Shown here one piece after another: positions 1 through 64,000 of a stretch of DNA of 64,000 bases. The translations under genes were made by a program, and so were the position numbers. The DNA lies in assembly GCA_040765985.1 (NCBI GenBank), contig JAXGRK010000002.1, forward strand, positions 9,940 to 73,939. The letters run 5' to 3'. This stretch comes from Candidatus Dojkabacteria bacterium (lineage in GTDB: Bacteria > Patescibacteriota > Dojkabacteria > SC72). The notes beneath the pieces are model-generated. The model ran no database searches. It was not told where the DNA came from and worked only from the letters and a program-made list of their open reading frames with translations. How positions within the stretch are numbered: position 1 is the first letter of the stretch; each line of letters starts with the position of its first letter.

Positions 1-232
1 AAATATGACTAATCTTTAACTCCTCTTTATCAACACTAAACAACTCTCTTGCACTTGCTATGGCTGAAAGTAGGGCCTTTTTTAGAGCAAGTGTACCCTT
101 CTTATTTGTTAGCTGTAATATATCCAATGCTTCAACAACATTTTTTCCTCTTATCAAATCAGCCACTAATCGTAATTTCTGTGGTGACTGAGCTAAATTT
201 TTTACTTTTATTTTTGTTCTTTTAGTTTCCAT
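1..232 (-). CDS. rplV: 50S ribosomal protein L22, 5' portion (gene runs off window start)
   Basis: Minus-strand translation from the ATG at 232-230 gives METKRTKIKVKNLAQSPQKLRLVADLIRGKNVVEALDILQ..., a typical L22 N-terminus. It lies immediately downstream of rpsS, as in the S10 operon. Not in the ORF track because it is truncated by the window edge. Confidence 0.8.
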   Translation of the reverse strand, partial: METKRTKIKVKNLAQSPQKLRLVADLIRGKNVVEALDILQLTNKKGTLALKKALLSAIASARELFSVDKEELKISHI

Positions 233-237
233 ATTTT

Positions 238-558
238 CTATTCTTTACTTGAACCCTCTTCGAATCTACCGCTACTACCATATACCTTAGCTAACTTACC
301 CTTTTTGGCATGGCCTCTAAACTTCCTTGTCTGAGAAAATTCTCCTAATCTATGCCCTATCATTGATTCTTCTATTAATACCTCTTCATGCTTCTTACCG
401 TTATGGACACCAAATGTTAAGCCAACCATCTGTGGTGTAATAGTGGAGGCCCTTGCCCATGTTTTAATTGGCTTTCTATTACCACTACTTAAAGCAAGCT
501 CTACTTTCTTCTGTAATTTTTCATCTATATATGCTCCTTTTTTTAGCGATCTAGACAT
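238..558 (-). CDS. rpsS: 30S ribosomal protein S19
   Basis: 106 aa. [16 protein letters not shown] and [18 protein letters not shown] motifs. S10-operon position between rplB and rplV. Confidence 0.93.
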
Positions 559-575
559 ATTTGTTTACTTCTAAA

Positions 576-1424
576 TTATTTCTTAGCAAAAGGTCTCTGA
601 ATACTTCTTCTCCTTTTGATAATCATCTTTTCTGTTCTTCTATTCTTTCTTGTTCTAGTTCCAATTCTGTTACCCCAAATATCTTTAGCCGTACCAATTA
701 CTCCCTTTCCTTCACCACCACCATGTGGATGTTCAACTGCATGCATTGCCATACCTCTGACAACTGGTCTCCAGCCCAAGTTTCTTTTTCTTCCTGCTTT
801 CCCCAATTTTACATTTACTCTCTCTTCATTACCTACTTGACCAATAGTGGCCATAGCGTTTGCAGGAACAAGTCTAATTTCCCCAGAAGACATTTTAATC
901 TGTACATACTTTCCTGTAGGATCTATACCCTGTACAACAATTGCCTGACCTGCAGATCTACCAAAGGTAGCACCCATACCAACCTTATTCTCTACACAAT
1001 GAACAATGGTTCCAGATGGAATGTTTTTAATCATCATTGCGTTACCAGGTAGTACATCTACCTTTTCCCCAGATATTATTACACTTCCTATATTAATATC
1101 TCGAGGTGCAATTATATATCTTTTATCTCCATCTGCATACTGTAAAAGAGCCAAATTAGCACTTCTATTTGGATCAAAATAAAATCCTAAAACCTTGGCC
1201 TCTATACCAAACTTATCTCTCTTAAAGTCTATCTTTCTTACTCTTCTCTTAAAACCTCCTCCTCTATGTCTAATAGTGATTTTGCCTTGATTATTTCTTC
1301 CTGATTTCTGTTTTTTAGCAATAGATAACGCTCTTGGGCCACCTGTCTTCTCTAACATTGACCTATCCTCTAACTTTGTTCCTCTTAATGTAGAAGTTGT
1401 AGCTTTAAATGTTCTAACTTTCAT
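576..1424 (-). CDS. rplB: 50S ribosomal protein L2
   Basis: 282 aa. MAMHAVEHPHGGGEGK signature. Operon context. Confidence 0.95.
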   Translation of the reverse strand: MKVRTFKATTSTLRGTKLEDRSMLEKTGGPRALSIAKKQKSGRNNQGKITIRHRGGGFKRRVRKIDFKRDKFGIEAKVLGFYFDPNRSANLALLQYADGDKRYIIAPRDINIGSVIISGEKVDVLPGNAMMIKNIPSGTIVHCVENKVGMGATFGRSAGQAIVVQGIDPTGKYVQIKMSSGEIRLVPANAMATIGQVGNEERVNVKLGKAGRKRNLGWRPVVRGMAMHAVEHPHGGGEGKGVIGTAKDIWGNRIGTRTRKNRRTEKMIIKRRRSIQRPFAKK

Positions 1425-1720
1425 TATTTTATATTTAAGAATTCATCAATTTTATCTCCTTTTTTTAGAGTAACTACTGCTTTTCTTTTATCTTCTTTTC
1501 TAAATGCCTTATTAGTTTTCCATTCCTTAAATCCTTTTCCTGGTTTTATTGTAATGTTTACACTTAACACCTTAACTTTGTATTTCTTCTCTACAGCTTT
1601 CTTTATTTCAATTTTGTTAATACCATTATCAACAAAGAAAACATACTTATTACTCTCATTTGCAAGAGCATAGCTTTTCTCTGAAACTACTGGTTTTAAC
1701 ATTATCTCTTTACTTTCCAT
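1424..1720 (-). CDS. rplW: 50S ribosomal protein L23
   Basis: 98 aa. L23-like sequence between rplD and rplB. 1-nt overlap with rplB. Confidence 0.9.
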   Translation of the reverse strand: MESKEIMLKPVVSEKSYALANESNKYVFFVDNGINKIEIKKAVEKKYKVKVLSVNITIKPGKGFKEWKTNKAFRKEDKRKAVVTLKKGDKIDEFLNIK

Positions 1721-2315
1721 TTAAAAGACGACTTTCTAATTTATCTACTGCTTTTTTATCCATTACTATCTCTCTGTTACCTACAATATGTTTAACATTT
1801 ACTCTCATTGGAGTTATGACATTTATTTTTTCACTATTTCTTAATGCTAACCTAACTTTATCATCATCAGATATTATCAATGTTTTAACAGATATATCCT
1901 TAGTCATTAACTTTCTAATATCTTTTAACTCCTTATCTTTATCTGTATTTACAAACTTAACAGCATCATTTCTATTTCTATCTGAAAGAACTACACACAT
2001 AGCTTTCTTAACCATTCCTTTGTTAATATTTCTTTTCCAATTTCTTTCATTAGGACCAAATGCAACACCACCACCTACCCATAGAGGGGACCTTATAGAC
2101 CCAGATCTTGCTCTTCCTGTACCTTTCTGTTTCCATGGTTTCCTACCACCTCCAGATACATCACCCTTTCCTTTAACAGCTGATGTCCCTTTTCTTTCAT
2201 TACTTGAGAATACAGAAAGTACTTGAGAAACCAAATCTGCATTGTAAGGAACATTCCAGACCTTTGGATTTAACTTAATCTCTTCAGTTTTGGTCTTTTT
2301 TACTTTCTCTGCCAT
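1710..2315 (-). CDS. rplD: 50S ribosomal protein L4
   Basis: 201 aa. KPWKQKGTGRARSGSIRSPLWVGGGVAFGP is the L4 core. Confidence 0.93.
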   Translation of the reverse strand: MAEKVKKTKTEEIKLNPKVWNVPYNADLVSQVLSVFSSNERKGTSAVKGKGDVSGGGRKPWKQKGTGRARSGSIRSPLWVGGGVAFGPNERNWKRNINKGMVKKAMCVVLSDRNRNDAVKFVNTDKDKELKDIRKLMTKDISVKTLIISDDDKVRLALRNSEKINVITPMRVNVKHIVGNREIVMDKKAVDKLESRLLNGK

Positions 2316-2317
2316 TT

Positions 2318-2903
2318 CTATTTTTCAATATATATTTTTACTAAATCTCCATTTGAACCAGGTATTGGTCCACTAATTAAAATGTGGTTATCTTTAATAC
2401 CAACTATTCTCTTATTTTTAATTGTCACCTTGTCTGAACCCATTCTTCCACCCATTCTAGTTCCTTTAAATACTCTACCTGGATCTGTACCTGCGCCAAT
2501 AGAACCAGGAGCTCTCAACCTATCTGATTGTCCGTGTGTTCTAGGCCCTCCTTTAAATCCATGCCTTTTTACTACACCTGCAAAACCCTTACCCTTAGAC
2601 ACACCACTTACTGTAACAATATCACCCTCATTAAATGTCTCTGCTACTAAGTCACTTCCTAAAGCTAAGCCCTCTGGTAACTCTCCCTCAACAAGCCATT
2701 TGTGCATAGGGACATATCCAAGTTCTTTGTATTGGCCTAGTTGTGCTTTTGTACCTTTCTTTTACTACCTAAAGTAAGTTCAATCTTGTCACCTTTAACA
2801 TTGGCTATCTTACATCCAGCAACATCAATAAAAGTAACAGGTATTGCCCTGTCTTTCTCGAATATCCTTGTCATTCCTTTTTTAATTCCTAATATTGCTT
2901 TCA
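2318..2903 (-). CDS. rplC: 50S ribosomal protein L3, reading frame interrupted by an apparent 1-nt deletion near 2752-2756
   Basis: The N-terminal segment MKAILGIKKGMTRIFEKDRAIPVTFIDVAGCKIANVKGDKIELTLGSKR (from the ATG at 2903) is in a different frame from the track ORF 2318..2707 (KGTKAQLGQYKELGYVPMHKWL...GPRTHGQSDRLRAPGSIGAGTDPGRVFKG). Restoring one A in the run aaaag joins them into a full-length L3. Confidence 0.85.
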
Positions 2904-2915
2904 TATTTTTTTTAA

Positions 2916-3227
2916 TTATTGAATCTCAAGTCCCACACCAGCTGGCATTTGTAGATGCTGTAATGCATCTATTGTCTTAGGTGTTGGATCAATGATATCT
3001 ATTACTCTCTTGTGAGTAGCTATCTCAAAGTGTTCAATTGAACTCTTATAGATAAATGGTGACCTGTTAACAGCCAATTTCCTCTTTCTTGTTGGTAAAG
3101 GAATAGGACCAGCTACCTTAGCACCTGTACTAATAGCAGTCTCTATAATGCTTTTAGAGGATTTATCCAATACTACTGCATCATATCCTTTTAACTTTAC
3201 TCTGATTTTTGAACCTCTTTCACTCAT
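2916..3227 (-). CDS. rpsJ: 30S ribosomal protein S10
   Basis: 103 aa. [16 protein letters not shown]...[14 protein letters not shown], typical S10. First gene of the S10 operon. Confidence 0.93.
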
Positions 3228-3265
3228 TCTATCTTAAAGAGCTAAATTAATTTTTTTTATATATA

Positions 3266-3285
3266 CAGGGAGCTAACGCTCCCTG
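3266..3285. other. GC-rich perfect hairpin (8-bp stem cagggagc/gctccctg, 4-nt loop) in the AT-rich tuf-rpsJ spacer
   Basis: Inverted repeat read directly from the sequence. A T8 run lies 5' of it on the plus strand and an A8 run 3' on the minus transcript, so it is not a canonical intrinsic terminator for either strand. Possible attenuator or processing site. Confidence 0.3.
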
Positions 3286-3301
3286 TAAATAATCTTTGTA
3301 A

Positions 3302-4468
3302 TTACTTGATAACCTCAGTTACAATACCCTTTCCTACTGTTTGACCACCCTCTCTAATTGCGAAACCTTGTCCCTTTTCTATTACAACTGGAGCCATAAG
3401 CTTTACTGTAAATTCTGTATTATCTCCTGGAGCTACCATTTCAATTCCCTCAGCCAATGTAACTTCACCAGTTACGTCTGCTGTTCTGACATAGAACTGT
3501 GGTTTGTATCCAGTTATAAATGGAGTATGTCTTCCACCTTCATCTTTACTTAAGATATATACCTCTGCCTTGAAATCAGTATGAGTTTGTACAGAACCTG
3601 GTAAAGAAAGTGTTTGACCTCTTTCTACATCAGTTCTCTTTAAACCTCTTAACAATATTCCAACGTTATCTCCTGCCTGACAATCTTTCATTGATTTGTT
3701 GAACATTTCAATTCCTGTTGCAGCTGTTTTCTGTGGCTTTCTTCCCATTCCTAATATCTCTACATCATCGTTAAGTTTGAGAACTCCTCTTTCAATTCTT
3801 CCTGTTACAACTGTTCCTCTTCCTTCGATAGAGAATACATCTTCAATTGGCATTAAGAATGGTTTCTCAATATCCCTCTCTGGTATTGGGATAAATTCGT
3901 CAACAGCTTTCATCAATTCTCTCGCAGATGCCAATCCTTCCTCTTCACCTTTCTCTGCTTTTAGTGCATTACCAATTATTACTGGAGCGTTTGCATCATA
4001 TCCGTATTTTGCTAAAAGATCTGATACATCTGCTTTGATCAATTCTAATATTTCCTCGTCTGCATCTCCGAATTTATTAATAAATACAACCATCTTTGGA
4101 ACACCTACCTGCTTTGCAAGTAAGATATGCTCTTTTGTTTGAGGCATAGCACCATCATCAGATGATACAACTAATATTGCACCATCCATTTGAGCTGCAC
4201 CTGTAATCATATTTTTGATGTAGTCTTTGTGTCCTGGGCAATCTACTAATGCGTAGTGTCTAGTGTCTGTTTCAAACTCGACATGAGCTACTGCAACAGT
4301 AATAGATTTTGCTCTTGACTCTGGGTCTTTATCTAATTTATCGATCATTTTATCTTTCTCTCCAGAGAAAGCATTAAGAATACCTCTAACCAAAGTTGTC
4401 TTACCGTGATCGATATGACCTAAGGTTCCGATATTCATATGTGGCTTTGTTCTTGTAAAGTCTGCCAT
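3302..4468 (-). CDS. tuf: Elongation factor Tu
   Basis: 388 aa. [15 protein letters not shown] and NKFD GTPase motifs. Full-length. Confidence 0.97.
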
Positions 4469-4624
4469 TTAAATATTTAATTAATTTATATATATTTATT
4501 AACAACGCAATACTCACCGAACACCATTCCGCGAGCTTGCGTTGAATATTATCAAAAAGCCCCGATATATGCAAGTGTTTAAGGTGTATTTTGATATATA
4601 TGGGATACTCTTAATACAAATCTT

Positions 4625-6727
4625 TTACTTTTTAACTCCAGCTACCTCCTCTGCTACATTTTTTGGCACTTCTGCATAGTGTGATGGCTCCATACTTGCA
4701 CTACCTCTACCGCTAGTTAAAGACCTTAATTCACTTGTATATCCAAAGAGTTCTGAAAGTGGGACTAGCGCATTTATTACTGTAATACCATTTCCAATAT
4801 CTTCTGTACCTTGAATTTGACCTCTCTTACTACTTAATGATCCCGTAACATCTCCCATGTATTGCTGAGGTACTTCTACTGCTACATCCATAATTGGTTC
4901 TAAAAGAATAGGGGTTGCCCTTCTACATCCCTCTTTAAATGCCATAGATGCAGCAACCTTGAAAGCTGCTTCAGAAGAGTCGACCTCATGATAGGATCCA
5001 TCAAAAAGGGTAACTTTAACATCTACAACAGGGAAACCTGCAACTACTCCGGCCTTCATAGTTTCTTCAACACCCTTTTGTATTGGAGCTATATACTCTC
5101 TTGGAATAGCTCCTCCCTTGATAGCGTTTATAAATTCGAAACCTTTACCCATTTCGTTAGGCTCAATCTTTAACCAACAGTGTCCGTACTGTCCCTTACC
5201 TCCAGATTGTTTAATATATTTACCCTCTGCCTGTTCACAAACAGATTTAACCGTTTCTCTATATGCTACCTGTGGTTTACCGACATTAGCAACAACATTA
5301 AACTCTCTTTTCATTCTATCTACCATAATTTCAAGATGTAACTCACCCATACCTGAGATAATGGTTTGACCTGTTTCAATATTACTCTCAACTCTAAATG
5401 TTGGATCTTCTTTAACTAATCTAATTAAAGCCTCAGACATCTTCTCTTCATCTGACTTCGTAGCAGGTTCTATGGCCTGAGATACGACTGGCTCTGCAAA
5501 TACAATCTGTTCCAATATTATTGGATTACTCTCATCACAAAGAGTATCTCCTGTAACAGAAGCTTTAAGTCCAACTATTGCTCCGATATCTCCAGCTCTT
5601 AATGTGTCAACCTCTTCTCTATCATCTGCATGCATAAGGACTAACCTACTAATTCTCTCTCGAATATTTTTAGTCGAATTGTATACATATGAACCCGAAT
5701 TTACTGTTCCAGAGTACACTCTAAAATATGAAAGGTTCCCTATATGTGAATCATTGACAATCTTGAAAACTAATCCAGAGAATGGCTCACCCTCTTCGGG
5801 TTTTCTTTCGATTTCTGCACCACTTTTTGGATGGTCTCCTTGCACAGGAGGAACATCTAAAGGAGATGGTAAGCACAAAGAGATGTAATCTAGGATTGTT
5901 CTTGCCATAATAGTTCTTGAATCCCCACCCAATACTGGGAATATTTTACTTTCCAAAGTACCTTTTCTTAAGGCGACTTTCAATTCGTCAACCGAAATCT
6001 CTTCTCCCGCAAAAAACTTCTCCATTAACTTATCATCCATTTCAACCAATGCCTCTATCAATGTAGCCCTTTGTTCCTGGGCCTTACTCTTTAAATCTTC
6101 AGGTATGGGGATTTCTTTTATCTCTTGAGAATCTGCTGAGTCATATTCGAATGCTTTATTTAGAAGTAAATCAACATATCCATGTAGTTCACTCTCTCTT
6201 CCTATTGGGATATTTAGTGCAACGGCTTTGTTACTAAGTCTTTTTTTAATAGTATCAAAACTCTTATCAAAATCTCCACCTATTAAATTAATCTTATTTA
6301 AGAAACATATTCTTGGAACATGATATTTATTTGCTTGCCTCCATACAGTTTCAGATTGTGGCTCAACACCCTTTCTTCCATCAAAGATTACTACCGCACC
6401 ATCTAATACTCTTAATGATCTTTCTACTTCAGCAGTAAAGTCTACGTGCCCTGGGGTATCTATGATATTGATTCTGTATCTTTTAGAATCATAGTCCCAG
6501 AAACATGTAACAGCGGCAGATTGAATTGTAATACCTCTTTCTTGCTCTTGTTCCATAAAGTCGGTAGTTGCTGCACCCTCATGTACTTCACCCATCTTAT
6601 GGATTTGACCAGTATAGAATAGAAGCCGTTCAGTTGTAGTAGTCTTACCAGCATCAATATGAGCAATAATTCCAATATTTCTTATCTGCTCTAATGGCAT
6701 TTTTATATCATAGGTTTGCATATCCAA
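4625..6727 (-). CDS. fusA: Elongation factor G
   Basis: 700 aa. [23 protein letters not shown], full EF-G domain set. Intact over 2.1 kb. Confidence 0.97.
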
Positions 6728-6779
6728 AAATCATTAAATTAAAACCTAATATGAGAACTTAGGATTACACGCGGTATGG

Positions 6780-6808
6780 ATTATAACAGACTAATCGATT
6801 TGAGCCAA
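6780..6808 (-). promoter_or_regulatory. Candidate sigma70-type promoter for fusA-tuf-S10 transcription (TTGGCT-N17-TATAAT with TG extended -10)
   Basis: The minus strand reads ttggctcaaatcgattagtcTGtTATAATcc about 50 nt upstream of the fusA ATG. The -35 lies inside the last codons of the upstream TPR gene. Confidence 0.4.
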
Positions 6809-8221
6809 TAGCTTTTGTGCTTCTATTGATATTTCTCCATCCAAATCATACTCTATTGCCTTTTTAGCAAAATCTCTGGCCTCATCTAATTGTCCTTTCT
6901 CAAAGAAAAGTCTGGCAGATAGTAGATTGTAACCAGGGTTATATTTATCTAACTCCCAAAATATATCTAAGGTTTTTTGTGCTTCATCAAGCTCCGAGTT
7001 ATCAATAAGATACTCCCCTTTGAGGTATAGATACTCGAGTTTCTGTGTTTTATCTAATTCTTCATAATCAATAGAGTTCATGTAGTATTCGAATTTTTCA
7101 CTATCATTTCTTAGAGAATATATATTCATGTAATATATCTGTATCCAAAATTCGTTGAATATATTTCCAGCAATTTTAGTAACTTCTAGGCCCTTTTCAG
7201 TAAGATTCTCATCAACAAGAATATTGAGATACTCTCTAAACAATTCTACCTCTGCCTTATTACCCCCATAGGAGATAGCACTATCATAATATGCTGTGGC
7301 ATTATTCAAATCATCTTTTAAGTAGTAGCTTCTTGCAAGAATCCAGTATATATACTGATTAAGATCACTAAGTGTAGATAAATTTTCTAATACCTCAATA
7401 CTTTTCTCATATTGCCCATACTCAAAATATCCCTTCCCTAATATATACAAACCATCAATATATTCACCCATATCATTTAAATGTGGTTCCAACAAAGCGA
7501 TTGTTAAGTAAGGATACTGAGCATCAATATAGTACTTACCTAGTTTTGTGCCATTGAATAGGACATCTTCGTTAAGTGTATCTAAAACTGATATCCAATC
7601 TGAATACTCCTCCCTCCATTCATCTCCGGGTTCAATATCTTTAATTGAAGATTTAGCTTTCTCAAAGTTACCCAATGCTTCAATATACGAAAGTAATAGT
7701 TTTGCTTCTATTTGCATATCCCCATCAAAATTTTCTTGTAACATAGATTTAGCTTCTTCAATCTTTCCTTTTTGAATATAGCTTTTTCCAAGACCAAGTA
7801 AAGCTTCTTTATTACCAGAATCCATACTCTTCGCTAATTGATAGTTGTATAGAGCTCTCTCGTAGTTACCTACTAGATATTGTTGCTCACCAACGGAAGA
7901 GTAAAGTATGGACCTATCTTTATCATCTAACTCAACACCAGATTCATCTATTAACTTAGTAGCATCTTCCAATCTATTCTTTAAGATAAAGATGTCTACA
8001 ATACCTTGAAGTGCCTCTGGTCTTGAAGGGATTAAATCAACAGCTGTGCTTAATTTCTCAATAGCTGGAGTATACTCCTTGCCATCAATTAAAATATTGG
8101 CATCTGAGATAAGTATGTCGTATTCATTCATCTTTTCTTCAGACACAGTACAACCAGACAGAAGGAATCCACATACAACAACTATTGTAAATAGAGATAA
8201 ATTTTTTAATATATTTTTCAT
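6791..8221 (-). CDS. TPR-repeat lipoprotein
   Basis: 476 aa. N-terminal MKNILKNLSLFTIVVVCGFLLSGC lipobox. Repeated roughly 34-aa Y/A/L-rich TPR-like units. Confidence 0.65.
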   Translation of the reverse strand: MKNILKNLSLFTIVVVCGFLLSGCTVSEEKMNEYDILISDANILIDGKEYTPAIEKLSTAVDLIPSRPEALQGIVDIFILKNRLEDATKLIDESGVELDDKDRSILYSSVGEQQYLVGNYERALYNYQLAKSMDSGNKEALLGLGKSYIQKGKIEEAKSMLQENFDGDMQIEAKLLLSYIEALGNFEKAKSSIKDIEPGDEWREEYSDWISVLDTLNEDVLFNGTKLGKYYIDAQYPYLTIALLEPHLNDMGEYIDGLYILGKGYFEYGQYEKSIEVLENLSTLSDLNQYIYWILARSYYLKDDLNNATAYYDSAISYGGNKAEVELFREYLNILVDENLTEKGLEVTKIAGNIFNEFWIQIYYMNIYSLRNDSEKFEYYMNSIDYEELDKTQKLEYLYLKGEYLIDNSELDEAQKTLDIFWELDKYNPGYNLLSARLFFEKGQLDEARDFAKKAIEYDLDGEISIEAQKLLAQID

Positions 8222-8291
8222 ATTTCCTATTGTACATAAGTTTTTACAATCATGCTATACTTTGACTACTCCCATAATATATGGAGTCAGT

Positions 8292-9224
8292 ATGGACGCT
8301 AACATATACTACAAACAAAAGAAAAGGAGCACACTAATCCCGATCCTATTTTCCCTCATATTTGGATTTCTTTTTATTTTTTTCCTTTCCAATATAGATA
8401 TGGTCGTATTTGCTCAACAGGAAAAATATCTTTCTGATTCCGAATTTAAAAATATTTCCTTTATACCAAGCTTGAATACTACGAACCCTTCGAGTGGCCT
8501 AAAACTAATTACCATAGTAAAGGATGATACCGTTTACAAAATAATTACTAAATCATCAGATATATTCCAAATATTCAGAGAAAACGACATATTACTTGAC
8601 GAGAAAGATGTTGTTACTTTAAGTACACAGTATATTCAAAATGGAACTATTATTACTGTTGTGAGAACAGATAAGATAATAGTTTTTAAATTTATAGATG
8701 TAGCGTATAAAACCCAAACTGTAGAAAATAGTGCATATCTTAAGGGTCAAAAAAATATTAAACAGAAAGGAATAAATGGAGTAATGAAACAGAAATTACT
8801 TAATACTTATGAGAATGGGTATCTAGTTGAAAGTATATTAATATCTGAAGAGATTGATATACAACCTGTAAATGAAATAATTGAATTAGGAACATCCGAT
8901 TTTCTCTTAAAAGATATTGAAAAAAGAGATTATGACTGTCCTTTCTGGTACTCCGTGGTTGATTCTGGACCATACAGTGAGGAAGAAAAAAAATGGCTAA
9001 AGTTTATTATGTACTGCGAATCTGGATGTAATGCAGAATCTGATAAAGGAACATACAAAGGTCTATTTCAATGGAGTCCATATTGGTGGAAGAAACAGTT
9101 TCCAGAAAATATTTTTGATGGATATGCACAGATTAAACATACTATCGAAAAATATAGGGCTGGGGAATCTACTAGAAGAAATCAGTGGCCAGCATGTCAT
9201 TCTAGATATCTTGAAAACAATTAA
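8292..9224 (+). CDS. Membrane-anchored G5-domain protein with C-terminal Rpf-like (transglycosylase-like) domain, RpfB-like
   Basis: The track ORF 8046 overlaps the convergent TPR gene, so it is trimmed here to the in-frame ATG at 8292 (MDANIYY...), which is followed by a TM helix. The central VVRTDKIIVF...YLKGQKNIKQKGINGVMKQ region resembles a G5 domain. C-terminal MYCESGCNAESDKGTYKGLFQWSPYWW matches the Rpf CESGGNW...GLYQFS..TW signature. Confidence 0.55.
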   Translation: MDANIYYKQKKRSTLIPILFSLIFGFLFIFFLSNIDMVVFAQQEKYLSDSEFKNISFIPSLNTTNPSSGLKLITIVKDDTVYKIITKSSDIFQIFRENDILLDEKDVVTLSTQYIQNGTIITVVRTDKIIVFKFIDVAYKTQTVENSAYLKGQKNIKQKGINGVMKQKLLNTYENGYLVESILISEEIDIQPVNEIIELGTSDFLLKDIEKRDYDCPFWYSVVDSGPYSEEEKKWLKFIMYCESGCNAESDKGTYKGLFQWSPYWWKKQFPENIFDGYAQIKHTIEKYRAGESTRRNQWPACHSRYLENN

Positions 9225-11230
9225 TTCTGCCAACTGTAATAGTCACATATATCCTGAGGTATCTCACCAAGAAATCTGGAAGGTATTTGAGTACTATACC
9301 CTTCCCTAGTCAATCTTTGTTCTGTGAAAGTAAGATACAATTTTTCCTTTGCTCTAGTAATGCCTACATAACACAATCGTCTTTCCTCCTCTAGTTCATC
9401 TTCATCTGTGAAAGATCTAGAGTGTGGAAGAATTCCCTCTTCTACACCGATAATAAATACATTATCAAACTCTAAACCCTTAGAAGAGTGCAATGTCATA
9501 AGATTAACATAATTACCACTCCCATCTTGGTTTTTACTCTGTTCTTGTTCAATCAGATTTATTTCCTGAAGAAACATATCTAGTGATTTCTCTTTATACT
9601 TAAGTACATAACTATTCGAAACATTCTTTAACTCTTCAATATTTTCCTTTTTGTACTCCGCCTCTTCAGAACCATCATCCATCCATTCTACATATCTTGT
9701 TTTTCTTAAAATATGATCTATCACGGATAAAACATTAAGACCTTGTGTCTCTATATAAATACCACCAAAGAGCGAAACAAGAGATTGAAATTTCATAACC
9801 TCTTCTTTTTTTGAAAGTATACATTCATACACCTTATTTGAAATATCTAAACTATGATTTAAAGAGTTTTCTAATTCATAGCTCCCAACAAGTAGTTCGC
9901 CTACAGAGCATGTACATTGATGAGCAATAGAATGTAGTTGAGCAACAGATTTAGGACCCATCTTTCTATTTGGAACATTTAAAATTCTTGATACACTTAA
10001 ATCATCCTTGAGATTAAAAAGGAATCTCATATAACTGAGAATATCTTTAATTTCTTTTCTCTCATAGAATCTAAAACCTCCAACGAGTTTATACGGCAAA
10101 CCACCCTTAAGCATTGCTTCCTCAATTGCTCTTGATTGATAGTTCGTTCTATACAGTACCGCTATTTCAGTTAATTGCTCCCCATTTCGTCTTAATCTAT
10201 TTATTTCATCAACAACATATTCAGCTTCGTTTTCTTGATCTTGTGCCTGGTATACGGTTATACTCTTACCCGAATCTTTTTCAGTCCAAAGTTTTTTGTC
10301 TACTCGTAATGCATTTTGCTTAATTACAGACATAGCTGCTGATATTACATTACCTGTAGATCTGTAGTTCTGTTCTAATTTAATAACTTTTACACTTTTA
10401 AAATCTTTTTCAAATGATTGTATATTTTTAATATCAGCACCTCTCCACCCATATATACCCTGATCATCATCTCCTACTACACAAATATTTTGATATTTCT
10501 GAGACATTAGTTTGGCAAACATATACTGAGCAGTATTAGTGTCTTGGTATTCGTCTATGAGGATGTATCTATATATCTCTTGATATGATTCAAGTACTTT
10601 CTTGTTATCTGCTAAAAGCTTAACAGTAAGATATATTAAATCACCGAAATCTTCATCATTTTGTGCTTGTAACTGTTTTTTGTATAAGGGGTATATATCC
10701 GTAACAATATCCTCGATATACCCACCGTAGTGTTGAGAGAATTTATCAGGACCAATCAATTCGTTTTTTGCTGCGGAAATAAAGTATGATATAGATTTAG
10801 GTTTAATCTGTTTAATATCAATATCTTGTTCAATGAGAATATCTTTAATCAGGTTATCAGAATCATCAGAATCGAATATTGAGAAATTAGGTAGTAAACC
10901 AACTTCTTTTGCATTATGTCTAAGAAATAGCGCTCCGATAGAGTGAAAAGTTCCTATTAGTGGTATCTCTTTATTACTTACCTCTAAATCTTTAAGTATC
11001 CCCATTACTCTCTCTTGCATCTCTCCTGCTGCTTTTTTAGTAAATGTTACAGCCATAATATTACCAGGAGATACATCTTTATTTGTAATGAGATGAGCAA
11101 TACGATTTGTTATTACTCTCGTTTTACCAGAACCAGCACCAGCGAAAACCAGCAGTGGGCCATCTGTTGTCTCGACAGCAATCTTTTGCTGACTATTCAA
11201 TTTTCCAAAAATAATGTCTTGGGATACCAC
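9221..11230 (-). CDS. UvrD/PcrA/Rep-family ATP-dependent DNA helicase
   Basis: 669 aa. Walker A AGAGSGKTRVITNRIAHLI, plus the DEYQDT and YRS helicase motifs in order. Intact. Confidence 0.88.
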   Translation of the reverse strand: MVSQDIIFGKLNSQQKIAVETTDGPLLVFAGAGSGKTRVITNRIAHLITNKDVSPGNIMAVTFTKKAAGEMQERVMGILKDLEVSNKEIPLIGTFHSIGALFLRHNAKEVGLLPNFSIFDSDDSDNLIKDILIEQDIDIKQIKPKSISYFISAAKNELIGPDKFSQHYGGYIEDIVTDIYPLYKKQLQAQNDEDFGDLIYLTVKLLADNKKVLESYQEIYRYILIDEYQDTNTAQYMFAKLMSQKYQNICVVGDDDQGIYGWRGADIKNIQSFEKDFKSVKVIKLEQNYRSTGNVISAAMSVIKQNALRVDKKLWTEKDSGKSITVYQAQDQENEAEYVVDEINRLRRNGEQLTEIAVLYRTNYQSRAIEEAMLKGGLPYKLVGGFRFYERKEIKDILSYMRFLFNLKDDLSVSRILNVPNRKMGPKSVAQLHSIAHQCTCSVGELLVGSYELENSLNHSLDISNKVYECILSKKEEVMKFQSLVSLFGGIYIETQGLNVLSVIDHILRKTRYVEWMDDGSEEAEYKKENIEELKNVSNSYVLKYKEKSLDMFLQEINLIEQEQSKNQDGSGNYVNLMTLHSSKGLEFDNVFIIGVEEGILPHSRSFTDEDELEEERRLCYVGITRAKEKLYLTFTEQRLTREGYSTQIPSRFLGEIPQDICDYYSWQN

Positions 11231-11300
11231 AGTACAGATTATATTCTAAGTTGAAATTAAGATATATAGATGAACAGTTATAAGGCGAAAAATATATGAA

Positions 11301-12497
11301 CTAAATCTCTTTAGCGTATTTCTGATATACCCATCCCTTGTTACCATCATTAAAGAGTATTTCATACCATCCTTCTTCTTTCTTAGTAACAATAAATACA
11401 TCACCTTCATTTGCGACTTCAACCTTTGCACAGCTATACCATCTGCACTCTCGAATATTAACAAATCCATATTCAGGGGATACTATCTCTATTAGTTTGT
11501 TGTCTCCTTTGACAATTGTAAACTCAATATCAAACTCACTACCCTCTACGCTGTTTTCCGAAGATTTCATAAAGTAGTAACTCTCTTTGTATGTACCTGG
11601 TCTACTTTTAGCATTTAATTCGAATGTGACTTCTGTTGAGTCTCCTGGCTTAACATAGCTGCTTTTAATATATGTTGGTTTACTGAAACTCTCCCATACA
11701 CCATTAATTGCATGAGGACTTTCTATCGAATCTTTTGTAGAGATATATATGTATGTAGAACCACCAAACCAAGTAAAATCATTTTCATTTTTAATATCTA
11801 CTTTAACTAACAACTTTTTCCCTATCTCTACCTCTTTGGAATAATCGACAGAAATAATACTTCCCTTGTATTCGAGATCTCCTTCCTCACTCCATTGAAC
11901 ATTTTCAATAGAACTTAGAATAGAATTTCTCATAGATTTCTGAGATGAAGAGTATGTGAGATATGATATGGATTTATCATCTTTCTTTATTTTTAAATCT
12001 ACAAAATCCCAACTTCCCTCTTTTACACCGTATTTATATGATAGCTCTTGAACAAAAGAGGTAAGTGAAGAACTCGCTCTTGGAGATAGGGTTGTACTAT
12101 TATCCATTATTCCAATTAAAACAACGCCTTCACCTGCCTGTAATCCAGGATTTATACCTATACCACCTCTCGCACCTTCATATATATTCCCACTTCTATC
12201 AATTAGATAGTTATATGGTATATCGTTTAATTTTAATCTTGTGATACTGTAGTAATACAAGAGTTTAATCCATAGCTGTGGATCATCAGTCAAATCATTA
12301 CTGAAACCATTTAATTGGGATATATATATTTTTTGAGGAAAAGAGTAAATATCAGATTCTTCAGAGAGAGTTTCATCAAATCCCATATCTTCTCTTTTAA
12401 CGATATCTATTGCATAAATATCCTTAGGAAAGAAGGAAAATATATTCAAAGCAATTACAGATATAAAAAAAACTTTTATTAGTTTCATACTGTCCAT
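11301..12497 (-). CDS. Secreted amidase_2/PGRP-like peptidoglycan amidase domain protein with C-terminal SH3b domain
   Basis: 398 aa. Signal peptide. YNYLIDRSGNIYEGARGG...VVLIGIMDN resembles the amidase_2 core. The C-terminal EGDVFIVTKKEEGWYEILFNDGNKGWVYQKY is SH3b-like. Confidence 0.5.
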   Translation of the reverse strand: MDSMKLIKVFFISVIALNIFSFFPKDIYAIDIVKREDMGFDETLSEESDIYSFPQKIYISQLNGFSNDLTDDPQLWIKLLYYYSITRLKLNDIPYNYLIDRSGNIYEGARGGIGINPGLQAGEGVVLIGIMDNSTTLSPRASSSLTSFVQELSYKYGVKEGSWDFVDLKIKKDDKSISYLTYSSSQKSMRNSILSSIENVQWSEEGDLEYKGSIISVDYSKEVEIGKKLLVKVDIKNENDFTWFGGSTYIYISTKDSIESPHAINGVWESFSKPTYIKSSYVKPGDSTEVTFELNAKSRPGTYKESYYFMKSSENSVEGSEFDIEFTIVKGDNKLIEIVSPEYGFVNIRECRWYSCAKVEVANEGDVFIVTKKEEGWYEILFNDGNKGWVYQKYAKEI

Positions 12498-12509
12498 TGT
12501 ATCACATAA

Positions 12510-13478
12510 CTAATCTTGAGAAGAAAGATAATCAGGGTCTATAGCATTGATATAATAAACTGCTGGTACAGAATAAACTTCCTCTTCGTATTCAACCTCA
12601 CAGGTAGCATCCACTTTATATATTGGCAAGATATTACTCTGTTCCATACCTTGATATAAGTAGATGATGTCAAGATCTCCAGATTTGCAATTAGATACTT
12701 TATCAAGGACATCATCTATCCACGAGGAAAAACTATAGGGGGTATCATCAATTACAGAATTTAAAACTGCAAAATTAACATAACTTTCTTTTGGATACTC
12801 TTCCAGTTTAATATATGTTAATAGTAAATCTTTAGAGATTAAAGGCACCACAAATTTTTCTTTTATAAATTCTGTCAAAATAACTTCTCCCCCTTTTAAT
12901 TTTCCATTTGAATTGAATATTAAAATATCAGAATACTCTTTACTACGTCCGAGTTGAATAGGAACTTCATTCAATACCCTGCTTGCATAATACCAGATAT
13001 CACCATTCTCAGATATTTCTGTTTTAGAAAAGATAAAATTATAATCCTTTTGTAAATATGATTGAAAAAAGAGTGCAAATGCATCTTCGCCCTCTGATAT
13101 ATCAAGTGGTTTTGATAAATCAAATGACAGAATTCCTGTACTCATTTCATAGGAAAATGAATTACTATTATCTTCCCAGTATATTACCTCTTTATTATTA
13201 TTTTTATCTAGAGATAAAGATACTTTTTGAATCATTGATTCTACAATTGAGGTGTTATCTTCTTGGTTAATTTCATATATATTAAAATCTCGGTTAGAGA
13301 AATTTTTTAAACCTGAGATATCGAGTTTTAAATCTGTTTTTCCCAATTGTACGGATTTTATTGGTTCAGAAGGATAATTTTTCTTCGTTGATTTTTCTAC
13401 AAGATAAATAACAATAAATATTAATAATAAAATGATTGAGATAGTAAATAATATTTTTATATATTTATTTGTTTTCAT
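12510..13478 (-). CDS. Bitopic membrane protein (N-terminal TM, roughly 290 aa extracytoplasmic domain), function unknown
   Basis: 322 aa. One N-terminal TM (ILFTISIILLLIFIVIYLV). VirB8-like topology only, no motif evidence. Confidence 0.5.
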   Translation of the reverse strand: MKTNKYIKILFTISIILLLIFIVIYLVEKSTKKNYPSEPIKSVQLGKTDLKLDISGLKNFSNRDFNIYEINQEDNTSIVESMIQKVSLSLDKNNNKEVIYWEDNSNSFSYEMSTGILSFDLSKPLDISEGEDAFALFFQSYLQKDYNFIFSKTEISENGDIWYYASRVLNEVPIQLGRSKEYSDILIFNSNGKLKGGEVILTEFIKEKFVVPLISKDLLLTYIKLEEYPKESYVNFAVLNSVIDDTPYSFSSWIDDVLDKVSNCKSGDLDIIYLYQGMEQSNILPIYKVDATCEVEYEEEVYSVPAVYYINAIDPDYLSSQD

Positions 13479-13489
13479 AATATATTGTA

Positions 13490-16109
13490 TTAATTACATT
13501 GATTACACCCCGAAAGACCTGGGACATCACAACCGAAACTTTGTAATACAGCCAAAGGATCAACGGCAGAGCCATTCATTTTTATCTCAAGATGTAAGTG
13601 GGGACCAGTCCAACAAGCTCCTGTTGGTAACTTAGTAAGAACTGCAGCAATAGGTTTTCTATCTTCGGATATAAAATCTCCTCCCAACTCGCTTCCTATG
13701 GCTAACTCTTCATTTTAACTTAACATGAACGAAAAGAAAGGTATAAGTATTTGTTCCATCAAATGCCTCAAATTTTACATAATCGCCAGCAGGAGATTTA
13801 CAAGGATAGTTTGCAGAACTTGTCACTTTACATGAAGTACCTGGTTTTCCACAGAATTGAGGAGCGTAAAGACCACCACTAAAGCCCAAATCAACAGGTT
13901 TTGCACCTGAAATATTTGCATGACTAAAACAGGTACCATCATCAACCCAACCTTGAGTACAACTAACACCCGAAGAAGTCCCAAGTATACATTTTTCCCC
14001 TGTAAGTGGTGGCATGACAACATCTTCTTCTTCATAGTCATCTTCGGGGTTTTCTGGTGTAGGTTCTGTGAATTCATAATCAGGACATATTTCAACTTTA
14101 CCAGGTATTACACTTCTATAGGAGTATGTCCATACATTGTAATCTGCTACTGCCTTATTGGCTATTCCTGAAAGTAAAATAAAAACTCCAACTATACCAA
14201 AAGCTATCAAAACACCTAAAGACATAAAAACCTTCGTTAGTTTCATAAGCATATCAGTAAGAACCCATGTGACAGCAGTAACAAAAGCACTTCCTAAGGG
14301 TGTTAATACCAAACCAGCAGCACCAGCTATTGCTGTAACTAAAGATCGGACTAAAGTTTTTAATCCACCCTGAGTAATCCATGTTCCAAGAAGTTTTCCA
14401 GCACCCGATTTAATCATCCATTTTTTAAGAGTTGCATTTTTAAGAAGCATTCTCGCAAAGTTTACCCTAGCTTTTTTCGTTATTTTGTTTTTGAAAAAAC
14501 TTTCAATTTTCCCTTTTATTCTATTTCCTGTACCAAATATATTTGCTACCGCCTTCAGTGTTTTTGACCTCTTAAATACATATTCTATTCTTCTAAGATT
14601 CTTTTCTGATATTCCAGAAGTTTTTAATTTAAGTAAGGTTGTCCGCATGTATTCATCCATTTTTTTACCAGAAAGTTTTTCAAAATTTGCAAACAACTCT
14701 TTTTGAGATAAACCCTCTATATCATCAAGGGATTCAAGTTGTTTACTGAGAAGAAAAACAAATCCCTCCCCATTGAACAAAAAAGTATTGATTAAAGATT
14801 TAGGAGTCATGTAGTAAAGAGATTCTCCCATTTCGTTATATGCGTTCTTTATTGAAGATCCCTTTCCTGTAGTTTCTTCTGCCCTAAGAATTCTAACTCC
14901 AAAAGCTTGTTTTGTAGTTGTGGGACAAAGGACAGAGTTTCTTCCTTCGTTAAAAAAATCTCCATTAATAATACTAGGTACCAAATTCTTCATCGAAAGT
15001 CCCCCCCAAACATCATTTATTGAATTTACATATCCTTCAATCCTTCCCAAACCACCGATAAAATTATTTCTATTACCTAATAGTTTTCTTGCAATTTCTC
15101 CATCTCTAATAGCGCCCTCTATTTCTTGTCTTCTAGCAGGATCCTTTTCATCTTTCAAGGCCAGTTTTAAATCCTGCATTTGCGATTCATTTCTCATATT
15201 TATGAGCAAGAGACTTTTTTCATACATTTTTCTCTGTTTCTCTTCTGGTGATCCAGCAGAAGCATTCTTTAAAGGACCAATCTTACTCATTAAGTGGTCT
15301 TTTTCTAATTGTCTGTATAGTTCTGGACTTGAAATATCTATATCCTCTGTTTTGGTATGTGTTGCTCTTCCAAAACCCTCAGCTGCTTCTCTCCCATATC
15401 TTTGAGCCAAATATCTTTGAATAAATTCCTTCTGAACTCCCCCTGAAAGATCTTTCTCATTTGCAAATTTTTCAATAAATTCATACTTTTCTTGCTCTCC
15501 CATTGAATCCCATTTATTTCCAAATGTTCTTCTTCCAATTAGTTCAATACTCCTATCTCTCATAAAATCTGAATTGGAAAGAGAATCTGTTCTAATATTT
15601 TGTCCTATTGCTCTTTGTACCTTGTATGCTTCGGCTTTTTCATTTGCACCCGCACGAGCTAGGGCAATTTCTTTTGCTTCCTGATCGCCATATTGATGAG
15701 CCCACGCAGTAGTAAGGAAATCATCCATTACCTCTCCTAAGAATCTTACCTTATTTTGCTTTCTGGCTAAGTTAATATCATCAATAGATTTTTGAACATA
15801 ACCCGCAGGATCTTTTAACAAATCTATGATTTTTCCAGTACTTATTGATAAACCACCATACTCATCAAATTTAACTTCTCCAAGTTTAATATCGAGCATA
15901 CGATTGTATTCTTTAATCATTGTGTTAGATAGAAACACACCAGGCATTTCTAACGATGCCACTAATGCATCAGTTAACATACTCTCTCCAGAGATACCAG
16001 TTGGTTTAATAGGTCTTCTTTTATCAGGACTTTTTTTAGATTCCTTGAAGATGAAGTCAAATATAGAACCTAATGCATCATAGTTTTCACTTTTATTTTT
16101 TTGAGCCAT
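13490..16109 (-). CDS. Large (roughly 870 aa) membrane protein with C-terminal M23/LytM peptidase domain. C-terminus split by an apparent 1-nt frameshift at about 13688-13712
   Basis: The track ORF 13710..16109 (roughly 590 aa soluble N-terminal region, then 2-3 TM helices, then a Cys-rich region) ends FLFVHVKLK*. The +1 frame continues ...ELAIGSELGGDFISEDRKPIAAVLTKLPTGACWTGPHLHLEIKMNGSAVDPL (track ORF 13490..13687), which is the M23 HxH signature. Adding one A in ttaaaatga fuses them. Confidence 0.6.
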
Positions 16110-16122
16110 AAAAAACTATAAC

Positions 16123-17601
16123 TTAACCTTTAAATAATCCACCTACAAGTGGTATTTTCGATAAACTGTCTTTTACATTCTTTGATGCCTCTCCCATAGC
16201 ACGAGATGAATCTGCGGGAAGCCATGCCTCAAGATATTTTGGGGCTTGTGCTGCAAAGTATAGAGACAAAACTTTTAATACTGCAATGAAAATACCCGCA
16301 GAAAGATTTACTGGCATACCATTAGGGTCTCCAACTAATTTCGCGGGAAATGATAAACTCATATCCCCTGTTTGTACTGAATTTAACACATTTGGAAGAT
16401 AGATAATAAAAAGAACCATTGGGAAGACTAAAACATTCCTAACTATTGAAAGAAACCAGTTAGTAAGGAATTTGTTATTACCTGGAATCGCACCCAATGT
16501 TATTTGTATTGGTCCCGAAATAACAGCAAACAATAAAGAGAAGTATGCTTTAAATAAAGTTATTAGAACTTTAATTGCACCAAATAAGATAATACCTATC
16601 GCTGATATTACTAATATAATACCAACAAATCCTATAGCTCCAGTCACAGGATTACTAAAAATAGCAACTAATGCAACTACGCCTGCAACAGTACTTGCAG
16701 TAGCAACTTTTGTAAATGAATCCAACCCGATTCCTTGTAAAAAGTCTGATAATGTACCAGCTAATCCCGAACCACTATTAAATGTTGCCTTAATAAGATT
16801 TCCTAAAGTAGATATGGGAGTAGGATCCTCGACATCTAGAATCCATAAAACAATCCCATTCATTACACCTCCTAAATCTATAATAAGACCTGCTATAGCA
16901 AAACTAAAAGTTGCAATTATCAAAGATATAATTACTCTTGGTAAAACATTTCCTAACGTTACAATTGTTTGTCCTCCTAATTTATTCCTAAACATTATCA
17001 TAAATCCGGCAGCTATCATGATAAGAACAAAAACTACATAAGAGATATTTAATACACGTGTCCATATAACATCTATACCTGTTTTTGATAATTCATTATA
17101 TCCAGAATCTGCGTATAATTTATTTGTTTGATCACTATAACCAGGTACCCATTGCTGAGCCAGGTGTTCTGGCACATCAAAGGTCGGGTAATTAGCATAT
17201 AACCCTTCATTCATATCAAATGTCATACCTAACAAACCTCTTTGTAAATCTTTCGGAATATTATTATTTGCCATTGCAAGAGCATCCCCTCCTTCAAGAA
17301 TTTCAGGGAACAGATATGAAAGAAATCTTGTTGCGACATTGTAATCTTCTAAGCCACCTCGGCTACCCATATTATCTTCAAAAAGATTAGCTACCATATT
17401 AATAATATTCTGAAAAGTTTTTGTCTCCTCCCACGCAGGTTTAATCTTAATTGGATATTCTTCATTCGCTGCATATGCGTTGAAGGAAAAAAAGAAAAGA
17501 AAAGAAATTCCAAAACTAATAATCAACATTTGAAAGAAATTCCAATTGATATTGTCTTTTCTTTGATTAATTAAATGATATGTTTTTTTGACAAAGGACA
17601 T
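16123..17601 (-). CDS. Polytopic membrane protein (8 or more TM helices after a signal peptide and periplasmic domain). VirB6/TrbL-like by topology only
   Basis: 492 aa. Signal-like N-terminus, roughly 150 aa hydrophilic segment, then many hydrophobic helices rich in G/A/I/L. No diagnostic motif readable by eye. Confidence 0.45.
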   Translation of the reverse strand: MSFVKKTYHLINQRKDNINWNFFQMLIISFGISFLFFFSFNAYAANEEYPIKIKPAWEETKTFQNIINMVANLFEDNMGSRGGLEDYNVATRFLSYLFPEILEGGDALAMANNNIPKDLQRGLLGMTFDMNEGLYANYPTFDVPEHLAQQWVPGYSDQTNKLYADSGYNELSKTGIDVIWTRVLNISYVVFVLIMIAAGFMIMFRNKLGGQTIVTLGNVLPRVIISLIIATFSFAIAGLIIDLGGVMNGIVLWILDVEDPTPISTLGNLIKATFNSGSGLAGTLSDFLQGIGLDSFTKVATASTVAGVVALVAIFSNPVTGAIGFVGIILVISAIGIILFGAIKVLITLFKAYFSLLFAVISGPIQITLGAIPGNNKFLTNWFLSIVRNVLVFPMVLFIIYLPNVLNSVQTGDMSLSFPAKLVGDPNGMPVNLSAGIFIAVLKVLSLYFAAQAPKYLEAWLPADSSRAMGEASKNVKDSLSKIPLVGGLFKG

Positions 17602-17623
17602 CGTATATAAAATAATAATTTAT

Positions 17624-19039
17624 CTAAGGACCAATATCTCGATCAATTCCTCTAGTTCCTTTTACTTTTTCAAGTAAAAATTTATTATACTCTACATCTG
17701 TTGGAGTATCATCTACTGTAGGAATATCATCGTACTCATTAACTTTTCTCTCCTTATAAAGATGAGACATATCCCAAGCACACTTAACAGTTGCTTGAAT
17801 TGGTGTTCCCGCAATTTCAACTAGACAATCTGTTAAATAATACTTCTTTTTACCTAAATCTGTTGATGGTATAGATACAACCATATTCCTTGTATCCATA
17901 AATGTATTAGTACATGCAGATCCACTTGCACAGTCTTCATCCGAACCAAACGGAGAGGACATCATAATAACAATATCGTCAGTAGAAATACATTCTGGAT
18001 CACCATCCCCGTAAAAATAACATTTAATAAGGTCCATTATCCCTTTAATTTTGTCATACACTGTAGATCCTGTTGTTCCCCAACCTAATATATATTTTAG
18101 TCTTTCTACCGATCTAGTAACGATATCCGTTTTACATGCATTATACTGATTGTTATCCCATAATATAAATTCAGCATCTTCACACTCATCTATTGGTTCA
18201 AGAGTTTCTTCCTTCTCATTGGGTGCTCTATAAAAGGAATCTTGCAGAAATTCAGAAATAACATTAGACTTTTGAGGATTTACATTTGATATATTATTAT
18301 ATTTTTCTTCTTCGCACTTATTACCTAATTCCTTCTCAAGAGCTATATTGCCATCTTCAGATTTTGCTTCAGTATCACCGAACTTGAGAAAATAATCAGT
18401 CTTAAAAGGTACATCTTCTTTAATACCCTTATATTCATAAATATTGTTATTTGGAGGAAGCATAGAGTTAGCCAATTCCTCATCAATTTGCTCTCCTGCT
18501 GGTTTAAGAGTATAAGAATCTTTTTTTATCAATCTGTTGGAATCTTTAACTTCAACACCTGAATAGAGTTCTAATGGAATAGTTACTTTAATCAAGAATA
18601 AATCTGCATCTTTAGATATTTGAAACCCTCCCTTATCTTTGGCACCATACTCTTGATAGAAAGGAACATCAATCTCACCTTCCCTAAAACAAATAGATTC
18701 TGTCTTTATCTCCATAATGCTATCATTTTCACATTGCACAGAAGAATTCGTTGCTGATAATACTTCAGAATTATTTTTAGAAGTCTCCTCTGCAATTTTC
18801 ATAATGGTATTCTCCAATTCTTTTATCTCCGAGGTTTTTAATATCTCTTCATCGGGAAATAACTCTTCTAAAGATATAATTTCATCAAATTCTTGATTTT
18901 TTGAAGAAAGAGATTTGAGATCAATAGTTTCTTTGTCTGACTTTGAAAAGTTAACAACAAATATTATAAACATGGAAACAAATACCATTGAAAGTAAAAA
19001 CAATATAGGTTTTAATTTGTTTGAAACCCTTCTATACAT
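17624..19039 (-). CDS. Membrane-anchored Cys-rich secreted protein, unknown function
   Basis: 471 aa. N-terminal TM anchor. About 18 Cys, mostly in the C-terminal third. Confidence 0.55.
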   Translation of the reverse strand: MYRRVSNKLKPILFLLSMVFVSMFIIFVVNFSKSDKETIDLKSLSSKNQEFDEIISLEELFPDEEILKTSEIKELENTIMKIAEETSKNNSEVLSATNSSVQCENDSIMEIKTESICFREGEIDVPFYQEYGAKDKGGFQISKDADLFLIKVTIPLELYSGVEVKDSNRLIKKDSYTLKPAGEQIDEELANSMLPPNNNIYEYKGIKEDVPFKTDYFLKFGDTEAKSEDGNIALEKELGNKCEEEKYNNISNVNPQKSNVISEFLQDSFYRAPNEKEETLEPIDECEDAEFILWDNNQYNACKTDIVTRSVERLKYILGWGTTGSTVYDKIKGIMDLIKCYFYGDGDPECISTDDIVIMMSSPFGSDEDCASGSACTNTFMDTRNMVVSIPSTDLGKKKYYLTDCLVEIAGTPIQATVKCAWDMSHLYKERKVNEYDDIPTVDDTPTDVEYNKFLLEKVKGTRGIDRDIGP

Positions 19040-19057
19040 TTACATATTCTCAAATAT

Positions 19058-20671
19058 TTAATTAAGTAATAACCCATAATCCGTTAACAAATCAACCTTT
19101 CCTCCACCTACCTCTCCTAACTTACTTACATCCAATTCTATCTCATTTAATGATAGATTAAAATCATATTTATTACCTATAGCACCAAGAATATAAATCT
19201 GTAATATATCAGCATCAGAGAAAGAGAAATACGAAGAACCATCCTCGCTTCTTACATCCCCAATAACTAACTCCCATGTACCATTCGTATCAGGTAAAAC
19301 AGAAACATAACCAGAACTACCAACCGTACCTAATTCATCATTATCAATAATCTTTCCAACTAATACTAAATCAGATAGATCGTTAGAATTTACAACTTCT
19401 CCTACCCTAGTTTCTAATGGAGGAGAAGAGGAGAGTGTAGAGAAAGTTTTAAACGTATATTTCTGCCCATCGTAATCATACACATCATCACCTGAATATA
19501 TTTCAAAGTAGTATGTAGTATCTGGTTGTAATCTACCACTCTCTATGTAATGAGAGTAGTACTCTCCTTTTTCAGTATAGGTATCTCTTGAATCGACAAT
19601 CTCCTCAGTTAACTCTGTCTTACTAGTACCATATTTAACATATCCCTCCTCTTTTTGAGATGATCTCCAAGAGATTACAGCATAAGTATCTGTTAAATTT
19701 GTTACTGTTACAGTATCCTCTCCCGATTCCATCTCTATACTTCCTGCACTTGCAACTAAATCCTCCCATTGAACATCCTGTCTTCTCGTGTAAGCTTGTG
19801 GTTGAACAGGAACAACTGGTTTAACAGGTTGCTCTGGTTCTTCTGGCTCTTGTGGTTCTTCAGGAATAATAACTTCCTGAGAAGTACCTAAATCTGCAAT
19901 ATCAGGGAAATACTCTAACAAACTACTACCAAGAACCTCTTCTAACTGAATTGATTGAAGTAGTTTTCCCTTACTATCAAAAAGAGATGAATACGCACCC
20001 TCCAGTACTCCTCCTCTATCAACACCACTTCGTGCAAGAACTGTAAGATTCGTACTTTCCGTTACCTGGAGAATACTTTTATCCGATACACTTCTAATTG
20101 ATGACAAGTCTAAAGTCCAATTCCCAGTAGTAGGAACTTGAGTAGAAACAGGATATGTACTTTTATCACTAAAAAAGACATAAAGTATTACATCCTCTAA
20201 ATTACTCCCTGTAACCGAACCATACACAGGATTGGGAATTGGAGTAGTATCACTAATTGGGGCAGTTGAGAACTTATATTCAACCCCCTCCTTATTCTTA
20301 AACTTTTTACCATCTGAAAGTATTATAAAAGTATACTCAGTAGATGGCTCCAAGCTATCCAAAACAACATAATGGGAAACCTTGTTGGAGCTACTCCGAC
20401 TATCCTGAATGGGACTTTGTTCAACCCCATTAAGAATAGGGACAACATATCCACTGGTCTTTTTCTCTGTGACCCAACTTACTGTTAGAGAATTTGTAGT
20501 TATATTCGATATCAATACACCCTGAGGTGTAGAATCTGAACCCGCATTCGCAATAAATTGAACACCCTTGTAAACAAGAAAAACTACTGCAGGAGTCCCA
20601 AACAGTAGTAGTAAAACTAACCCTAACTGTCTCTTCTGATGTGGAGTTAAATTCATCTTTCTATGATACAA
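19058..20671 (-). CDS. Membrane-anchored surface protein with two Fn3-like domains
   Basis: 537 aa. N-terminal TM. SNITTNSLTVSWVTEK and VTNLTDTYAVISWRSSQKEEGYVKYGTS are Fn3-type strands. Pro/Glu-rich linker in the middle. Confidence 0.6.
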   Translation of the reverse strand: MYHRKMNLTPHQKRQLGLVLLLLFGTPAVVFLVYKGVQFIANAGSDSTPQGVLISNITTNSLTVSWVTEKKTSGYVVPILNGVEQSPIQDSRSSSNKVSHYVVLDSLEPSTEYTFIILSDGKKFKNKEGVEYKFSTAPISDTTPIPNPVYGSVTGSNLEDVILYVFFSDKSTYPVSTQVPTTGNWTLDLSSIRSVSDKSILQVTESTNLTVLARSGVDRGGVLEGAYSSLFDSKGKLLQSIQLEEVLGSSLLEYFPDIADLGTSQEVIIPEEPQEPEEPEQPVKPVVPVQPQAYTRRQDVQWEDLVASAGSIEMESGEDTVTVTNLTDTYAVISWRSSQKEEGYVKYGTSKTELTEEIVDSRDTYTEKGEYYSHYIESGRLQPDTTYYFEIYSGDDVYDYDGQKYTFKTFSTLSSSPPLETRVGEVVNSNDLSDLVLVGKIIDNDELGTVGSSGYVSVLPDTNGTWELVIGDVRSEDGSSYFSFSDADILQIYILGAIGNKYDFNLSLNEIELDVSKLGEVGGGKVDLLTDYGLLLN

Positions 20672-20694
20672 GGTACCTATATCAATATCAACGA

Positions 20695-21030
20695 TTAGCT
20701 ATTAGATCTCTTAGAGGAAATGCCCTCTAAAATTCCAGAACCAATTGCCATAATAGAAGTAATCTTTTTTATTGGTACCAAAACAGCACTATTCACTTGA
20801 TATACAGTACCTTTTACAGTACTAACCATCCCTTCTACATCACTGATAATTCCATTTGCCACTCTTAAAGTTTCCTGTGCATCAATAACAATTTTCTTAG
20901 CTTCCTTAATTGTATTCCCAGATTCTTTAAGTAACATTGCTAATTGATATAGAACAAAACAAACAAAGAATGTAAAAACACCAATAATAATCATCCAGTA
21001 CAAACTTGGTATACTCTCCATTTTGATCAT
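20695..21030 (-). CDS. DUF948-like small membrane protein
   Basis: 111 aa. N-terminal TM followed by a T/V/S-rich helical region, matching the DUF948 pattern. Confidence 0.4.
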   Translation of the reverse strand: MIKMESIPSLYWMIIIGVFTFFVCFVLYQLAMLLKESGNTIKEAKKIVIDAQETLRVANGIISDVEGMVSTVKGTVYQVNSAVLVPIKKITSIMAIGSGILEGISSKRSNS

Positions 21031-21101
21031 AGTGTAAATTTAATATATATAATTATGCTTGTATTTACATACTAATGTCAAGCTAAATGGTATAATTAAG
21101 T

Positions 21102-21830
21102 ATGAATAGATTCTTTATTAAACACAAATTAAATATTGATGACACTGTCCATCTCTCAGATTCGGACAGTGAATTAGTTATAAATAGCATCAAATTAAAA
21201 GTAGAAAATTTCATTGAAGTAGAAACATATGATGCTGTATATTTAGCTGTAATTACGGACATATCTAATAAATCCGTTGAGGTTGAGATATTAGAAGAGA
21301 TTGAAAAAAAAGAAGAAGAAAATTCCCATGATTTAACAATATTACAATCCCTTATCGGAGATAATAAATTTAACTTTTTCTTGGAGAAATCTATTGAAAT
21401 AGGTATTGACCGAATTATTCCAATAGAATCTTCTTATTCCACAATAAATAGAAATAAAGCATTAAAAAAGTTTGGACTTTGGAAAAAAATAATTAAAGAT
21501 GCAACAGAACAATCTAGAAACATCACTCCTACAATATTGGAAAAACCAATTAAATTAAAAGATCTCTCGATTAAAGATATACCTAATAGAATATGTCTCT
21601 CAACTGAAAATACATCCTCTATAAATCTAGATAAATATTTTGAAAAAGCTAATATTAAAGAACCAACCATAATTGCTATCGGACCAGAAAAGGGTTGGAG
21701 TAGTAATGATATTGAAATATTTAAAAATTTAAATTTCACCTTTATTAAACTTAAAGGTAATATATTAAGAACTGAAAGTACTGGATTGGTAATAGGGAGC
21801 ATAATTAAATACTTAAAAGGGGAAATCTAA
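21102..21830 (+). CDS. rsmE: 16S rRNA (uracil1498-N3)-methyltransferase
   Basis: 242 aa. C-terminal IAIGPEKGWSSNDIE...GNILRTESTGLV is the RsmE SPOUT signature. Confidence 0.75.
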   Translation: MNRFFIKHKLNIDDTVHLSDSDSELVINSIKLKVENFIEVETYDAVYLAVITDISNKSVEVEILEEIEKKEEENSHDLTILQSLIGDNKFNFFLEKSIEIGIDRIIPIESSYSTINRNKALKKFGLWKKIIKDATEQSRNITPTILEKPIKLKDLSIKDIPNRICLSTENTSSINLDKYFEKANIKEPTIIAIGPEKGWSSNDIEIFKNLNFTFIKLKGNILRTESTGLVIGSIIKYLKGEI

Positions 21831-22855
21831 TGGGAAGAAAGAGAACAAGAAACAATTACAAGAAACCAAGAAGTTTTAACAAAGATTCAGAATCAAAATA
21901 CTTTACAAAAGATGATATCTTTATTTCCAGAATGGCTAGTATTCTAAGAATTCCAAAGAATGCTGTTTTAGAAACATTCAACCAAAGAGCGCTTACAACA
22001 ATTAGATTAAATTCTTTGATGGGTAATCCTAGAGATACATTAAGAAGATTAAAATCTAGGGGCTATGAACTTAAAAGTATTCGATGGTCTCCAAATACAT
22101 ATGTTGTGACTAATCGAGACAAAGGAGAGATTTCTCAAATAGATGAATATAGAGAGGGGACTTTTTACATACAGGATTTATCTAGTATCTTAGCAACATT
22201 AGTACTAGATCCAAAACCCAAGGAAAAAATAGTAGATGTTTGTTCTGCACCAGGCAGTAAAACAACACATATTGCAGATTTAACAAAGAATAAAGCAATT
22301 ATAATTGCTAATGATATAGAGGTAGGAAGAACTAACTCCCTTCGCAATGTAATAGAACAATTTGGGGCAACTAGTGCAAAGATTACTCTAAGTGATGGAA
22401 GAGAGTTTGGGAAGAAGTATCCTGACTATTTCGACAAAGTACTTTTAGACGCCCCATGTAGTGGAGAGGGGAGAATATACATGAGAGGACAGAAACCTTT
22501 AAGATTTTGGAGTGTAAAAAAAGTAAAATCCTCAGTTATGATTCAAAGAGAATTACTTGAATCTGCTTTTAGAACTCTTAAAACTAATGGCACTTTGGTA
22601 TATTCAACATGTACACTAGAGCCAGATGAGAACGAAGGTGTATTAACGACATTGTTAAACAATCATAAAAATGCTCAGATAGTTGATATTGATATTGTAA
22701 ATACTCAAGCGTTTAAGGACTACAAAAAACATATTACAAGAGGTATTACTCACTGGAGTGGAAATCAATACCACCCATCTGTTAAAAATAGTATAAGGAT
22801 ACTCCCATCGTCTGAAATGATGGGCTTCTTTATAGCAAAGATAGTAAAAAAATAG
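21830..22855 (+). CDS. rRNA cytosine-C5 methyltransferase, RsmB/RsmF (NOL1/NOP2/Sun) family
   Basis: 341 aa. VDVCSAPGSKTTHIA (SAM-binding) and LDAPCSGEG (catalytic Cys) motifs. Confidence 0.8.
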   Translation: MGRKRTRNNYKKPRSFNKDSESKYFTKDDIFISRMASILRIPKNAVLETFNQRALTTIRLNSLMGNPRDTLRRLKSRGYELKSIRWSPNTYVVTNRDKGEISQIDEYREGTFYIQDLSSILATLVLDPKPKEKIVDVCSAPGSKTTHIADLTKNKAIIIANDIEVGRTNSLRNVIEQFGATSAKITLSDGREFGKKYPDYFDKVLLDAPCSGEGRIYMRGQKPLRFWSVKKVKSSVMIQRELLESAFRTLKTNGTLVYSTCTLEPDENEGVLTTLLNNHKNAQIVDIDIVNTQAFKDYKKHITRGITHWSGNQYHPSVKNSIRILPSSEMMGFFIAKIVKK

Positions 22856-22876
22856 GGGAGTTACCCCCTACTTCTA

Positions 22877-24980
22877 TTATTCCTTAGTAACTTCTTCCTT
22901 CTTCTCGTTTACCTGTTTAATACTTAGCTTTAACTTACCATCTCTTTCCTTAGAAACAAGCTTTACTTTTACATCATCTCCCTCTTTAAGATACTTTCTT
23001 ACATCTTTAACAAACTCGTCTGTAATTTCGGACACATGGACTAAGCCAGATAGACCTGGAGCTATATCTACAAATGCACCATACTCCATTATACTTGCAA
23101 CTTTACCGTCATATATTTCTCCTACAACTGGTACTAAGCCAAGTTTTTTAACATAAGCTAAAGCCATATCTATTGATTCTTGATTCATTGCATATATATT
23201 TACAGCACCACTTTCCTCTACGGTAATTTCTGCCCCTGTTCTTTCAGTTAACTCTCTAATATTTTTTCCTCCTGGACCTATTAACTCTCCAATCTGATCT
23301 ACTGGAATTTCTGCTCTAGCAACCTTTGGAGCAAACTTGGATAGTTCTGCTTTTGGCTGAGAGATTGCTTTCTCCATTACCTCTAATACTTTTAATCTAG
23401 CAATTTTTGATTTCTCAAAGGTTTCTTTAACAATCTCTATGGTTAAACCCTTCATCTTGTTATCCATTTGTACTGCTGTAATACCATCTTTTGTACCTGT
23501 TACTTTGAAATCCATATCTCCATAGAAATCTTCTACACCCTGCATATCTGTAAGAATATGGAATGTACCATTCTCTTCATTTACTAAACCACAAGCTATT
23601 CCCCCAACCATCTTCTTAATTGGAACACCTGCAGCCATTAGTGCTAATGTTGAACCACAAGCTGATGCCATTGAACTTGAACCATTCTCTCCCTGAACTT
23701 CAGACATTACCAAAATTGTATATGGGAATTCATCTACAGATGGAATGACAGGAATTAGTGCTTTCTCTGCTAACATACCATGTCCTATTGCTCTTCTACT
23801 TGGAGATAGACGTGCTCTATCAGCATCTCCATAAGCAAAAGGTAAATCGTTGTAGTAATGCATATATCTTTTCTCTTTCTCACCTAACATATCATCAACT
23901 AACTTTGCATCTTTAAGTGTACCCAATGTAGCAATAGAGAGCACCTGTGTTACACCTCTGGTAAATAGGGCAGAACCATGAACTCTTGGTAGCAAGTCTA
24001 CCTCTGCATCCATTTCTCGTATTTCATCAAAGTCCCTGTTATCAGCTCTTTTACTCTTTTCTGCAACATACTTTCTCATGGTCTTCTTAAGAAGCTTTTC
24101 ATATCCCTCACTCATTTGAGATTTAGAGTATTTACCTTCAAAGTTTTTAAATACCTCTTCTTTAGTAGACTCATGTAACTCTTTATCTCCTTTTAAGAGG
24201 TTTTCTAAAAGTCTATCACCTAAAAATTTGGATATCTCTTCTATCATTGCTTCATCTATACTAAATGAAACATACTCTTTTTCAACCTTATCTAATTTCT
24301 TTAAGAATTCATTTTTGGACATCTACCCATTTTTGCATTTCAGATAAGCTCATTTCCATTGCCTTAATTACATCTGATTCAGGGATTTCATAACAACCTG
24401 CATCAATCATTGTAAATACCTTTCCATCACCCCCTAATACATAGTTCATTTTATTCTCCTCATCTACATCTTCCATACTTCTATAGATTGCCTTAATACT
24501 ATCTCCCTCCATACCCATTCGGACACCTGCAATAGGGCCATCAAATGGTGCATGTGAGTTCATAAGGGCAACTGACGCAGCATTTATTGCTAAAATTACA
24601 GGATCATTCTCCTCATCATATGACATTACAGTAACAATCAAGCTTAACTCATCCCTGTAATCGTCTGGAAATCTAGATCGTAGTGCTCTATCTATCATTC
24701 TTGCTTTTAAAACTGCATCATCACTTGGGAACCTCTCAATTTTTACAAATCTAGATCCATTAATCTTACCCGATGCATAGAATCTCTCTATATATTCAAC
24801 AGACATTGGGAAGTAATCATTTTCCTGTTTTGCTTTAGCAGTATTAACATTAACCTCAACAACGGTATCCCCCATTCTTGCAATAACTGCACTTTCTGAC
24901 TTTAAAGCAAGTTTTCCTGTTTCAAATGAACACTTCCTACCATCTATTTCAAACTCATAAATTTTTTGATTAAACAACAT
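22877..24980 (-). CDS. pnp: Polyribonucleotide nucleotidyltransferase (PNPase), split into two ORFs by an apparent 1-nt deletion at about 24309-24322
   Basis: ORF 24309..24980 is the first RNase PH domain. ORF 22877..24322 is the alpha-helical linker, second PH domain, KH (IGPGGKNIREL) and S1 domains. The frames differ by 1 at ccaaaaatg. One extra A gives ...KWVDVQKNEFLKKLDK... and a continuous roughly 704 aa PNPase. Confidence 0.9.
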
Positions 24981-25073
24981 AAATAATTATATTAAAAAAT
25001 ATTAAATATCAAACTAAATAACTTAGTAGTTATATCAATATAGAGGGAAAAAAGAAAGACCTGAAAAACAGTA

Positions 25074-25337
25074 TTATATCTTTATTTTCTTTGTAAATGT
25101 TTCATACCTCTCTGGTTCGCTTTGTGAAAGGTACTGTAATAACCTTCTCCTTTTACCAACTTTCTGAAGTAAACCTCTTCTTGAGTGATTATCTTTTTTG
25201 TGATCCTTAAGATGTTCACTTAACTTTAATATCTCTTGCGTAAGAATAGCTACTTGAACTTCGGGAGAACCAGTATCACCCTCATGGAGGGCAAAGGAGT
25301 TCACAATCTTTTGTTTTTCATCTTTAGATAATGCCAT
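25074..25337 (-). CDS. rpsO: 30S ribosomal protein S15
   Basis: 87 aa. [19 protein letters not shown]...[16 protein letters not shown] is canonical S15. Upstream of pnp as usual. Confidence 0.93.
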
Positions 25338-25396
25338 ATATTCTAGATTAACATCATATATCTGTTTTTACAATAGCACAACATCGTACAAACCCT

Positions 25397-25425
25397 ATTT
25401 TATATTATTATAGGATTTGTGTCAA
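25397..25425 (-). promoter_or_regulatory. Candidate rpsO promoter (TTGACA-N15-TATAAA)
   Basis: The minus strand reads ttgacacaaatcctataataatataaa roughly 65 nt upstream of the rpsO ATG. Confidence 0.35.
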
Positions 25426-25433
25426 ACATTTCT

Positions 25434-26615
25434 TTATCGAGAAACCTTATAACAGTACAGTTCATCACCTTCGTTGCTTTCTACATCAATATCAAGAATC
25501 ACACCACAATCTTCTCCCTGTTTTACCTCATGTACAGTTTCTTTTCCTTTTCGTAATGATTTTATTTTACCTTCTGCCAATATTTCATCATTGCGAACAA
25601 CATAACATTTACAATCTCTTTTTAATATTCCATCCTTAACCCTAGAACCGAGTACCTTAGAACCATCTGAAAGTACAAACATCATTTTTATTACAGCACT
25701 TCCAATCTCTTCTTCGACATGTGCAGGAGTAGACAACATCTCCAACGCATCTTCAACCTCTTCAACCAATTTATAAATGATGGAGTAAGTTCTAACCAAA
25801 ACTCCACTCTTTTTTGCTACATCCTCAGAACCCTTTTCTATACCTACTTCGAAACCCAAAAGAATCGCTTTTGATAGTTTAGCCATCTCAATATCTTTAT
25901 TTGTTATATCTCCAACTCCATCAGATACAATATTAACTGAATACTCATCTTTCTTAACTTTCACTAATGATTGTTTTAATGCTTCTAGAGAACCTTGAGA
26001 AGAGCTCTTTACAATTACATTAAGAATCGTATCTCCGTCTTTCTGTTCTTCATCAAATATTGAACCGAATATGTCATCTTCAACAATACTCAAATCCTCT
26101 AATGTGGGTTCTACTTTGTACAAAGTAGAGAGTAATTTAAGATTATTTTTTTCTAAAATGAAAACTTCTGTACCTAAAGGTATTAAATTCGATATCCCTA
26201 TTACTTTACCACCACAACCACAAGATAAATCACAAATATTCTCTCCCTCCTCTGATATTATTCCTTTTACTTTCTCAATTTCAAAACTTTCTCCTTTTTT
26301 ATACCCTAACCAAGAGCCCTTACATAGGTCCCCACTTATTAACACCAATGAAGATATATTTCCTCTAGTCTTATCCTTTACTGATTCTAATACATAGGCC
26401 CTTGCAGCAACTCCTTCAGGTAAAACCCCTCTATCCTCTAAACCCTCAACATCAGCAACGAGATTGATTAAATCTAAAAGTTCGGAGATTCCTTTCCCAG
26501 TTTTTCCAGAAACCTCAATTACAGGTATATTTCCTCCCATACCCTCTACTTGTACCCCTTCTGTTTGTAATATCTCTTTTAATCTTAGCAAATATTTACA
26601 TTTCAGGCAGATCAA
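25434..26615 (-). CDS. infB: Translation initiation factor IF-2, intact 3' part only (end of G domain, domain II, C1, C2)
   Basis: 393 aa open frame. NIPVIEVSGKTGKGISELLDLI is the G5 region, followed by the beta-barrel and C-terminal domains. The frame is bounded upstream by stops. The 5' continuation is recognisable but disrupted (next feature). Confidence 0.85.
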   Translation of the reverse strand: MICLKCKYLLRLKEILQTEGVQVEGMGGNIPVIEVSGKTGKGISELLDLINLVADVEGLEDRGVLPEGVAARAYVLESVKDKTRGNISSLVLISGDLCKGSWLGYKKGESFEIEKVKGIISEEGENICDLSCGCGGKVIGISNLIPLGTEVFILEKNNLKLLSTLYKVEPTLEDLSIVEDDIFGSIFDEEQKDGDTILNVIVKSSSQGSLEALKQSLVKVKKDEYSVNIVSDGVGDITNKDIEMAKLSKAILLGFEVGIEKGSEDVAKKSGVLVRTYSIIYKLVEEVEDALEMLSTPAHVEEEIGSAVIKMMFVLSDGSKVLGSRVKDGILKRDCKCYVVRNDEILAEGKIKSLRKGKETVHEVKQGEDCGVILDIDVESNEGDELYCYKVSR

Positions 26616-27120
26616 TCTTGTTTATTACAACAATGGGTTTTATGGAGGATTTTTATTATTTCTATAGATTCAACAGTTTGTGGCTTAACACTATCATTAG
26701 CAGCAACTATTAAAAGAACAATATCTGCAATACTACTCCTCTAGATCTCATCAACTGAATGCTTCATGACCAGGTGTATCTATGTAATTTTTTTAGAAGC
26801 ATTTTTGCCTGGAGCAATTGTAAATACACAGATATCTTTGAGTTACCACCTGGCTTCACAACTTTGAACATGACTCTTTCTAATGTAATCAAGTATTGTA
26901 GCTTTTCCACATACATGACTCAATATTGCAACAATTGGGACTCTGGCTTGAGCACATATATTTTTGTTTCTCAACTTTTAACCATTTTAAACTATAATAC
27001 TTTCATCTTAATATTACTTCCTCTTTTTCTCTTCTTCTTTTCCTGCAACCTCTTCTTGTTTGCTCAGCATACTCCCCTCAACAGCATCTTCCTTTTTCTC
27101 TTTCTTTTCTTTTCTTCTTA
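26616..27120 (-). pseudogene. infB: Disrupted 5' part of infB (G-domain remnants in three frames with in-frame stops)
   Basis: Minus-strand pieces: PIVAILSHVCGKATILDYIRKS (P-loop with one codon missing and substitutions), IDTPGHEAFS, MRSRG, SSIADIVLLIVAANDSVKPQTVESIEII and [13 protein letters not shown] (G4 NKID). Each sits in a different frame. At least 4 frame changes within about 150 nt. Boundaries approximate. Confidence 0.6.
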
Positions 27121-28205
27121 TCTCCCTTCTCTAACTTCTTCATTCTCTTCCTGTATTTCTTCTGGTATCTCACCCTGGGCTCCAACAATATCAATCTTAA
27201 ATACCTGTCAATTTCCAAGCTAATCTTACATTTTGACTCCTCTCTACTGATAGCTATGATAGCTGATCAGAAGGAGATACCTGTTGCTGTATCATCAGAT
27301 ATTTCCAAGCAGAATCAACCTTTGCAGGACTTAATGCATTAGCAACAAATCTCTCTCTAAATCTTCATCCTTATCAATTATATCAATCTTTTCTCAAGCA
27401 AGTTCATTCATAATGTTTGCTATACGAATACCTCTCTGACCTACACATGAACTAATTGGATCAATACCATCTTGATGTGACACATGGGTAATTTTTTTCA
27501 TCTTCTAGAACTAGCTTTGCAACTGCCTTAATTTCAAATTCACACCAGATTCAATCTCAGGAACTTCCAATTTAAAAAGCTCTATTAAGAAATTAGATCT
27601 GCCTAGATACTAATATTTCAGAGTCTTCAATACTCTTAAGTAATACTTTGTACCTCTCTCCAACTCTATAGTAATTCATTAGCAATCTGCTCCTCTTGTG
27701 GCATAAATGCAGTTGCCCTTGCCTATCTCCATTACTGCCATACCTTTTGCATTCTTGTACCAAAGCTGTATATACCTCTCCTACCTTATCACTAAATTAC
27801 CTATTACTGCATCTCCTTTTCAGATTCTCTATCTTTTGGTAGTAAAACCTGTTTAGCGGTTTGTGTAGCTATCCTTCCTAAATCATCAGATGCATCTCAA
27901 TCTGAACAGAATCCCCTATCTCAACACTTGGAGAAATTAACTCTGCCTTCACTTAATGCAATCAGTCTCAGTCATCGTTTACCTTTTTAACAACTTTCAT
28001 TGCAAAGTTTAAAACTCACCAGTCTCTCTATCAACTCCTACTGCTAAATTACTACCTAACTTTTCATCAATCTCCTCATATTCAACCTTCCATGTTTCTC
28101 TTTCTTAATGTACTTAATATTTATTCCAAGGCCTTAAAGATCTCCTTTATCTATTCTCTTTTCTGTTGCTATCTGATTTATGGCAGCTACTAACTCTGAT
28201 GTCAT
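27120..28205 (-). pseudogene. nusA: Disrupted nusA remnant
   Basis: From the ATG at 28205, MTSELVAAINQIATEKRIDKGD (NusA N-terminus). Further on, DPISSCVGQRGIRIANIMNELA*EKIDIIDKDEDLE and FVANALSPAKVDSAWKYLMIQQQVSPSDQLS*LSVERSQNVRLAWKLTGI*D (KH1/KH2), with TGA, TAA and TAG stops and frame changes. Boundaries approximate. Confidence 0.55.
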
Positions 28206-28251
28206 TGCTATATATATAAAATATTAATAAAAAATTATCATTACATACATA

Positions 28252-28285
28252 CTAAAAAAGGTGAGAAAAACATCTCACCATATCT
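28252..28285 (-). terminator. Intrinsic-terminator-like hairpin (ggtgag-N8-ctcacc followed by T6 on the minus strand)
   Basis: Perfect 6-bp GC-containing stem at 28260-28279 with a U-run 3' on the minus transcript. Lies between the dnaJ remnant and the nusA remnant. Confidence 0.45.
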
Positions 28286-28289
28286 TTAA

Positions 28290-29360
28290 TACATCTTCCA
28301 ACGAAGTATACTACAAGTGTGTATTAAAATCCAAATACCAAAAGATATTTTAGCTTTGCCTTTAACTCCTCCCAAAGCTTCTTTTCTTCTCATTAATCTC
28401 TTAGGAATATCTACATCCACTCTCACATACAAATTTCCTTGTACCATCTTTACCTAATACTGGTACCTTCTCCCTTTACTCTAAATATGGTGCCTGGTTG
28501 TGTACTACTTGGTATTTTTAACTTAACATCACCTTTTTAATAGTTTCAATATCTATCTTTCCACTGCAATTGCAGTATGAACAGGTATACTTACAGAGTA
28601 CAAATCATTCCTCTTCTATCAAATTTCTCAGATGGCTCGACCTCAACTTCAATAAATAGGTCTCATACTCTGTATTAATACCTGCGTTTCCTCCATCTCT
28701 AAACCTTAAAACCATTCCATCACATGCTCCTGCTGGTATATGTATCTTCATATTCTCTGTCTTTGATTCATGGTTAAATTTTTACCTGCACAATTCATAC
28801 AAACTTTTTCTGGGATGTCTCTACCACTACATTTAGAACACTGGGCCATTACGGATATCTGACTCAAGAAACTGTTTTGAACTCTTCTCTACCAGTTCCC
28901 TATATACATCACATGTTTTTTCCTTCACTGTACTACTTCCTACCCTTACACTCTTCACACTTTATATTTCCTTTGACCAACCTTAAACTCCCCAGCACTT
29001 TCCATTGCTTCATCAAACCCAAATCTCATCTTGTACTCATATTCTCGCCACCAAATATTCCCGAGCTTCATTCTGATTCCCAACTACAAATCAACTAAAA
29101 TTATTTCCATTTCCTCCAAAAATGTATTGAAAATATCACCTATCAAAAGGTGCCACTGCAGCTTACATATTCATACCCACTACCATTGCCACTTCTTGGT
29201 CAAAACCCTGAGTACTGGCATGACCATACTGATCGTAAGCTGCTTTTCGTGTCATCAGAAAGGACTTCGCATGCCTCCCGAACCTCTTTAAATTTATCCT
29301 CAGCACCATCTTCCCTCAGTTTACATCCGGATGAAACTTCATAACAAGCTGGCATGCCTT
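28290..29360 (-). pseudogene. dnaJ: Disrupted dnaJ remnant
   Basis: From the ATG at 29360: MPACYEVSSGCKLREDGAEDKFKEVREA.EVLSD (J domain, HPD region degraded). Then KAAYDQYGHA...GF and DIFQYIFGG (G/F-rich region), then Cys-rich fragments. All are broken by stops and frame changes. Confidence 0.5.
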
Positions 29361-30229
29361 TTTAATTTTCTTCTTTTCGAATTCTTGTCTATACCAAGAA
29401 CTTCATAGTAATCTCTTTGTTCATATAGGTGATATTCTAGCAGACAAACGCATTATGCCTACAGATGACATCAAAATCTTTAACTGATAATATATTTAAC
29501 ATGGAAAATGATATACAAATACAAAGAGAAAATGAAAGGAAAATATCTAATACAAAAGAAACTTTCTGTTTTTGTTTTGTTGGGTTATCATTATTTGCCC
29601 AATCTATACCCTTACTCTCTTCATATATCCAAGGAGAGGTTAACATCTTAAAACAGAAACTAATGAAAGATCCTTTGCCAGAATCATATAGGCAGTATAT
29701 TGAAGACCACCTGTATACCATGATCCTGGAGTAAGTTACTTTGCGAATCTTCTCAAATAGTGTTGAAAACCTTAAATACGATGGTCTATTTACATATGAC
29801 CCAACAACTAAAACAACTAGAGAAGTACTTGTAGACAAAAGAGAAAAAGGGCTAAACATGTACATCAATATACCTTCAATAGTTATACTCAATATACTAG
29901 TAACAACTCCTAATGTAGAAAGAAAATGAAGAAGTATAAGATAGATACTCTAAATCTGATTAGCACATTTTAAGGCACCCCTATCCCTGAGATGGAGAAA
30001 CTCCCTTTATATACGGACAGTGCAGTGATAAGTTTTTTTAATAGACACTCTAATCTCCCAGAAACAATATTTACCAAACTTGAGAATGTGGATATTGAGA
30101 TAGTGTAGAGATAGAGAGAGAGGATACTACTCTTTCATATATTGTTAGGAAGTAAAAATTGTTTCTCCAGATGATTTTTCCATTTTGAAAACTCAAGATA
30201 TGAAACTGTAACCTTAATGACTTGTTGGC

Positions 30230-30693
30230 TACTTGGGTTTGAACTAAGAGATTAATAGTAGTAGCTGAAAGGATTTAATTTTTTGTACAATGTATATAAG
30301 GAAATAATAAAAAGAAAATAGTAATACTCTCAATAATTTATGATATTGCTAATGATAAAATATATTATGTATTAGTATGCTTCCAAGTAGTCAAATCTGT
30401 TGAGATAGTATTTTGGGGGTTCTTAAAGAAGAAGAGGCACGCATCCATTAATCGAAAAATACCAGCAAGAGAATCCAGGTATAACAATTAAGTATGCAAT
30501 ACAACCATTAAAAGACACATGAATCCATCCTCTATGGAAGATTACAACAATCTGATACTTCGAGTTTACCTGCACCAGATATTGCGATGATACATAATAA
30601 TTGGTTACCCAAATTTCAAAATATTTATCTCCTCTACTCAAACGACATTATGAGTGAGGATACATACTGCAAGAGTTCAATTAACCGGCTATA
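30230..30693 (+). pseudogene. Disrupted 5' part of the solute-binding-protein gene whose intact 3' part follows
   Basis: IEKYQQENPGITIKYAIQPLKDT* in one frame and LPAPDIAMIHNNWLPKFQNIYLLYSND in another (SBP family-1 N-terminal motifs), in frame with and contiguous to the intact ORF at 30694. Start approximate. Confidence 0.5.
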
Positions 30694-31596
30694 TTGGATT
30701 TTAAAGGAGGTGATAATAATATCTATGCCATACCATTACAGATTGATGGCCTGATGGTCATATACAACAAAGATATTCTCCAAGAAGAGGGATATTCAAC
30801 ACCACCTGCGGATTGGGATTCCTTTATGGAACTAGCCAAAGATTTAACCATTAGAGATAGCGAAGGGAAAATTACTAGATCTGGATTGGCCATAGGAACC
30901 GCTAATAATATAACGCACTCTTTTGATATTCTTTCATATTTCTTTTTACAGAACTTAGTACAGTTAATGAATGAAGATAGAACTCAAATACAACTTACTT
31001 CAGACAGGGCAATCAGAGCATTTAATACATACACATCGTTTGTAATGGAAGAAGATGCAACTTGGGCAACATATCTCCCAAGTGATTTAACTTCTTTTGT
31101 TAACGGAGAATTAGCTATGATGTTTGGAACTAGTTGGAGAGCCCTAGACATACTTTCTCAAACAGAAGATATTGAATTCGGATTGGCTCCTTTACCACGA
31201 TTACCCAATAACGAAGAGGTCTACTACTCAACATATTGGGGAACGACCGTTAGCAAATCAAGTAAAAACTCCTACGAGGCATGGAAATTTGTTGAATTTC
31301 TAAGCCAACCTGAACAATTAAGAAGATTAAATCAAAATTCCGCTAAGATAAGGACGTTTGGAGAGCCATACTCGAGAGTATCTATGAATTCAGAAATGAA
31401 AGACATTGAATATACAGAAGCCCTTTCATATATGGCACCTTTTATGAAATCCTGGCAACTTGGAGATCAACCCGTTGTAGAGGCATTCTTAAATGGCGCG
31501 ATAACTAATGTATTAGAGAAAGATTCTGATAGTTACTCTGAGTTAAAGAACGCACAAGAAGATATTAATATTAAACTTGCAGAAAGTAATAAATAA
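30694..31596 (+). CDS. ABC-transporter extracellular solute-binding protein (family 1, sugar-type), intact 3' roughly 300 codons
   Basis: IPLQIDGLMVIYNKDILQEEG...PADWDSFMELAKDLT and LAPLPRLPNNEEVYYSTYWGTTVSKSSKN resemble MalE/UgpB-type SBPs. The track start is a TTG right after a stop. The true start is in the degraded region. No permease or ATPase gene adjacent. Confidence 0.65.
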   Translation: MDFKGGDNNIYAIPLQIDGLMVIYNKDILQEEGYSTPPADWDSFMELAKDLTIRDSEGKITRSGLAIGTANNITHSFDILSYFFLQNLVQLMNEDRTQIQLTSDRAIRAFNTYTSFVMEEDATWATYLPSDLTSFVNGELAMMFGTSWRALDILSQTEDIEFGLAPLPRLPNNEEVYYSTYWGTTVSKSSKNSYEAWKFVEFLSQPEQLRRLNQNSAKIRTFGEPYSRVSMNSEMKDIEYTEALSYMAPFMKSWQLGDQPVVEAFLNGAITNVLEKDSDSYSELKNAQEDINIKLAESNK

Positions 31597-31612
31597 AAGC
31601 TAATATATACAA

Positions 31613-33469
31613 ATGAGCTTGAAAATTGCCCCAATAAAAAAAAGACAAAGAAGTATTTTACTTACATTCCTACTTCTGCTTTCGCTACCTGTTTTTGTGT
31701 TCAGTTTACTTGAGAATCAAAGTTTTGATACCAGAAATAGAGCATTTGAAGAAATAGAATTAAGTGAACTTAATCCCTGTATAATAACATTCCCAAATGT
31801 AAACCCCTATACATTAGAAGTAAACAATACAGTCAGACTTCAGATTGATGCACTTTCAGAACAGTATGGTATCAAAAGTATCATTGTATCCGATGGTATA
31901 GGTAATACAATCTTTTCACAAACCTATAAAGATACCGTATCTAAAGTAACTGAATCCTTTTTATACACACCTACTATTGCTAGATCCTACAATTTAATGG
32001 GTACAATGGTTGATAAAAGTGATAGGACTTTCGGATGTGCGATAAGCAGTCCCTACGATGTAAAAGGCGTAAAAGCCATACTAACAAATACCAAACCGGA
32101 ATTTTTAACCTCACCAAAAGAATCAAAACCATCACAAAGTATTCAAACTAATACTACTTACGAATACACATTAGAAGCACAAGACATTGATGGAGATACA
32201 ATCAATTATTCCTACTCCTTCACTAAAGGACAAGATTGGTTGAAACCATCAATCATTGATGATGGAGGAGATGGTAAGCTAACTATTAAATTCAGGGGCA
32301 CAACAGATAAACCAGGTAGTTACTTAGCAAATGTATTCATACATGATGGGTATAGTAAACATTTATCTTCCCAATCCTGGGTAATCAGTGTAAGTCCAGA
32401 AGGTAATGATAACCCAATTGTAACAATAATAGAGCCAGAACAAAGTATTACAATTAAAGATGGCAAACCAATAAAAATAAGCTGGGAAGCGGTAGATAAC
32501 AATGGAATAATCAGATATGAAATATATATATCCTCTAATCCTGTAAACGAACTGGCCTGGGACCCCATAAACCTAGAAATTCCTCCAACACAAACCTCAT
32601 ACGATTTAGATATTAGTACCATTGCGGATGGTGCATACCGAGTAATTGTTAGAGCAATTGATAATCAAGATCCAGCAGCCGTAGGGATTGATGTTTCTGA
32701 AGAGATAATAATTGCAAAAGAGATAGAAGAGCCAGACGAACCAGATGATAAAGTTGTACTTCCACAACCCCAAATTATAAATATATCACCAACTGGAAGT
32801 GATGAAATAAGTAATCTCACACCAACAATTAAAGCTTCTCTAATAGCAACAGAGAACGGTACTATCGAAGAATCCAGCATCCTGGTTAAGATTGATGGAA
32901 AAGATATCACGAAAGATATAAAAATAAATAAGATATCTGATTCTGAATACACTGTAATATACATACCCGAAAACGCATTAGATATTGGTCTTCATAAAAT
33001 ATCTATCTACTTCAAAGATTCAAACGGGGGTGAGATTGATAAAGAGTGGACTTTCAATATCTCCGGCTCTACACAAGATTCAGATGTATTCAACATATTT
33101 GGTTTTGAAATTCCAAAACGAACTGGATACATAATAGGAGGAGGAATTGGTTTAATAGCTCTCGCCATTTTAATTCCTTTAGTAATAATGGCCGTATGGA
33201 AAGACAATTCGAAAGAAATATCAACAGGGAGTGTTGTTCTACCTAAATCTTTACCTTCTACAGAAGATGTCTTCGTACCTCAATCACAAAAGACTGTTGA
33301 GAATCTTGTGAAAGAAAGTCCTACACCACCAGAGCCAGATATCCAAGAAGATGATATTCCAGAGCCAGATATTGATACAGTATTTGATGCACCTCTACCA
33401 GAAGATGGTTTCACTAATATGTACCAACAGATTAAAGAAATCGAAGAGAAAGAAAACAAAGAGGCATAG
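31613..33469 (+). CDS. Surface protein: signal peptide, Ig/cadherin-like repeats, C-terminal TM anchor and acidic Pro/Glu-rich tail
   Basis: 618 aa. N-terminal h-region LLTFLLLLSLPVFVFSLL. Beta-rich repeats with D/N/T. TM GYIIGGGIGLIALAILIPLVIMAVW near the C-terminus. Confidence 0.6.
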   Translation: MSLKIAPIKKRQRSILLTFLLLLSLPVFVFSLLENQSFDTRNRAFEEIELSELNPCIITFPNVNPYTLEVNNTVRLQIDALSEQYGIKSIIVSDGIGNTIFSQTYKDTVSKVTESFLYTPTIARSYNLMGTMVDKSDRTFGCAISSPYDVKGVKAILTNTKPEFLTSPKESKPSQSIQTNTTYEYTLEAQDIDGDTINYSYSFTKGQDWLKPSIIDDGGDGKLTIKFRGTTDKPGSYLANVFIHDGYSKHLSSQSWVISVSPEGNDNPIVTIIEPEQSITIKDGKPIKISWEAVDNNGIIRYEIYISSNPVNELAWDPINLEIPPTQTSYDLDISTIADGAYRVIVRAIDNQDPAAVGIDVSEEIIIAKEIEEPDEPDDKVVLPQPQIINISPTGSDEISNLTPTIKASLIATENGTIEESSILVKIDGKDITKDIKINKISDSEYTVIYIPENALDIGLHKISIYFKDSNGGEIDKEWTFNISGSTQDSDVFNIFGFEIPKRTGYIIGGGIGLIALAILIPLVIMAVWKDNSKEISTGSVVLPKSLPSTEDVFVPQSQKTVENLVKESPTPPEPDIQEDDIPEPDIDTVFDAPLPEDGFTNMYQQIKEIEEKENKEA

Positions 33470-33508
33470 GAAGTTCTCCTCTCACTCCCATTTTGATATA
33501 ATCATACG

Positions 33509-35296
33509 ATGAGAAATCTTACATATTCTGAATTAAAGAACGAGTATCTAGAATTTTTTAAAAGTAAAAATCATATAGAGATACCAAGTGCCCCATTAGT
33601 ACCAGAGGATGATCCCTCTGTGCTTTTTGTTAATGCAGGAATGTTTCCGTTAGTACCTTTTCTTAAAGGAGAAAAACACCCTTTAGGAAATAGATTAGCA
33701 AATTCTCAAAGATGCCTAAGAACTGGGGATATTGATGACGTTGGAGACAACTATCACTCTACTACATTTGAGATGTTGGGTAACTGGTCATTAAATGATT
33801 ACTTCAAAAAAGAAGCCATTGAGATGTCTATTGAATTCTTTGTTGATGTATTAGGTATGGATATAAAAAGAATATATGCATCTGTATTTGCAGGAGAAGA
33901 TGCAATACCCAAAGATAATGTTTCTATAGAGGTATGGAAAGAGATATTCTCTAGATACAACATAAATGCAAAGGTAGGAAAGGGAGAAAGAATACAAGAA
34001 TATGGAAAAGAGCATAATTGGTGGGGATTACCCAACGGAGGTCCTTGTGGTCCAGATTCTGAAATATTCTACGATACAGGTAAAAAACCGTGTGGTAAGA
34101 ACTGCCATATTAACTGCAATTGTGGGAAATATATAGAGATAGGAAATAATGTATTTATGGAATACCTTCTAGAGAATGGAATGTATCTACCCCTTGGTAA
34201 ACATAACGTTGATTTTGGTGGAGGACTTGAAAGATTAGTCATGATTACCCAAGGAGTAGAATCTTTCTATGAAATTGATATATACAAACCAATATTTGAA
34301 AAAGTTAAGGAAATATCTAAATCTGAAAACATTCAATCACAAAGAATAGTTACTGACCATATTAAAGCAGCTACATGGATAATCGCTGATGGAGTAAAAC
34401 CATCTAATACAATGCAGGGCTACATACTAAGAAGATTAATCAGAAGAGCAATGAGACACGCTAGAATACTAAATATCAATTCCCCTTTTATTAAAGAAAT
34501 TGCCGAAATATCTATAAACCAATTTAAAGGCGAATGGATTAAATTAGAACAAAACAGAGATGAGATATTAAATACTCTAAGCCAAGAAGAGGAGAAATTT
34601 AATAAGACATTAGAGAAGGGTTTAAAGGAACTAGACCATTTAATAGAAAGAAAAAAGAACATATCAGGAGAAGACATATTTAGAATGTATGAAACATATG
34701 GTCTTCCTAAAGAGGTAACTGAAGAGATATTACAAGAGAAAAATATAGAGATAATAGATACAAGTACTTTTGAAAAAGCCAAGTTAGAACATAAGAAGAA
34801 ATCTCAGACCTCATCCTCTGGAATTTTCAAAGGTGGTTTAGCAGACACATCAGAAATGTCTACAAAATATCATACGGCTTCTCATTTGCTTCTTTCTGCT
34901 CTACGTAAAGTACTTGGAGATCATATATATCAGAAAGGAAGTAACATTACACCCGAAAGATTGAGATTGGATTTCCCCAATTCTGAGAAATTAACAAATG
35001 AACAAATTCAAGAAGTAGAGAATTTAATTAACAAAGCAATAGGAAATCAATTATCGGTTACCTTTAAAGAAGTATCAAAAGATGAAGCATTAAAACTTGT
35101 TCCCTTTGCAGCTTTCGAAGAGAAGTATGGAAGTAAAGTTAAACTTTACACAATTGGAGATTCTCAAAACCCCTTCTCCGTTGAGATATGTAACGGTCCT
35201 CATGTTTCAAATATTTCTGTATTAGGTAAATTCAAAATAGTAAAACAAGAAAGTGTAGGTACAGGAATTAAAAGAATAAAAGCAATACTAGAATAG
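33509..35296 (+). CDS. alaS: Alanine--tRNA ligase, short form (catalytic, tRNA-recognition and editing-core domains; no C-Ala domain)
   Basis: 595 aa. Class II motifs (FVNAGM, GNNVFMEY, GGGLERL). Editing-domain HTASHLL...CNGPHV. Ends shortly after the editing core. Confidence 0.88.
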   Translation: MRNLTYSELKNEYLEFFKSKNHIEIPSAPLVPEDDPSVLFVNAGMFPLVPFLKGEKHPLGNRLANSQRCLRTGDIDDVGDNYHSTTFEMLGNWSLNDYFKKEAIEMSIEFFVDVLGMDIKRIYASVFAGEDAIPKDNVSIEVWKEIFSRYNINAKVGKGERIQEYGKEHNWWGLPNGGPCGPDSEIFYDTGKKPCGKNCHINCNCGKYIEIGNNVFMEYLLENGMYLPLGKHNVDFGGGLERLVMITQGVESFYEIDIYKPIFEKVKEISKSENIQSQRIVTDHIKAATWIIADGVKPSNTMQGYILRRLIRRAMRHARILNINSPFIKEIAEISINQFKGEWIKLEQNRDEILNTLSQEEEKFNKTLEKGLKELDHLIERKKNISGEDIFRMYETYGLPKEVTEEILQEKNIEIIDTSTFEKAKLEHKKKSQTSSSGIFKGGLADTSEMSTKYHTASHLLLSALRKVLGDHIYQKGSNITPERLRLDFPNSEKLTNEQIQEVENLINKAIGNQLSVTFKEVSKDEALKLVPFAAFEEKYGSKVKLYTIGDSQNPFSVEICNGPHVSNISVLGKFKIVKQESVGTGIKRIKAILE

Positions 35297-35298
35297 AT

Positions 35299-35739
35299 AT
35301 GCAAACAGAAAAACCCATATTAGCAATTGATTACGGAGAAAAAAGAATCGGATTAGCAATCTCAGATACTAAGGGAATAATTGCATCCCCGCTTGATGTA
35401 CTTAAAATTACAAAAAATAGAAATATAAATAACATATTAGAAGAACTACTACTCATAGTAGATGAATACAGAGTAAAAAGTATACTGATAGGTATGCCCC
35501 AAGAGTTTGAAACTTCATATTCTAAATCTATAAACAAGATTAAATCGTTTGCAAAAAAATTAACAGACCTAACAGAGATACCTGTAATATTTCAAGATGA
35601 AAGCTATTCTACTACTCAAGCCCAGAATATGTTACTATCTCTAGGACAAAGTACTAGGTCATCAAGGGGAAAAATTGATATGATATCAGCAACCTTGTTC
35701 CTTCAAGAATTTCTAAATTCTAATAATAAACAGAAATGA
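35299..35739 (+). CDS. ruvX: Putative pre-16S rRNA nuclease / Holliday-junction resolvase-like YqgF
   Basis: 146 aa. ILAIDYGEKRIGLAISD N-terminal motif. alaS-ruvX-mltG synteny. Confidence 0.8.
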   Translation: MQTEKPILAIDYGEKRIGLAISDTKGIIASPLDVLKITKNRNINNILEELLLIVDEYRVKSILIGMPQEFETSYSKSINKIKSFAKKLTDLTEIPVIFQDESYSTTQAQNMLLSLGQSTRSSRGKIDMISATLFLQEFLNSNNKQK

Positions 35740-36737
35740 AATCTTTAATTAAAATATTTCTCTTAGCACTACTTACTGTTGCATTGATTGTTTTCCTCGC
35801 AAAGAAAAATTACGACACAGTAATAGATCAACCCAATAGTGAAAGTACTGAAAAAATAACCTTTCAGATAGTAACAGGAGAGTCAGTAGATTCAATAATC
35901 CAAAAATTAGTAGATTTAGGAGTATTGAAAGAGAAGTGGGCTAATTACTTAAGAATATATTTAAAAATAAATAACCTAGCAGAAAAGATACAAGCTGGAA
36001 CATATGAATTACCTAAGAATTTAAGTATAAAAGAAATAGCAGAAACAATTCAAAGAGCTAGAGGATTAGATATTTGGGTAACAATACCAGAAGGATTAAG
36101 AAAAGATGAAATAGCAGAAATACTGTACACTGAACTTTCAAAAAGTAGCAATCAGGTGTTTAGTAAAGAAGAATTCTTACAATTAACTACAAATACCTCC
36201 TTTATTTCAACATTGGGATTTTCTAAATATACACCAACCGATTTAGAGGGATATCTCTTTCCTGACAAGTATGCTTTCTCCGTAGATGAAACTACTCAAG
36301 ATGTTTTAACTAAAATGATTAGAAATTTCATAAACAAAGTTGGTGAAAATGACTCTTACGAAGATCTTATTATCGCTTCCATGGTAGAAAGAGAAGGAAG
36401 AACATCTGAAGATCGACCAATGATTGCAGATATAATAAATAAGAGATATGAAGAAGGATGGCTTCTGCAAATATGTGCAACCATACTCTATCTAAAGAAA
36501 GATTGGGAACATGTTATTACAAAACAAGATATGGCAGAAGAGAATCCGTATAACACTTACAAAACTCCTGGATTACCTCCTACCCCAATTTGCAATCCTG
36601 GTCTAGCAGCTATTGATGCAGTAAGAAACCCTGAATCCAATCCCTACTACTACTACATACACGATGATGATGGAAATATACACTATGGAAAAACTCTAGA
36701 CGAACATAATAGAAATATTGAAACATATCTTAGATAA
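35736..36737 (+). CDS. mltG: Endolytic murein transglycosylase MltG (YceG-like)
   Basis: 333 aa. N-terminal TM. YNTYKTPGLPPTPICNPGLAAIDAVRNPESNPYYYYI is the YceG signature. Confidence 0.85.
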   Translation: MKSLIKIFLLALLTVALIVFLAKKNYDTVIDQPNSESTEKITFQIVTGESVDSIIQKLVDLGVLKEKWANYLRIYLKINNLAEKIQAGTYELPKNLSIKEIAETIQRARGLDIWVTIPEGLRKDEIAEILYTELSKSSNQVFSKEEFLQLTTNTSFISTLGFSKYTPTDLEGYLFPDKYAFSVDETTQDVLTKMIRNFINKVGENDSYEDLIIASMVEREGRTSEDRPMIADIINKRYEEGWLLQICATILYLKKDWEHVITKQDMAEENPYNTYKTPGLPPTPICNPGLAAIDAVRNPESNPYYYYIHDDDGNIHYGKTLDEHNRNIETYLR

Positions 36738-36760
36738 TTTAAATTGACCTGTAAGCCCCA

Positions 36761-38198
36761 ATGACAGTATCTATTGACATGACAGACAAGGAGATTTTAC
36801 CAAAAGGTCCCATTATCTTAGATTCAAATAATCTAAAAACCAAAAAAAGAAAACATTGGATATTTATCCCTCTTTCAATTTTACTCATCACTATTCTTGG
36901 TATCGGAATATATTTTCTTTACAAAGGGTACAAAGTTGGAGAAGGAATCGGCTTTAATTTCTCTCCCGGTAATTTAATTGATATTAAGAAGGATCCAGAA
37001 TTAAAAAAAGATAGTACACAAACATATACGAATATATTACTTGTTGGTATAGATACAAGAGAAAATTCTAAATTACTAAATACAGATGTCATTATCTTAG
37101 CATCGTATAATCATCTAACCAAAGATATTGTAATGATCTCTGTACCAAGAGATTTCTATGCTCAGGTTAATCCAGATAGGGTTGGTTTTAGTAAAATTAA
37201 TTCTGCATATTCAATAAATGAAGCTAAAAAGAGTGATTACGGTTTGGAAGTACTTCAAGATATCGTAGAAGATATAACTGGTATGGAAATTCAATACCAT
37301 GCAATGATAAATTTCGAGGGCTTTATTGAATTGATTGATGCAGTAGGAGGTGTGTATGTTAATGTTGAGAACAGTTTCACTGATTACAGATACCCACTTG
37401 GAACTAAATATCAGACAGTATCATTCAAAGAAGGACCGCAATTGATGGATGGAGAAACTGCTTTGAAATATGCCAGATCCAGACACTCTCAACAAAATGG
37501 AGAGGCTCAGATTATGCAAGAGCTAGAAGACAACAAAAGGTAATGGATTCATTTAAAGAAGCCCTACTAAGTACAGAAACTCTTCTCAACCCTACAAAAG
37601 TCATGTCTCTATTAAGTTCTGTACAAGATAATCTTCAAATTTCTGAATTCTCTTTAGAAGATGTTCAAGCAGGTGTAAATATTCTTAAATCATTAAATTC
37701 TGAAGAACAAAAAGCTTCAACCTACTCCTTTGTCTTAGATCCTACAGTAGGAAATTACTCACTAATTACTACAAATGTACCTAGTGAAGGTTACGCAATT
37801 GGCCCAAAAGAGGGCTTGGGAAATACACAAAAATTAATGAATATGTCCAACTTGTAATTAAAAATCCTCTACTTTACTCTGAGAATCCATCCATATACAC
37901 TTACGATGTTGGATTAGGATACAAAGAAAGTAATACAGAAACCCAAGAATTAAAAGACCAGTTTAAATATCTTAATATACGATTCCAAGGTACAAAATTT
38001 AAAGATAAAGAAGGAACATATATATATTCAAATATTACCGATGAATTCGTCAAATCCGTTGACTTCATATCACAATATCTTAAAATTGAAAACAAGAGTA
38101 AACCAGAATACTTAACAACAAATACAGGTGGAGATATATCTATCCTCTTTGGTAAAGAGATTTTAGATCAACAAATTATCCAAGAAGAAGTAGAATAA
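36761..38198 (+). CDS. LytR-CpsA-Psr (LCP) family cell-envelope phosphotransferase, reading frame broken twice (about 37535 and about 37830)
   Basis: ORF 36761..37543 has an N-terminal TM plus ILLVGIDTRENSKLL...VMISVPRD (LCP core). It continues in ORF 37543..37857 after a frame change in caacaaaagg (one A short). A third open frame 37788..38198 follows another frame change in acaaaaatt. All three are contiguous. Confidence 0.7.
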
Positions 38199-38200
38199 AA

Positions 38201-39130
38201 ATGTACAAACTATATATTGGAAATGAAACTTATCTATCTTTTAAAAATGCTCGAATTGCTTTAAAAGAGTTAATAGAAAATACAGATAGTGAATATATTT
38301 CAATAGATGCTGAAAAAATCGATAGCTCTAAAATTATTGAACTTCTATCTTCTCAATCCCTATTTAATAAACCCAGGGTTCTTTTTATCAAAAGATTATA
38401 CAAAAACAAAGATAAAGAAACTTTAATCCCCTCCCTTTTTGAATATTTAGAAAAAGATTCAACCGACAATGTAATACTTTGGGAAGATCAGAAAGTTAGC
38501 TCTATTACAAAATACGTTAAGTTTTTTAAATCAAAAAAACTCTTAGAAGAGTATAACAAACTAACTAAACCATCCTTTAATAAATATGCTAGAGAGTTAT
38601 GTCTAGAATACAACCTATCTATTGATAACCAGTTAATAAATACTCTCTCGAATTACTCAAATTACAGTGTAGAGAGATTAGAGAACAGTATAAAGAAAAT
38701 CAAACTACTTTCAGATTCACAAACAGTAACTAAAAATGATATAGACAGTATAGTAGTAGATACTTTAGAACAAGATATATGGATACTTTTAGACGAGATG
38801 AACTCCTCTCAAGGAAAACCATTACTTGTACTGGAAAGAATATTGAAACAGGGAATAGATTCAAAATATATACTCCCTATGATTGCCCGAAACCTTCGTT
38901 TAATAACTTTAACAAAATATTTAACAACAAATAGCTCTTCATTTTCTGAAATTGCCTCATTATTAAAAATACCACCATTTACAGTTAGACCTCTAGTAGA
39001 AGCAAGTAATAAATATGATTGGGAACAAATAAAGAGCAAATATGAGAAATTATCTAATCTTGATTATGAAATCAAGATAGGTAAAATAGATTCAAAACTT
39101 GGCTTAACACTCTTTTGTACAACAATGTAA
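38201..39130 (+). CDS. holA: DNA polymerase III delta subunit
   Basis: 309 aa. C-terminal ILPMIARNLRLITLTKYL...SEIASLLKIPPFTVRPL is HolA-like. Confidence 0.7.
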   Translation: MYKLYIGNETYLSFKNARIALKELIENTDSEYISIDAEKIDSSKIIELLSSQSLFNKPRVLFIKRLYKNKDKETLIPSLFEYLEKDSTDNVILWEDQKVSSITKYVKFFKSKKLLEEYNKLTKPSFNKYARELCLEYNLSIDNQLINTLSNYSNYSVERLENSIKKIKLLSDSQTVTKNDIDSIVVDTLEQDIWILLDEMNSSQGKPLLVLERILKQGIDSKYILPMIARNLRLITLTKYLTTNSSSFSEIASLLKIPPFTVRPLVEASNKYDWEQIKSKYEKLSNLDYEIKIGKIDSKLGLTLFCTTM

Positions 39131-39213
39131 AAATTGTTGTTGACATTACTATCCTTGTTCTCATAAACTCTATATATATAGTCGACCTAATAATATACAT
39201 ATAAGTTATTTTA

Positions 39214-40941
39214 ATGGATAGACAGGATAAAGGAACTAAAAAAACATTACGAGCCCTTATCGTTGTAGGAGCCATTCTTCTCTTAACACTAATAGGTGCT
39301 GTCATATATTTTTTCCTCATTGAAAAAAGCGGTACACCATCAGAAGAGGAACAAAGTAAAAGCTGTGGCTGCTATATAATAGATCCAAATGTCTCTAGTG
39401 AATGTGGAGATCCCAAAAGAGCATTCCTCTTTAATCTTAATACTGTATCTTCGGAGGAAACATGTAATGCACAGTGTGATATTAACGAAGTTGCCGATAA
39501 TTTACTTAATAGCAGTACTCCAAGGGAATCATACAAAATTTGTACGATACGAAGTATCTCTGACACTAGGTGTGAGAATATGATTCTTAAAGATCAAGAT
39601 GGTAAAATCATAACTGGAAGAATAAAACCAACTGATGAAATAAATATTGAAGCTACATTTGAGAAATCTACATATACAGATTACATGTTTAAAGTTAACT
39701 CAGAAGACCAAGCCCCAGATAAAGTTGATGGAAATAAAATAACAAAGAAGCTATCTGATTTTAACAATGTAACCTCTGTTGAGATATTTGCTACAGCTAA
39801 AGATTCGCAGGAAGATCAAATCAATTCATTGGTATGTAGAAGAATTGTAGATATAGAATCTACAGGGCAAAGCTCCGTTACAAATCTCGTTGCAATTACC
39901 GAGCAACAAGACGATGGTAAAACAAAAATATCTCAAATAACAATATCTGTTGGACAGATAACTAGTAATAATATAAAAATAAGATTCTCCTTTAGTGGGG
40001 GGTTCTCTGCACTAACAGCAACAGATGGAGTAACAGTTGAACAGGAAAAAGGAGTATTAAGTATGGCAAAACTAGACCTATATGACACATCTAATTTCGC
40101 AAGTGATTCATTTAACATTCTTAATAATCATCTTGGGGATTTAGATATATCTGCAGAGGTTTTTGTCGATGATGTTAGTATAGGATCAGCAAGTACTACA
40201 GTACAATTTAAAGATACTTCAGGAGGAACTGAGCCAGAAACACCAATTACAGAGGATGATAAATCTAATTTCACTGTAACAAAAGTTGCCTCAGAAAGCT
40301 GTTTAGAAAAAGTAGAGAACAGTAATAGAGTTCAATATACAATCTCTGTTACAAACTTAAAAGATGTACAAGATAGTATCGCATCCATTAAGGATAAACT
40401 TCCACTTGGATTCACATATATTGTAAATAGTTCAGTTCTAAATAACACATCTACCTCGGATACAAACTTAGTTTTTGTTACACCTGTAGGAGATTCTCAG
40501 GAAGTTGTCTGGGAACCAGCATCTCCATGGGTTGTACCAGCGAATGGTACTCTGATAATAAATTTTGAAGCACTAGCAGGAGCTAATTCAATAATTGGGG
40601 ATAATCTAAATGAAGTAATTGTTACACCAATTGAAATACCAGCAGATCCTGCAACCTTAAGAGCCCAAGTATCAGTTACTGTTGCCCAAGACTGTAGTAA
40701 TATCCCTGTAACTCCATCTACTGGTATATTTGATACTTTCATAGGAAGAATCTTAGTAGGGATATTTATACTCCTGATTGGTTGGATTATATACTCTAGA
40801 CCTCAAGGTAATTTCATTGCCGAAAGAATAGTGAAATCGAGTATGTATGATGATTTCGAACTAGCAAAATACAGGGTGTTTAATCCAAAGAAATATTTTG
40901 AAGAAAAGATTGTAAGAAGTAAATCTAAAGAGAATCGATAG
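39214..40941 (+). CDS. Type-I-like membrane protein with DUF11-type (conserved repeat) domain, C-terminal TM and cytoplasmic tail
   Basis: 575 aa. N-terminal TM, Cys-rich segment, beta-rich body (VQYTISVTNLKDVQDSIASIKDKLPLGFTYIVN is DUF11-like). TPSTG precedes the C-terminal TM IGRILVGIFILLIGWIIY and a roughly 50 aa basic tail. Confidence 0.55.
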   Translation: MDRQDKGTKKTLRALIVVGAILLLTLIGAVIYFFLIEKSGTPSEEEQSKSCGCYIIDPNVSSECGDPKRAFLFNLNTVSSEETCNAQCDINEVADNLLNSSTPRESYKICTIRSISDTRCENMILKDQDGKIITGRIKPTDEINIEATFEKSTYTDYMFKVNSEDQAPDKVDGNKITKKLSDFNNVTSVEIFATAKDSQEDQINSLVCRRIVDIESTGQSSVTNLVAITEQQDDGKTKISQITISVGQITSNNIKIRFSFSGGFSALTATDGVTVEQEKGVLSMAKLDLYDTSNFASDSFNILNNHLGDLDISAEVFVDDVSIGSASTTVQFKDTSGGTEPETPITEDDKSNFTVTKVASESCLEKVENSNRVQYTISVTNLKDVQDSIASIKDKLPLGFTYIVNSSVLNNTSTSDTNLVFVTPVGDSQEVVWEPASPWVVPANGTLIINFEALAGANSIIGDNLNEVIVTPIEIPADPATLRAQVSVTVAQDCSNIPVTPSTGIFDTFIGRILVGIFILLIGWIIYSRPQGNFIAERIVKSSMYDDFELAKYRVFNPKKYFEEKIVRSKSKENR

Positions 40942-41320
40942 AGAATTGAAGAGGTAAACCATCTTTTCCATAACTATTCCCATTAGACAATATTGAAAAG
41001 TAATACTCCTTTGTACTAACTAACTGTTTTAAAGTAACAATATGTTCCTTACTTAAAGTATCATTCACTAAATCAACCCCTACCAGCTCTAATACTTTCA
41101 TCTCTTTACCATAAAGGATATAACCTGAACACTTCTCTTTACTCCTCCAAAGTATATCTACAGAATTCTCTTGAACACCCTTTCTAATATCAACATTAAA
41201 TGGAGTACAGCCCTCAACATATGCCGATCCTTCAGAACCAGACACTTTAAAAAAGAATATACCTACTACAACAAGTAGTAAACTTAATGCACCCAATGTA
41301 ATATGCCAACTACTCTTCAT
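40925..41320 (-). CDS. Small signal-anchored protein with Fn3-like domain
   Basis: The track ORF starts at a non-ATG codon. The first ATG (41320) gives MKSSWHITLGALSLLLVVVGIFFF... followed by SVDILWRSKEKCSGYILYGKE...YYFSI, Fn3-like strands. Confidence 0.5.
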   Translation of the reverse strand: MKSSWHITLGALSLLLVVVGIFFFKVSGSEGSAYVEGCTPFNVDIRKGVQENSVDILWRSKEKCSGYILYGKEMKVLELVGVDLVNDTLSKEHIVTLKQLVSTKEYYFSILSNGNSYGKDGLPLQFSIDSL

Positions 41321-41741
41321 TTGCTTTAACAATAATATAATCAATTAAATTATAAACATTAGATCTCCCATATATTGTAATCTCTAATTTATGATCCCCA
41401 ATATCTGAAATAGTTGGAATACCATATAAATACCTTCGATCCCTTAATTCGATCCACTCTACACCACTAATAACTATTTCTACTTCCTCTATATTACATC
41501 CTACAATATTTGGAACAAAGTAATACTCTTTTCCAACATAGGCGATATTAGGAATTACATTACTAATATACGGTTTACAACCGGTCTCTTGAATATTTAC
41601 ACCTTTAACACTCTTCGTTACTCTTCTTGATTAAATAGATTGAAGAGACTATTGCTACAGATGGAATTAGAATAAAGCACAGTATAAAGTACTCTCTTTG
41701 TATTAATCATATATAAAATAGTGTATCAATAAAATTTTCTG

Positions 41742-41770
41742 TTTACAAACTCCATTTCAATATATATAAT
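41742..41770 (+). promoter_or_regulatory. Candidate rpsT promoter (TTTACA-N17-TATAAT)
   Basis: tttacaaactccatttcaatatatataat ending roughly 37 nt upstream of the rpsT ATG. Confidence 0.4.
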
Positions 41771-41806
41771 ACAACACAGTTATCAATCATTTTATTAATT
41801 AAGAAA

Positions 41807-42074
41807 ATGCCAAATTTAAAAACATCTATTAAAGATTTAAGAAGTTCAAAGAAAAACCGTTTACAATGACAGATTAAGAAAAAGAGTTAAAGAAATCTGT
41901 TAAGAATTTTACTAACGCATTAAATATCGGAGAAAAGAAGTAAAGCCGAGAAAGTATTAAAAAATGTTTACAAAGTTCTTGACAAAGCAGCTAAGAAAAA
42001 TGTTATAAACAAAGGTAAAGGCAAGTCGAAAAAAATCACGACTTGCAGTTCAACAACAAACTGTCCAAAGATAA
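41807..42074 (+). CDS. rpsT: 30S ribosomal protein S20, frame broken about 4 times within a 268-nt gene
   Basis: MPNLKTSIKDLRSSKKNRL / YNDRLRKRVKE / KSVKNFTNALNIGEKK / AEKVLKNVYKVLDKAAKKNVINKGK / ASRKKSRLAVQQQTVQR* are consecutive S20 segments in alternating frames. Every break is at an A-rich (Lys codon) run. Its stop overlaps the next gene's ATG. Confidence 0.75.
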
Positions 42075-42622
42075 TGTCAAAACTACTCAAAAGAGCTCTT
42101 AAAAATTCTTTAGTACCCGCAATCCTTATGATTGCTGGAAAAGCTTTAGGAATTTTTATAGTAAGTGCAAAATATGGTTTCCCATTAGAAATTGGGAATG
42201 ATCTTAATGGTATTTTCTCAACACAAATATACTTTAATGACATACAAACCACCTACTTTGTTAACTCAGTATCAGATTTAATAATGCTAATAGTAATATC
42301 GGTACCCACTGCTTACCAAATAATTAAGACTGCAATATTTCAATCTACTTTTAGTAACCCTAAAACTATCGTTAAAATAGCGAAATTCAATATGATTCAA
42401 TGGATAACCAGAAACGATACAACATTTCTTAAAATATTTGTATGGTGTGCATTTCTGTGGTTATGTACAGGTGTAATAGTAAAGAATGCTCTCGAAGGAG
42501 ATACTTTTACATGGATAGCCATACTTGCAGGATCTCTCTCTTTACTTTCTGGTTTTGGAGCTTTAAAAACATTTGAAATTGAAATCAATAGGGTATATCC
42601 TGATAGTAAGAAATATTACTAA
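42074..42622 (+). CDS. Polytopic membrane protein (4-5 TM), unknown function
   Basis: 182 aa, intact. Hydrophobic helices throughout. Confidence 0.55.
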   Translation: MSKLLKRALKNSLVPAILMIAGKALGIFIVSAKYGFPLEIGNDLNGIFSTQIYFNDIQTTYFVNSVSDLIMLIVISVPTAYQIIKTAIFQSTFSNPKTIVKIAKFNMIQWITRNDTTFLKIFVWCAFLWLCTGVIVKNALEGDTFTWIAILAGSLSLLSGFGALKTFEIEINRVYPDSKKYY

Positions 42623-42798
42623 TGAAAAATCAGAAACTTAAAAAAATTCTTTACACTTTTTTAGAGCCATTCGCATTTGGTATACTTGCATTGATATTTA
42701 TAATTCCAACGATAACAGTTGTTAACTTAGAACCTATTACTAAAGTATTAAAAAATTTAGATGTTTTAGGTGTATCAGAAGAACAAGAGTTGAAATAA
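42622..42798 (+). CDS. Small (58 aa) membrane protein, translationally coupled (stop/start overlap) to the upstream gene
   Basis: MKNQKLKKILYTFLEPFAFGILALIFIIPTITVVNLEPITKVLKNLDVLGVSEEQELK. Below the track length cutoff. Confidence 0.35.
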   Translation: MKNQKLKKILYTFLEPFAFGILALIFIIPTITVVNLEPITKVLKNLDVLGVSEEQELK

Positions 42799-43176
42799 AT
42801 GTCATTGGTGGAACACACCAAATATTCGGAAGAGAGAAACTACTAGAAGATGAGAATAGTATCTTTACCTACACAACAACTCTTACAAGAAGAGATGCAG
42901 ATAGATATTCAAAACCAATACTTGAGATTAAGAATAATAAAAATATTGATGTTAAGCTCGAAATCTATGGAAACACTCACCTACCAACCTACTCTAATAT
43001 CTCCATGATAATAAATGATCAGGTATATAAATTACAAAGTGCTAATGGAGATGTAGAAACACAAAAAATACTTTTATCTCCAAATCAGAAATATATTGTG
43101 TATCTTGTTGTCGAAAGTTTCTCCAATGTACAATTTAACGAAGATTTCGAATTAAAGATTAAAGAGATTAAGTAAT
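42799..43176 (+). CDS. Hypothetical roughly 125 aa protein, frame broken once near 42825 (accaaatatt)
   Basis: ATG at 42799 gives MSLVEHTK... then a stop. The +2 frame stays open for about 115 codons (...LEIYGNTHLPTYSNISMIINDQVYKLQSANGDVETQKILLSPNQKYIVYLVVESFSNVQFNEDFELKIKEIK*). One extra A joins them. Confidence 0.4.
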
Positions 43177-43222
43177 TAAACACCCTTTTTCACTGTAAAT
43201 ATAATATAATTACCCATATTCT

Positions 43223-45046
43223 ATGGTTAATACGAATTTAAATACAATACGCAATTTCTCAATAATTGCACATATAGATCACGGTAAATCTACATTGGCA
43301 GATAGAATACTTGAGCAAGCACATATCGATATCTCAAGAGATAAAAGAGAGTCTCGAATATTAGATAGATTAGATTTAGAACAAGAGAAAGGGATAACGA
43401 TAAAACTACAAGCATGCAGATTGATATGGAAAAATATAGAGCTAAATCTCATAGACACTCCTGGTCATGTAGATTTCTCCTATGAAGTATCTCGATCTCT
43501 TGCTGCTTGTGAGGGAGCACTTCTTCTCATAGATGCCTCACAAGGTGTACAAGCACAAACCATATCTAATACACAAAAAGCCCTAGAGCTTGGATTAACC
43601 TTAATACCAGTAATAAACAAAATTGATTTACCAAATATAAACATCAAAGAGAAAGAAGATGAATTAATTCAATTACTTGGGTTTAAGCGAGAAGAGATTC
43701 TTAAAGTATCTGGTAAAACAGGGGAAGGTATAGAGAAACTTCTAGATACAATCATTGAGAAATGCCCTCCCCCAATTGGAGATATTAACAAACCTCTTAG
43801 AGCTTTAATATTTGATTCTTACTATGACGAACATCGAGGTGTAGTAATAGCAGTAAGAGTGTTTGATGGAAATATAAAATATGTACCTGGAAAATCAGAT
43901 GATCTTTACATATTACAAAGGCAACAACCCTTTAAACCAACAGAGATAGGGATATTTACACCAGATTTAGAAGAAACTACCCAACTATCTGCAGGAGAAG
44001 TTGGATATATAGCTACTGGCTTTAAAGATATTAGTATGTTTACTGTTGGAGACACAGTATCTAATACAAAAGACACATTACCATTAGATGGGTACAAAAC
44101 ACCAAAACCAAATGTATACGCTACATTCTTTCCAGTTACTACAGATCAGTATGAGCCCTTAAAAATTGGCTTAAACAAATTGAGCTTAAATGATGCATCC
44201 CTCTCTTTTTCTGATCAAAGATCAAACCTACTCGGCTCTGGTTTCAGATGTGGCTTCCTTGGGCTTTTACATATGGAAATTATCCAAGAAAGATTAGAAA
44301 GGGAGTATGATGTTGATTTGATAATTACAGCGCCCACAGTAGAGTACAAGGTTACTAAAACAGATGGTACTAAACTTGAGGTTCAAACTCCTCAAGAGAT
44401 ACCCGACCCATCAGAAATATCTGAAATTCAAGAACCATGGGTAAGATTAAAAATTATGACTCCAGATAGATACATGGGACCCCTAATGGAGCTATGTCAA
44501 CATAAAAGAGGAGTATATGTAAATACACAATATCTACCAAACACATCAGGTGACATTCAACTTAAAGATCAATATATTACATTAGAGTATGATATACCAC
44601 TAGCATCTTTAGTATCTAATTTTTTTGATTTACTCAAAAACAGATCTAGTGGATACGCATCAATGGAGTATGAATTTATTGATTTCTTTCCAGTAGATTT
44701 GGTAAAAGTATCGGTTCTTGTAAATCATCAGGAAATACCAGCACTAAGTTTTCTTGAAACAAAAAGTTAGCACAAAGTAAAGCGAATAAATTACTTGAGG
44801 TAATGAAAGAAGAGATTCCTAGACAGCAATTCCCTATTCCATTACAGGCATCTATAGGGGCTAAAATAATTGCAAGAGAAGACGTTAAGGGCTTTAGAAA
44901 AGATGTTACTGCTAAACTATACGGTGGAGACTACACTAGAAGATTAAAATTATTAGAGAAACAGAAGAAAGGTAAAAAAAAGATTGAAAATGATAGGGCA
45001 AGTAAACATCCCTCAAGAAGCGTTCTTAAGTATATTAAAAACATAA
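43223..45046 (+). CDS. lepA: Elongation factor 4 (LepA), C-terminus broken by two apparent 1-nt deletions (about 44760 and about 44965)
   Basis: ORF 43223..44770 has the GTPase motifs ([22 protein letters not shown]) and LepA domains. The C-terminal piece ...[64 protein letters not shown] sits in the frame of track ORF 44803. The final [21 protein letters not shown] is in a third frame after an A8 run. Confidence 0.9.
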
Positions 45047-46116
45047 TGATTAAAAAGCTTACTCTTACAAATTTTAGGAAATTTGAAACTAAAACCCTTG
45101 AGTTTGATAAAAATATCGTTATTTTTTACGGTCATAATGCACAAGGGAAAAGCTCAATACTAGAGGCAATATATTTAATAAACACAGGGATATCTCCATG
45201 GGCTTCAATGAATGAATTCGTAAATATCAATCAGAGCAATCAAATATTTACAAGAATTGAATCTTTAGAAGATGATAAAAGTTTTGTATATTACAAAGAC
45301 GAAGAGAAGAGAATTTTTAAAATAGATGGTAAAAATACAATACCATCTAAATTTTTTGAAAACAGATCTGCAAATATATTTAATCCCGAAAAAATAGAGC
45401 TACTAATGATATCTCCTTCTCAAAGAAGGGAGTTTCTTGATGACACTATACTTAAATATGATTATGAATATCAAACACTAATCAAAGATTTTAAAAAGAT
45501 TTTAAGACAAAGAAATGCATATTTAAAAAAACTAGCCAAACTCTTCTATGATAAAGGTGTAATTGCAATTAACGATCCTCAATTAAATTTCTGGAGTAAT
45601 CATTTTTCATTAACTTCTGCATATATATTACAAAACAGAATTAAATTGATAAAAGAGTTATCTAACAATGAATATGAAATTAAATATAAAACAGATATCG
45701 ATTTTGATAAAGAAAGTTAAATAATATTGAATATCTGAAGAAGTGTTTTGAGAAAGAGTTAGAAAAAAACAAAAGAAGAGATATAGCTACTGGGTATACT
45801 AATGTTGGACCACATAGAGATGATTGGGATATATTAAACGATAGAGACATAAGAAATTCGGTTCAAGGGGAGAAAAAGATTAGCGATAGGTAAACTTATA
45901 TTTGAAACTCAACAAATTATTTTTAATAAAACAAGTAATTACCCTGTACTACTTCTAGATGATATTGCCTCTGAGTTAGATATCTTTAATACTAAAAAAA
46001 TTTTTGATAAAAAATTACTTAATAAACAACAAACATTTATTACTGTCATCGATTACAAATCTCTCCCAAAAAATATTCTCAACAATGCACAACTAATACA
46101 CCTAAATGGTTTATAA
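45046..46116 (+). CDS. recF: DNA replication/repair protein RecF, frame broken twice (about 45715 and about 45880)
   Basis: [45 protein letters not shown] (Walker A). Later ...[14 protein letters not shown] (RecF signature). C-terminal [35 protein letters not shown] (Walker B/D-loop). The three segments lie in three frames joined at A-runs. Confidence 0.8.
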
Positions 46117-46166
46117 ATACTATACACCTCTACTATTAGATAAAATTCTGGTAAACTAGATGATAT

Positions 46167-46937
46167 ATGAGACAACATCCTATACCACAAAATGTCCTTG
46201 ATGTGGAGTTTAAACTCTTTACAAAGTTTACTTTAAAAGAGTTCGTATACCTTGCCATTGGGATAAGTATAGGGGGGATATTTCTCTATTTTACAAGTAA
46301 AGGGCATGTCCCCGGTATTATAGGAATACCCATATTTGTAATATTTTCATCTTTAGGAGCTTTCTTTGCATTAGTCCCTATTAACGATCAACCAGCTGAT
46401 AGGTTTGTATCTAATTTCTTTAACGCTATTAATCAACCTACTCAAAGAGTATGGCTGAACACAGAGTTAAAAAATCAAAAAATGAAGCCCATTTTACAAA
46501 CTCAACAGAAAAAATCTAATATAATAGGAGCGTTTGATATAGGAAAAATTAAGAAACAGCTTTTTAAAGAAAACCCAGGTGATGATATTTTAGAGAATGA
46601 AACTCAAGAGAATATTATTACAATCAATGAAGAAAATATTCATAAATATCAATTCCCTATTAAAAGTGTTGATAGGTTACCCGGAAATATAAATATATGG
46701 TTAATAAATAAAGATAATCAACCGATTCCAAATATAAATACATATCTCAAAGATTCTACTAACAAAATACTTTATGCTAACAAAACAGACAAGAACGGCT
46801 ATTTTATTTCTAACAGAATTTTTCCTGAAGGCATATATAAACTAGAATTTGAAGGAGTAACTGATAGTATGCCAAATATAAATATAGTTTTATCAAAGAA
46901 TATGGGCAAATTACCTTATAAAATAAAAATACTTTAA
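46167..46937 (+). CDS. PrgI-family (VirB3-like) membrane protein fused to a C-terminal carboxypeptidase-regulatory-like beta domain
   Basis: 256 aa. IPQNVLDVEFKLFTKFTLKEFVYLAIGISIGGIFLYF then a second TM fits the PrgI pattern (DL..x..k..g.fT.rQ..yl + 2 TM). C-terminal TDKNGYFISNRIFPEGIYKLEFEG resembles CarboxypepD_reg. Confidence 0.45.
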   Translation: MRQHPIPQNVLDVEFKLFTKFTLKEFVYLAIGISIGGIFLYFTSKGHVPGIIGIPIFVIFSSLGAFFALVPINDQPADRFVSNFFNAINQPTQRVWLNTELKNQKMKPILQTQQKKSNIIGAFDIGKIKKQLFKENPGDDILENETQENIITINEENIHKYQFPIKSVDRLPGNINIWLINKDNQPIPNINTYLKDSTNKILYANKTDKNGYFISNRIFPEGIYKLEFEGVTDSMPNINIVLSKNMGKLPYKIKIL

Positions 46938-47578
46938 TGGATACAAACGCAAGAGCAAGAACAATTTCATCTACACAGGAGCATCTTGAAATAAAAGAGA
47001 TTATTGATGATTTAGTGATAACAAAAAGTGGAAGTGCTGCAATGGTAATACAAACTTCAGCAATCAATTTCGATTTACTTGCTGAATATGAACAAGATAG
47101 TAAGATTACTGCTTTTTCTAGATTACTTAATTCTTTAAATTTTCATATTCAGATTCTAATTAGAACTCGAAGGGTAGATATCTCTAACTATGTTGAGTAT
47201 CTTGTTAATCAAGAAAACAGTACTATGACTGAGGGTCTCAAAAAACAGCTCCATATATATACTAAATTTATTCAGAATCTAATAGTTCAAAATGATGTCT
47301 TAGATAAGAACTTTTTTATAGTAATCCCCTTCAATCCTGCAGGTGAATTACCGGGTATGAGTCTTTTAAGATCTAAAAAAACTAAAGAACAAATAGAGGA
47401 AAATAAACAACTCAAACAAGAACAACTCATTGAGAAAGCAAAAATATTTTTAGCTCCTAAAAGAGATCACATATTAAAACAACTTGTAGGAATGGGAATA
47501 ATGGGACATCAGCTATCTAATAAGGAGCTAATGTCAGAACTATACACTATATATAATCCAGAAGGAGAGATTACTTAA
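46937..47578 (+). CDS. T4SS-associated protein resembling the N-terminal (membrane-proximal) region of VirB4/TrbE-family ATPases
   Basis: 213 aa. LVITKSGSAAMVIQTSAINFDLLAEYEQDSKITAFSRLLNSLNFHIQILIRTRRV parallels the VirB4 N-terminal motif block. A separate ORF (its own stop). The next gene has its own ATG. Confidence 0.4.
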   Translation: MDTNARARTISSTQEHLEIKEIIDDLVITKSGSAAMVIQTSAINFDLLAEYEQDSKITAFSRLLNSLNFHIQILIRTRRVDISNYVEYLVNQENSTMTEGLKKQLHIYTKFIQNLIVQNDVLDKNFFIVIPFNPAGELPGMSLLRSKKTKEQIEENKQLKQEQLIEKAKIFLAPKRDHILKQLVGMGIMGHQLSNKELMSELYTIYNPEGEIT

Positions 47579-47585
47579 CAATAAT

Positions 47586-49954
47586 ATGGAAGATAGTAAA
47601 TACAAATCAAAAACTATGGAGATGTTAGAGAATAAGAGTAGCTCTCTTACCGAGAACAAGTATGTATCTTTTAGGGAGGACTTAAATAAAGAATTAGAAA
47701 CAATAAAAAATAAAGATGATGGTTTAAAAGTAAATAACAAAGAAAGATATAATGAGCCAGAGAAGAAAGAAGAAGAAAAGAATATATTTTTTAAATTCCT
47801 TGATAACTTTATCCCTCAAAAAACAACACCTTCTGCAATCTCTAAAGAACCAAACGAAGCTAGATATGATGGTTTAACTACACAAGATATAATAGCCCCA
47901 ATTGATTTAGAAGTTGATTTTAACACCTTACAGATGGGTAACTATTACTTTAGATCTTTTTTTATAAGTGGATATCAAGATTTGTTGGTCCTAACTGGTT
48001 ATCCCCTATTATTAACTTCGAACATTCTCTTCGAATAAGTACTTTTTACTATCCTGTTGATTCAAAAGTTATTCTAGACAAACTTAGAAAAAAGATTGGA
48101 GAGATGGAAGCAACAATATATGGTCAAATGGAAGAAAAGAAAAGTTGTAGATCCATCTGTGAAAGTAGCACTTTCGATGCTCAACAGTTGCAAGATTCTA
48201 TTGCAGAGGGTACTGAAAAATTCTTTCATTTCACAATGTACATTACTATATACGCACCAACAAAAGAGCTATTAGAAAAATACAGTAGGAATGTTACATC
48301 TACTCTTGCAGCAATTAGTGTAACTGCAAAATCAACAACCTTACAACAGGAACAGGCCTTTATTAGTACTCAACCTATCGGTCTAGACAAGCTATATATT
48401 ACAAGGAATATGGATACTACATCCTTAGCTACTACCTTTCCTTTTGTAACTTCAGAGCTAACTATGGACCATGGAATTATGTATGGAATAAATATGCATA
48501 ATAATAGTTTGGTGATATTTGATAGATTCGAGCTTGAAAATGCTAACACCGTTGTCTTCGCTAAATCAGGTGCAGGTAAAAGCTACTTTGTTAAACTAGA
48601 GGCAATTAGAAGTTTAATGCTTGGCACAGATGTCATTATCATAGATCCTGAAAGAGAATATGAAGATCTTTCTAAGGCCGTAGGTGGGTCATATATATCA
48701 TTCTCACAGGATAAAGGTCACAAGATGAACCCATTCGAACTATCAGGAGTATCTGAAGAGGGTGATGATGAATTAAGAATGAAACTTTTATCACTACAAG
48801 GATTCTTTAAAGTAATGTTTGATGGCTTGAGTAGTATAGAATCCTCTATCCTTGACAGAGCCCTAATATTAACATACAGAGAGAAAGGTATTACCTTTGA
48901 TCCTGATACACAAACAAATACCCCCCCTATGCTTGAAGATCTATACAAGGTGCTAAAGGGTATGGCTGAGAACGAAGCCCATGAGTTGGCTCGAAGGATG
49001 GAGAAATATATCATAGGTAGTGGTGCGGGTGTGTTTAACGAAGCAACTAATTTCGAAATTAAAAATCCATTTACCGTATTTAGTGTTAGAGATTTGCAGG
49101 AAGAACTAAAACCCTTATCAATGTATTTGATGTTGGATTTCATCTGGACAGTAATTCGTAAGAACAAAAAAAGACGACTTCTACTTGTTGATGAGGCCTG
49201 GTATATGATGCAAAGAGAAGACTCTGCTAGATTTATGTACTCGATAGCGAAAAGAGCAAGAAAGTACTACTTAGGTTTAACAACAATAACTCAAGATGTT
49301 GCAGATTTCTTAACTAACGATATGGGAAGAGCAATAATATCAAACTCCTCTCTTCAAATGCTCATGATGCAAAGCCCAACCACTTTAGACAAATTACAGG
49401 AAGTCTTTAATCTTTCTGATGGAGAAAAAACTTTCCTTCTTAACTGTGAAAAAGGTCAAGGACTTTTCTTTGCAGGAGCAAATCATGTGGCCATTCAAGT
49501 GCTATCGAGTGTACAAGAACATGAGTTAATCACTTCTGACCCAAGAGAGTTAGAGCAAAGAAAATTACAAGGAGACAGAGATGAAACAAGAACTATTGAT
49601 GAATTAGCAGCGATATTTGACCCCCCAGCAACACAACAAGCTGTGACAACTGAGACCACAAGAAACAAAACTTTGATTGAAAGAGCCGTTGGAAGAAGAA
49701 AAGAAGATATTGGTGTAATACAACAAGAAACTACTAGATATCAAGAAGAATTAAAGAAGAGATTAGAGGAACAAGAGAGAGAATTAAATCCTAAAAAATA
49801 TGAATCCCAGAAAAGCTTTAATGAGATAATTGAAGAGAATACCATTCCTGGAAAGATTGTTCGGGAAAGAAGAGATATTCAAGAAGGAGTTAGACATATT
49901 ACTCCACAAGGTATAATAGGAGATGACAATGAGCAACAACCAAAACAATATTAG
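47586..49954 (+). CDS. VirB4/TrbE/PrgJ-family conjugal-transfer (type IV secretion) ATPase, frame broken once at about 47981-47990
   Basis: ORF 47586..48038 (...LQMGNYYFRSFFISGYQDL) and ORF 48104..49954 (Walker A VVFAKSGAGKSYFV, DPEREY, Walker B LLLVDEAWYMM) lie in frames joined through an open stretch from 47954. The second frame reads ...GPNWLSPIINFEHSLRISTFYYPVD upstream of the track ATG, the conserved VirB4 G.P.WL..L block. Confidence 0.8.
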
Positions 49955-50137
49955 TAATACGGTTTATCAGTATAATGTCACTACTAATTCTAGTGTCAAT
50001 TACGATAATATCCAAAATACACAAAAACAGAATATATCATCAAAAATTATTAGACCAAGTATATCTAAAAGTCCTCATGGACCTGCCTTAGCAAGAGCTA
50101 TGAAAGCATTGAAATTGGTAAACCCATTTAAAGGAGT

Positions 50138-51276
50138 TTAGCTTAAAGGACCCTGATCTGGAAGTACATACTGCTTTAGATTCTCTGCAGTAATAACAAT
50201 AGGAACTTGTTTACCATTGATAATCTCTCTAGCAGCACTTCTAGCTAAGGTTGCAATGTTTCTTTCTAATTGACGAATACCAGCATCAAATCCAACAGGT
50301 CTAATAAGAAGTGGCCATACCTCTTCTGTAATTTGATATACTCTGGGGATAATCCCATACCTGCAAAAACTCTTGGTAAAATATATGACTTAGCGATCAC
50401 CTCTTTCTCTTTATCTGAATAACTCATAAAACGAATAACTTCCAATCTATCTAGTAGCGCAGCAGAAAGTCCTCCAAGATTATTTGCTGTACAGATAAAA
50501 AGAACTTGTGATAAATCAACAGGATGATCAATATAGTGGTCTACAAAGGTTGAATTCTGTTCAGGATCTAATATCTCTAATAGAGCTGCCATCATATCAT
50601 TATGTAACCCTTGATTTTGACTAGACTTCTCTATTTCATCTACCAAAATAACAGGATTCATTGTACCAGTTCGAACCAGTGCCTTAATTATTTGACCCGG
50701 TTCTGAATCCATCTCGTGCCTTGGTACACCTCTTAGAGTTCTTACATCACCAACAGCACCAAGAGAAATTCTTGCAAATTTTCGTCCCATAGATCTTGCA
50801 ATAGATTGCGCTATAGATGTTTTACCTATACCCTGTAAACCAACAAAAAGAAGTGTAGGAAAAGTTGGAATATTATAATCTTGATTAACCTCTCCTCTTA
50901 CTTTAGTAATCTTTTTTAATTGCATCGTTGCAAGATAGTCCAATATCATCTCCTTTACTGTTTCCATACCGTAATGGGTACCATCCATGATACTTTTGGC
51001 ATTTTGAATATCTAAATTATCCTCAGATACTACACCCCACGGAATTCTTGTTATCCAATCAATATATTTATCTACACCTTCAAATTCAGAGCTATAGTTT
51101 CCCCATTTAGCCATTCTCTCTAATCTTTGAATTACCTTCATACTATCCTCTTTTAATCCTACAGGTACATTAGAACCAGATAATTTATTCTGTAGTTCAA
51201 TAATTTCAGAAATCATATCATTAGAGGTGTTCGTTTGTTGTGTATTATTATTAAAATCCATATCAAAATATATCAT
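50138..51276 (-). CDS. Lon-family AAA+ ATPase module with no protease domain (frame broken once at about 50275)
   Basis: Matches the Lon region from just before Walker A (HYGMETVKEMILDYLA) through Walker A LQGIGKTSIAQSIA, Walker B ILVDEIEK, LLEILDPEQNSTFVDHY and LLDRLEVI. After the frame change it continues PVGFDAGIRQLERNIATLARSAAREIINGKQVPIVITAENLKQYVLPDQGPLS*, then stops. No Ser-Lys protease domain or LON N-domain. Only 37 nt to the next gene upstream. Confidence 0.7.
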
Positions 51277-51313
51277 ATAGAGATATTACTTTCTCGACCT
51301 ATAACATAGATAT

Positions 51314-52603
51314 TTAGGAAAGACCCTGTAAAACTGCCTCTTTAAGAGAATTAGCCGCGTACTTCAAATCATCCTCATTACTGTATATACCCAAACTAAA
51401 CCTTAATGTAGGACCTGTACAAAACCTATCATGTAATGGCTCTGCACAATGAAACCCCTCTCTAAAAGCAATACCCTTTTTATCCAAAAACTCAGAAATA
51501 CTCTCCCCATCTCTTTTTGTTTCCATACCCAATATATCTTTACAACCTCTAAACTTAAAACCTTTAATATTAAAAGCTATCACACCATATTTTAAAGATA
51601 TATCATCAGAACCAAAATGAACAAACCAATCTATACCATTAAACTCATTCAGAAAGTACCCTATTAACCCCTGCTCATGATTAATTACCATATCCCAACC
51701 ACCTACCTTTTCAACTGTATCATTTAACCAACTGATAGCATTACCCAGTGCTATACCTCCCCCGATATCAGGTGTACCTGCTTCAAATCTCCAAGGTAGT
51801 TCGTTGTATTCAAAACCCTTTTTAGTTACAGTAGATATCATCTCTCCTCCTCCCATCCATGGAGTAAGTTTCTCTAGATATTTTAATTTACAATATACAG
51901 CTCCACTACCAGTTGGACCGTATACCTTATGTCCCGAGAATACCAAAGAGTCACAACCTAACTCCTTAACATCTACCTTACATCTTGCAATACTTTGAGC
52001 TGCATCTAAGATTGTAAAGCTATCAACCTTTTTTGCAATATTAAATATCTCTTTAATATCATTTTTAACACCTAAAACATTAGATATATGTACAACAGAC
52101 ACTATCTTAATCTTTTTACCCTTTCTCTTTAGCAAATCCTTAAACCAATCTAAATCTAGGGTGTAATCCTCTTTAATAGGTATATACTCAATATTAAAAT
52201 TAATATCTTTTTGAAGTAACATCCAAGGAACAATATTACTATGATGTTCCATTTCAGTAATTACTACGCTATCTCCATCTTTAAGAATATCTCTTCCTAC
52301 AGTATTCACTAAGAAATTTAATCCCTCTGTTGTATTCCTAACAAAGAATATCTCTTTAAAAGAAGATGCATTTATAAATTGAGCAACTATTTGATGAGCC
52401 TCTTCCCATAGCTTAGTAGCATCTTTTGAAAGAGAATACGGTCCTCTATGTATATTAGCGTTTTCTTTAGTGTAATACTGATTTAATCTATCTATTACTA
52501 TCTGTGGTTTTTGTGTAGTAGCTGCACTATCTAAATACACAAGCCCTCTACTTAATATATTACTTTTTAAAATAGGGAACTCTTTTCTAATATCATCAAA
52601 CAT
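51314..52603 (-). CDS. sufS: Cysteine desulfurase, SufS/CsdA-type (aminotransferase class V)
   Basis: 429 aa. HHSNIVPW, the PLP-lysine region SGHKVYGPTGSGAVY, and a conserved C-terminal Cys loop. Confidence 0.8.
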   Translation of the reverse strand: MFDDIRKEFPILKSNILSRGLVYLDSAATTQKPQIVIDRLNQYYTKENANIHRGPYSLSKDATKLWEEAHQIVAQFINASSFKEIFFVRNTTEGLNFLVNTVGRDILKDGDSVVITEMEHHSNIVPWMLLQKDINFNIEYIPIKEDYTLDLDWFKDLLKRKGKKIKIVSVVHISNVLGVKNDIKEIFNIAKKVDSFTILDAAQSIARCKVDVKELGCDSLVFSGHKVYGPTGSGAVYCKLKYLEKLTPWMGGGEMISTVTKKGFEYNELPWRFEAGTPDIGGGIALGNAISWLNDTVEKVGGWDMVINHEQGLIGYFLNEFNGIDWFVHFGSDDISLKYGVIAFNIKGFKFRGCKDILGMETKRDGESISEFLDKKGIAFREGFHCAEPLHDRFCTGPTLRFSLGIYSNEDDLKYAANSLKEAVLQGLS

Positions 52604-52620
52604 ATTAATAGGAATTTAAC

Positions 52621-53181
52621 TTAAAAATTCTTCCACATTCTACTACCCTGTACAGTCATATCCCCCTTATACTTACTATTCAAACCTGGGCTACCGTATG
52701 GTCTTTGACAGCTTCTATCTAACTCTTCAAACGCTAACTGCGCTATCTTCATACCTGCATATATCCTAATTGGTAATGGAGAAAGATTAGCAATCTCTAA
52801 TGTTAATCTCAACTTATTACCTGGATCTAAAAATCCTGCAGTAGCATGAATGATAAGGCCCATTCTAGCAAGAGAACTTTTACCCTCTAATCTTCCTACG
52901 TGTTTATCATCTACACCTGTAATTTCTGTTACATTAGCAAGTACAAACTGTCCTGGTTTTAATACATACCCCTCTTTGTCATCTATTTCAATCTTAAGCA
53001 TTAAATCATCAACAGGTTTTTTAACATCTATGATGTCATGTTTCTCTGTATTAAATATCAGTACCGTTTTATCTAAATGTAAATCATATGAAGCAGGTTG
53101 TACAAACTCATCGGAGAATGGCTCTATACTAATCTCTCCATTAGAAAGTTTCTCTTTAATACTTCTATCTGAAAGAATCAT
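52621..53181 (-). CDS. dcd: dCTP deaminase
   Basis: 186 aa. Dcd-like throughout. Confidence 0.85.
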   Translation of the reverse strand: MILSDRSIKEKLSNGEISIEPFSDEFVQPASYDLHLDKTVLIFNTEKHDIIDVKKPVDDLMLKIEIDDKEGYVLKPGQFVLANVTEITGVDDKHVGRLEGKSSLARMGLIIHATAGFLDPGNKLRLTLEIANLSPLPIRIYAGMKIAQLAFEELDRSCQRPYGSPGLNSKYKGDMTVQGSRMWKNF

Positions 53182-53199
53182 ATTAAAAATATATTTAAA

Positions 53200-54795
53200 T
53201 TAACTTCTATCTATAAACTGATCTCTAGATGTAGGATCTGGTTTCTCAGTATTAATCAATAAAGGATACCATATACCATCTAAGGAATTTAATAGCTCTA
53301 ACCATTTATACACTAAACTACGATATGAAATATGTCCTCCCCTTCTAACCCTCAAATTAATTGTATATTGCAAATCATCAAAAGAGCCATAGAAAGAGTA
53401 CCTTGTACTATGTGCATGAGGTAGTAAGTACCTAGTATACTCTTTAGACATCTCATCTGACATAAATTGGGTAGATACAACTCTCCACTTTTTAATCATC
53501 TCATATGTTTCGGTTAAACACTTTTCATACTCATCTCTTAAATCCTGTAATTTAGGTATTTCAAGATAGTTGCATAGGAAGAAACAATCTCTACTCTCTC
53601 TATTCAATTCATTATCAATATCTATTTCATCATGGAATAGTGGAATGAACCTCTCTAAACTCCTATGCCTATTTAAATCTTTAAGAGTACCCAGTGTAGC
53701 CATACCCTCTATCTTAATTGCTCCTGATTGACCTAAGTTACCCAATAGGTTGTGATGGTTATGATTTTCAAAAAGTATCTCGCCTAATCTCTGCTCATCC
53801 TCTTGGTCAAACTCCAATTCATATTCACTACCCAAGGGATTAACTAGCAGTTCGTAATGAGTAATTAAATCTTCTACCGCATTAGTATTGTAATCTACAG
53901 TACATGAATCACATTCACATCCCATATTTTCATACTCTCTTTGGTTAGATACCATATTACTTACTTCCTCTAATATCCCTTTAGTTGAATTTTTTCTACA
54001 ACAGTTTGCATCTGTATGTCTAATTAATCCATCTGCTTCTTTAATATACTCTGCCATCTTAATATCTGACTCTCCTAAAAGATTGTAAAGAAGTTTACCC
54101 ACCTCTTTTTCTACTACACTACTACTTGCATTAAAGTATGATATTAACTCAGACCAGTTTCTAGCAGACATTACTGCTGCCATACTGGTTTGTAATCCGT
54201 AAGGAAGTAGATATCTAGCTGTATCAAAGCTTCTAGCTTGTAAAACAGATTTCTCTTCTTTAATATCTTCATTAATATCAAAATACTCTTTTAATACCTC
54301 CTTTGTTTCTTTAAGTAATCTCCTGTAATCTCCCATCTGTTTTAATACAATACTGTCATACTCTTTTCTAATTCCTTCATCCAAACATATCTCTTTTGAT
54401 ATTTTTATGTACTGAGGATTCTCAAAATTCTGATATCTAGTAGATCTCTCTTGACCAGATATTACAGAGTTTGTATAAAAGATCTTCATAGCAGTAAACA
54501 TGGGTATATTCTCAATACAAACAAAAAGGTCTGCCATATCACCTACAGATTTATGACCGTATCCATGAAATATTGATTCTAATCTTTGTGCAGCATCAGT
54601 ATTGTTATCTATAATTTCCTTTGCAATATCAGTAATTGAATCTGCAGACCTACTATACCTAGCACCTAAGTATGCATTAATTGAGGGTTGTTTCTGTTTA
54701 GGGTTTTGTAAAAGAGTATGTGCTTTAAAACTATTCCATTCTGATTCAGATATTAAACTAGCTATCTGTAAATCCTTTCTAAAGGTTCCTTTCAT
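53200..54795 (-). CDS. thyX: FAD-dependent thymidylate synthase ThyX, long form with two ThyX-like halves
   Basis: 531 aa. First half GHKSVGDMADLFVCIENIP...ISGQERSTRY matches the ThyX HxS...RHR..S....S.RY signature. Second half has NRHRSLERFIPL and HAHSTRYSFYGS. About twice the usual ThyX length. Confidence 0.65.
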   Translation of the reverse strand: MKGTFRKDLQIASLISESEWNSFKAHTLLQNPKQKQPSINAYLGARYSRSADSITDIAKEIIDNNTDAAQRLESIFHGYGHKSVGDMADLFVCIENIPMFTAMKIFYTNSVISGQERSTRYQNFENPQYIKISKEICLDEGIRKEYDSIVLKQMGDYRRLLKETKEVLKEYFDINEDIKEEKSVLQARSFDTARYLLPYGLQTSMAAVMSARNWSELISYFNASSSVVEKEVGKLLYNLLGESDIKMAEYIKEADGLIRHTDANCCRKNSTKGILEEVSNMVSNQREYENMGCECDSCTVDYNTNAVEDLITHYELLVNPLGSEYELEFDQEDEQRLGEILFENHNHHNLLGNLGQSGAIKIEGMATLGTLKDLNRHRSLERFIPLFHDEIDIDNELNRESRDCFFLCNYLEIPKLQDLRDEYEKCLTETYEMIKKWRVVSTQFMSDEMSKEYTRYLLPHAHSTRYSFYGSFDDLQYTINLRVRRGGHISYRSLVYKWLELLNSLDGIWYPLLINTEKPDPTSRDQFIDRS

Positions 54796-54805
54796 TAAGT
54801 ATTGA

Positions 54806-56027
54806 TTACAATTTATCTATTCCTGGTATAGGGAAATCTTTAGTAAACTCTTTTACTTCCTCTTTAATTAATTTAATATCTTTTTCTGATTTACTCTTTA
54901 ATGCTCTATCTATATACTCAGCTACTCTTTCCATATCACTCTCTTTCATACCTCTTGTTGTAATAGCGGGTGTACCAATTCTAACTCCCGATGGGTCCCA
55001 AGGTTTTCTTTCATCAAAGGGTATACTGTTTTTGTTCAAAGTAATATTAACACTCTCTAAAATATCAGATACCTCCTTACCACTCATATTTATACTTTTA
55101 ACAGTATCTACTAAAAATAGATGGTTATCTGTACCCCAGATACAATGGTATATCCTTTTTGAATTAAAGAATTAGCCAACGCCTTCGCATTTAATATAAT
55201 CTGTTTAATATCTTTAAACTCATTACTCTTTGCTTCCGTAGCGCAACCGCTATACCAGCAGTTGTATGGTTATGTGGACCCCCTTGACCAGAGAAATACC
55301 GCTTTATCTATTACTTCACCATACTCTCTTACAAAGAATCATTGCCCCTCTTGGCCCTCTTAAGGTTTTGTGTGTAGTAGTAGTCACTACATCTGCAATA
55401 CCCACAGGAAGAGATACTGATCTGCTACAATTAACCCTGCTACATGTGCAATGTCTGCAACAAATATAGCTGCAACTTCATCAGCTATCTTTCTGAACTC
55501 TTTCAATCAATTATTCTTGAATAGGCACTAAATCCACTCCATATTAATTTAGGTCTGTGTTTCTGATCTTTCGCACTTCATCATAATCAATATATCATCT
55601 TTATTTACCCGTAACTTACTGAGTTAAAATATTTACCACTAATTGATACTTAAAACCATGAGTAAGATGGCCACCAGCTGATAGACCCATACCCATTGTT
55701 CTGTCACTGATTTAAAAATGCTAAATGTACTGCTAAGTTAGCAGGCGAACCAGAATATGGTTGTACATTTACATGCTCTGCTTTAAATACCTCTTTAGCC
55801 CTAGATATACACTCCTTTTCAATCTCATCAATATATTCATTACCACCATAGTATCTTTTATCTGGATATCCCTCAGAGTATTTATTTGTAAGAATACTTC
55901 CCATTGCTCTAAGGACATTTTCACTTACATAGTTTTCAGAGGCAATTAACTCTATACCCTCTTTTTGTCTTTTAGCTTCATCCTTTATATATTTAAAAAC
56001 AATATCCTCTTTATACATTCTTTTTGT
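54806..56027 (-). CDS. glyA: Serine hydroxymethyltransferase, central third broken by at least 4-6 frame changes
   Basis: The N-terminal ORF ([37 protein letters not shown]...) and C-terminal ORF ([29 protein letters not shown]) are intact. Between them [94 protein letters not shown] and [10 protein letters not shown] are all present but distributed over three frames. Probable ATG at 56027, overlapping the folD stop. Confidence 0.85.
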
Positions 56028-56855
56028 AAGCATCAATTAAATTACTAAGTAAACATACAATTGTCATTGGTCCAACACCACCTGGAACAGGAGTAATGTA
56101 TGAAACAGTATCTTTAACACTTTCAAAATTAACATCTCCTACCAATTTCCCTTCCTCATTTTTATTCGTCCCTACATCTATTACAACAGCACCCTCTTTT
56201 ATATATTCCCTATCTATATATTCTGGTTTCCTATACCTACAATTAATATATCAGCCATATTACAACTGCTTTAAGATTTGGGGTATGAGAGTGACATACT
56301 GTTACTGTAGCATTTTCATTTTGTAGTAGTGCTGCTACTGGTAATCCAACAATATCCTTTCCAATTACAACTGCTCTTTTCCCATCTATTTCTATTCTGT
56401 ACTCTTCTTAGTAACTCTAATATTCCTTTTGCTGTGGCTGGAGCTATAGCTGATGGATCATTTTTAAAAAGTTTACCTAAATTAACAGATGTTAAACCAT
56501 CTACATCTTTTAATGGAGATATTTTTTCTAAAATATTACTCTCGTTAATTTGCTTTGGTAGTGGTAATTGAACCATTACTCCATCTACATTAGTATCTTT
56601 ATTTAAATCTTCTACCAACTGTATTAACTCACTTTCTTGTACACTTTCTTCAAAGGTATGTACATTACACTGTATTCCTAACTCTTGTGCTTTTTTAGAT
56701 TTCATTTGTACATATTTTTGACTACCGAAATCATTACCTACAAGCAATATATCTAGTTGAGGAACTCTTTTATCTAAATTAAGATACTCCTGTATATCCT
56801 TTTGTATCTTTTCAGATATTTTTAATGCTGTTTGTTTACCATCTAATATTGTCAT
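56020..56855 (-). CDS. folD: Bifunctional methylenetetrahydrofolate dehydrogenase/cyclohydrolase, frame broken at least 3 times
   Basis: The track ORF 56316..56855 is the N-terminal half up to ...[10 protein letters not shown]. Downstream, [64 protein letters not shown] and [53 protein letters not shown]... lie in successive frames. Confidence 0.85.
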
Positions 56856-56911
56856 ATCTTTTAATATGTAAAAATATATTTATGTATTTTACAGGATATT
56901 TGAATATTTTT

Positions 56912-57569
56912 TTACTCTGTATCCCTAATTGCTACTACAACAGTTCTTTTAATATTTGCACCAGCAGGCCAACATGTCATTAAGGTAAGAGTGTCTTGGT
57001 CTAGATATTCACCTAAATACTGTATATCTTTTGGGTCTACAATCTTAACTTCTAGTACTTTGTAAGTATATATATCTCCTTGGTAGCTTACATATAATCA
57101 TCTTTTTCTAATTCATTTAGTAGTAGAAGTATACATTGTACTTCCTTCTTTCATAGAAGTTTACAGCAGAGTGTGCAAACAGAAATACATTTCCTTCTTC
57201 ATTTGGTAGTGCACTTCCTTTAGCGTGTGCTACACCGTATATTAGTGCTGTGCTATACCTTTCCTCATTGTATGGATCTACATTTTTTAATACTTTGGCA
57301 TTAGCTTGTATTTTAGGTATGTAGAGTCCAAAATCACTGTTTACAAACACTATCTCTGTATCTTTTTCAATCTCAGTAGTAATCTCTTCACCTTTAGGGG
57401 TTACTTCTACTTTAATTTCTTCTACTGGTTTAGGAGAGAATTTGTAATCAAAGTATGACCATATTAATGGTTGATATGTAAAAAAAAGAATAACTAATCC
57501 TACAAGAAGTAGTAGGATACCCAGATATTTTGAGTATCCTACTTTTGATTTACTTTTTTCTTCTGACAT
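56912..57569 (-). CDS. Sortase (transpeptidase), frame broken twice near 57060-57116
   Basis: The track ORF 57117..57584 has an N-terminal TM, beta strands and the catalytic His region GVAHAKGSALPNEEGNVFLFAHS. After two frame changes the sequence continues ...LNELEKDDY / LYVSYQGDIYTYKVLEVKIVDPKDIQYLGEYLDQDTLTLMTCWPAGANIKRTVVVAIRDTE*, with the TLxTC catalytic Cys and the conserved Arg. The start is probably the second Met (57569). Confidence 0.8.
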
Positions 57570-60500
57570 ATGAGTATCCTGCACTTCCTAATACTACCAC
57601 TGCTGCTGCAATTATTACATACTTATATTTATTCCAGAAAGTTTCGTCTGTATCATCTTCTTCTCCATCTTTATCCTCTCCATTCTCTTCATCTTCATCT
57701 CCTTTTACCTCTCCGTTGTCTTCTTCCTCTTGGTCAGGATTCTCTTCACCTTCCTCGCCCGCAGTAGTCTCCTCTCCTGCTACCTCTCCTGTTTCTCCAT
57801 TAACAGTAACTGTTGTTGCAGTTGTTCCTTGTATTACTGTTACAATATTATCTGTAACAAAGCTAGAGAAGTTTCCTAAATCATCTAATGCTCTAATTGC
57901 ATAGTAGTACTCTTTAGTACAGTCTAATGGGTCATCATCTGCATATGTTACAGCTGTGTTTGGCCCAACTGTTAATGTATCAATTAATGTAGAAGCGTTA
58001 GCTGTAAATGGTTGTGTGCTTGATCTAAATATTTCTACTTTAGATGTTCTACCATCATTTGCTGTTTTAAATGAAAGTGTATATTTACATGTACCTTCTG
58101 TTTTTGCATAGTTTATTACTGGTAGTGGTTTCTCAAGTACGACCTCCACTGAAACAGTACTAGATATGTTTTCATCACCACCAGCCTTTGCTTTTACATA
58201 GAAATCATAGGTACCACTTGTAGTAACTAATGCTGGGGTAACTTCACAGTTACCACTGTTAGTAGCATATGTACCAAAGAGAATACCGTCTTTATAACAC
58301 TCTACTGTTACTGTTCTATTTTGTAAATCCAATGCTACAAATCCTATCTTGAAAGTATTCTTATTAGTAGGAGTTACTGGTTGCTCAATTCTTACATCAA
58401 TATCTGCTACCGATGCATATGTAGGTAGGGGTTTTAGTATAAAGAACATACTAAATAGGACTACTCCTGCAATAAATAGGTTTTTAATTCTTTTCTTTGG
58501 ATTAAATACTAATAGAATGAATCCTAATATCATCGATATTAATGCTCCTAATGTTATATATGTATCTGCACCTGTTCTAGGTAGAGTAATCGCTGCACCT
58601 AACACTTCTCCTTCTTCTATTTCAGGATCGTTCTCTACTTTAACTTGAGTACCTACGAAGTATTTACCCACAATACCATCGTTTATCTCAAAGCCCGAAC
58701 CTTCAGATATCGCAAGTAGGTTTGATCCCATTATTCCTATTCCTTTTGCATAGGCAAGGTCAGGATATTTACCTGCATCAACAAGATCTGTTACCAAAGC
58801 TTTATACGTTATTGTAACTATTTCACCCACAAGTATCTTTCCTAATTCCCACTTTCCAGGTGAGGAATACTTCACTGCAGAGATATCTAAAATTCCTCTT
58901 ACATTTGATATTGCTCTAAATGTACCTGATTGGGGTATGAAGCCTTCAGGAGGGAGATCTATGAGGATTACATTGTTTACTGAACTCTTTTCTGCTCTAA
59001 CTTTTATTGTATATGTTACTGTATCACCAATTGCTAGAGTATTTGGCCAACTATCATTTGTTTTACTTATATACAATTCTGATTTTTGAACATTACCTAT
59101 GTAACAGGACCTATTATCTCCAGAAGAAACTTCTAAGTTATATGCATTATTATTGTAAATACCATTTTCTAAAATAGGTGATGATATTGCTCTATCAACT
59201 TCAGCTCCATTAGAACAGTATATGTCGGTAACACCCATAACTGGACATCCTGGCCTATTATCCCAATTCATATCGATACTCCCTCTCGAGTTAAATAAGT
59301 TACAGTCACTAAACTCTGGACATGTTTTCTGTTCTCCAAATGATACTAGATTACTATACCCATTAACTTCACATGCCCATTGAGCACATGTTTGAGCATC
59401 ACCACAACCATTCCATCCAGAACAAGCACCATGATGCCCATATGCTTCTCTAGGAGAGGTTATCAAGACTCCTTCTCTGTCATCCTCACAATATATTCCA
59501 GTTTGATCCCAACCATCTTTCATACTCTCACTTAGAACATATGAATCAGGAAGTAAACTGAACTTCGTACTTCCGTCAATATCTGTAATCTGACTATATC
59601 CCTCTTCTTCAATCTTGGATATATTTATTTCCCAATCGGATAGGAAAGATTCTCCTTCATCAAGTACACCATTAGCATTTAGGTCATTAAACTTGTAAAC
59701 AGTAATACTACCTTTTTGAAGATTTCCAAACTTGTATGTTGGTCCCTCAACTGCATTTACTTGGTCAAGAAAACCTTTAGGATTTTCATCTGGCAAAGTT
59801 ATAGTATGACAATTATTTCCCTCATTTATAGGGTATGTCTGAACCCAACCATCTTGTAATTCCTCACAAACGGTATATTCACCAAGTTTTAAATCTTCAA
59901 ACCAATACCATCCTAGATGATCTTCATTGTCAGTTAACATATATCTCTCACCTTCATCAAATTGACTATTTTCATTTTCATCAATGAATATCTTCCAATT
60001 ACCCAACAAAGGTTCTAATTCACACTGTTCCATTGCTCTGTTTTGAGCTAAAGATCGGACATCATCATACATTTCTTCTCCTATACAGTTTCTCTCTCCA
60101 TCTCCATTTATATCGCTCCATTTATACCCATGTATATCTCCTGTAGATTGAGTGTTAAATGCAACACAGTAATATGTTTGACCATATTCTGGTCTATTTA
60201 ACCATTCCCAGTTGTCATAGTTTGCAACATCTTTGTCACAGTAAAATTCTGCAGAGAAATCATCTGAGTTATTATTGTTGTTATATGTAAATGGTATGTA
60301 GTTTTCTTGGAGTACTTCTCTTAATTCAATTCTACTTCCCTTAAGATTATTAATCTTAGCTATTGCTATTCCTTCTTCACCAACTGCACTAAATGTATTC
60401 CAATCCTCACCTCCATATCCTATATATTCATCACCGGGGTTTCCTGCTCCTTGATATCCCCATTCAAATTCCCAGGTTGGTTCTAACCTACAGTGTCCTT

Positions 60501-63500
60501 CACTTTCATCAACCCAGTTCTGTGCTGTATTAGATGTAATCTTAGCTGGTCCTTTTCTTCCCCAATTTGGTAAGTAAGACTCATTATCACAAACTACTTT
60601 CATTGCCTCTATCGTTACAGGCTGGTTCACTCTATTTTTAATAGTGAAATTCTCTTCCATCTCATCTACTACAACAGGAGTTCCTTTACCACTAATATCA
60701 ATCCATCCTTCCTTTAGATATTCATCTAATATGTACTCTCCATATGGGATAGCTTCTAGAGTAGTACATCCATTCCTTTCAGTAGAACCTTTTGCCCATT
60801 CATTAACTTTGTAAACTTCAAATCTAAAATCTTTGTTTACATTATCAGCATAGTAGTCATCATATATTGAGACATTAATAGGACCGCCTAAATGGTCATA
60901 TACATATGTATATTCGTGTGAGCTATTGTATGCTCCCCAGTTAACAGAAGAACCATTTATCAAAGCCATTAAACCTTTACTTGGTAAATCTAATCCACTT
61001 ACCCAACCACCAGTTCCGTATGGAATACCTATTGGCCTAAAGGAGTATCCCGCATCTGCAATCATTTGAGAATTTCCATATCTATATGTACCACTTACTT
61101 TGATTAAGTATGTACCTGCTGGTAAATTAGAACTGTTTGATCCACTGTTATTACTTACATTTAGAGCTGTTGGGCCATCTACTTTGTCAGATGCTAATAC
61201 CATATCCCAACCAGAAAGGGATTTATTGTTATGGTTCTTTTTACATATCTTTACATCTGAGCCTTGGTAGTTTCCAAACTGTACTCCTACTTTGTCCTCT
61301 GAGGCTCCTAATACTACTGTATGACAGAAGGAATTATCTTGTGGATTTTGTACTCCTGAATATGGTTCTGTTTGATACCAACCCTCTTGAGGTTGTTCAC
61401 ATACATAGTATGTACCAGGTAAGAGATTTTCAAATCTGTATTGACCTTTTTCTACATTACCAACATCAGTAGTATCATCTCCTGTTTTCATTGTACCTAA
61501 TACATCCCATTCTTGATTGTAGAGATTGATTGTCCAGTTATCTAATTTATTCTTATTAATTTTTTCCTCCTTATCAAAATTTCCATTAATATTTACATCG
61601 TAATATTTTCTACCCTGTATAGAGCTGTATGGATATTGATTAACTACTAGAAGAGTTCTATCAGCTCTTGATGTAGTTAAAAGGATATCTCCATCTCCTA
61701 TTGTATTTCTCTGTCCATCGTTTGAAGGGTCTTCATCAAAGAGTTGTCCAGAGTAATCAATAGCTTGGTTTAAATTAAGATTTGAATCATTATACCTTGG
61801 AATATTCCATGGACTTGAATATGTTTCTTGACTGTAATAGAAGTGCCCTATTGGTAAATCAGAATATGTTTTACAGTAAAGATCGTTACCTTCACTTGAA
61901 GAATATACATCTGTATTTAAGTCTAAAGGTGTACTATAACTTGTTTCTGGAAGTACTCCTACTGGAGCACCTTGAGAGGTTGTAACATCTAACCCTTTTA
62001 CAGAGAATTCATAGCCTGGTAGTTCAGAACCGTCCGTTATCTTTCCATCAGGTGTAAGAGCTACTTTACATACTCTAATTGATCCAGCCTTGACTTTGAC
62101 AGTTTCAGTATCTGTATTGTTTTCAATATCTCTATCTCCACCTAAATACCATTCATCGTAGTTCCAAGATTCACCCTCTATATCATATACCTCTGCGATA
62201 TTAGTAACTTCAGATCCACCTGATTCTGTTACTTTGTAATCACATGTAAATTTCCATGTTTCATTTGAATCTATTTTACCATCCATATTTATATCCCCTG
62301 AGTCATATTCAACTGGAGTACATAGGTCATCTTTAACCATAGGTGTTACATTTGCAGGTCCCCCATTTTTAACTTCATATTCGTAAGTTATTGTCTCTCC
62401 TTTATATGCTACACTAGGTGCTATCTTATCTATAGCTAAATCAAATGTTATTACATTTATTTGAGACCAATCTGGATATCTTTGTCCCGTTGTATAATCA
62501 ATACATTCATACCCTTGAATATATCCCTCAGGTAAATCTTTCTCACAGAATTTATAACTTCCCTCACTTAACCATAGGTTAATTGGTAAGGATTCTGTAA
62601 TTGTTTCTGTTCCGAGAACCTCATCTCCTTTTTTAATATCTACTGTAAACTCAGTCTCAGGATCAGAGTAATCAATTTTATCTCCATCCCAGTATAGTAA
62701 TACATCCTTTCTTAATGTAAATGGATATAGGGTAAACTCATCACTATCTGTTGTTTCTTCATCATAGAAAGAACCTGTTGCAGCAGCTTCGTTTGTGAAA
62801 GAATCTGGGAATGTCCATAATATGTTTGTAGTACATTGATATTTCCATTCTTCTCCATTTTCCAAAATATTATCTCCATCATCACCAGATTGGTAAACTA
62901 CAGGATTGCACTTGTCATCAACTACAGAGATATTTGATAATGGGACATTACCTTTGTTTGTAACTTCATATTCATATGTTATATTTTCTCCATTTATTGC
63001 ATAATCAGGACCACTCTTTTCTACTTCTATTTCAGGATTAGCTTCTACATTCCAAGCTACACAGTAATATGTTTCTCCATTTTCTATTCCATCTATTCTA
63101 TCTAAATTATCGTAATTTAATACATCAGTATGACAGTATATTTCAGCTGTTACATTATTACTGTTATTTCCGCCCTCTATATTGTAAGTAAATGGAATGT
63201 AATCAGAATTCCATACTTCTCTCATCCATATAGAATTAAATCCTTCAATATCTTTATTTGCTATTTCTATTGTAGCTAAACCGTTAGTATCAGTAGCTCC
63301 AAATGTATGCCATCTAGTATCTGTTGTCTCTCCTGTGTTATCTCCTGGATTCATACTAGAAGGGCCTTCATTTCCCCATTGGAAAGAGTGCCCTTGCTTA
63401 AAGCTACAACTTGAATGATTCTTAACCCAATTTAGTGCAGTATTCTCATCTATGTTGTCACCTCCATTACCCCAATTAGGTAATTCTAATTCATTAGTAC

Positions 63501-64000
63501 ACTCAATCTTATGTGCATTAATTGTAATTGGTTTAAGTTCAATGTTTGCGAAATTAACAATCTCTTTCTCTGCAGGTGTCACTGTAAAGTTCTGACATAT
63601 ATCAGAGACATTTTCCCAACCACTTTGTAAGGTTTCCATTACAGAGTAATCACCAGGTATTATTGAATTAAAAGTAATATCTCCTGAGCTATTAGTAACT
63701 CCTTGCATGTAAGGATCTCCTTGACAATCATTACCATTGTACAAAGACATTTCCCAACCACTTAGATTTGGTTCTGCTGGAATTTGTTCTTTATCTTCAT
63801 CTAAATCATGATATTTATGTGCAGTAACTGATCCAAATATTTCATTTGTATATATACATTTTACTGTCTCACCAGCTTCAACATTGAATGTTGTAGTTCC
63901 TGTAGATATGTCATATGTTGAGTCGATATCATCACAAGCAATATCTGTTAATCTATATCCTGATGTAGAGAATGGACTCTCAGATACAGTATATGTTCCA
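57550..64000 (-). CDS. Giant cell-surface protein (>2,150 aa; N-terminus beyond the window end) with DUF11-like and Cna-B/SdrD-B-like repeat domains, an LPRTG sortase sorting signal about 290 aa before the C-terminus, then a second signal-peptide-like segment, Fn3-like region, acidic linker and C-terminal TM
   Basis: Continuous 6.2 kb frame. The frame stays open upstream of the track Met to position 64000. Beta-sandwich repeat motifs (GPDYAINGENITYEYEVTNKGN; DINGDG...GEYTVCEELQDGWVQTYP). LPRTG (nt about 58570-58584) is followed by a hydrophobic stretch and NPKKRIK. Then comes IKNLFIAGVVLFSMFFILKPLPTYA|SVAD (signal-peptide-like), and the protein ends ...YVIIAAAVVVLGSAGYSYVRRKK*. Confidence 0.8.
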   Translation of the reverse strand, partial: GTYTVSESPFSTSGYRLTDIACDDIDSTYDISTGTTTFNVEAGETVKCIYTNEIFGSVTAHKYHDLDEDKEQIPAEPNLSGWEMSLYNGNDCQGDPYMQGVTNSSGDITFNSIIPGDYSVMETLQSGWENVSDICQNFTVTPAEKEIVNFANIELKPITINAHKIECTNELELPNWGNGGDNIDENTALNWVKNHSSCSFKQGHSFQWGNEGPSSMNPGDNTGETTDTRWHTFGATDTNGLATIEIANKDIEGFNSIWMREVWNSDYIPFTYNIEGGNNSNNVTAEIYCHTDVLNYDNLDRIDGIENGETYYCVAWNVEANPEIEVEKSGPDYAINGENITYEYEVTNKGNVPLSNISVVDDKCNPVVYQSGDDGDNILENGEEWKYQCTTNILWTFPDSFTNEAAATGSFYDEETTDSDEFTLYPFTLRKDVLLYWDGDKIDYSDPETEFTVDIKKGDEVLGTETITESLPINLWLSEGSYKFCEKDLPEGYIQGYECIDYTTGQRYPDWSQINVITFDLAIDKIAPSVAYKGETITYEYEVKNGGPANVTPMVKDDLCTPVEYDSGDINMDGKIDSNETWKFTCDYKVTESGGSEVTNIAEVYDIEGESWNYDEWYLGGDRDIENNTDTETVKVKAGSIRVCKVALTPDGKITDGSELPGYEFSVKGLDVTTSQGAPVGVLPETSYSTPLDLNTDVYSSSEGNDLYCKTYSDLPIGHFYYSQETYSSPWNIPRYNDSNLNLNQAIDYSGQLFDEDPSNDGQRNTIGDGDILLTTSRADRTLLVVNQYPYSSIQGRKYYDVNINGNFDKEEKINKNKLDNWTINLYNQEWDVLGTMKTGDDTTDVGNVEKGQYRFENLLPGTYYVCEQPQEGWYQTEPYSGVQNPQDNSFCHTVVLGASEDKVGVQFGNYQGSDVKICKKNHNNKSLSGWDMVLASDKVDGPTALNVSNNSGSNSSNLPAGTYLIKVSGTYRYGNSQMIADAGYSFRPIGIPYGTGGWVSGLDLPSKGLMALINGSSVNWGAYNSSHEYTYVYDHLGGPINVSIYDDYYADNVNKDFRFEVYKVNEWAKGSTERNGCTTLEAIPYGEYILDEYLKEGWIDISGKGTPVVVDEMEENFTIKNRVNQPVTIEAMKVVCDNESYLPNWGRKGPAKITSNTAQNWVDESEGHCRLEPTWEFEWGYQGAGNPGDEYIGYGGEDWNTFSAVGEEGIAIAKINNLKGSRIELREVLQENYIPFTYNNNNNSDDFSAEFYCDKDVANYDNWEWLNRPEYGQTYYCVAFNTQSTGDIHGYKWSDINGDGERNCIGEEMYDDVRSLAQNRAMEQCELEPLLGNWKIFIDENENSQFDEGERYMLTDNEDHLGWYWFEDLKLGEYTVCEELQDGWVQTYPINEGNNCHTITLPDENPKGFLDQVNAVEGPTYKFGNLQKGSITVYKFNDLNANGVLDEGESFLSDWEINISKIEEEGYSQITDIDGSTKFSLLPDSYVLSESMKDGWDQTGIYCEDDREGVLITSPREAYGHHGACSGWNGCGDAQTCAQWACEVNGYSNLVSFGEQKTCPEFSDCNLFNSRGSIDMNWDNRPGCPVMGVTDIYCSNGAEVDRAISSPILENGIYNNNAYNLEVSSGDNRSCYIGNVQKSELYISKTNDSWPNTLAIGDTVTYTIKVRAEKSSVNNVILIDLPPEGFIPQSGTFRAISNVRGILDISAVKYSSPGKWELGKILVGEIVTITYKALVTDLVDAGKYPDLAYAKGIGIMGSNLLAISEGSGFEINDGIVGKYFVGTQVKVENDPEIEEGEVLGAAITLPRTGADTYITLGALISMILGFILLVFNPKKRIKNLFIAGVVLFSMFFILKPLPTYASVADIDVRIEQPVTPTNKNTFKIGFVALDLQNRTVTVECYKDGILFGTYATNSGNCEVTPALVTTSGTYDFYVKAKAGGDENISSTVSVEVVLEKPLPVINYAKTEGTCKYTLSFKTANDGRTSKVEIFRSSTQPFTANASTLIDTLTVGPNTAVTYADDDPLDCTKEYYYAIRALDDLGNFSSFVTDNIVTVIQGTTATTVTVNGETGEVAGEETTAGEEGEENPDQEEEDNGEVKGDEDEENGEDKDGEEDDTDETFWNKYKYVIIAAAVVVLGSAGYSYVRRKK

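Follow-up and report, generated by a model that had tools for sequence, protein, structure and literature searches.

The window, by which we mean the whole stretch of 64,000 nucleotides analysed here, comes from a Candidatus Dojkabacteria (WS6) draft genome, a lineage of the candidate phyla radiation. Intact orthologues from approximately 90 related contigs were aligned to the window with a frameshift-aware aligner, and these orthologue-anchored alignments placed 38 frame-changing events in 14 genes outside a block of about 4 kb that was left out of this count, where a preliminary description of the sequence had estimated about 25 breaks. All 13 of the genes listed in that description do carry breaks, and in 12 of them the pieces are consecutive parts of one protein, as had been stated, the exception being an M23-like gene; the fourteenth gene (41313-41725, minus strand; 2 events) had gone unlisted. 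The minimum counts given for glyA (at least 4) and folD (at least 3) were borne out at 11 and 3 events, whereas the four breaks proposed for rpsT and the two for recF proved too few, at 5 and 3 respectively.

On the minus strand of the left-hand part, the rplC gene (protein L3) lacks one base within 2737..2761, where the three-frame view leaves the exact site ambiguous within AGTAAAAGAAAGGTACAAAAGC; residues 1-189 of the joined protein align in one stretch to a bacterial L3 chain (7jil_C, E = 7e-41). The M23-like protein (13705..13720, minus strand) shows a +1 frame change at TTAAAATGA, which, taking both ORFs as a single gene, would amount to an extra A (A3 to A4). This join is putative and is based on frame geometry and on weak matches of the downstream piece to the M23 (HxH) motif in the PDB (E = 0.2); a large protein search gave no homologue spanning the join at E ≤ 1e-5, and there was no Pfam match. 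In pnp (24309..24322, minus strand) one extra A (A4 to A5) at CCAAAAATG divides the Pfam domains between two pieces, and the joined protein aligned over 4-694 to the PNPase 5yjj_A in a single stretch with a gap-free junction (E = 2e-162). The LCP (LytR-CpsA-Psr) gene (37503..37817, plus strand) has two single-base losses, at 37503 (GGAGA|GGC) and 37817 (GGCTT|GGG); the A-runs at 37533 and 37827 previously named as its break sites lie 30 and 10 nt downstream of these orthologue-anchored points. The corrected LCP protein matches 1-145 of the 150 positions of the Pfam LytR_cpsA_psr domain.

Further along, a patch of 7 events (41610..42054) touches two genes, as seen in a DNA alignment with five relatives: the previously unlisted gene, encoding a hypothetical membrane protein, has gains at 41610 and about 41686, and in rpsT (protein S20; 41806-42099, plus strand) two bases are lost at each of 41846 and 42054 and one is gained at each of 41889, 41941 and 42017, the corrected S20 giving a Pfam match over 1-80 of 83. 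A conserved hypothetical protein (ORF 42610-43172, plus strand) lacks one base within 42779..42797, a placement made by 8/8 orthologues tested. On the same strand, the frame of lepA (44766..44974) leaves at 44766, where a base is missing (ACAAAAAG), and returns at 44974, where there is an extra A (A7 to A8), with 8/8 orthologues in agreement. Three single-base losses lie in recF (45710..45873, plus strand), at 45710 (A4 to A3), 45853 (A4 to A3) and 45873 (A6 to A5), the corrected protein giving an SMC_N/RecF Pfam match, and virB4 (47977..48175, plus strand) has three events, namely a loss at 47977 (CC to C), a gain at 48137 (A3 to A4) and a loss at 48175, again supported by 8/8 orthologues. 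The remaining genes are on the minus strand: a Lon-like AAA+ protein lacks one base at 50336, with the Lon_lid Pfam domain spanning the corrected site; glyA (55136..55709) has 11 events, all of them net losses (seven 1-base, three 2-base and one 4-base), several of which fall in GG, GGGG or CC in a DNA alignment with four relatives; folD (56224..56405) has losses at 56224 and 56265 and a gain at 56405; and a sortase gene (57095..57121) has lost one base at 57121 and four at 57095. After correction, the glyA product matched Pfam SHMT over 8-399 of 399 (E = 9e-145), both FolD domains were full length and the sortase matched 1-122 of the 125 domain positions; end-to-end Pfam matches were obtained for S20, SHMT, FolD, sortase, RecF, LCP and the Lon-like protein.

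The genes tuf, fusA, uvrD, alaS, sufS, thyX and the large adhesin gene are unbroken, as had been described save for one ambiguous site in the adhesin: fusA, alaS, sufS and thyX aligned to their orthologues without breaks, and tuf, uvrD and the adhesin gene are each one single long ORF. An internal LPXTG signal in the adhesin was considered as the mark of a lost stop codon and rejected, since three relatives conserve it. Between 6.8 and 23 kb, two overlapping ORF pairs (8010-9309 and 11246-12509) were inspected for hidden breaks and no split domain was found; the G5/transglycosylase-like protein has a normal end.

The 4-kb block (26562..30669) contains at least 63 frame-changing indels (1.53% per base), located by frameshift-aware alignment to the syntenic intact ORFs of two relatives, L081 and L086. 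By gene they number 5 in the N-terminal part of infB, 17 in nusA, 20 in dnaJ, 11 in a sortase-like gene and 10 at the start of a gene for a solute-binding protein. After correction the identity of the block genes (0.74-0.85) is in the range of unbroken genes, and those with 17-20 indels are 0.75-0.76 identical to L081, like their unbroken neighbours. An RNA gene as the reason for the scarcity of ORFs in the block was rejected, there being no tRNAs and no Rfam matches.

Across these sites no break was found in any of the orthologous ORFs of the relatives, all of which are intact in the related Dojkabacteria assemblies. The candidate ORFs compared numbered 17-115 per gene for 41-56 kb, 4 for the sortase, 8-9 for LCP and 2-3 for the block. 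No same-species assembly appeared in the genome or metagenome scans, which returned other Dojkabacteria species only, with best protein identities of 87-92% (genome scan) and 80% (metagenome scan), and no recorded protein was identical to the tuf, alaS or sufS product; the absence of the frameshifts from independent assemblies, a check proposed at the outset, therefore holds against related species only. Adding or removing 1-4 bases restores a full-length match at every break other than the putative M23-like join, the residues flanking verifiable breaks are identical in the orthologues, and the corrected frames of the genes outside the block contain no internal stop codons. Among columns at least 90% conserved in 29-40 orthologues, the window differs at 0/36 in S20, 1/128 in RecF and 8/216 in SHMT, 7 of these last 8 lying inside the indel patch and most of them beside indels; unbroken genes have 0.6-1.9% of such columns changed.

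Nearly all of the breaks had been attributed to one missing base, mostly at A-runs; the first part of this claim proved wrong, and A-runs found no support as the cause. The aligner scored 23 events as 'one base missing' and 15 as 'one base extra', but DNA alignments and orthologue lengths revealed 2-base losses behind five of the 'extra' calls and 4-base losses behind two of the 'missing' calls. About 10 of the 38 events are left as true gains, among them those in the lepA run (A7 to A8), in the M23-like gene (A3 to A4) and in pnp (A4 to A5). With gains and 2-base and 4-base losses present, the breaks are thus not always -1 relative to the orthologues. Some events lie outside any run, such as those at 41941, where a T has entered between G and A, and at 42054, where a whole TT is gone, and the T gained at 41610, like that at 41941, adjoins no T. 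The longest run within 3 nt averaged 2.95 at events and 2.75 at random positions (p = 0.11), and there was no enrichment near long runs inside the 4-kb block either (p = 0.52); patches contain 14 of the window's 150 long runs, and the other 136 are outside. Many events do fall in short runs, because at the 33% GC of this genome half of the bases belong to a run of two or more.

The events were strongly clustered, as the preliminary description had noted, with a dispersion index of 3.8 in 500-bp bins and a median gap of 101 bp against an expected 1,081 bp, a value reached in 0 of 10,000 permutations. Their density is bimodal: the patches hold 33 events in 2,115 bp (1.56% per base), the 4,108-bp block a closely similar density, and the remaining approximately 58 kb only 5 events, which break the frames of rplC, the M23-like gene, pnp, the Lon-like gene and ORF 42610 and all lie at short runs. 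In all there are nine multi-event low-accuracy stretches of 27 bp to 4.1 kb, with indels at a uniform density of about 1.5% per base and almost no substitutions. Two possible causes of the patches were rejected, namely GC content (0.336 in patches vs 0.332) and repeats, as no patch 20-mer recurs elsewhere in the window. The balance of gains and losses also differs between patches (Fisher p = 0.0025): the rpsT patch counts 5 gains to 2 losses, the glyA patch no gains to 11 losses. What governs where events occur is position, in short low-accuracy patches, and not run length.

The broken frames are present in the sequence, but they are consensus errors in short low-accuracy patches and not dead genes. 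We consider it highly probable that the frame breaks arose in the assembly consensus and do not belong to the organism's DNA, and that in the window accurate sequence alternates, mosaic-like, with unpolished sequence from error-prone reads. The view that these are sequence errors and neither pseudogenes nor programmed frameshifts was already put forward in the preliminary description, and it is upheld by the lack of any break common to relatives, the retention of conserved residues and the occurrence of up to 11-20 indels in essential genes. Frameshifted gene calls are a known result of indels in long-read consensus, and metagenome bins of low coverage require polishing with short reads (PMC9262707). 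The most likely source of the patches, inferring both the sequencing technology and the polishing history, is a consensus of error-prone long reads: about 58 kb is accurate sequence with 5 isolated indels, and the patches would be long-read consensus uncorrected by accurate reads, either where short-read polishing failed for want of short-read support or where long reads bridged gaps in a short-read assembly. The errors are mostly losses of 1, 2 or 4 bases, with a quarter gains, and run length does not decide where they occur. Two observations count against this scheme: a single uniform error process does not predict the differing gain and loss bias of the rpsT and glyA patches, and an uncorrected stretch as long as 4.1 kb calls for a cause other than that of the patches of 27-574 bp.

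Among other explanations, coverage-dependent homopolymer under-calling, in which nearly always one base is lost in an A-run, has in its favour the many single-base losses that are compatible with shortening of short runs (e.g. the three in recF, or AAA to AA and GG to G in glyA) and the isolated background events, all of which are at short runs. It nevertheless fails to account for the gains, about 10 of 38, which include the M23-like, pnp and lepA A8 sites that had served as its examples, for the five 2-base and two 4-base losses, for the T gains without a neighbouring T, and for the want of enrichment at long runs both outside (p = 0.11) and inside the block, with only 14/150 of these in patches. 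As the sole mechanism it is already contradicted, and on the whole we regard it as improbable, while a dependence of the breaks on local coverage is plausible.

Real pseudogenisation in a decaying symbiont genome would suit the Dojkabacteria in general, whose genomes are small and which probably rely on other cells, and some bacteria can do without PNPase, RecF or sortase. The affected genes, however, include infB, nusA, rplC, rpsT, glyA and lepA, some hit 11-20 times; no lesion is common to relatives, conserved residues are kept, the corrected genes outside the block lack stops, and substitutions would be far more numerous had neutral decay produced 11-20 indels per kb, so we find this reading scarcely credible. 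Equally little weight is given to the possibility that the patches are real DNA, with broken essential genes rescued by pervasive slippage or with localised indel-only hypermutation tracts. Programmed recoding, by ribosomal frameshifting or transcriptional slippage, has the slightest claim, for polymerase slippage at A-runs is known in AT-rich endosymbionts and a few sites (lepA A8, pnp A5) are in tracts of this type, but orthologues are in frame at every site, leaving no conserved slippery site, most sites have no slippery motif, single genes have up to 11 events (glyA 11, rpsT 5), and the shifts run in both directions with multi-base changes. An alternative genetic code was also rejected, as the breaks are frame changes and the long ORFs use all three stop codons.

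The consensus-error reading has quality-control value only, and its biological interest is low. The practical conclusion drawn earlier holds, in that no broken gene in the window should be scored as inactivated, and without re-polishing of the patches gene calls, completeness, pseudogene counts and metabolic reconstruction will be wrong, infB, nusA, dnaJ, rplC, rpsT, glyA, folD, lepA, recF, pnp, virB4, sortase and LCP being the genes misread. Since the errors follow the patches rather than homopolymers, a repair limited to homopolymers would leave at least a third of them uncorrected. Curators can take the boundaries of the patches as a guide, and in the interim frameshift-aware alignment to relatives gives usable proteins.

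Compared with known systems, the window most resembles the indel errors of long-read (Nanopore, PacBio CLR) consensus sequences and metagenome-assembled genomes, as exposed by the IDEEL protein-length test (PMC9262707), with split genes whose pieces are consecutive in one protein, indels far exceeding substitutions, losses exceeding gains, frequent involvement of short runs and an expected cure by polishing with accurate reads. It differs in that the errors are neither spread along the contig nor concentrated in long homopolymers, but lie in sharply bounded patches of about 1.5% per base in a nearly error-free background, which points to polishing left incomplete, or to gaps filled with long reads, and not to a consensus built from long reads only. 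Miscalls of flow chemistry (454, Ion Torrent) are likewise indel-only and go in both directions, and patches of roughly read length (160-570 bp) would fit them, whereas the multi-base losses, the insertions outside runs and the lack of run-length dependence do not. The poly(A) frameshifts of insect endosymbionts, with transcriptional slippage, share with this window an AT-rich small genome, needed genes and A-runs. In the endosymbionts of Tamas et al. 2008 each affected gene reportedly has a single site, a long, sequencing-confirmed tract of about 9 or more A. By contrast, most sites in the Dojkabacteria window fall outside long A tracts, one gene may have as many as 11, and relatives share none of them.

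Orthologue-anchored alignment identified 38 frame-changing events (indels that change frame relative to intact orthologues) across 14 genes of the window outside an ORF-poor 4-kb block at 26562-30669. The preliminary description had counted about 25 such breaks; its observation was largely confirmed, its count too low. The events fell in glyA (11), rpsT (5), recF, virB4 and folD (3 each), the LCP (LytR-CpsA-Psr) gene, lepA and sortase (2 each), and rplC, pnp, the Lon-like gene, ORF 42610-43172 and, as a putative join, the M23-like gene (1 each). These genes had all been listed correctly; absent from that list was a hypothetical membrane protein gene conserved in Dojkabacteria (41313-41725, minus strand), with extra-base events at 41610 and ~41686 in the same patch as rpsT. 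The genes regarded as untouched proved so: fusA, alaS, sufS and thyX gave unbroken alignments, and tuf, uvrD and the adhesin are each one long ORF. Inside the glyA patch (minus strand), a 3-base in-frame gap at ~55215 relative to four relatives could be an additional error invisible to a frame-based count or a genuine one-codon difference.

The window has a GC content of 33%, without tRNA genes or Rfam matches. With the long virB4 fragment as query, species-representative genomes yielded 80 loci (61–92% identity), nearly all labelled Candidatus Dojkabacteria/WS6 or other Patescibacteria-type (Saccharibacteria, Microgenomates, Nomurabacteria), and metagenomes queried with the MltG-like protein gave 10 further loci (53–80% identity); no same-species contig was found in either scan. 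Gene order is kept in relatives across ~25.7-57.6 kb, so that nearly all genes of that span could be compared with intact orthologous ORFs. A type IV secretion-like cluster at 46167-49954 (plus strand), encoding a PrgI-family protein, a 213-aa protein and VirB4, is conserved in all 80 virB4 loci. Up to eight orthologues per gene were run through a protein-to-DNA aligner written for the job, which allows a base to be skipped or a codon to have two bases; genes without syntenic relatives were compared with PDB. When joined, rplC aligned to L3 in a single stretch (1-189; PDB, E = 7e-41) and pnp to PNPase over 4-694 with an ungapped junction (PDB, E = 2e-162), while frame-corrected S20, SHMT, FolD, sortase, RecF, LCP and Lon-like proteins (7/7) matched their Pfam models end to end. 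The putative M23-like join gave a weak motif match in the downstream piece alone, and neither Pfam matches nor homologues.

No break was common to any of the aligned orthologous ORFs of related loci, and no internal stops remained in corrected genes outside the block. Among columns at least 90% identical in 29–40 orthologues, the window altered 0/36 in S20, 1/128 in RecF, 4/419 in VirB4 and 8/216 in SHMT (7 of the 8 inside the indel patch, most adjoining indels); unbroken genes altered 0.6–1.9%. After correction, nusA and dnaJ, with 17–20 indels each, retained 0.75–0.76 identity to the related locus L081, like their unbroken neighbours. The lack of breaks in orthologues, the lack of substitution decay and the identity of the genes affected, including infB, nusA, rplC, rpsT and glyA, together argue that the breaks are errors. 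Real decay and programmed frameshifting were both rejected: with decay, so many indels would bring many more substitutions, and programmed frameshifting would be conserved and confined to single sites. The frame breaks are an artefact of the assembly and of little biological interest, and the earlier advice that no gene be scored as inactivated from them without read support is correct.

Two unusual ORFs were also observed. The giant adhesin ORF (57550-63999, minus strand), which adjoins the sortase gene, carries an internal LPRTG sorting signal (~58530), followed by a membrane-spanning segment, the basic stretch NPKKRIK and, in frame without a stop, a signal-peptide-like segment; ~300 further residues close with a second membrane-spanning segment and RRKK. 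This layout recurs in single ORFs of three related loci (L006, L011, L009) and is therefore conserved, not an error; the adhesin may be a sortase-processed polyprotein, and the LPRTG region is probably the one site previously called ambiguous there. The thyX-like ORF (53203-54795, minus strand; 531 aa) is about twice the usual length, with two Thy1 (PF02511) matches, and its length is matched in relatives (526 aa in L076); this looks like a ThyX with tandem domains, typical of the group, and not like an error.

The clustering of errors noted earlier was borne out (index of dispersion 3.8), with a median inter-event gap of 101 bp against 1,081 bp expected, matched in 0 of 10,000 permutations. 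Eight patches of 27–574 bp, 2,115 bp in total, hold 33 events (1.56% per base), and the remaining ~58 kb five isolated ones. The 4,108-bp block, whose gene order is common to L081 and another related locus, L086, has the same density, with at least 63 events (1.53% per base) in the N-terminal part of infB, nusA, dnaJ, a sortase-like gene and the start of a solute-binding protein gene; since stops persist in part of the block's corrected frames, the true count is higher. Patches and background did not differ in GC (0.336 vs 0.332), and no patch 20-mer was repeated elsewhere in the window.

The mechanism proposed earlier, loss of one base in A-runs, was not supported. Of the aligner's calls, 23 were 'one base missing' and 15 'one base extra'; aligning rpsT and glyA with relatives at the DNA level, together with residue-level alignments, turned five 'extra' calls into 2-base losses (41846, 42054, 55296, 55327, 55709) and two 'missing' calls into 4-base losses (55563, 57095), leaving about 10 true gains. 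These include A3 to A4 at the putative M23-like join, A4 to A5 in pnp, A7 to A8 in lepA (44974), A3 to A4 in virB4 (48137) and two inserted Ts without a neighbouring T (41610, 41941). Several glyA losses lie in GG, GGGG or CC, not A-runs. Within 3 nt of an event, the longest run averaged 2.95 outside the block (2.75 at random positions, p = 0.11) and 2.71 within it (p = 0.52). Long runs (at least 6 for A or T, at least 5 for G or C) number 150 in the window; 136 of them lie beyond the patches, where the only five frame-breaking events are all at short runs. In LCP, the true break points lie 10–30 nt upstream of the A-runs proposed for them, which suggests that the last A-run ahead of each stop codon had been chosen. 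The rpsT patch (41610-42054; 5 gains, 2 two-base losses) and the glyA patch (55136-55709; 0 gains, 11 net losses) differ in balance (Fisher p = 0.0025), which may reflect differing supporting reads or strands.

The bimodal density (~1.5% in every patch, large or small, vs ~0.01% elsewhere) points to two sequence classes, corrected and uncorrected. Patches of tens to hundreds of bases are more in keeping with dropouts of short-read support than with swings in long-read depth, which extend over kilobases, and the uncorrected sequence may have arisen through incomplete polishing or long-read gap filling. Frameshifted gene calls from long-read consensus are well documented, and short-read polishing is needed for low-coverage metagenome bins (PMC9262707). 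The error spectrum, which is indel-only and loss-biased with multi-base losses and a weak tie to runs, looks like that of a low-depth long-read consensus, and is closer to Nanopore than to flow chemistry.

Follow-up and report, generated by a model that had tools for sequence, protein, structure and literature searches.

A seven-gene envelope operon in Dojkabacteria as a probable detached part of a Patescibacteria-type T4SS

Introduction

Conjugative T4SSs of Gram-positive bacteria, such as those of pCF10 (PrgH, PrgI, PrgJ, PrgK and PrgL), ICEBs1 and pCW3 (Tcp), follow a common logic in which the VirB4 ATPase and VirB3 are combined with a polytopic VirB6-like protein, a wall hydrolase anchored in the membrane and a bitopic scaffold. 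A LytM/M23-type domain is also present in PrgK. The chromosomal T4SS of Patescibacteria (CPR), a relative of the MPF_FATA class of monoderms, is known from Southlakia epibionticum ML1, a survey (Quinonero-Coronel et al. 2025, PMC12102498) and a review (PMC12857230). It is reported that Southlakia has an essential T4SS, that some classes of CPR have VirB6 'scarce or absent', and that the genes of a T4SS may lie dispersed (PMC12102498, PMC12857230). In Table S1 of the survey, both Dojkabacteria assemblies consulted are marked as carrying VirB4 (PMC12102498). Here we describe a 64,000-nucleotide stretch of DNA from a Candidatus Dojkabacteria bacterium (the window), in which an envelope operon and a VirB4 module occur apart from each other.

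Results

The operon consists of seven consecutive minus-strand ORFs, numbered g1 to g7, at 20695–21030, 19058–20671, 17624–19039, 16123–17601, 13710–16109 (with 13490–13714), 12510–13478 and 11301–12497. The gaps from g1 to g7 are 23, 18, 22, 13, 11 and 12 nt in ORF coordinates, and the first becomes 38 nt if g2 starts at the conserved Met at 20656. A signal or TM segment was predicted in all seven products. The preliminary description had proposed seven consecutive minus-strand genes with short spacers, all encoding membrane or secreted proteins; both points were confirmed, with gaps of 11–23 nt and an N-terminal hydrophobic segment or TM segments in each product by topology prediction. Most of the products have no curated family match. 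The flanks are housekeeping genes, RsmE/RsmB upstream and UvrD downstream, and they recur in related loci. Up to 84 Dojkabacteria-type loci share the operon genes and flanks, wherever the locus is long enough to show them. Protein identity between the window operon and these loci is 22–73%, and gene order, orientation and gaps of 11–23 nt are kept down to about 22–35% identity. A promoter-like site, TTGACA-18-CATAAT (21052–21081, minus strand; score 11/12), lies just 5' of g1 and is among the two best matches in 11.0–21.3 kb. The promoter evidence is weak, because such sites are not enriched compared with shuffled sequence.

g4 (16123–17601, minus strand) encodes a 492-aa polytopic membrane protein with about eight TM segments and an extracytoplasmic domain of about 145 aa after the first of them. 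The Dojkabacteria g4 profile aligned full-length with the profile of the polytopic proteins of T4SS loci (hhalign 100%, E 5.7e-53, 442 columns), and by this comparison g4 clearly belongs to their family, which has 3361 clusters at 50% identity; we regard it as a VirB6-like component of the CPR T4SS. A structural model of poor quality (pLDDT 59.6) was searched against PDB with Foldseek, and the best seven matches were all TrwI/VirB6 (E 0.012–0.29, TM-scores <=0.49), which suggests a VirB6 fold. g4 itself did not reach Pfam TrbL and had no PDB match by sequence; weak TrbL matches were found in its relatives. The VirB6/TrbL-like character first proposed for this protein is retained on T4SS-locus homology and VirB6 fold matches, but not on an above-threshold Pfam TrbL match.

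g5 (13490–16109, minus strand) encodes a protein of about 870 aa that has a large N-terminal domain and two to three internal TM segments, and ends in a Cys-rich peptidase domain of the M23 (LytM) type. The gene is split by a frameshift at 13710–13716, where an A4 run (13713–13716) is followed by a premature TGA (13710–13712). This stop ends an ORF of 799 aa, and the M23 tail with its HLHLE motif runs on in another frame. With tblastn, an intact orthologue (L001) matched the window in frame -3 and then in frame -1, and g5 orthologues are mostly intact, at about 840–950 aa. Similar homopolymer runs also interrupt PNPase and LepA, the break in VirB4 falls within a stretch containing such a run, and IF-2 and NusA are frameshifted too; a sequencing error in g5 is therefore likely. 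No protein of the window gave an above-threshold Pfam M23 match. The g5 orthologue profile reached M23 structures (8s3m, E 3.9e-4), and g5 matched the M23 proteins of T4SS loci at 93–97% in hhalign; the match obtained with the tool alignment spans only the M23 domain, which is not specific to T4SS. The M23 ending expected of this protein is thus supported by the profile and the HLHLE motif, but the protein is not a single ORF here.

g6 (12510–13478, minus strand) encodes a 322-aa bitopic protein, which had been likened to VirB8 in topology. Its AF2 model (pLDDT 88, pTM 0.82) matched YycI (2o3o, E 1.8e-7; 5coz, E 2.2e-7) and YycH (9a5d_B, E 1.5e-4) in Foldseek. No VirB8-type chain was among the top 50 matches and no VirB8 Pfam match was above threshold; the VirB8 (NTF2-like) fold was rejected in favour of a YycI/YycH fold predicted for the ectodomain by the model. 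Pfam gave no YycI/YycH match by sequence. In hhalign, g6 matched the bitopic proteins encoded next to PrgI, on its upstream side, in eight loci (95.3–95.5%, E about 1e-8; E 1.4e-8 for the 95.5% match). The other 33 family pairs, taken as controls, were all below 1%, compared with 93–97% for the g5 and g6 pairs.

In other CPR lineages, g4-family proteins are located between VirB2-like pilin arrays and PrgI–TrsD–VirB4; pilins, VirB4, and M23 and CHAP domains in these loci were checked by Pfam. T4SS_pilin-like arrays lie upstream of distant g4 relatives in all 31 loci with at least 6 kb of upstream sequence, and PrgI lies downstream in 16 of the 28 loci with at least 8 kb downstream. A pilin array or PrgI is present at every g4-relative locus with both flanks (21/21), and VirB4 was reached in 7–8 loci. 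The order M23–bitopic–PrgI–TrsD was found in eight CPR loci. In every other lineage that was sampled, the g4, g5 and g6 families occur within T4SS loci. Counterparts of g1, g2, g3 and g7 were not detected in T4SS loci, and T4SS pilin genes were found neither in the window nor in the related loci.

g1 (20695–21030, minus strand) encodes a small DUF948-like membrane protein of 111 aa with one TM segment and a helical tail. The DUF948 assignment of the preliminary description is sub-threshold for the window protein (Pfam E 0.0035; 17.9 bits, where the cut-off is 37.2), but weak DUF948 matches occur in 14 of 23 orthologues (best E 2e-6). As a T4SS pilin, g1 was rejected (hhalign 8%). g2 (19058–20671, minus strand) encodes a 537-aa N-terminally anchored protein with two Fn3-like domains, and its identification as an Fn3 surface protein is upheld by Pfam fn3 (E 1.4e-9) and Pur_ac_phosph_N, the second Fn3-like domain (E 5e-15); its profile also matched Fn3 structures. 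The true start of g2 is likely to be Met6, at 20656, which is conserved among orthologues. g3 (17624–19039, minus strand) encodes a 471-aa secreted or anchored protein, which agrees with the Cys-rich secreted protein expected there in having 11 Cys, eight invariant and one nearly invariant among orthologues, and one N-terminal TM segment. It has no Pfam, NCBIfam or PDB match.

g7 (11301–12497, minus strand) encodes a secreted protein of 398 aa with PGRP-like (amidase_2 fold), Ig-like and SH3b cell-wall-binding domains. The SH3b domain proposed earlier was found by Pfam (SH3_3, E 2e-7) and by the orthologue profile (4krt, E 1.3e-5). The same profile reached PGRPs (E 1.6e-4 to 0.01) over residues ~45–145, and no window protein gave an above-threshold Pfam match to Amidase_2. 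In amidase_2 enzymes, zinc is bound by residues of the His and Cys types. Because no position before residue 351, those of the PGRP-like domain included, carries an invariant His or Cys in g7 orthologues, g7 is probably not a hydrolase, and this domain probably binds peptidoglycan without cutting it. Of the two peptidoglycan hydrolases predicted for the cluster, only g5, with its M23 domain, keeps a catalytic motif.

The proposed partner module is on the plus strand. It comprises a PrgI/VirB3-like protein with two TM segments (46167–46937; Pfam PrgI E 4.7e-7, above cut-off), a TrsD-like protein with kinship to the N-terminal part of VirB4 (46937–47578; NCBIfam TrsD E 2.2e-6 and VirB4_plasma E 1.8e-6, both sub-cut-off) and the VirB4 ATPase in two ORFs (47586–49954; P-loop_TraG E 4e-27, AAA_10, CagE_TrbE_VirB). 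The VirB4 ORFs overlap in different frames at 47954–48038, and the gene is probably split at a T7 run (47957–47963). The order PrgI–TrsD–VirB4 was also found in other CPR loci. In the window the module is isolated among housekeeping genes, without any membrane partner close by, and no relaxase or coupling protein was found among the window ORFs scanned.

Discussion

Three genes of the operon have relatives inside CPR T4SS loci, and the operon is therefore most likely a detached T4SS part. We consider that the operon at 21.03–11.30 kb probably constitutes the membrane and cell-wall-spanning part of a chromosomal, relaxase-less Patescibacteria-type T4SS, detached from PrgI–TrsD–VirB4 in Dojkabacteria. 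The preliminary description had suggested that it is the missing half of the VirB3/VirB4 module, and this has comparative support for g4–g6, but g1, g2, g3 and g7 have no T4SS link. Because neither VirB4 nor PrgI lies within 10 kb of the operon in any of the 84 Dojkabacteria-type loci, its functional coupling to VirB4 across 26 kb is one that we infer. In such a system, g4 may be a VirB6-like channel or platform subunit. g5, anchored by its two to three TM helices, may expose the Cys-rich LytM/M23 endopeptidase domain and open peptidoglycan locally, which is the job of VirB1/PrgK-type hydrolases. g6, by its fold and adjacency, might regulate the M23 protein or act as its partner, or might be a scaffold replacing VirB8. 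g7 might tether the complex to the wall, g1 may be a small DUF948-like membrane subunit, and g2 (Fn3) and g3 (disulfide-rich) could be the distal part of the surface structure that faces the host, in a locus without a VirB2-like pilin array. VirB4, docked via PrgI/TrsD, would power the system.

It is also possible, but rather unlikely, that the operon is an autonomous surface or attachment apparatus, in which a VirB6-like/M23/YycI-like module was kept and repurposed, along with Fn3, Cys-rich and PGRP/SH3b proteins specific to the lineage, for host adhesion or an envelope function independent of VirB4. The distance from VirB4 and PrgI in all 84 loci, the four genes without T4SS counterparts, the lack of pilins in the window and related loci, and the Fn3, SH3b and PGRP-like domains, which are adhesion or wall-binding modules, agree with such an apparatus. 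However, it would leave PrgI–TrsD–VirB4 without a membrane partner in the window, and the g4–g6 families are inside T4SS loci in all other lineages sampled.

In Firmicutes, YycH and YycI control WalK and autolysins. The fold of g6, the M23 domain of g5 and the housekeeping chromosomal context kept in all relatives might therefore point to a module for wall growth or division, in which an anchored M23 endopeptidase is controlled by a YycI/YycH-like protein with a PGRP/SH3b wall binder, and the polytopic protein is an unrelated partner. This seems improbable, as no histidine kinase is in or beside the operon, eight CPR T4SS loci have the M23 and bitopic pair in the interval from the VirB6-like gene to PrgI, and g4 is clearly in the T4SS-locus family. 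That unrelated envelope genes without a shared function came together by chance would fit the lack of curated matches for most products but is highly improbable, and on sequence comparison the arrangement is not attributable to chance because the same genes and flanks recur in 84 loci, with order, orientation and 11–23 nt gaps conserved.

We return to the detached T4SS part and its comparison with known systems. The window shares the logic of the parts with the conjugative T4SSs of pCF10, ICEBs1 and pCW3, but has no relaxase, oriT or mobile-element context. Its bitopic protein has a predicted YycI/YycH fold instead of the VirB8/NTF2 fold, and its hydrolase has M23 only, without an SLT or CHAP domain. 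g4 and TrwI/VirB6 of R388 (PDB 7o3v, 8rt9, 8rtd), its best structural match, are both polytopic helical membrane proteins, although the identity is 14–17%. g4 is larger (492 aa compared with ~270 modelled), has an N-terminal extracytoplasmic domain and, unlike TrwI, has no VirB5 partner. g6 and YycI/YycH (PDB 2o3o, 9a5d) have in common an N-terminal TM helix, a multi-domain alpha/beta ectodomain fold and a link to the control of cell-wall hydrolysis. Unlike YycI/YycH, g6 has no WalK-like kinase nearby, and its gene adjoins that of the M23 peptidase, and PrgI in other CPR lineages. Compared with the Patescibacteria T4SS, the locus is in two parts on opposite strands, its polytopic protein is missed by the standard VirB6/PrgH/TrbL profiles, and the operon encodes Fn3, Cys-rich and PGRP/SH3b proteins where no VirB2-like pilin array was found. 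Both have PrgI/VirB3, TrsD and VirB4, a polytopic protein of VirB6 type, a peptidoglycan peptidase that replaces a classical VirB1, and a chromosomal site among housekeeping genes. The locus is most likely a split, pilin-less variant of the known Patescibacteria T4SS.

Operon structure and conservation

Seven minus-strand ORFs form an operon that runs from 21030 to 11301. In order of transcription they encode a DUF948-like protein (g1, 20695-21030), an Fn3 protein (g2, 19058-20671), a Cys-rich protein (g3, 17624-19039), a polytopic protein (g4, 16123-17601), an M23 protein (g5, 13490-16109), a bitopic protein (g6, 12510-13478) and a PGRP-like/SH3b protein (g7, 11301-12497). The gaps are 23, 18, 22, 13, 11 and 12 nt, so that the order and strand of the preliminary description stand and its spacing of 12-23 nt becomes 11-23 nt. 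A promoter-like match at 21081-21052, just upstream of g1, is among the two best of the region; promoter-like sites in the operon region showed no enrichment over shuffles. All seven products had been taken as membrane or secreted proteins, and a hydrophobicity scan bore this out with a TM or signal segment in each. A single N-terminal segment was found in g1 (111 aa), g2 (537 aa), g3 (471 aa, 11 Cys), g6 (322 aa) and g7 (398 aa), about eight in g4 (492 aa) and two to three internal ones in g5. The G+C content of the window is about 33%, and Rfam found no RNA families over its whole length.

The operon is flanked upstream by the housekeeping genes for RsmE, RsmB and PNPase. The downstream flank, also described as housekeeping, encodes UvrD/PcrA, a G5-domain protein, a TPR protein, EF-G and EF-Tu. 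In relatives with complete or long contigs, synteny extends over the seven genes and both flanks, and the cluster is present again in the 84 related loci fetched, wherever the contig is long enough. It follows that the operon belongs to the core chromosome of the lineage and is not a mobile element. Within the 10 kb covered on each side, VirB4 or PrgI was found in none of the 84 related loci.

Searches of Pfam, NCBIfam and PHROGs with g3, g4, g5 and g6 had no match above threshold. Among the domains named earlier, curated profiles recovered SH3_3 in g7 and two Fn3-like domains in g2, but Amidase_2, M23, TrbL and VirB8 were without a match and DUF948 remained sub-threshold.

Frameshifts in the window

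An A4 run directly precedes the stop of the g5 frame at 13710-13712, and the rest of the protein, the M23 tail (GPHLHLEI), is read in another frame as far as 13490. The M23 fusion described as a single ORF of 870 aa is thus broken in the window sequence. An intact 874-aa orthologue from locus L001 aligned by tblastn to the g5 region in frames -3 then -1, and orthologues are mostly intact, at about 840-950 aa. Compared with intact orthologues, g5, PNPase, IF-2, NusA, LepA and VirB4 are all frameshifted; the sites in the window are 13713-13716, 24309-24322, ~26591-26654, 27200-27716, 44758-44770 and 47954-48038. PNPase and LepA are broken at A5 runs, VirB4 in a stretch that holds a T7 run, and NusA lies in three frames within 500 nt. 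The frameshifts look like long-read consensus error and not pseudogenisation, and an error-prone consensus is the simplest reading of the broken genes as against gene decay. The virB4 gene is probably split by a homopolymer error. It is unlikely that g5 is a true pseudogene, because the essential PNPase, IF-2, NusA and LepA genes are broken as well, PNPase and LepA at homopolymer runs like that of g5. An alternative genetic code was rejected: the breaks are frame changes, and the standard bacterial code applies because reading TGA as sense joins no split gene. The stretch 27000-29400 (2.4 kb) has no minus-strand ORF above 67 aa, a plus-strand maximum of 86 aa, no Rfam match and a strongly negative GC skew. 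NusA fragments are detectable there, and it is probably an error-dense coding stretch.

Homology of g4, g5 and g6 to T4SS-locus proteins

Homologues of g4 number in the hundreds at 41-61% identity and are all unannotated; the named sources of the close ones are Candidatus Dojkabacteria (WS6). An exhaustive profile search (E <= 1e-3) extended the family to 3361 clusters at 50% identity. In g4, a stretch of about 145 aa separates the first two of eight hydrophobic segments, as fits a VirB6-type polytopic protein, which has at least 5 TM segments and a sizeable extracytoplasmic region. The Dojkabacteria g4 profile aligned with that of the polytopic proteins of T4SS loci over 442 columns with 100% probability (E 5.7e-53). 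The proposed VirB6/TrbL likeness holds for topology and for homology to T4SS-locus proteins but not for the PF04610 profile: g4 has no TrbL match above the Pfam gathering score, and among its relatives the Pfam matches are weak (E 0.005 in P0192; 3 of 60, best E 4.4e-4). Sequence-profile searches of the PDB with g4 (A1 and A9) matched nothing. The AlphaFold model is poor, with a pLDDT of 59.6; nevertheless, the top seven Foldseek matches of this model in the PDB all belong to TrwI/VirB6 of the R388 T4SS (E 0.012-0.29, with probabilities as high as 1.0 and TMt values as high as 0.49) and rank above every other membrane protein.

Pfam also gave weak TrbC/VirB2-pilin matches (best E 1e-4) in 8 of 60 polytopic VirB6-like proteins of CPR T4SS loci, more than the TrbL matches (3/60) in the same set. 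They occur in loci L087-L168, for example L144 (9860-11620) and L127 (9716-11308), and a pilin-like helical hairpin may lie inside the polytopic protein.

The repaired C-terminus of g5 matched Peptidase_M23 (PF01551) at E 0.034 only. The sequence bears the M23 motifs SH...D and GPHLHLE, and H...D and HxH are kept in the orthologue consensus, with an H-D spacing longer than the classical HxxxD. The orthologue profile matches M23 structures, namely 8s3m (E 3.9e-4), ShyA and LasA. The M23 domain would be active as a peptidase.

The bitopic protein g6 has a TM segment at residues 9-27, within helix 2-31 of a confident model (pLDDT 88, pTM 0.82), and an outside domain. Its Foldseek matches were YycI (2o3o, E 1.8e-7) and YycH (9a5d_B, E 1.5e-4), both with probability 1.0, and the uncharacterised 5coz. 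Since no VirB8, PrgL, TraM or TcpC chain was among the best 50 matches, g6 combines a VirB8 topology with a YycI/YycH fold; a VirB8 (NTF2-like) fold was ruled out by this result. The VirB8-like character assigned to this protein thus survives in the N-terminal TM segment and outside domain, but not in the fold. There was no YycH/YycI family match in Pfam and no match in a sequence-profile search of the PDB, and no histidine kinase, as a WalK-type partner, is encoded among the operon neighbours.

Distant g4 family members adjoin PF18895 T4SS_pilin arrays, large Peptidase_M23 proteins and, in one case, PrgI. Eighty metagenomic loci of such members from other CPR lineages were fetched. Their recurrent order is a pilin array, a large 1-TM protein, the g4-like polytopic protein, a ~850-aa opposite-strand protein, PrgI, TrsD, VirB4 and then a ~900-aa CHAP protein; in some loci a large M23 protein and then a ~330-aa bitopic protein stand before PrgI. 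Every one of the 31 loci that reach at least 6 kb upstream has pilins on that side, 16 of the 28 that reach at least 8 kb downstream have PrgI, and 21/21 having both flanks have one or the other. Co-encoding with virB3/virB4 is true of distant g4 family members but not of Dojkabacteria.

Profile-profile comparison of the seven operon families with five families from these loci singled out two pairs, and the other 33 were all below 1%. The g5 family matched the large M23 protein over the TM region and M23 domain (93.3%, E 2.8e-7); in a second hhalign run the match covered the M23 domain only (96.8%, E 3e-10), and the T4SS-locus family has Pfam-positive M23 members. The g6 family matched the bitopic protein directly upstream of PrgI over 278 columns (95.3%, E 2e-8; second run 95.5%, E 1.4e-8). 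Adjacency of the M23 and bitopic genes is common to the window and eight other loci, where PrgI and TrsD come directly after.

Many CPR T4SS loci encode, at a conserved position after the VirB6-like gene and before PrgI, a protein of ~850-1000 aa that has neither TM segments nor a Pfam match and lies in every case on the opposite strand (L141 5981-8632, L144 11637-14234, L111 11804-14413 and L127 11396-14410, all minus strand). Profiles of this protein, of the CHAP protein that follows VirB4 and of the large protein that precedes VirB6 matched none of the window ORFs. In L085 (9279-14254), from another CPR lineage, a 737-aa polytopic homologue adjoins dnaA, dnaN, rnpA and yidC, and the 677-aa protein after it is weakly like the g5 N-terminus and TM region. 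This locus has no PrgI or VirB4 within 10 kb and therefore represents a second lineage in which the membrane module is detached.

The remaining operon proteins

Over residues ~45-145 the g7 profile matches upwards of 15 PGRP structures (E from 1.6e-4 to 0.1), and it also matches SH3b domains. The single sequence has no Amidase_2 (PF01510) match in Pfam. In 23 orthologues there is no invariant or near-invariant His or Cys before residue 351, so the zinc ligands of active amidases are lacking. Judged from these residues, the PGRP-like domain is best read as a putative non-catalytic wall-binding module. The label of amidase_2-SH3b protein is right as to SH3_3 and the PGRP similarity, but not as to a Pfam Amidase_2 match or the zinc-binding residues. 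Because g7 lacks the conserved His/Cys, only one of the two peptidoglycan hydrolases proposed for the operon is supported, the M23 protein g5 with its motifs and structure matches.

The g3 protein has eight cysteines invariant among orthologues, no known relatives and no PDB sequence-profile match. Against DUF948 (PF06103), g1 scored 17.9 bits with a cut-off of 37.2; 14 of 23 orthologues matched at E <= 0.01 (best 2e-6), and the family appears weakly DUF948-like. Profile comparison ruled out g1 as a T4SS pilin. Profiles of g1, g2, g3 and g7 had no matches in 84 distant loci with a polytopic gene, most of them near T4SS genes.

The PrgI-TrsD-VirB4 module

VirB4 (47586-49954, plus strand) matched P-loop_TraG (E 4e-27), AAA_10 and CagE_TrbE_VirB. 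It is adjoined by PrgI (46167-46937, plus strand), above the Pfam cut-off, and TrsD (46937-47578), sub-threshold at E 2.2e-6; this order also occurs in other CPR loci. One flank of the module is LepA, and the other consists of an AAA ATPase, a cysteine desulfurase-type aminotransferase, dCTP deaminase and ThyX. With these neighbours, the module is without membrane components of its own. A profile from 207 pilin ORFs found no VirB2-like pilin (PF18895) in the window or in Dojkabacteria loci, and pilin, T4CP and relaxase were absent among the window ORFs scanned.

At 256 aa the PrgI/VirB3-like protein is long, with a weak Ig-like C-terminal domain (CarboxypepD_reg / SdrD_B), and its homologues in other CPR T4SS loci are likewise long (280-390 aa). 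In the ORF at 44803-45720 (plus strand), the LepA C-terminal domain (aa 1-63) leads directly into an ATPase domain of the AAA_15/AAA_23 (OLD/SMC-like) type (aa 82-265). The cause would be the loss of a stop, a frameshift, or a truncated ATPase gene that abuts lepA. The ThyX-like ORF at 53200-54795 (minus strand) has 531 aa, about twice the usual length, with two Thy1 stretches, and may be a tandem or fused ThyX. A giant surface protein at 57117-63750 (minus strand; more than 2066 aa, frame open to the window end at 64000) has SpaA, DUF11, SdrD_B and DUF7507 domains and an LPXTG-like motif. Next to it is a short ORF with a sortase domain, and the pair has the look of a sortase-anchored adhesin or pilus-like locus.

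Discussion

We consider it probable, though well short of certain, that the operon is the membrane and wall part of the known CPR T4SS in its Dojkabacteria form, at a site separate from PrgI-TrsD-VirB4. The operon proteins would assemble with VirB4, and g1, g2, g3 and g7 would have roles in the T4SS. The suggestion that the operon is the missing half of the VirB3/VirB4 module is thus supported for g4, g5 and g6, which are homologous to CPR T4SS-locus proteins, but g1, g2, g3 and g7 had no match. On this evidence the operon is a variant of a known system, not a new one.

T4SS membrane components are expected near virB4, and the operon lies 26 kb from it on the opposite strand. This distance is compatible with an autonomous attachment or envelope apparatus, and four of the seven families are without T4SS-locus counterparts; against the homology of g4, g5 and g6 we regard such an apparatus as unlikely. 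A pilus-less, distinct Dojkabacteria T4SS is equally doubtful. Here the Fn3 and disulfide-rich proteins would replace two components of other CPR lineages, the VirB2 pilin array and the large protein encoded before VirB6, the YycI/YycH-fold protein would replace VirB8, and the non-catalytic PGRP/SH3b protein would anchor the machine in the wall; or the module would be wholly uncoupled from VirB4, as a new kind of host-contact organelle. A wall-remodelling module, to which the M23 domain and YycI fold of g5 and g6 could point, is very improbable given the T4SS loci in which their families recur.

If the operon is part of the CPR T4SS, a whole class would encode the membrane part at a distance from the ATPase. 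The g4 family, with about 3,400 clusters at 50% identity, is mostly missed by the Pfam TrbL/VirB6 profile, yet fills the VirB6 position in CPR T4SS loci. The membrane-anchored M23 peptidase and its YycI-fold bitopic partner are two further conserved T4SS-associated families. All three families could provide better profiles for CPR genome annotation, and they offer specific targets for structural biology and genetics aimed at the connection between ultrasmall bacteria and their hosts.

Among CPR machines, only the T4SS has been proved essential for the epibiotic lifestyle by genetic means, in Southlakia. Epibiotic growth of Southlakia depends on the T4SS, and its pilin array is unusual for monoderms (PMC12857230). 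Published surveys, which mainly searched near virB4, found VirB6, VirB8 and VirB1 equivalents in a minority of genomes. In the CPR T4SS survey, VirB4, TrsD, PrgI and VirB2-like pilins are widespread, and only 480 VirB6 homologues are reported, 'scarce or absent' in some classes, 'suggesting extreme sequence divergence'; VirB8 and VirB1 homologues are few, and the focus is on genes near virB4 (PMC12102498). Its main text does not use the terms YycI and M23, save Peptidase_M23 as an accessory domain of some VirB1 homologues (PMC12102498). In its Table S1, both of the Dojkabacteria assemblies considered here are marked 'Yes' for VirB4 (PMC12102498). An entry of Table S3 for a Paceibacteria genome gives the order VirB6, one gene, VirB3, TrsD and VirB4, which is the same gene order as in the distant T4SS loci analysed here (PMC12102498).

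Follow-up and report, generated by a model that had tools for sequence, protein, structure and literature searches.

A sharply bounded 4.1 kb block of disrupted genes in a Candidatus Dojkabacteria contig, very probably a patch of uncorrected long-read sequence

Results and discussion

The DNA examined here (the window, 64 kb in total) is part of a contig of Candidatus Dojkabacteria (WS6, Patescibacteria). It is fully collinear with approximately 18 relatives, in which all of the genes of the block described below are intact. In the window, intact genes are absent from both strands between approximately positions 26560 and 30690, and within 26616–30693, the interval that the initial annotation had reported as devoid of intact ORFs, the open reading frames (ORFs) of both strands do not exceed 154 aa. 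Both edges of this block are sharp and lie in the middle of genes (infB and a solute-binding protein gene), as had been proposed, but the left edge is situated at approximately 26560 rather than at 26616; the right edge falls at approximately 30673–30690. The block is about 4110 nt long, compared with 4206 nt in the relative L005, and contains no large deletions, the largest indel being 6 nt. We describe it as a noisy block (26560–30690, assigned to neither strand) with dense private indels of 1–6 nt and approximately 4% excess, unselected substitutions.

The minus strand of the block carries the 5′ part of infB, followed in the direction of increasing coordinates by nusA, a terminator-like hairpin and dnaJ, and this previously noted order is that of the intact relatives. 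infB (encoding IF2; 25434–26985, minus strand) has 519 codons in L005. Its first approximately 145 codons (26560–26985) require at least nine frameshifts, while the other 374 codons are clean; of the 393 codons of the 3′ ORF that had been described as clean, most are so, but the first 18 or so are still noisy. We found the same disrupted P-loop reading as before (SHVCGKAT), with a 3-nt deletion at 26913. nusA (27017–28211, minus strand; 412 codons in L005) contains 24–25 frameshifts, and the hairpin (28260–28279, minus strand; GGTGAGA-loop-TCTCACC, then TTTTTT) lies between it and dnaJ (28349–29425, minus strand). Only remnants of the J domain and G/F region had been recognized in dnaJ, yet the gene is present from end to end (364 codons in L005), with J, zinc-finger and C-terminal domains and 22 frameshifts.

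The 5′ part of the solute-binding protein gene (30290–31596; Pfam SBP_bac_1; 437 codons in L005) is present on the plus strand, as had been read, at the position that it occupies in intact relatives. Nine frameshifts fall within its first approximately 130 codons and the remainder is clean. A sortase-family gene (29425–30278, plus strand; Pfam Sortase; 290 codons in L005, 12 frameshifts), which the first reading had missed, lies between dnaJ and the solute-binding protein gene.

The closest intact NusA protein, P0001 (402 aa), shares 88% identity with the frame-corrected NusA of the window, the best value among the 45 top NusA matches, and its fast-evolving tail is near-identical to that of the window. 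No nucleotide reference of more than 90% identity was found for the block interior, P0001 being unbeaten among these 45 matches. RNA genes were considered as an explanation for the ORF-poor stretches and rejected, as the whole window contains neither tRNA genes nor matches to Rfam. The plus strand had also been described as poor in G (about 5%). This proved incorrect: G accounts for 10.7% of positions 26616–29450, compared with 9.5–11.9% in adjacent minus-strand genes, and G-poverty was discarded as a sign of a special process. The interpretation given below is independent of that argument.

We counted frameshifts using a frameshift-aware dynamic programme against L005 proteins; tblastn, which returned long spurious out-of-frame HSPs, was dropped. 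The frequent frame changes noted earlier were borne out, with 76 frameshifts needed over 26559–30669, or approximately one per 54 nt. In the same alignments, there were zero frameshifts in IF2 residues 146–519, in residues 130–437 of the solute-binding protein, and in the adjoining 615-aa gene.

The indels responsible are not shared with the relatives. Across seven genomes (the window and six relatives) aligned over 15.4 kb, we observed 88 private indels of the window in the 4.1 kb block and four in the 11.3 kb of flanking sequence, compared with 6–19 over the whole alignment for each of the six relatives, and these counts exclude chance as the source of the excess. Within the block, the relatives have just 1–3 private indels each of a length not divisible by three. 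A 5.2 kb alignment gave 85 private indels of the window in the block and none beyond it, compared with 0–8 for the relatives. Private indels are evenly distributed along the block (4–14 per 500 nt), and against every one of the approximately 18 relatives indel events occur at 3–4.4 per 100 nt within the block, compared with 0.1–0.9 in the flanks. Deletions (60) outnumber insertions (25), sizes range from 1 to 6 nt and neighbouring events lie a median of 39 nt apart. Each of the four bases is represented among the deleted (T 36, A 32, G 26, C 19) and the inserted nucleotides (A 21, T 16, G 13, C 5), a spectrum that leads us to reject base-specific editing. An identical neighbouring base is absent at 14 of the 29 single-base deletions and at eight of the 11 single-base insertions; with most 1-nt events outside homopolymers, homopolymer slippage within the block was also rejected.

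Mismatches to relatives are not visibly more frequent in the block than in the flanks. Substitutions private to one genome were identified in a three-way comparison of the window, L022 and L005, in which they make up 7.1% of the block in the window and 3.0% in L022. By codon position (first/second/third), they number 42/21/61 in the window and 6/3/47 in L022. Since the substitutions of the window are spread over all codon positions, the excess of approximately 4% represents unselected noise. After frame correction, the identity of IF2 to L005 is 83.2% within the block and 82.6% outside it, an unchanged value; purifying selection on the underlying genes is normal.

L022 differs from the window at 10% of positions in the block and at 23% in the flank, and a chimeric or recombinant origin of the block from another donor was therefore considered. 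It was rejected: a sliding-window comparison reveals the same identity gradient between every genome pair, the identity of the window to L022 equals that of L001 to L022 across the edge, and the closest relative is the same on both sides of it. The gradient reflects gene conservation and not a change of donor.

The short-read contig L001 (from run SRR8925753), which is 97% identical to the window where the two were aligned, reads through the left edge. A further close relative, L002 from run SRR21159529, is 99.5% identical to the window where aligned with it. In L001, infB is uninterrupted across window positions 26560–26709, and the clustered indels and mismatches that the window has there are absent. 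This near-identical comparison covers 150 nt of the block, and the remaining error estimate comes from relatives that are 73–90% identical.

The flanks had been described as intact, which is true locally, but damage recurs within the same window. A second stretch with the same kind of damage (55170–56410, minus strand) affects glyA and folD: glyA (encoding SHMT; approximately 55170–55720) is broken into seven fragments in alternating frames and in consecutive order along the Pfam profile, and folD has two frameshifts, at approximately 56250 and 56400. One additional A within an A-run (24313–24316, minus strand) divides pnp, which is continuous in L001, into ORFs of 223 and 481 aa. Isolated frameshifts beside A-runs are found in rplC (ribosomal protein L3), pnp, lepA, recF and an LCP-family gene. 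Together with glyA and folD, these genes indicate that the damage recurs irrespective of gene function.

Some organelles and endosymbionts recode such genes, and frameshifts in poly(A) tracts of endosymbionts are rescued by transcriptional slippage. The disrupted genes could on this account be cryptogenes that are rescued post-transcriptionally, through RNA editing of the insertion/deletion type or through slippage of the polymerase in homopolymers. They do encode well-conserved proteins once the frame is corrected, and the isolated frameshifts outside the block, in rplC, pnp, lepA and recF among others, resemble endosymbiont slippage sites in adjoining A-runs. The block is unlike such sites, however, in that its indels are not homopolymer-bound, involve missing or extra bases of all four kinds and up to 6 nt, and are accompanied by the unselected substitutions. 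The relatives, including L001 with its intact pnp, encode the genes conventionally. Judged from the base composition of the indels, recoding is effectively refuted, and we regard it as scarcely credible.

The initial annotation had favoured a local collapse of sequence quality, and our results point the same way: the indels are small, random and private, the underlying genes are conserved, L001 is intact and damage recurs elsewhere. We consider it very probable that the block is a technical artefact, namely a stretch of raw-long-read accuracy in the deposited contig, and that real decay is not its cause. The block would be a sequence of approximately 7–8% error, deletion-biased and consisting of random small indels together with unselected substitutions, in a contig whose remainder was brought near consensus quality. 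The segment was most likely backed by a single long read or very few, possibly because a hybrid assembly was bridged or gap-filled there or because coverage dipped locally. Its errors would then have survived both long-read consensus and polishing, since short reads cannot be aligned well to sequence so noisy. The sharp edges would require a specific cause, either a bridge read or a polishing drop-out. Truncated products of these genes are on record from one 104,083-bp NCBI contig, from which it follows that the damage is present in the deposited sequence.

The block resembles unpolished long-read or hybrid assemblies in its short gene fragments in alternating frames, its small indels private to one assembly, the homopolymer-linked single frameshifts elsewhere on the contig and the normal proteins obtained after frame restoration. 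It differs from a polished consensus, in which the remaining errors are usually sparse and lie in homopolymers, in being a sharply bounded 4.1 kb patch with an error density at the level of raw reads, which implies that there was essentially no consensus depth there. Published work describes small-indel frameshifts as a well-known way in which gene prediction fails on long-read assemblies, and notes that short-read polishing leaves certain regions uncorrected (bioRxiv 10.1101/2021.08.23.457338; PMC8812927). Both sources present tools for residual indel errors, the frameshift corrector proovframe (bioRxiv 10.1101/2021.08.23.457338) and the polisher Polypolish (PMC8812927).

A different technical route would be a mis-called consensus, and not a single raw read, over collapsed co-occurring Dojkabacteria strains or species, in which the polisher mixed reads and added indels. 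Such a collapse would be favoured by the high conservation of nusA, the infB G domain and dnaJ; no other genes of the neighbourhood are as conserved as those of the block, where identity to relatives peaks, and the short-read contigs of relatives tend to break nearby (L001 at window position 26709, L003 at 27860 and L004 at 28213). Strain mixing nevertheless accords poorly with indels that are random in base and position, private, and located away from sites that differ among relatives, or with excess substitutions at all codon positions, which are unlike third-position strain variants. An even density of about two indel events per 100 nt also resembles read noise more than a strain mixture. 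We consider this account improbable.

The initial annotation had raised localized hypermutation or decay as the more exciting alternative, and our tests offered no support for it. Under this explanation, the genes would have decayed in place or mutated in a local burst, for instance when error-prone repair resynthesized a 4 kb tract; the sequencing would have been faithful, and the cell would have been dead or complemented by intact copies elsewhere. Sharp edges and confinement to one tract could suit a single repair or replication event, and intact second copies could sit beyond the 64 kb window. Within the window, however, a search for second copies of nusA, infB or dnaJ found none, so that these essential or near-essential genes are single-copy there, and like damage affects unrelated loci, including rplC and glyA. 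In bacterial pseudogenes, substitutions greatly outnumber indels; in the block, indel events (approximately 2–3 per 100 nt) nearly match the excess substitutions. The preserved length, the lack of large deletions and the intact block edge in the 97% identical L001 argue against it as well. We therefore hold real damage to be highly improbable, and assign the same very low likelihood to its most specific form, in which a long read captured a Dojkabacteria molecule or sub-lineage whose 4.1 kb tract had been resynthesized in an extremely error-prone manner, amounting to indel hypermutation confined to one tract whose boundaries fall inside genes.

Reductive genomes such as those of Mycobacterium leprae and recently host-restricted symbionts show genuine pseudogene decay. 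The block shares with such decay recognizable remnants, frameshifts, stops and conserved gene order. Real decay, however, is dominated by substitutions, involves larger deletions, leaves essential genes untouched and hits scattered single genes, whereas the damage in the block consists mostly of indels, keeps the length, strikes essential genes, has edges within genes and overlies a sequence on which purifying selection still acts.

Conclusion

In conclusion, the most probable reading of the block is that of a long-read segment which escaped correction. The infB, nusA, dnaJ, sortase-family and solute-binding protein genes of the organism are almost certainly intact, and their pseudogenes would exist in the record alone. 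The significance of the block in the first instance is one of data hygiene, since the deposited contig feeds truncated “proteins” into public protein collections; the entries on record include a 385-aa IF2, a 300-aa solute-binding protein, two pnp halves and a 104-aa SHMT fragment.

Sequencing noise can now be separated from genuine decay without access to reads by three tests: the count of private indels among relatives, the spread of private substitutions over codon positions, and frame-corrected identity inside and outside the block. Real gene loss in Patescibacteria is actively debated, and in a Patescibacteria genome with such damage, pseudogene counts would be inflated and completeness estimates deflated. 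As the genes are almost certainly whole in the organism itself, the block carries no weight as biology.

Results and discussion

The intact C-terminal half of IF2 matched 19 genome loci, from Dojkabacteria or 'Saccharibacteria'-labelled MAGs, with protein identities to the window IF2 of at most 92% locally and 86% over the full length; the window is assigned to Candidatus Dojkabacteria (WS6, Patescibacteria). In the reference neighbourhood L005 (UBA2259), all genes are intact and encode an Ig-domain protein (615 aa), a solute-binding protein (SBP_bac_1, 437 aa), a sortase-family protein (290 aa), DnaJ (364 aa), NusA (412 aa) and a short IF2 (519 aa). Collinearity between the window and its relatives, L005 included, spans at least 25000-32487, and 20900-36460 in a wider comparison, so that the content of the disrupted block (26560-30690) can be read gene by gene: the first 145 codons of infB, the entire nusA and dnaJ genes, a sortase-family gene, and the first 130 codons of the solute-binding protein gene. 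The initial annotation had rightly recognised remnants of infB, nusA, dnaJ and the solute-binding protein gene, but overlooked the sortase-family gene (290 codons), which lies on the plus strand at 29425-30278 between dnaJ and the solute-binding protein gene, a position conserved in relatives (6185-7057 in L005). A terminator-like hairpin (28279-28260) can be found between dnaJ and nusA.

Several other features of the window can be mentioned here. infB (25434-26985; 9548-11107 in L005) encodes the short IF2 of this clade, whose G domain begins almost directly at the start; a long N-terminal region is typical of IF2 in many bacteria. A second, partial sortase-domain ORF is located at 57117-57584 on the minus strand, and another ORF of that strand (57550-63750) is very large at 2066 aa. 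The alanyl-tRNA synthetase-like ORF at 33509-35296 (plus strand) has only 595 aa; the usual bacterial enzyme is longer, and the shortness may be either genuine or due to a further truncation.

As had been claimed from the sequence alone, neither strand of the block carries an intact ORF: none exceeds 154 aa within 26616-30693, and normal long ORFs occur in the flanks. Frameshift-aware protein-to-DNA alignment to the L005 proteins gave 9 frameshifts in infB, 24 in nusA, 22 in dnaJ, 12 in the sortase-family gene and 9 in the solute-binding protein gene, all 76 of which fall within 26559-30669; IF2 residues 146-519, solute-binding protein residues 130-437 and the neighbouring 615-aa gene required none. 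A nucleotide alignment of seven genomes (26000-31200) contained 85 indels private to the window, all at 26562-30673, and 0-8 private to each of the six relatives. Across a 15.4 kb alignment (20950-36400), the block contained 88 window-private indels, with a density of 4-14 per 500 nt, and four lay outside it (24316, 24995, 35733 and 36226). The block is therefore real, but its left edge, initially placed at 26616, lies near 26560: when compared with L001, a Logan short-read contig from a population 97% identical to the window, which covers just 150 nt of the block, positions 26560-26709 show many indels and mismatches, and from 26540 onward no such damage is seen. The plus strand is not G-poor as proposed (about 5%), since measured G was 10.7%, inside the range of neighbouring minus-strand genes; there was also no break in the GC-skew profile at the left block edge.

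Relative to approximately 18 relatives, indel events in the block occur at 6-10 times the flank frequency, with no visible rise of the mismatch rate. The 60 deletions and 25 insertions are 1-6 nt long, lie a median of 39 nt apart and involve all four bases (deleted: T36, A32, G26, C19; inserted: A21, T16, G13, C5). Single-base deletions lacked an identical neighbouring base in 14 of 29 cases and lay in runs of three or more in only 3 of 29, while 8 of 11 single-base insertions did not adjoin the same base. Both this base spectrum and the non-homopolymer context argue against recoding or RNA editing, to which we assign a negligible probability. In a three-way comparison of the window with L022, its closest relative in the block, using L005 as outgroup, private substitutions in the block amounted to 7.1% for the window versus 3.0% for L022, distributed over codon positions 1/2/3 as 42/21/61 versus 6/3/47; those of the window in the flanks were dominated by third positions, as expected (22/11/72). 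The block therefore carries approximately 4% extra unselected substitutions. Together with approximately 4% of bases inserted or deleted, the sequence points to a deletion-biased error of roughly 7-8%, which is what we would expect of raw nanopore-type long reads and not of a consensus.

Damage is also found elsewhere in the window. A second damaged stretch on the minus strand (55170-56410) covers glyA (SHMT), split at about 55170-55720 into at least seven fragments in alternating frames and consecutive Pfam profile order, and folD, with two frameshifts near 56250 and 56400. Isolated frameshifts beside A-runs interrupt rplC (about 2750; 62- and 147-aa fragments), pnp (24313-24316; 223 and 481 aa), which has no interruption in L001, an LCP/LytR-family gene (about 37500 and 37800), lepA (about 44760, and an A8 run near 44975) and recF (about 45711 and 45860); that near 44975 joins the LepA C-terminus to the recF N-terminus (ORF 44803-45720). 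Passages in two published reports describe single frameshifts at homopolymers as a familiar remnant in long-read consensus sequences (PMC8812927, PMC9262707). Frameshifts in ribosomal protein L3, IF2, NusA, SHMT and LepA within 64 kb cannot be the biology of a viable cell. Proteins recorded from a single 104,083-bp NCBI contig include a 385-aa IF2 fragment, a 300-aa solute-binding protein fragment, the two halves of pnp and an SHMT N-terminal fragment of 104 aa (P0121). The damage was therefore already part of the record when it was deposited and did not arise afterwards.

After frame correction, the damaged and clean parts of IF2 share 83.2% and 82.6% identity with L005, respectively, and NusA and DnaJ share 80.5% and 73.6%. 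In the database, the corrected NusA is best matched by P0001, an intact protein of 402 aa that is 88% identical with only four codon gaps. The lysine/glutamate-rich tail of P0001, a part that normally evolves fast, hardly differs from that of the window; the remaining 12% difference is about that expected from 4% random nucleotide substitution. Judged by their corrected sequences, the genes beneath the damage are healthy. The closest relative does not switch across the block edge, and foreign DNA was therefore ruled out as the origin of the block. Real localized decay or hypermutation, the alternative raised initially, is highly improbable given the indel-to-substitution ratio, the retained length, the essential nature of the affected genes, the same damage at unrelated loci, and the uninterrupted infB of L001 at the block edge.

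The interpretation favoured in the initial annotation, a local collapse of sequence quality, was correct: the error profile is that of random indels private to the window's assembly, the damage recurs elsewhere, and the underlying genes are intact. The block is very probably an assembly and polishing artefact. It would represent a contig patch left at raw-read accuracy, presumably because only one or very few long reads lie beneath it and polishing was not possible; we infer both the sequencing platform and the underlying event, either a bridge read or a drop in coverage. A mis-consensus over a strain-collapsed conserved region is unlikely, since the indels are random and do not coincide with sites that vary among relatives. 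Short-read contigs of related populations tend to end inside or near nusA-infB (L001 at 26709, L003 at 27860 and L004 at 28213), which suggests that this conserved stretch fragments short-read metagenome assemblies and could explain why the block would be covered by long reads only. The disrupted block, real as an observation, does not represent biology; its value is that of a data-quality flag only.

Follow-up and report, generated by a model that had tools for sequence, protein, structure and literature searches.

ORF calling in the window, i.e., the whole 64-kb stretch of DNA that was analysed, recovers three co-directional genes on the + strand at 46167-46937, 46937-47578 and 47586-49954, where a preliminary description had placed them. 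The stop codon of ORF1 overlaps the start codon of ORF2 (TAATG), and ORF2 and ORF3 are separated by 7 nt. The three genes of the module described earlier were thus all found, but a conserved fourth gene at 49923-50141, which overlaps the 3′ end of virB4 by 32 nt, had been missed. The features of the locus are the following:

46167-46937, + strand: ORF1, PrgI/VirB3-like membrane protein of 256 aa with a C-terminal beta-sandwich (PF12666; AlphaFold2 model m55d9d0fb40e2)
46233-46373, + strand: predicted transmembrane hairpin of ORF1, aa 23-69 (helices 23-44 and 50-69, 5-residue loop; AlphaFold2, pLDDT 87-92)
46479-46607, + strand: low-complexity K/Q/N/E-rich linker of ORF1, aa 105-147 (pLDDT <50; variable in the alignment)
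46614-46928, + strand: C-terminal transthyretin/CarboxypepD_reg-like beta-sandwich of ORF1, aa 150-254 (AlphaFold2, Foldseek)
46937-47578, + strand: ORF2, TrsD/PF26593 "TraC-like" protein, 213 aa, soluble, remotely similar to the VirB4 N-domain
47586-49954, + strand: ORF3, VirB4-family ATPase, 789 aa after repair (NF045971; PF19044, PF12846, PF01935; PDB 4ag5)
47967-48001, + strand: SGY(P)RFVGPNWL block with the frameshift, lacking one C after 47976; the Pro codon CCA reads C-A as a result
48560-48583, + strand: Walker A motif, AKSGAGKS
49178-49201, + strand: Walker B motif, LLLVDEAW
49923-50141, + strand: fourth gene, small soluble protein of 72 aa (70 aa if translation starts at the ATG of 49929); overlaps virB4 at its 3′ end (alignment, 72 of 81 sequences)

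The N-terminus of ORF1 matches PF12666 (PrgI) with 30.7 bits against a gathering threshold of 27, residues 5-95 covering profile positions 1-90 of 91. Hydropathy maxima at residues 26-44 and 51-69 coincide with the hairpin of the AlphaFold2 model, K and R residues are enriched in its flanks (N-terminal and after the second helix), and no signal peptide was detected. The two-helix PrgI/VirB3 N-terminus proposed earlier is borne out by these data. For the C-terminus, sequence profiles are weak: CarboxypepD_reg (E = 0.029; 15.1 bits on PF13620 against a gathering threshold of 32.3) and SdrD_B (E = 0.043) both remain below their cut-offs. Residues 150-254 are nevertheless predicted by AlphaFold2 as a confident beta-sandwich (pLDDT ~88), for which Foldseek retrieved from the PDB transthyretin, CnaB2 (8bdw, TMt 0.63) and the C-domains of carboxypeptidases D, N and M at E ~1e-4, in agreement with the beta-sandwich suggested before.

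A total of 420 full-length homologues of ORF1 were obtained, which belong to Dojkabacteria in every named case. Linkers in homologues vary from 30 to 540 aa and are P/T/S/Q-rich or coiled-coil, while the motif LPGNINIW...TGPNGYF of the sandwich is invariant in the alignment. PF13620 is significant (E < 0.01; best 3.6e-13) in 51 of the 72 homologues sampled, and a cassette of PrgI + CarboxypepD_reg, TraC-like protein and VirB4 is found in distant Patescibacteria, where it adjoins dnaN-yidC-rnpA-rpmH. The fusion, earlier considered as not standard, is therefore the usual architecture of this PrgI subfamily. The literature searched makes no mention of a C-terminal beta-sandwich on PrgI or of how widespread the fusion is.

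ORF2 had been compared to the N-terminal block of VirB4, and this likeness was recovered in the match to positions 101-283 of the VirB4 model NF045975 (E = 1.8e-6). It also matches the TrsD/TraD family NF041427 (E = 2.2e-6), with 27.7 bits, far under the curated cut-off of 200, and its homologues carry PF26593, "TraC-like". ORF2 is a remote TrsD homologue for which the PF26593 name is the better description. No profile similarity was detected between ORF2 and its own VirB4 or a single-chain CD1110 VirB4. The predicted structure is of moderate confidence (pLDDT 64), with TrwK/VirB4 as the best structural neighbour; column identity among the species-level relatives is 82%, with invariant motifs. 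A separate VirB4-N-like ORF had been called unusual as well, which does not hold: no T4SS component is more abundant than TrsD in Patescibacteria, and TrsD is normal in the pGO1 subclass (PMC12102498), and a separate ORF2-type gene is also present on a Firmicutes plasmid.

In the case of ORF3, the identification as a VirB4 ATPase of ~800 aa with Walker A and B motifs stood, both motifs being present, but the gene is not a single ORF as it lies in the window and the frameshift at 47976 had been overlooked. The reading frame differs between two segments, 47586-48038 and 48104-49954, and the span of 2369 nt is not a multiple of 3. The break comes from the loss of one nucleotide at 47976 (C in place of CC); adding one C (GGATATC^AAGA) gives SGYPRFVGPNWL and a protein of 789 aa. 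The site reads in frame as GGN TAY CCN MGN in 63 relatives, 7 of which read exactly GGATATCCAAGA, and virB4 is intact in 63-71 relatives. After the 1-nt repair, ORF3 scores 396 bits on NF045971 (VirB4, CD1110 family; cut-off 325), with an alignment that spans 163-733 of the 752 profile positions; ORF3 has no counterpart of the initial ~160. On TIGR00929 it scores 110 bits with a cut-off of 643, and its C-terminal half matches the solved structure PDB 4ag5 with E = 1.2e-49. Residues 88-631 align with 218-770 of an 804-aa single-chain VirB4, so that ORF3 lacks ~217 N-terminal residues, about the size of ORF2.

Deletions of 1 nt of a like kind were also found in essential genes of the window, namely lepA, recF, pnp, infB, dnaJ, glyA and the lon-like gene. 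Comparison with 98%-identical short-read contigs, in which the ORFs are intact, revealed single bases missing from homopolymers or dinucleotides of the window at three sites in recF and one in the lon-like gene. No independent reads spanning position 47976 were found. Since independent contigs do not show the similar deletions of recF and of the lon-like gene, the virB4 break is most likely an assembly error, and with so many single-base deletions the apparent pseudogenes of this assembly should not be accepted at face value.

For the comparison with relatives, 80 loci were retained of 184 confirmed; their MAGs either bear the label of a Patescibacteria lineage or are unclassified. Homologues named Dojkabacteria or WS6 predominated in both homologue searches. 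The fourth gene lies directly 3′ of virB4 in 72 of the 81 sequences (80 related loci and the window). Its product carries the conserved motifs YLVT, DL..L.KAE and a C-terminal AL.L.NPF[KR]G, has no Pfam or NCBIfam family, and occurs in the databases only in WS6/Dojkabacteria, as "hypothetical protein". A small NPF[KR]G protein was not described in the literature searched.

The order holA-DUF11-fn3-TM-lepA-recF-[module]-lon-like-sufS-dcd-thyX is kept in ~50 long loci from as many species-level Dojkabacteria genomes, so the module has the same housekeeping surroundings in all of them and throughout the class it lies between recF and the lon-like gene. The composition of the module is that of its flanks. 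Pfam and NCBIfam models, applied to ORFs of 110 aa or more in the 64-kb window, found neither a relaxase nor a VirD4, VirB6 or pilin family, and no integrase family was found among the scanned ORFs; the window contains no tRNA gene. VirB6, a VirB2-like pilin, a VirB1-like wall hydrolase and a coupling protein were found neither in the 64 kb nor within ±10 kb in relatives. In 60-70 species-level relatives, all four genes are intact and clearly subject to purifying selection. From the constant context and the missing relaxase, coupling protein and integrase, we conclude that the module is, by all appearances, vertically inherited and not an ICE. The preliminary description had likewise taken it for a module embedded among housekeeping genes, with no relaxase, VirD4 or pilin adjoining, and not for a conjugative element, and the synteny check it proposed gave the same answer.

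A mobile origin was considered and rejected. For an ICE or plasmid MPF-FATA T4SS, a relaxase and a coupling protein (VirD4/TcpA) are missing in the scanned ORFs, unlike in the Embleya and Brevibacillus plasmids discussed below. Mobility of the locus is at odds with the constant recF/lon-like position, the flank-like composition and the absence of an integrase family or tRNA gene from the window.

Among known systems, the closest likeness is to the Patescibacteria T4SS (PMC12102498; SEML1_0006-0019 of Southlakia, PMC10633639), which shares an MPF-FATA-affinity VirB4 adjoining TrsD and PrgI/VirB3 and a chromosomal position among replication and translation genes without a relaxase. Dojkabacteria genomes were included in that survey and are VirB4-positive (PMC12102498). 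The Saccharimonadia cluster differs in having also VirB6, a VirB2-like pilin array and wall hydrolases, none of which adjoins the Dojkabacteria locus; VirB6 is scarce in some Patescibacteria classes (PMC12102498). The pGO1/pSK41-type MPF-FATA systems (TrsC-TrsD-TrsE) have the same order of VirB3-like protein, separate TrsD (NF041427, matched by ORF2) and VirB4, but they reside on plasmids together with a relaxase, a T4CP and a hydrolase and have a short VirB3-like protein, and the TrsD score of ORF2 falls far under the curated cut-off.

The best plasmid VirB4s for ORF3 are of the CD1110 family from Firmicutes and Actinobacteria (30-37% identity), which together with the NF045971 score supports the Gram-positive-style T4SS core proposed at the outset. 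On the CD1110/CTn2-type Brevibacillus plasmid (NZ_CP144923.1), VirB4 shares 33% identity with ORF3 over 563 residues and PrgI lies directly upstream; this PrgI, however, is 136 aa long without an extension, VirB4 is one 804-aa chain including the ~217 N-terminal residues, and VirD4 (CD1115) and NlpC/P60 are present. The closest plasmid VirB4s (~36% identity), those of Pontibacillus (NZ_CP062975.1) and Embleya (NZ_CP108778.1), are short (621-643 aa). The Pontibacillus plasmid has a separate ORF2 homologue (hhalign 99.3%), and the PrgI of Embleya carries a fused TrsD-like domain. Unlike at the Dojkabacteria locus, the conjugative-type set on the Embleya plasmid is complete (TrbL-like protein, T4CP, replication-relaxation protein, NlpC/P60), and CarboxypepD_reg was not detected on the PrgI proteins of either plasmid. 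The VirB3-VirB4 inner-membrane complex of R388 and Agrobacterium likewise combines a two-helix VirB3-like anchor with a VirB4 ATPase; it belongs to a diderm system with VirB6-VirB11, pilus and outer-membrane core, and its sequence similarity to ORF3 is very low, as seen in the TIGR00929 score.

Taken together, the locus is very probably a conserved chromosomal core, passed on vertically in Candidatus Dojkabacteria (WS6), of the Patescibacteria-type T4SS, a relative of the monoderm (MPF-FATA) conjugation machinery in which the connection to DNA mobilisation has been lost. The locus is no new kind of system, as the relaxase-free chromosomal PrgI-TrsD-VirB4 set is already known as the Patescibacteria T4SS (Quinonero-Coronel 2025, PMC12102498), where the absence of relaxases was also described; the Patescibacteria T4SS has been reviewed as well (PMC12857230). 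New with respect to the literature searched are the prevalence of the PrgI + beta-sandwich fusion and the fourth conserved small gene. By analogy with the known families, the PrgI hairpin would anchor the VirB4 hexamer at the cytoplasmic membrane, and TrsD would supply as a separate chain approximately the N-terminal segment of single-chain VirB4 that is missing in ORF3. ATP hydrolysis by VirB4 may then power the assembly and use of a channel, perhaps with a pilus, whose components would be encoded elsewhere in the genome, and macromolecules would pass between epibiont and host cell. The earlier suggestion of a link to host interaction in episymbionts finds support in the counterpart, which has been so linked (PMC10633639, PMC12102498): in Ca. 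Southlakia epibionticum the T4SS cluster is essential for epibiotic growth (Wang 2023, PMC10633639).

Two other views of the whole module were weighed. One could regard it as what is left of a decaying integrated conjugative element, with virB4 a genuine pseudogene and the module without function in the organism, given the frameshift in the window, the presence of only three or four T4SS genes and the lack of T4CP, relaxase, VirB6 and hydrolase nearby. This we consider extremely improbable, as selection keeps the four genes intact in the relatives (82% column identity in ORF2), the location among housekeeping genes is constant, and the window's essential genes show similar 1-nt deletions, two of these genes being intact in independent contigs. 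The other view is that of an import machine for host nucleic acid or other macromolecules, an archaeal Ced-like or competence-type translocon with no effector export. ORF3 does match the DNA-import ATPases CedB (E = 7e-16) and CedD weakly, relaxase and T4CP genes are missing nearby, and Patescibacteria depend on hosts for nucleotides; moreover, T4SS loci of the class ABY1 co-localise with comF, recG and radA, and a 2026 preprint reports host RNA acquisition by a Minisyncoccota parasite, and possible T4SS pili (10.64898/2026.06.21.733656). The CedB match, however, amounts to 57.9 bits, far below the cut-off of 700 and the CD1110 score, and reflects the shared ATPase fold only. Competence in Southlakia requires comEC and type IV pili, and the comEC deletion is still viable (PMC12857230), so that DNA uptake for nucleotides is not the essential role there. 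An import machine is unlikely, though the competence-like translocon named as an option in the preliminary description is neither borne out nor refuted by these data, and the T4SS core remains our preferred reading.

Within that reading, the side of the membrane on which the ORF1 sandwich lies affects its possible role. It is most likely cytoplasmic, a module for docking or regulation tethered beside VirB4 and TrsD. The 5-residue loop between the helices and the K/R-rich flanks favour an N-in/C-in hairpin, and the PrgI-TrsD fusion of the Embleya plasmid points to the cytoplasmic side for PrgI extensions. CarboxypepD_reg and CnaB-type domains, as well as P/T/S/Q-rich linkers, are usually extracytoplasmic, which is in conflict with this placement. 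Alternatively, the linker, flexible or coiled-coil, might carry the sandwich to the cell exterior, where it would serve the secretion apparatus as an adhesin or as a stalk across the wall; an N-out/C-out hairpin is required for this. Folds of its class (transthyretin, CnaB, SdrD_B, CarboxypepD_reg) are characteristic of surface proteins in bacteria, a 2066-aa LPXTG protein of the same window has families in common with it, the homologue linkers resemble wall-spanning regions, and monoderm T4SSs have no known wall-spanning part. Surface display is nevertheless doubtful, considering the missing signal peptide, the hairpin geometry and, besides the Embleya case, the VirB3-VirB4 fusions (PMC12102498), which likewise place PrgI extensions in the cytoplasm.

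A more specific proposal, which we regard as speculative and rather unlikely as it stands, is that the tethered sandwich is a cytoplasmic substrate- or partner-docking module which, with TrsD (and, in Dojkabacteria, the NPF[KR]G-tailed protein), takes over the recruitment role that the missing coupling protein has in conjugative systems. Both the VirB3-like anchor with its sandwich and the small Dojkabacteria protein with its invariant C-terminal NPF[KR]G are leads, each being a candidate for the docking of partners or substrates. No T4SS before that of Patescibacteria had been shown to be essential to its own carrier, and the whole class Dojkabacteria retains a very compact, strictly syntenic four-gene core of this system. 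If true, the docking-module reading would provide a concrete handle for finding the substrates of a system essential to the epibiotic lifestyle.

ORF calling in the window placed four tightly coupled, closely packed genes on the plus strand within 46167-50141.

Genes of the module (window coordinates)
46167-46937, plus strand: ORF1, PrgI/VirB3-like protein, 256 aa
46937-47578, plus strand: ORF2, TrsD-like protein, 213 aa, its ATG sharing TAATG with the ORF1 stop
From 47586, 7 nt after ORF2, plus strand: ORF3 (virB4), ATPase, not a single ORF as given
49923-50141, plus strand: small fourth gene, 72 aa, overlapping the virB4 end by 32 nt

The GC content of the module (~0.29-0.35) is the same as that of its flanks. 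No Rfam match and no tRNA gene turned up in the window, predicted promoters and terminators between 45.9 and 50.4 kb did not exceed those in shuffled sequence, and exact look-ups of ORF1, ORF2 and P0121 found no record. The three co-directional genes reported in the preliminary description are real, but the frameshift within virB4 went unnoticed there.

Frame 0 of ORF3 ends at 48038, and the remainder lies in another frame, open from 47954 and listed as 48104-49954. The break falls within the VirB4 signature, where the window reads GGATATC-AAGATTTGTTGGTCCTAACTGG; one added C gives SGYPRFVGPNWLSPIINF and a 789-aa VirB4 protein. At this site GGN TAY CCN MGN is in frame in 63 relatives, seven of which carry exactly GGATATCCAAGA. 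Elsewhere in the window, lepA has two frame shifts and recF several, pnp is split at 24309-24322, infB is truncated, dnaJ-like fragments lie at 28.2-29.4 kb, glyA is split and the lon-like gene is broken. An alternative genetic code does not account for the split genes, since the breaks shift the frame and are not in-frame TGA codons. Parts of the region are also represented in two independent contigs, built from short reads of near-identical strains (98% identity). In one of them (L081) the 3′ part of recF is intact, and compared with it the window misses single bases at 45709 (AAAA to AAA), 45853 (GG to G) and 45874 (A6 to A5). The other (L086) spans 48472-51108, and its sole indel relative to the window, GG to G at ~50335, coincides exactly with the break in the lon-like ORF. 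Since no independent contig was found at position 47976, we infer that the virB4 frameshift is very probably an assembly error; two metagenome scans of the frameshift site gave no match.

Split housekeeping genes were observed at 22877-24980, 25434-29400, 43223-46115, 50143-51276 and 54806-56036, as single-base deletions in homopolymers or dinucleotides, and the independent short-read contigs are intact where present. The assembly resembles long-read output that has not been polished, and apparent pseudogenes in the window are therefore unreliable.

The repaired ORF3 scores 396 bits against the CD1110 VirB4 family, passing the curated cut-off of 325, and matches 4ag5, a solved structure of the VirB4 C-terminal domain (E = 1.2e-49). 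Both Walker motifs, A (AKSGAGKS) and B (LLLVDEAW), are present in it. Its ~90 N-terminal residues are of low complexity, while residues 88-631 align with 218-770 of an 804-aa single-chain VirB4; ORF3 therefore lacks ~217 N-terminal residues of classical VirB4, approximately the size of ORF2. ORF2 gave weak but specific matches to TrsD/TraD NF041427 (E = 2.2e-6) and to a Mycoplasma-type VirB4 model, in which it matches positions 101-283 and ORF3 matches positions 211-892; homologs of ORF2 bear Pfam PF26593, named 'TraC-like' in the database. Descent of ORF2 as a recent duplicate of the N-domain of its own VirB4 was ruled out (hhalign probability 0.05%), profile comparison with the N-terminus of single-chain CD1110 VirB4 revealed no similarity, and the ORF2 profile had no match among PDB sequences. 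Because the comparisons with its own and the single-chain VirB4 came back empty, a detached VirB4 N-terminal segment is a plausible but remote identity for ORF2, as it is for TrsD in the literature.

ORF1 scores 30.7 bits against PrgI (PF12666; gathering score 27) over residues 5-95. Its AlphaFold2 model, obtained with 45 homologs (mean pLDDT 74), predicts with confidence a hairpin of helices 23-44 and 50-69 and a beta-sandwich at 150-254 (pLDDT ~88). Between them come two short helices (77-105) and a disordered linker rich in K/Q/N/E (105-147). Searched against the PDB with Foldseek, the sandwich matched carboxypeptidase D, N and M C-terminal domains, transthyretins and, with a TMt of 0.63, a CnaB2 domain, all at E ~1e-4. 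These matches bear out at fold level the carboxypeptidase-regulatory-like beta-sandwich proposed earlier; the ORF1 sequence itself is under the Pfam cut-off for CarboxypepD_reg (15.1 vs. 32.3 bits). The fusion had been considered not standard and is common instead. The N-terminal 105 residues of ORF1 alone, searched against a representative library of 1.84 billion proteins, yielded 1,533 clusters; the top 150 hits are 66-776 aa long and mostly far above 200 aa. PrgI was present in all 72 sampled members and CarboxypepD_reg in 51 of them (best E = 3.6e-13), with coiled-coil or low-complexity linkers of 30-540 aa in between. No paper describing this fusion was found in a literature search. A 2066-aa surface protein at 57117-63750 (minus strand), with SpaA, SdrD_B, DUF11, DUF7507 and an LPXTG anchor and adjoined by a sortase-like gene, has the beta-sandwich fold class in common with the C-terminus of ORF1.

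Directly 3′ of virB4, 72 of 81 sequences (80 related loci and the window) have an ORF whose product ends in NPF[KR]G. Its alignment contains the motifs YLVT, DL..L.KAE and AL.L.NPF[KR]G, with N, P, F and G invariant, and one base separates its stop from that of the convergent lon-like gene (~50143). Profile search found it solely in WS6/Dojkabacteria, as 'hypothetical protein', profile and family searches gave no family assignment, and it is missing from the PrgI/TraC-like/VirB4 cassette in those distant Patescibacteria that were inspected.

MAGs of Candidatus Dojkabacteria/WS6, some of which bear Saccharibacteria or Patescibacteria group labels, are the source both of the ORF1 and ORF2 homologs and of 80 genome loci with VirB4 identities of 57-87%. 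Gene order is constant in ~50 long loci: holA, the gene for a 575-aa DUF11-like protein, an fn3 protein gene (minus strand), a 182-aa membrane protein gene, lepA, recF, ORF1, ORF2, virB4, the lon-like gene (minus strand), sufS, dcd and thyX. A few genomes have insertions beside the module, and this extra DNA was ruled out as T4SS parts, its genes (for an ABC transporter and nucleotidyltransferase-like proteins among others) being unrelated. The larger ORFs of the window gave no sign of a relaxase, integrase, coupling protein, pilin or VirB6, and a crude transmembrane scan of its ORFs of at least 60 aa likewise revealed none. Given the constant order in ~50 loci and no relaxase, coupling or integrase genes detected in the window, the module is a vertically inherited chromosomal feature of the Dojkabacteria class, and an ICE or plasmid origin is ruled out. 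The first judgement that this is not a conjugative element thus holds.

Several neighbours deserve mention. The lon-like gene (50143-51276, minus strand) is invariably the downstream neighbour of the module in the Dojkabacteria loci examined; it matches the AAA+ module of Lon only (TIGR00763 positions 254-530 of 795), and its product, ~380-410 aa in relatives, appears to be without the N-terminal and protease domains. Upstream of lepA, a conserved envelope-protein trio (39214-42622) consists of the 575-aa DUF11-repeat protein, which has TM segments at both termini, the fn3 protein of 139 aa (minus strand) and the family-less 182-aa protein with 4-5 TM segments; it is syntenic with the module class-wide. 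ThyX (53200-54795, minus strand) is unusually long (531 aa, two Thy1 stretches) and may be a duplicated or fused form. A run of large minus-strand ORFs at 12510-20671 (322, 799, 492 and 471 aa), without any Pfam or NCBIfam family and followed by a 537-aa fn3/purple-acid-phosphatase-N protein, may be surface or membrane machinery. The 492-aa member (16123-17601) is polytopic, with ~7-8 TM segments; it and its large neighbours were rejected as module parts, having no family match and no demonstrated link. GC skew tracks the coding strand, being strongly negative at minus-strand genes (1-30 kb, 50-64 kb), whereas at 30-50 kb it is near zero or positive; the coding strand switches at ~30 kb (divergent) and, where the module ends, at ~50 kb (convergent).

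The finding of the module is a correct rediscovery of a published system. Quinonero-Coronel et al. 2025 (PMC12102498) presented the PrgI-TrsD-VirB4 set as the Patescibacteria T4SS, with a VirB4 clade related to MPF-FATA, PrgI/VirB3 widespread, relaxases almost absent and loci often near dnaA and dnaN; Dojkabacteria genomes were in their dataset and scored VirB4-positive, and Dojkabacteria are named in the preprint version. By Tn-seq, Wang et al. 2023 (PMC10633639) found the T4SS cluster of Ca. Southlakia epibionticum, without recognisable coupling or relaxase proteins, essential for epibiotic growth. The preliminary interpretation was largely right, but its subject had been published and the features it called non-standard are standard for the clade. 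Two long PrgI members (615 and 690 aa) from distant Patescibacteria, one a 'Patescibacteria group bacterium', belong to the same cassette of PrgI+CarboxypepD_reg, TraC-like protein (233 aa) and VirB4, adjoining dnaN-jag-yidC-rnpA-rpmH. In these loci (L082 8001-12920, L084 8001-13632) the cassette is directly beside dnaN-jag-yidC-yidD-rnpA-rpmH, the origin region, and a 1,050-1,070-aa epimerase + DUF4012 protein is upstream.

The closest plasmid VirB4s are short and ~36% identical to ORF3. On a Pontibacillus plasmid, the 274-aa ORF upstream of VirB4 is clearly homologous to ORF2 (hhalign 99.3%, E = 9e-21), and the separate ORF resembling a VirB4 N-domain, also taken for an oddity, is thus a layout known outside Patescibacteria. 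On the Embleya plasmid NZ_CP108778.1 (locus L092, 6648-7697), a 349-aa 'PrgI family protein' upstream of a short VirB4 joins a TrsD-like domain (hhalign 92%, E = 5e-7) to the PrgI hairpin; the XF1762-family ORF there was ruled out as TrsD equivalent, showing no similarity. The Embleya cluster is of complete conjugative type, with a TrbL-like protein, T4CP, replication-relaxation protein and NlpC/P60, while a Brevibacillus plasmid carries a classical CD1110 cluster of 136-aa PrgI, single-chain 804-aa VirB4, VirD4 and NlpC/P60.

From what is known of VirB3 and VirB4, the PrgI hairpin would anchor VirB4 hexamers at the cytoplasmic membrane and TrsD would work with VirB4, possibly in place of the missing N-terminal segment. 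ATP hydrolysis by VirB4 would drive the building and use of a channel or pilus, the components of which would be encoded elsewhere. The beta-sandwich of ORF1 is probably on the cytoplasmic side, because the inter-helix loop has only five residues and the flanks are K/R-rich, because VirB3-VirB4 fusions exist, and because the Embleya PrgI-TrsD fusion puts PrgI extensions on the VirB4 side. This placement is at odds with the fold, which is usually extracellular, and with the linkers of ORF1 homologs, which resemble wall-spanners; an external stalk or adhesin is the less likely alternative.

The natural fusion in Embleya bears on both the topology of PrgI and the origin of TrsD. The module would serve host interaction and not conjugation, by exporting effectors or by importing macromolecules of the host. 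What value the finding retains lies in two undocumented details: that fusion of PrgI to the beta-sandwich is widespread, and that an NPF[KR]G protein is specific to Dojkabacteria.

Follow-up and report, generated by a model that had tools for sequence, protein, structure and literature searches.

A conserved in-frame fusion of an LPXTG adhesin gene to a membrane-protein gene in a Patescibacteria sortase cassette: a probable double-processed precursor

We analysed a window of 64,000 nt from a contig of Candidatus Dojkabacteria bacterium and considered, in particular, the 3′ end of a giant surface-protein gene on its minus strand. In our reading, to which we give a probability of about 0.75, two neighbouring genes of a Patescibacteria cassette of three are joined in frame in this 3′ end, a natural and conserved fusion whose product works as a double-processed precursor. 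Of the three, gene A would encode an adhesin of several domains that carries an LPXTG sorting signal, gene B a small surface protein in which a signal peptide precedes two Fn3 domains, an acidic stalk and a membrane anchor at the C-terminus, and the third gene a sortase. The analysis provided, in support of this reading, a conserved continuous frame, split orthologues, conserved motifs, the Fn3 fold of B and the linkage to a sortase. The features considered are reported in Table 1.

Table 1. Features of the giant gene and of the adjacent sortase gene, with their positions in the window.
Feature	Position	Strand	Description
Giant surface-protein gene, 3′ part	57550..63999	-	2149 codons and stop; 5′ end beyond the window
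Last DUF11 (CLIPPER-type) domain of the adhesin part	58780..59073	-	aa 1643-1740; PF01345 at 1.4e-14
VLG, piece of the extended motif EVLGAxxxLPxTG	58597..58605	-	aa 1799-1801
LPRTG sortase motif	58570..58584	-	aa 1806-1810; predicted cut between T1809 and G1810
TM1, hydrophobic stop-transfer segment of the sorting signal	58504..58563	-	aa 1813-1832; predicted helix
Short basic loop NPKKRIKN, predicted cytoplasmic	58480..58503	-	aa 1833-1840
TM2, retained signal peptide	58414..58479	-	aa 1841-1862; h-region LFIAGVVLFSMFFIL, c-region KPLPTYA
First Fn3-like beta-sandwich of B	58141..58401	-	aa 1867-1953; Cys1901/Cys1918 invariant pair
Second Fn3-like beta-sandwich of B	57829..58116	-	aa 1962-2057; Cys1971/Cys2027 about 92% conserved
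Disordered acidic stalk of B	57640..57828	-	aa 2058-2120; motifs GEVAGEE and GEVKGDE
C-terminal membrane anchor of B (TM3) and basic tail YVRRKK	57553..57639	-	aa 2121-2149
Sortase gene	56912..57569	-	ATG at 57569; N-terminal TM; His (FLFAHS), Cys (TLMTC) and Arg present

The giant ORF enters at the window end (63999), terminates with the stop codon at 57550-57552 and codes for 2149 aa with no internal stops. It is open at 63999, in agreement with an earlier note, made from the sequence alone, in which the giant substrate was said to run past the window end; a relative of 2635 aa (P0016) has an N-terminal signal peptide. The Pfam domains found were SpaA, SdrD_B, DUF7507 and DUF11, and the last DUF11 region, which is directly upstream of the sorting signal, is conserved family-wide, its profile positions being matched in both fused and split forms.

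The LPRTG motif is directly followed by the hydrophobic segment ADTYITLGALISMILGFILLVF and then by the basic NPKKRIK, hence the textbook signal that the earlier note had seen inside the giant protein is there; its distance from the end, given in that note as about 290 residues, was measured as 344 residues from the start of LPRTG, with 339 residues after the motif in the same frame. The peptides of the window adhesin around LPRTG, predicted sortase substrates, are EVLGAAITLPRTGAD and GEVLGAAITLPRTGADTY. Considering all the ORFs of at least 50 aa in the six frames of the window, this was the sole case of LPxTG with a hydrophobic stretch, and the Gram_pos_anchor family (PF00746) matched aa 1802-1837 with 19.9 bits (cut-off 20). 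We aligned 161 family members, mostly representatives of clusters at 50% identity: the L, P, T and G of LPxTG were conserved in 93-96% of them and the V, L and G of VLG in 91-95%. A sorting signal at the extreme C-terminus was found in 10 split orthologues, and neither in the window nor in 153 of the 161 relatives.

After NPKKRIK the order is IKNLFIAGVVLFSMFFILKPLPTYA/SV (a slash marks a predicted cut here and below). The fresh signal-peptide-like segment claimed for this place corresponds to TM2, which ends in TYA/S and has the layout of a signal peptide, with the basic KKRIK as n-region, LFIAGVVLFSMFFIL as h-region, KPLPTYA/S as c-region and a predicted signal peptidase I site at A1862/S1863. 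Family-wide, position -1 of this site is Ala in 145 of 161 sequences (90%), position -3 is A, V, T, S, I or L in 148 (92%), and position -6 is a helix breaker (P, G, S or A). In the split genes (10 split orthologues) the homologue of TM2 has an ATG of its own and is an ordinary signal peptide at the N-terminus; in the window protein and in 153 relatives the segment is internal. Correspondingly, the counterpart of the NPKKRIKN loop in split orthologues consists of the basic tail of the adhesin and the n-region of the signal peptide, and some relatives, such as P0019 and P0027, have a Met at the aligned position of Ile1838 (ATT, 58486-58488). In the AlphaFold2 model TM1 and TM2 form a two-helix hairpin, followed by the two Fn3 domains, the disordered stalk and a TM helix.

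Since LPxTG, the -1 Ala and the -3 residue are conserved family-wide, they argue for two cuts, one by sortase and one by signal peptidase I, which would release a hairpin of about 53 aa. Conservation of the AxA-type site could partly come from shared ancestry rather than from ongoing use, a reading countered by the composition of the set, mostly cluster representatives at ≤50% identity.

As regards the downstream protein, the AlphaFold2 model contains two confident beta-sandwiches (pLDDT about 90 over aa 1867-2057), followed by an acidic, disordered linker and by a helix at the C-terminus, and its best Foldseek matches are tandem Fn3 pairs, with E values from 4e-7 to 1e-5; both results agree with the small membrane-anchored, Fn3-like protein with an acidic linker that had been described there. 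In Pfam and NCBIfam no curated Fn3/Ig or other family was above threshold for B, the best matches below it being Big_13 (E 0.03) and MXAN_2561_fam (26 bits vs 150). We rejected a pilin-like acceptor-lysine role, because B has no conserved acceptor Lys of the pilin-motif kind, with no Lys reaching 80% across the 161 sequences. The N-terminus of mature B is variable across the family, and a second B homologue was not found elsewhere in the window. We consider an accessory or a partner of the sortase/adhesin system as a candidate role for B. The tandem-Fn3 membrane protein is a conserved third component of the sortase cassette, and, as CPR organisms depend on cell-to-cell attachment, it is a concrete candidate for study. 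More than half of CPR genomes, and nearly all Microgenomates, have a sortase (PMC6744442).

The earlier note had left two explanations for the junction, a single precursor with an internal sortase site or two genes joined by an indel, and proposed a comparison of orthologous loci. In the orthologues, too, the LPXTG is internal and the frame continuous, which is what the first explanation implied, and the comparison refuted the indel merge as an artefact of the window sequence; as a description of evolutionary history the second explanation stands, since split lineages exist. Precisely, the frame is continuous through the junction in P0001, P0003-P0008 and the complete 721-aa P0012 (36-69% identity), as well as in the loci L001-L003, which come from independent assemblies with different junction DNA. 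For the window to hold two real genes (an adhesin ending in ...NPKKKN and a membrane protein of 280-300 aa) a one-base indel in the A-rich stretch 58480-58500 would have merged them; a one-base shift does put a stop right behind the sorting signal, split gene pairs exist in other lineages, and an indel-rich tract (54.8-57.12 kb) is only about 1.3 kb away. However, in the Dojkabacteria/WS6 branch all the relatives with a readable junction are continuous, including L004 and L005 (81% identity), and their junction DNA is different. Moreover, a separate B in the window would have no ATG, GTG or TTG and no Shine-Dalgarno sequence, the codon at the aligned position being ATT, and the 6.4-kb ORF has no other interruption, which indicates that the error tract stops short of it. 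The shift giving ...KN and a stop, as the earlier note had computed, is thus right as arithmetic and wrong as a missing base, since the comparison with orthologues shows none missing, and we consider an artefact of this kind as highly improbable. Looking for the source genome or an independent assembly, we found no record of the exact ThyX protein, and metagenome contigs did not contain an exact 32-mer of the junction. Where a giant CPR protein has its LPXTG hundreds of residues before the C-terminus, this is a reason neither for a "correction" to two genes nor for discarding the motif as an error.

With a profile searched against 1.84 billion representatives we obtained 1761 matches at E≤1e-3, 736 of them at E<1e-30. 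Nearly all of the best 150 matches, proteins of 460-3200 aa, had the whole module at the C-terminus; this list is biased to full-length (fused) matches, and so is to be read together with the unbiased ratio of 34 fused to 10 split forms, obtained from 52 Patescibacteria genome loci (the other 8 being undetermined). In the alignment, fused rows were 153 out of 161. A sortase gene was directly downstream in 49 of the 52 loci. Because of the 34 fused and 10 split loci and of this sortase linkage, the fused precursor, judged on these sequences, is a recurrent natural gene fusion. The internal-LPXTG architecture marks a large uncurated family of at least 736 representative clusters at 50% identity, whose downstream module has no Pfam or NCBIfam model.

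Split forms were found in Daviesbacteria, Gottesmanbacteria, Collierbacteria and related genomes. In these the adhesin stops 32-38 aa past LPxTG (as ...RKKYD or ...RRKK), the ATG of gene B overlaps the adhesin stop, the Shine-Dalgarno sequence lies within the RRK codons and the signal peptide of B is canonical, for instance MTKLLAAFFSLILAVFIFTNQVLA/AD. The fused L021 and L044 nest among split forms in a rough neighbour-joining tree, and in our proposal the arrangement has switched repeatedly; since processing yields the same two products as the split genes, a change of one base where stop and start overlap would be tolerated. Fused and split forms, interconverted by a one-base change, are a natural experiment on a sortase site as separator of two proteins. 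Of the 153 fused forms, 71 keep a relic of the start, a Met within the loop or where TM2 begins, and this in-frame Met is also what could suggest that B is made, additionally or instead, by internal translation initiation inside the fused ORF. In the window, however, the codon there is Ile (ATT) with no upstream Shine-Dalgarno sequence, and the next Met (M1851) is within the h-region, so that the signal peptide would be too short; we regard such an origin of B as scarcely credible.

The sortase gene and the giant ORF overlap by 20 nt at the stop of the latter, and the reading frame of the sortase gene shifts twice between 57097 and 57123. That a frameshifted sortase with a TLxTC Cys, a His and an Arg lies directly downstream had already been noticed, and the repaired protein matched PF04203 (2e-22; 79.7 bits, cut-off 26.6) and TIGR01076 (50.8 bits, cut-off 39.35); the intact orthologues from L005 and L022 were also above these family cut-offs. 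In the HMM classification suggested by the earlier note, the family models were passed and no class model was: neither the window protein nor the intact orthologues exceeded the cut-off of the NCBIfam models for classes C, D, E and GN, the best being class C (59-72 bits vs 160), with D, E and GN far lower than their cut-offs. The best PDB matches were also class C sortases, with E values of only about 1e-7, and we dropped the class assignment, no class model having passed. Neither a second sortase nor a second LPXTG substrate was found elsewhere in the window. The two frameshifts belong to a sharply bounded, indel-dense tract (54.8-57.1 kb) that breaks folD, glyA and the sortase gene, while the amino-acid identity to orthologues stays high (the sortase pieces keep 75-80% identity to the L003 orthologue). 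For this reason we consider the breaks as most likely due to an unpolished assembly, so the gene would not be a pseudogene.

The broken sortase ORF, together with the anchor match just under the Pfam cut-off, could be taken as a sign that there is no processing at all, that LPRTG is vestigial and that the adhesin stays whole, embedded in the membrane with its three TM segments. We consider this very unlikely, since the family conserves LPxTG and the VLG before it at 91-96%, 49 of 52 loci have a sortase gene overlapping the 3′ end, the signal of the split orthologues is canonical and C-terminal, and the sortase breaks look like assembly errors.

From these sequence features we infer the topology of the double-processed precursor, both its cleavages and its acceptor. 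The N-terminal signal peptide, outside the window, would start the Sec export of the adhesin, TM1 would halt the transfer and the KKRIK loop would remain cytoplasmic. TM2, once the signal peptide of B, would restart the export for the Fn3 pair, and TM3 would hold B in the membrane. The sortase cut LPRT/G would then move the adhesin to an acceptor, presumably a wall precursor, and part A from B at the same time, while the signal peptidase I cut after TYA (A1862/S1863) would yield mature B and a peptide of about 53 aa, the hairpin with the two TM segments. A sortase site could, in this way, double as the separator of two proteins from one ORF.

It could be that only the sortase cuts, with TM2 as an uncleaved signal-anchor and the remnant from G1810 as a three-TM protein exposing the Fn3 pair between TM2 and TM3. 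This topology fits equally well, and internal signal sequences behind another TM segment are not always reachable by signal peptidase; however, the full signal peptidase I signature is kept in the c-region of 153 divergent fused sequences, and split genes have the TM2 homologue as an ordinary signal peptide at the N-terminus, and we consider a single cut as unlikely. As a more speculative and rather doubtful extension of the double-processed precursor, the fused product might be a bacterial surface "polyprotein" with the sortase as maturation enzyme. In this case B, made 1:1 in cis, would be a membrane dock or a covalent acceptor, EVxG (common to B and the adhesin) a sortase-binding site, and the adhesin would be attached to a protein stalk, in place of peptidoglycan or ahead of it, in wall-poor, epibiotic CPR bacteria.

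With respect to known systems, the window protein shares with the canonical LPXTG cell-wall signal (PF00746) the LPxTG, the hydrophobic segment, the basic residues and the adjacent sortase gene, and its split orthologues end in exactly such a signal. It differs in that the signal is internal, with a complete second protein (339 residues) behind it, and in that the family adds VLG at -6 to -4, as conserved as LPxTG. In the literature that we searched on internal LPXTG, sortase polyproteins and CPR sortase substrates we found no description of the window architecture, the only precedent being the streptococcal Zmp proteins. In these, LPXTG is followed by two TM segments, the second of which was proposed as a second signal peptide (PMC3518915). 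The IgA1 protease and the other Zmp proteins are thus the closest precedent, with a non-C-terminal LPXTG and two TM segments; both segments are present after LPXTG in the window protein, the second ending in a predicted signal-peptidase-type site. There is, however, no sequence relationship. The Zmp motif is near the N-terminus after a short leader, with a large functional protein downstream, whereas here, in Patescibacteria, it has a giant adhesin before it and a small Fn3 membrane protein after it; the motif is at aa 1806 or beyond, the window protein has no HExxH protease, and the part downstream of LPRTG matched no protease family and has two Fn3 domains instead. Also, the origin of the window family by gene fusion is documented by split two-gene orthologues.

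Among sortase-linked membrane proteins, the actinobacterial SafA and the signal-peptidase-like SipA/LepA of streptococcal pilus loci (PMC9282373, PMC4049620) are small membrane proteins genetically coupled to a sortase and its substrate, as B is. B has no sequence or fold similarity to them, being a tandem Fn3 on an acidic stalk that is often fused to the substrate. We rejected a signal peptidase gene as a constant neighbour of the cassette: only L001 and L046, two distinct loci, had one within 5 kb (L045 is the same contig as L001 and was counted once), and it is thus not a defining part of the cassette.

In the envelope polyproteins of flaviviruses and alphaviruses internal stop-transfer and signal sequences alternate and signal peptidase cuts on the outer face. 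The analogy with the proposed precursor is in logic only: one product threaded back and forth through the membrane and then cut into membrane and surface proteins. Here the bacterial Sec system would be used, and one of the proposed cuts would fall to a sortase, a transpeptidase by which the upstream product is attached as well. Metaproteomes offer a direct test for the predicted cleavage products.

Three proteins (P0009-P0011) could be taken as stand-alone B proteins, with an apparent start (MILG) within TM1. We rejected this for P0011, where the start is a gene-calling artefact, with frameshifts upstream in L002 and LPKTG in the same frame; P0009 and P0010 have the same start residue as P0011 and are on short contigs (1.4-2.2 kb).

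The earlier note had described an adhesin with an internal LPRTG sorting signal, followed by a signal-peptide-like segment and an Fn3-like protein and encoded beside a sortase gene. Sequence inspection, AlphaFold2 and HMM searches bore this out in all essentials. We call A the adhesin part up to and including the signal, B the downstream Fn3 membrane protein, and TM1, TM2 and TM3 the hydrophobic segment of the signal, the signal-peptide-like segment and the C-terminal anchor of B, respectively. In the giant ORF, Pfam recognised SpaA/prealbumin-like, SdrD_B, DUF7507 and DUF11 domains, and a Gram_pos_anchor match at aa 1802-1837 that reached 19.9 bits against a cut-off of 20. The residues after LPRTG are ADTYITLGALISMILGFILLVF-NPKKRIKN-LFIAGVVLFSMFFILKPLPTYA-SVADIDVR... 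The motif is internal, as claimed, and it starts 344 residues ahead of the ORF end rather than about 290. Among the six-frame ORFs of the window there was no second LPxTG followed by a hydrophobic stretch.

Features of the adhesin-sortase locus and adjoining genes (window coordinates)
Feature	Position	Strand	Remarks
Giant surface-protein ORF	enters at 63999, stop 57550-57552	minus	2149 codons, no internal stop
VLG ahead of LPRTG	58597-58605		
LPRTG sortase motif	aa 1806-1810, 58570-58584	minus	read in sequence
Gly1826, mid-TM1	58522-58524		
Ile1838 codon ATT	58486-58488	minus	aligned with Met in some relatives, e.g. database proteins P0019 and P0027
Ser1850, in TM2	58450-58452		
Stalk of B	57640-57828	minus	[E/D/Q]-[V/I/L]-x-G motifs: GEVAGEE, GEVKGDE
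Sortase gene	ATG 57569 to 56912	minus	start 20 nt inside giant ORF; frame changes 57123-57097
Frame changes in glyA, folD and sortase	54806-57123	minus	
ThyX (PF02511) gene	53200-54795	minus	531 aa

The internal signal had been explained either by two genes joined through an indel artefact or by a single precursor, and sharing of the internal LPXTG by orthologues had been named as the observation that decides for the latter. A search with the last 510 aa of the giant ORF, junction included, returned 12 relatives, eight of which cover the junction (P0001, P0003-P0008 and P0012, the last a complete protein of 721 aa with its own N-terminal signal peptide). All eight, at 36-69% identity, have the same uninterrupted order: LPxTG, TM, basic loop, TM ending in xYA/xFA/xIA, Fn3 pair, acidic linker, TM and RRKK. 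The junction DNA is unlike among the window and the related loci L001, L002 and L003, and in each of them frame 0 is open and the other two frames are closed. Three apparent stand-alone B proteins (P0009-P0011) start at 'MILG' within TM1; the contigs of P0009 and P0010 are short, and P0011, from L002 (GCA_040767225.1), was rejected as a gene-calling artefact, as upstream frameshifts cut the ORF and an LPKTG lies in the same frame. Comparison with orthologous loci thus shows the internal LPXTG to be common to them, in an open frame with differing junction DNA, which refutes the two-gene artefact. We consider a sequence error at the internal LPRTG to be excluded, and the reading as a processed precursor to be well supported by the comparative evidence.

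The sortase had been noted as frameshifted, and the sequence does show frame changes in it. To count indels we compared the window with the intact orthologues of L003 by ungapped tblastn, the sortase changes being read from the sequence: glyA has at least 10, folD at least 4 and the sortase 2, all confined to 54.8-57.12 kb, and none were found in the adjoining thyX (1.6 kb) and giant ORF (6.4 kb). The in-frame pieces of the three genes keep 68-100% amino acid identity to L003, not below that of the intact thyX (81%). Since the tract has sharp borders and its indels are not accompanied by extra substitutions, an assembly left unpolished or gap-filled at this place is a likelier cause than three pseudogenes. 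The tract ends about 1.3 kb short of the LPRTG/TM2 junction. L002 is also frameshifted, in folD, adhesin and sortase.

The repaired sortase protein passed the general sortase models, matching PF04203 at 2e-22 and exceeding the cut-off of TIGR01076; PDB matches were at E about 1e-7. The HMM classification proposed in the earlier note settled the family and not the class, as no sortase class model was passed (the best, class C, gave 59-72 bits against a cut-off of 160).

We also scanned one genome per GTDB species with ectodomain motif patterns, a search unbiased as to fusion, and obtained 52 loci. A and B form one fused ORF in 34 of them and two ORFs in 10 (L022 of Daviesbacteria, L030 and L031 of Gottesmanbacteria, L039 of Collierbacteria, and L026-L029, L034 and L043); the other 8 run into a contig end or into Ns. 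In 49/52 a sortase homologue comes immediately after, in most cases with an overlap. Where the genes are split, the adhesin terminates 32-38 aa past LPxTG with tails such as ...RKKYD*, ...RRKYV* or ...RRKK*, and the ATG of gene B overlaps its stop (e.g. AGGAAAAAAT-ATGA), a Shine-Dalgarno-like GGAG being placed within the adhesin Arg/Lys codons. The product of split gene B begins with a normal signal peptide (e.g. MTKLLAAFFSLILAVFIFTNQVLA|ADLTAKIETPKSPT) before the same Fn3 pair, stalk and anchor, and TM2 of the window protein thus has a genuine signal peptide, located at the N-terminus, as its homologue. The basic loop matches two pieces of the split pair, the basic tail that ends A and the n-region that opens B. 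An in-frame Met is kept in the loop or at the TM2 start in 71 of the 153 fused proteins of the alignment described below, and the ATT of Ile1838 is presumably the former start codon of B, lost in the window lineage. A rough neighbour-joining tree built on the ectodomain places the fused L021 and L044 within groups of split loci, an indication that fusion or fission occurred more than once.

Conservation was evaluated in 161 sequences aligned by HMM anchoring, of which 153 are fused. L, P, T and G of LPxTG are 93-96% conserved, and VLG at -6 to -4 is conserved as strongly (91-95%). At the TM2 end, the position of A1862 is Ala in 145/161; at -3, 148/161 have A, V, T, S, I or L; -2 is occupied by a bulky residue (Y, L, F or H) and -6 by P, G, S or A. 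This pattern is that of a classical signal peptidase I c-region, and it is retained in fused proteins, most of which represent clusters at ≤50% identity. The segment bounded by the two predicted cuts (G1810 to A1862) measures 53 aa in the window protein; across the family its length is 46-67 aa, and the TM1-TM2 loop has a median of 4 Lys/Arg. The predicted topology is self-consistent: TM1 out to in, cytoplasmic basic loop, TM2 in to out, Fn3 pair outside, TM3 out to in and cytoplasmic basic tail. A TM1-TM2 hairpin packed through small residues is possible. Gly1826 is aligned with Gly in 94% of the sequences, and the position of Ser1850 is G, S or A in 127/161.

In the processing that we propose, a sortase cut at LPRT|G would both anchor the adhesin and free it from B, and signal peptidase I would then trim B at A1862|S1863, leaving a small hairpin peptide besides the two proteins that split genes would give. 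This would also account for the tolerance of a one-base change, in either direction, at the overlapping stop/start. L001 (28-717; its contig is also listed as L045) and L046 (1140-1865) have a gene for an S26 signal peptidase I upstream of the fused adhesin, two genes away in L001. At the remaining loci none occurs within 5 kb, so this gene does not belong to the constant core of the cassette.

The AlphaFold2 model of aa 1794-2149, with 11 homologues as input, contains two helices (TM1 and TM2), two beta-sandwich domains (aa 1867-1953 and 1962-2057, pLDDT about 90), a disordered acidic stretch of ~60 aa and the C-terminal helix TM3, ending in YVRRKK. Foldseek against the PDB matched tandem Fn3 pairs, including cytokine-receptor modules and the CbhA Fn3 (E from 4e-7); no curated Pfam or NCBIfam model covering B was found. 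Two Cys pairs, 100% and about 92% conserved, fit with an extracytoplasmic domain, and the 161-sequence alignment contains no conserved Lys. The stalk motif lies 11-45 aa ahead of the membrane anchor, in most relatives (P0013-P0160) as EVLG, and was present in 116/155 proteins, against 17 expected from shuffles. It resembles the EVLG just before the adhesin LPxTG, and a docking site for sortase shared by the two is an attractive possibility.

A module profile searched with HMMER against 1.84 billion cluster representatives matched 1761 proteins at E ≤ 1e-3, of which 736 had E < 1e-30; the best 150 matches measure 460-3200 aa and carry the module C-terminally. In 149 of 160 database proteins [L/M]PxTG is followed by hydrophobic segments, nearly always 330-400 residues from the end, the variants including LPATG (82), LPSTG (16) and LPNTG (12). 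The named lineages among the 52 loci are all Patescibacteria (Dojkabacteria/WS6, Shapirobacteria, Daviesbacteria, Gottesmanbacteria, Collierbacteria and Parcubacteria). The window sequence clusters with Dojkabacteria/WS6, nearest to L004 and L005 (81% identity), and shares the order adhesin, sortase, folD, glyA, thyX, dcd with L002 and L003. Several bulk-submitted MAGs bear placeholder titles such as 'uncultured Gammaproteobacteria'. Contigs of L023, L024, L027, L028, L034, L037, L040, L041, L049-L052 and L054 are titled 'uncultured Gammaproteobacteria', 'Pseudomonadales' or, in several cases, 'Candidatus Saccharibacteria'. They carry the CPR-type cassette, and their sequences fall in with those of Shapirobacteria, Gottesmanbacteria or Dojkabacteria; the titles look like placeholders or mis-assignments.

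Sortase is enriched in CPR and near-universal in Microgenomates (PMC6744442). Our literature search found no description of an architecture with an internal-LPXTG adhesin and an Fn3 protein. In the streptococcal Zmp proteins an LPXTG precedes two TM segments, the second of which has been proposed to serve as another signal peptide (PMC3518915). The CPR family follows the same logic in a different configuration: unlike in Zmp, the large protein is upstream and the small Fn3 membrane protein downstream. The two are unrelated in sequence, and the two-gene orthologues in CPR reveal the origin of the family.

The window ThyX is about twice the usual ThyX length. Since this length is conserved in L003 (also 531 aa, 81% identity), it is probably a duplicated or fused ThyX. 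At the scale of the window, gene orientation is minus up to about 30 kb, plus from there to about 50 kb and minus again beyond. GC skew shifts at both points, from about -0.35 to near 0 and then to about -0.25.
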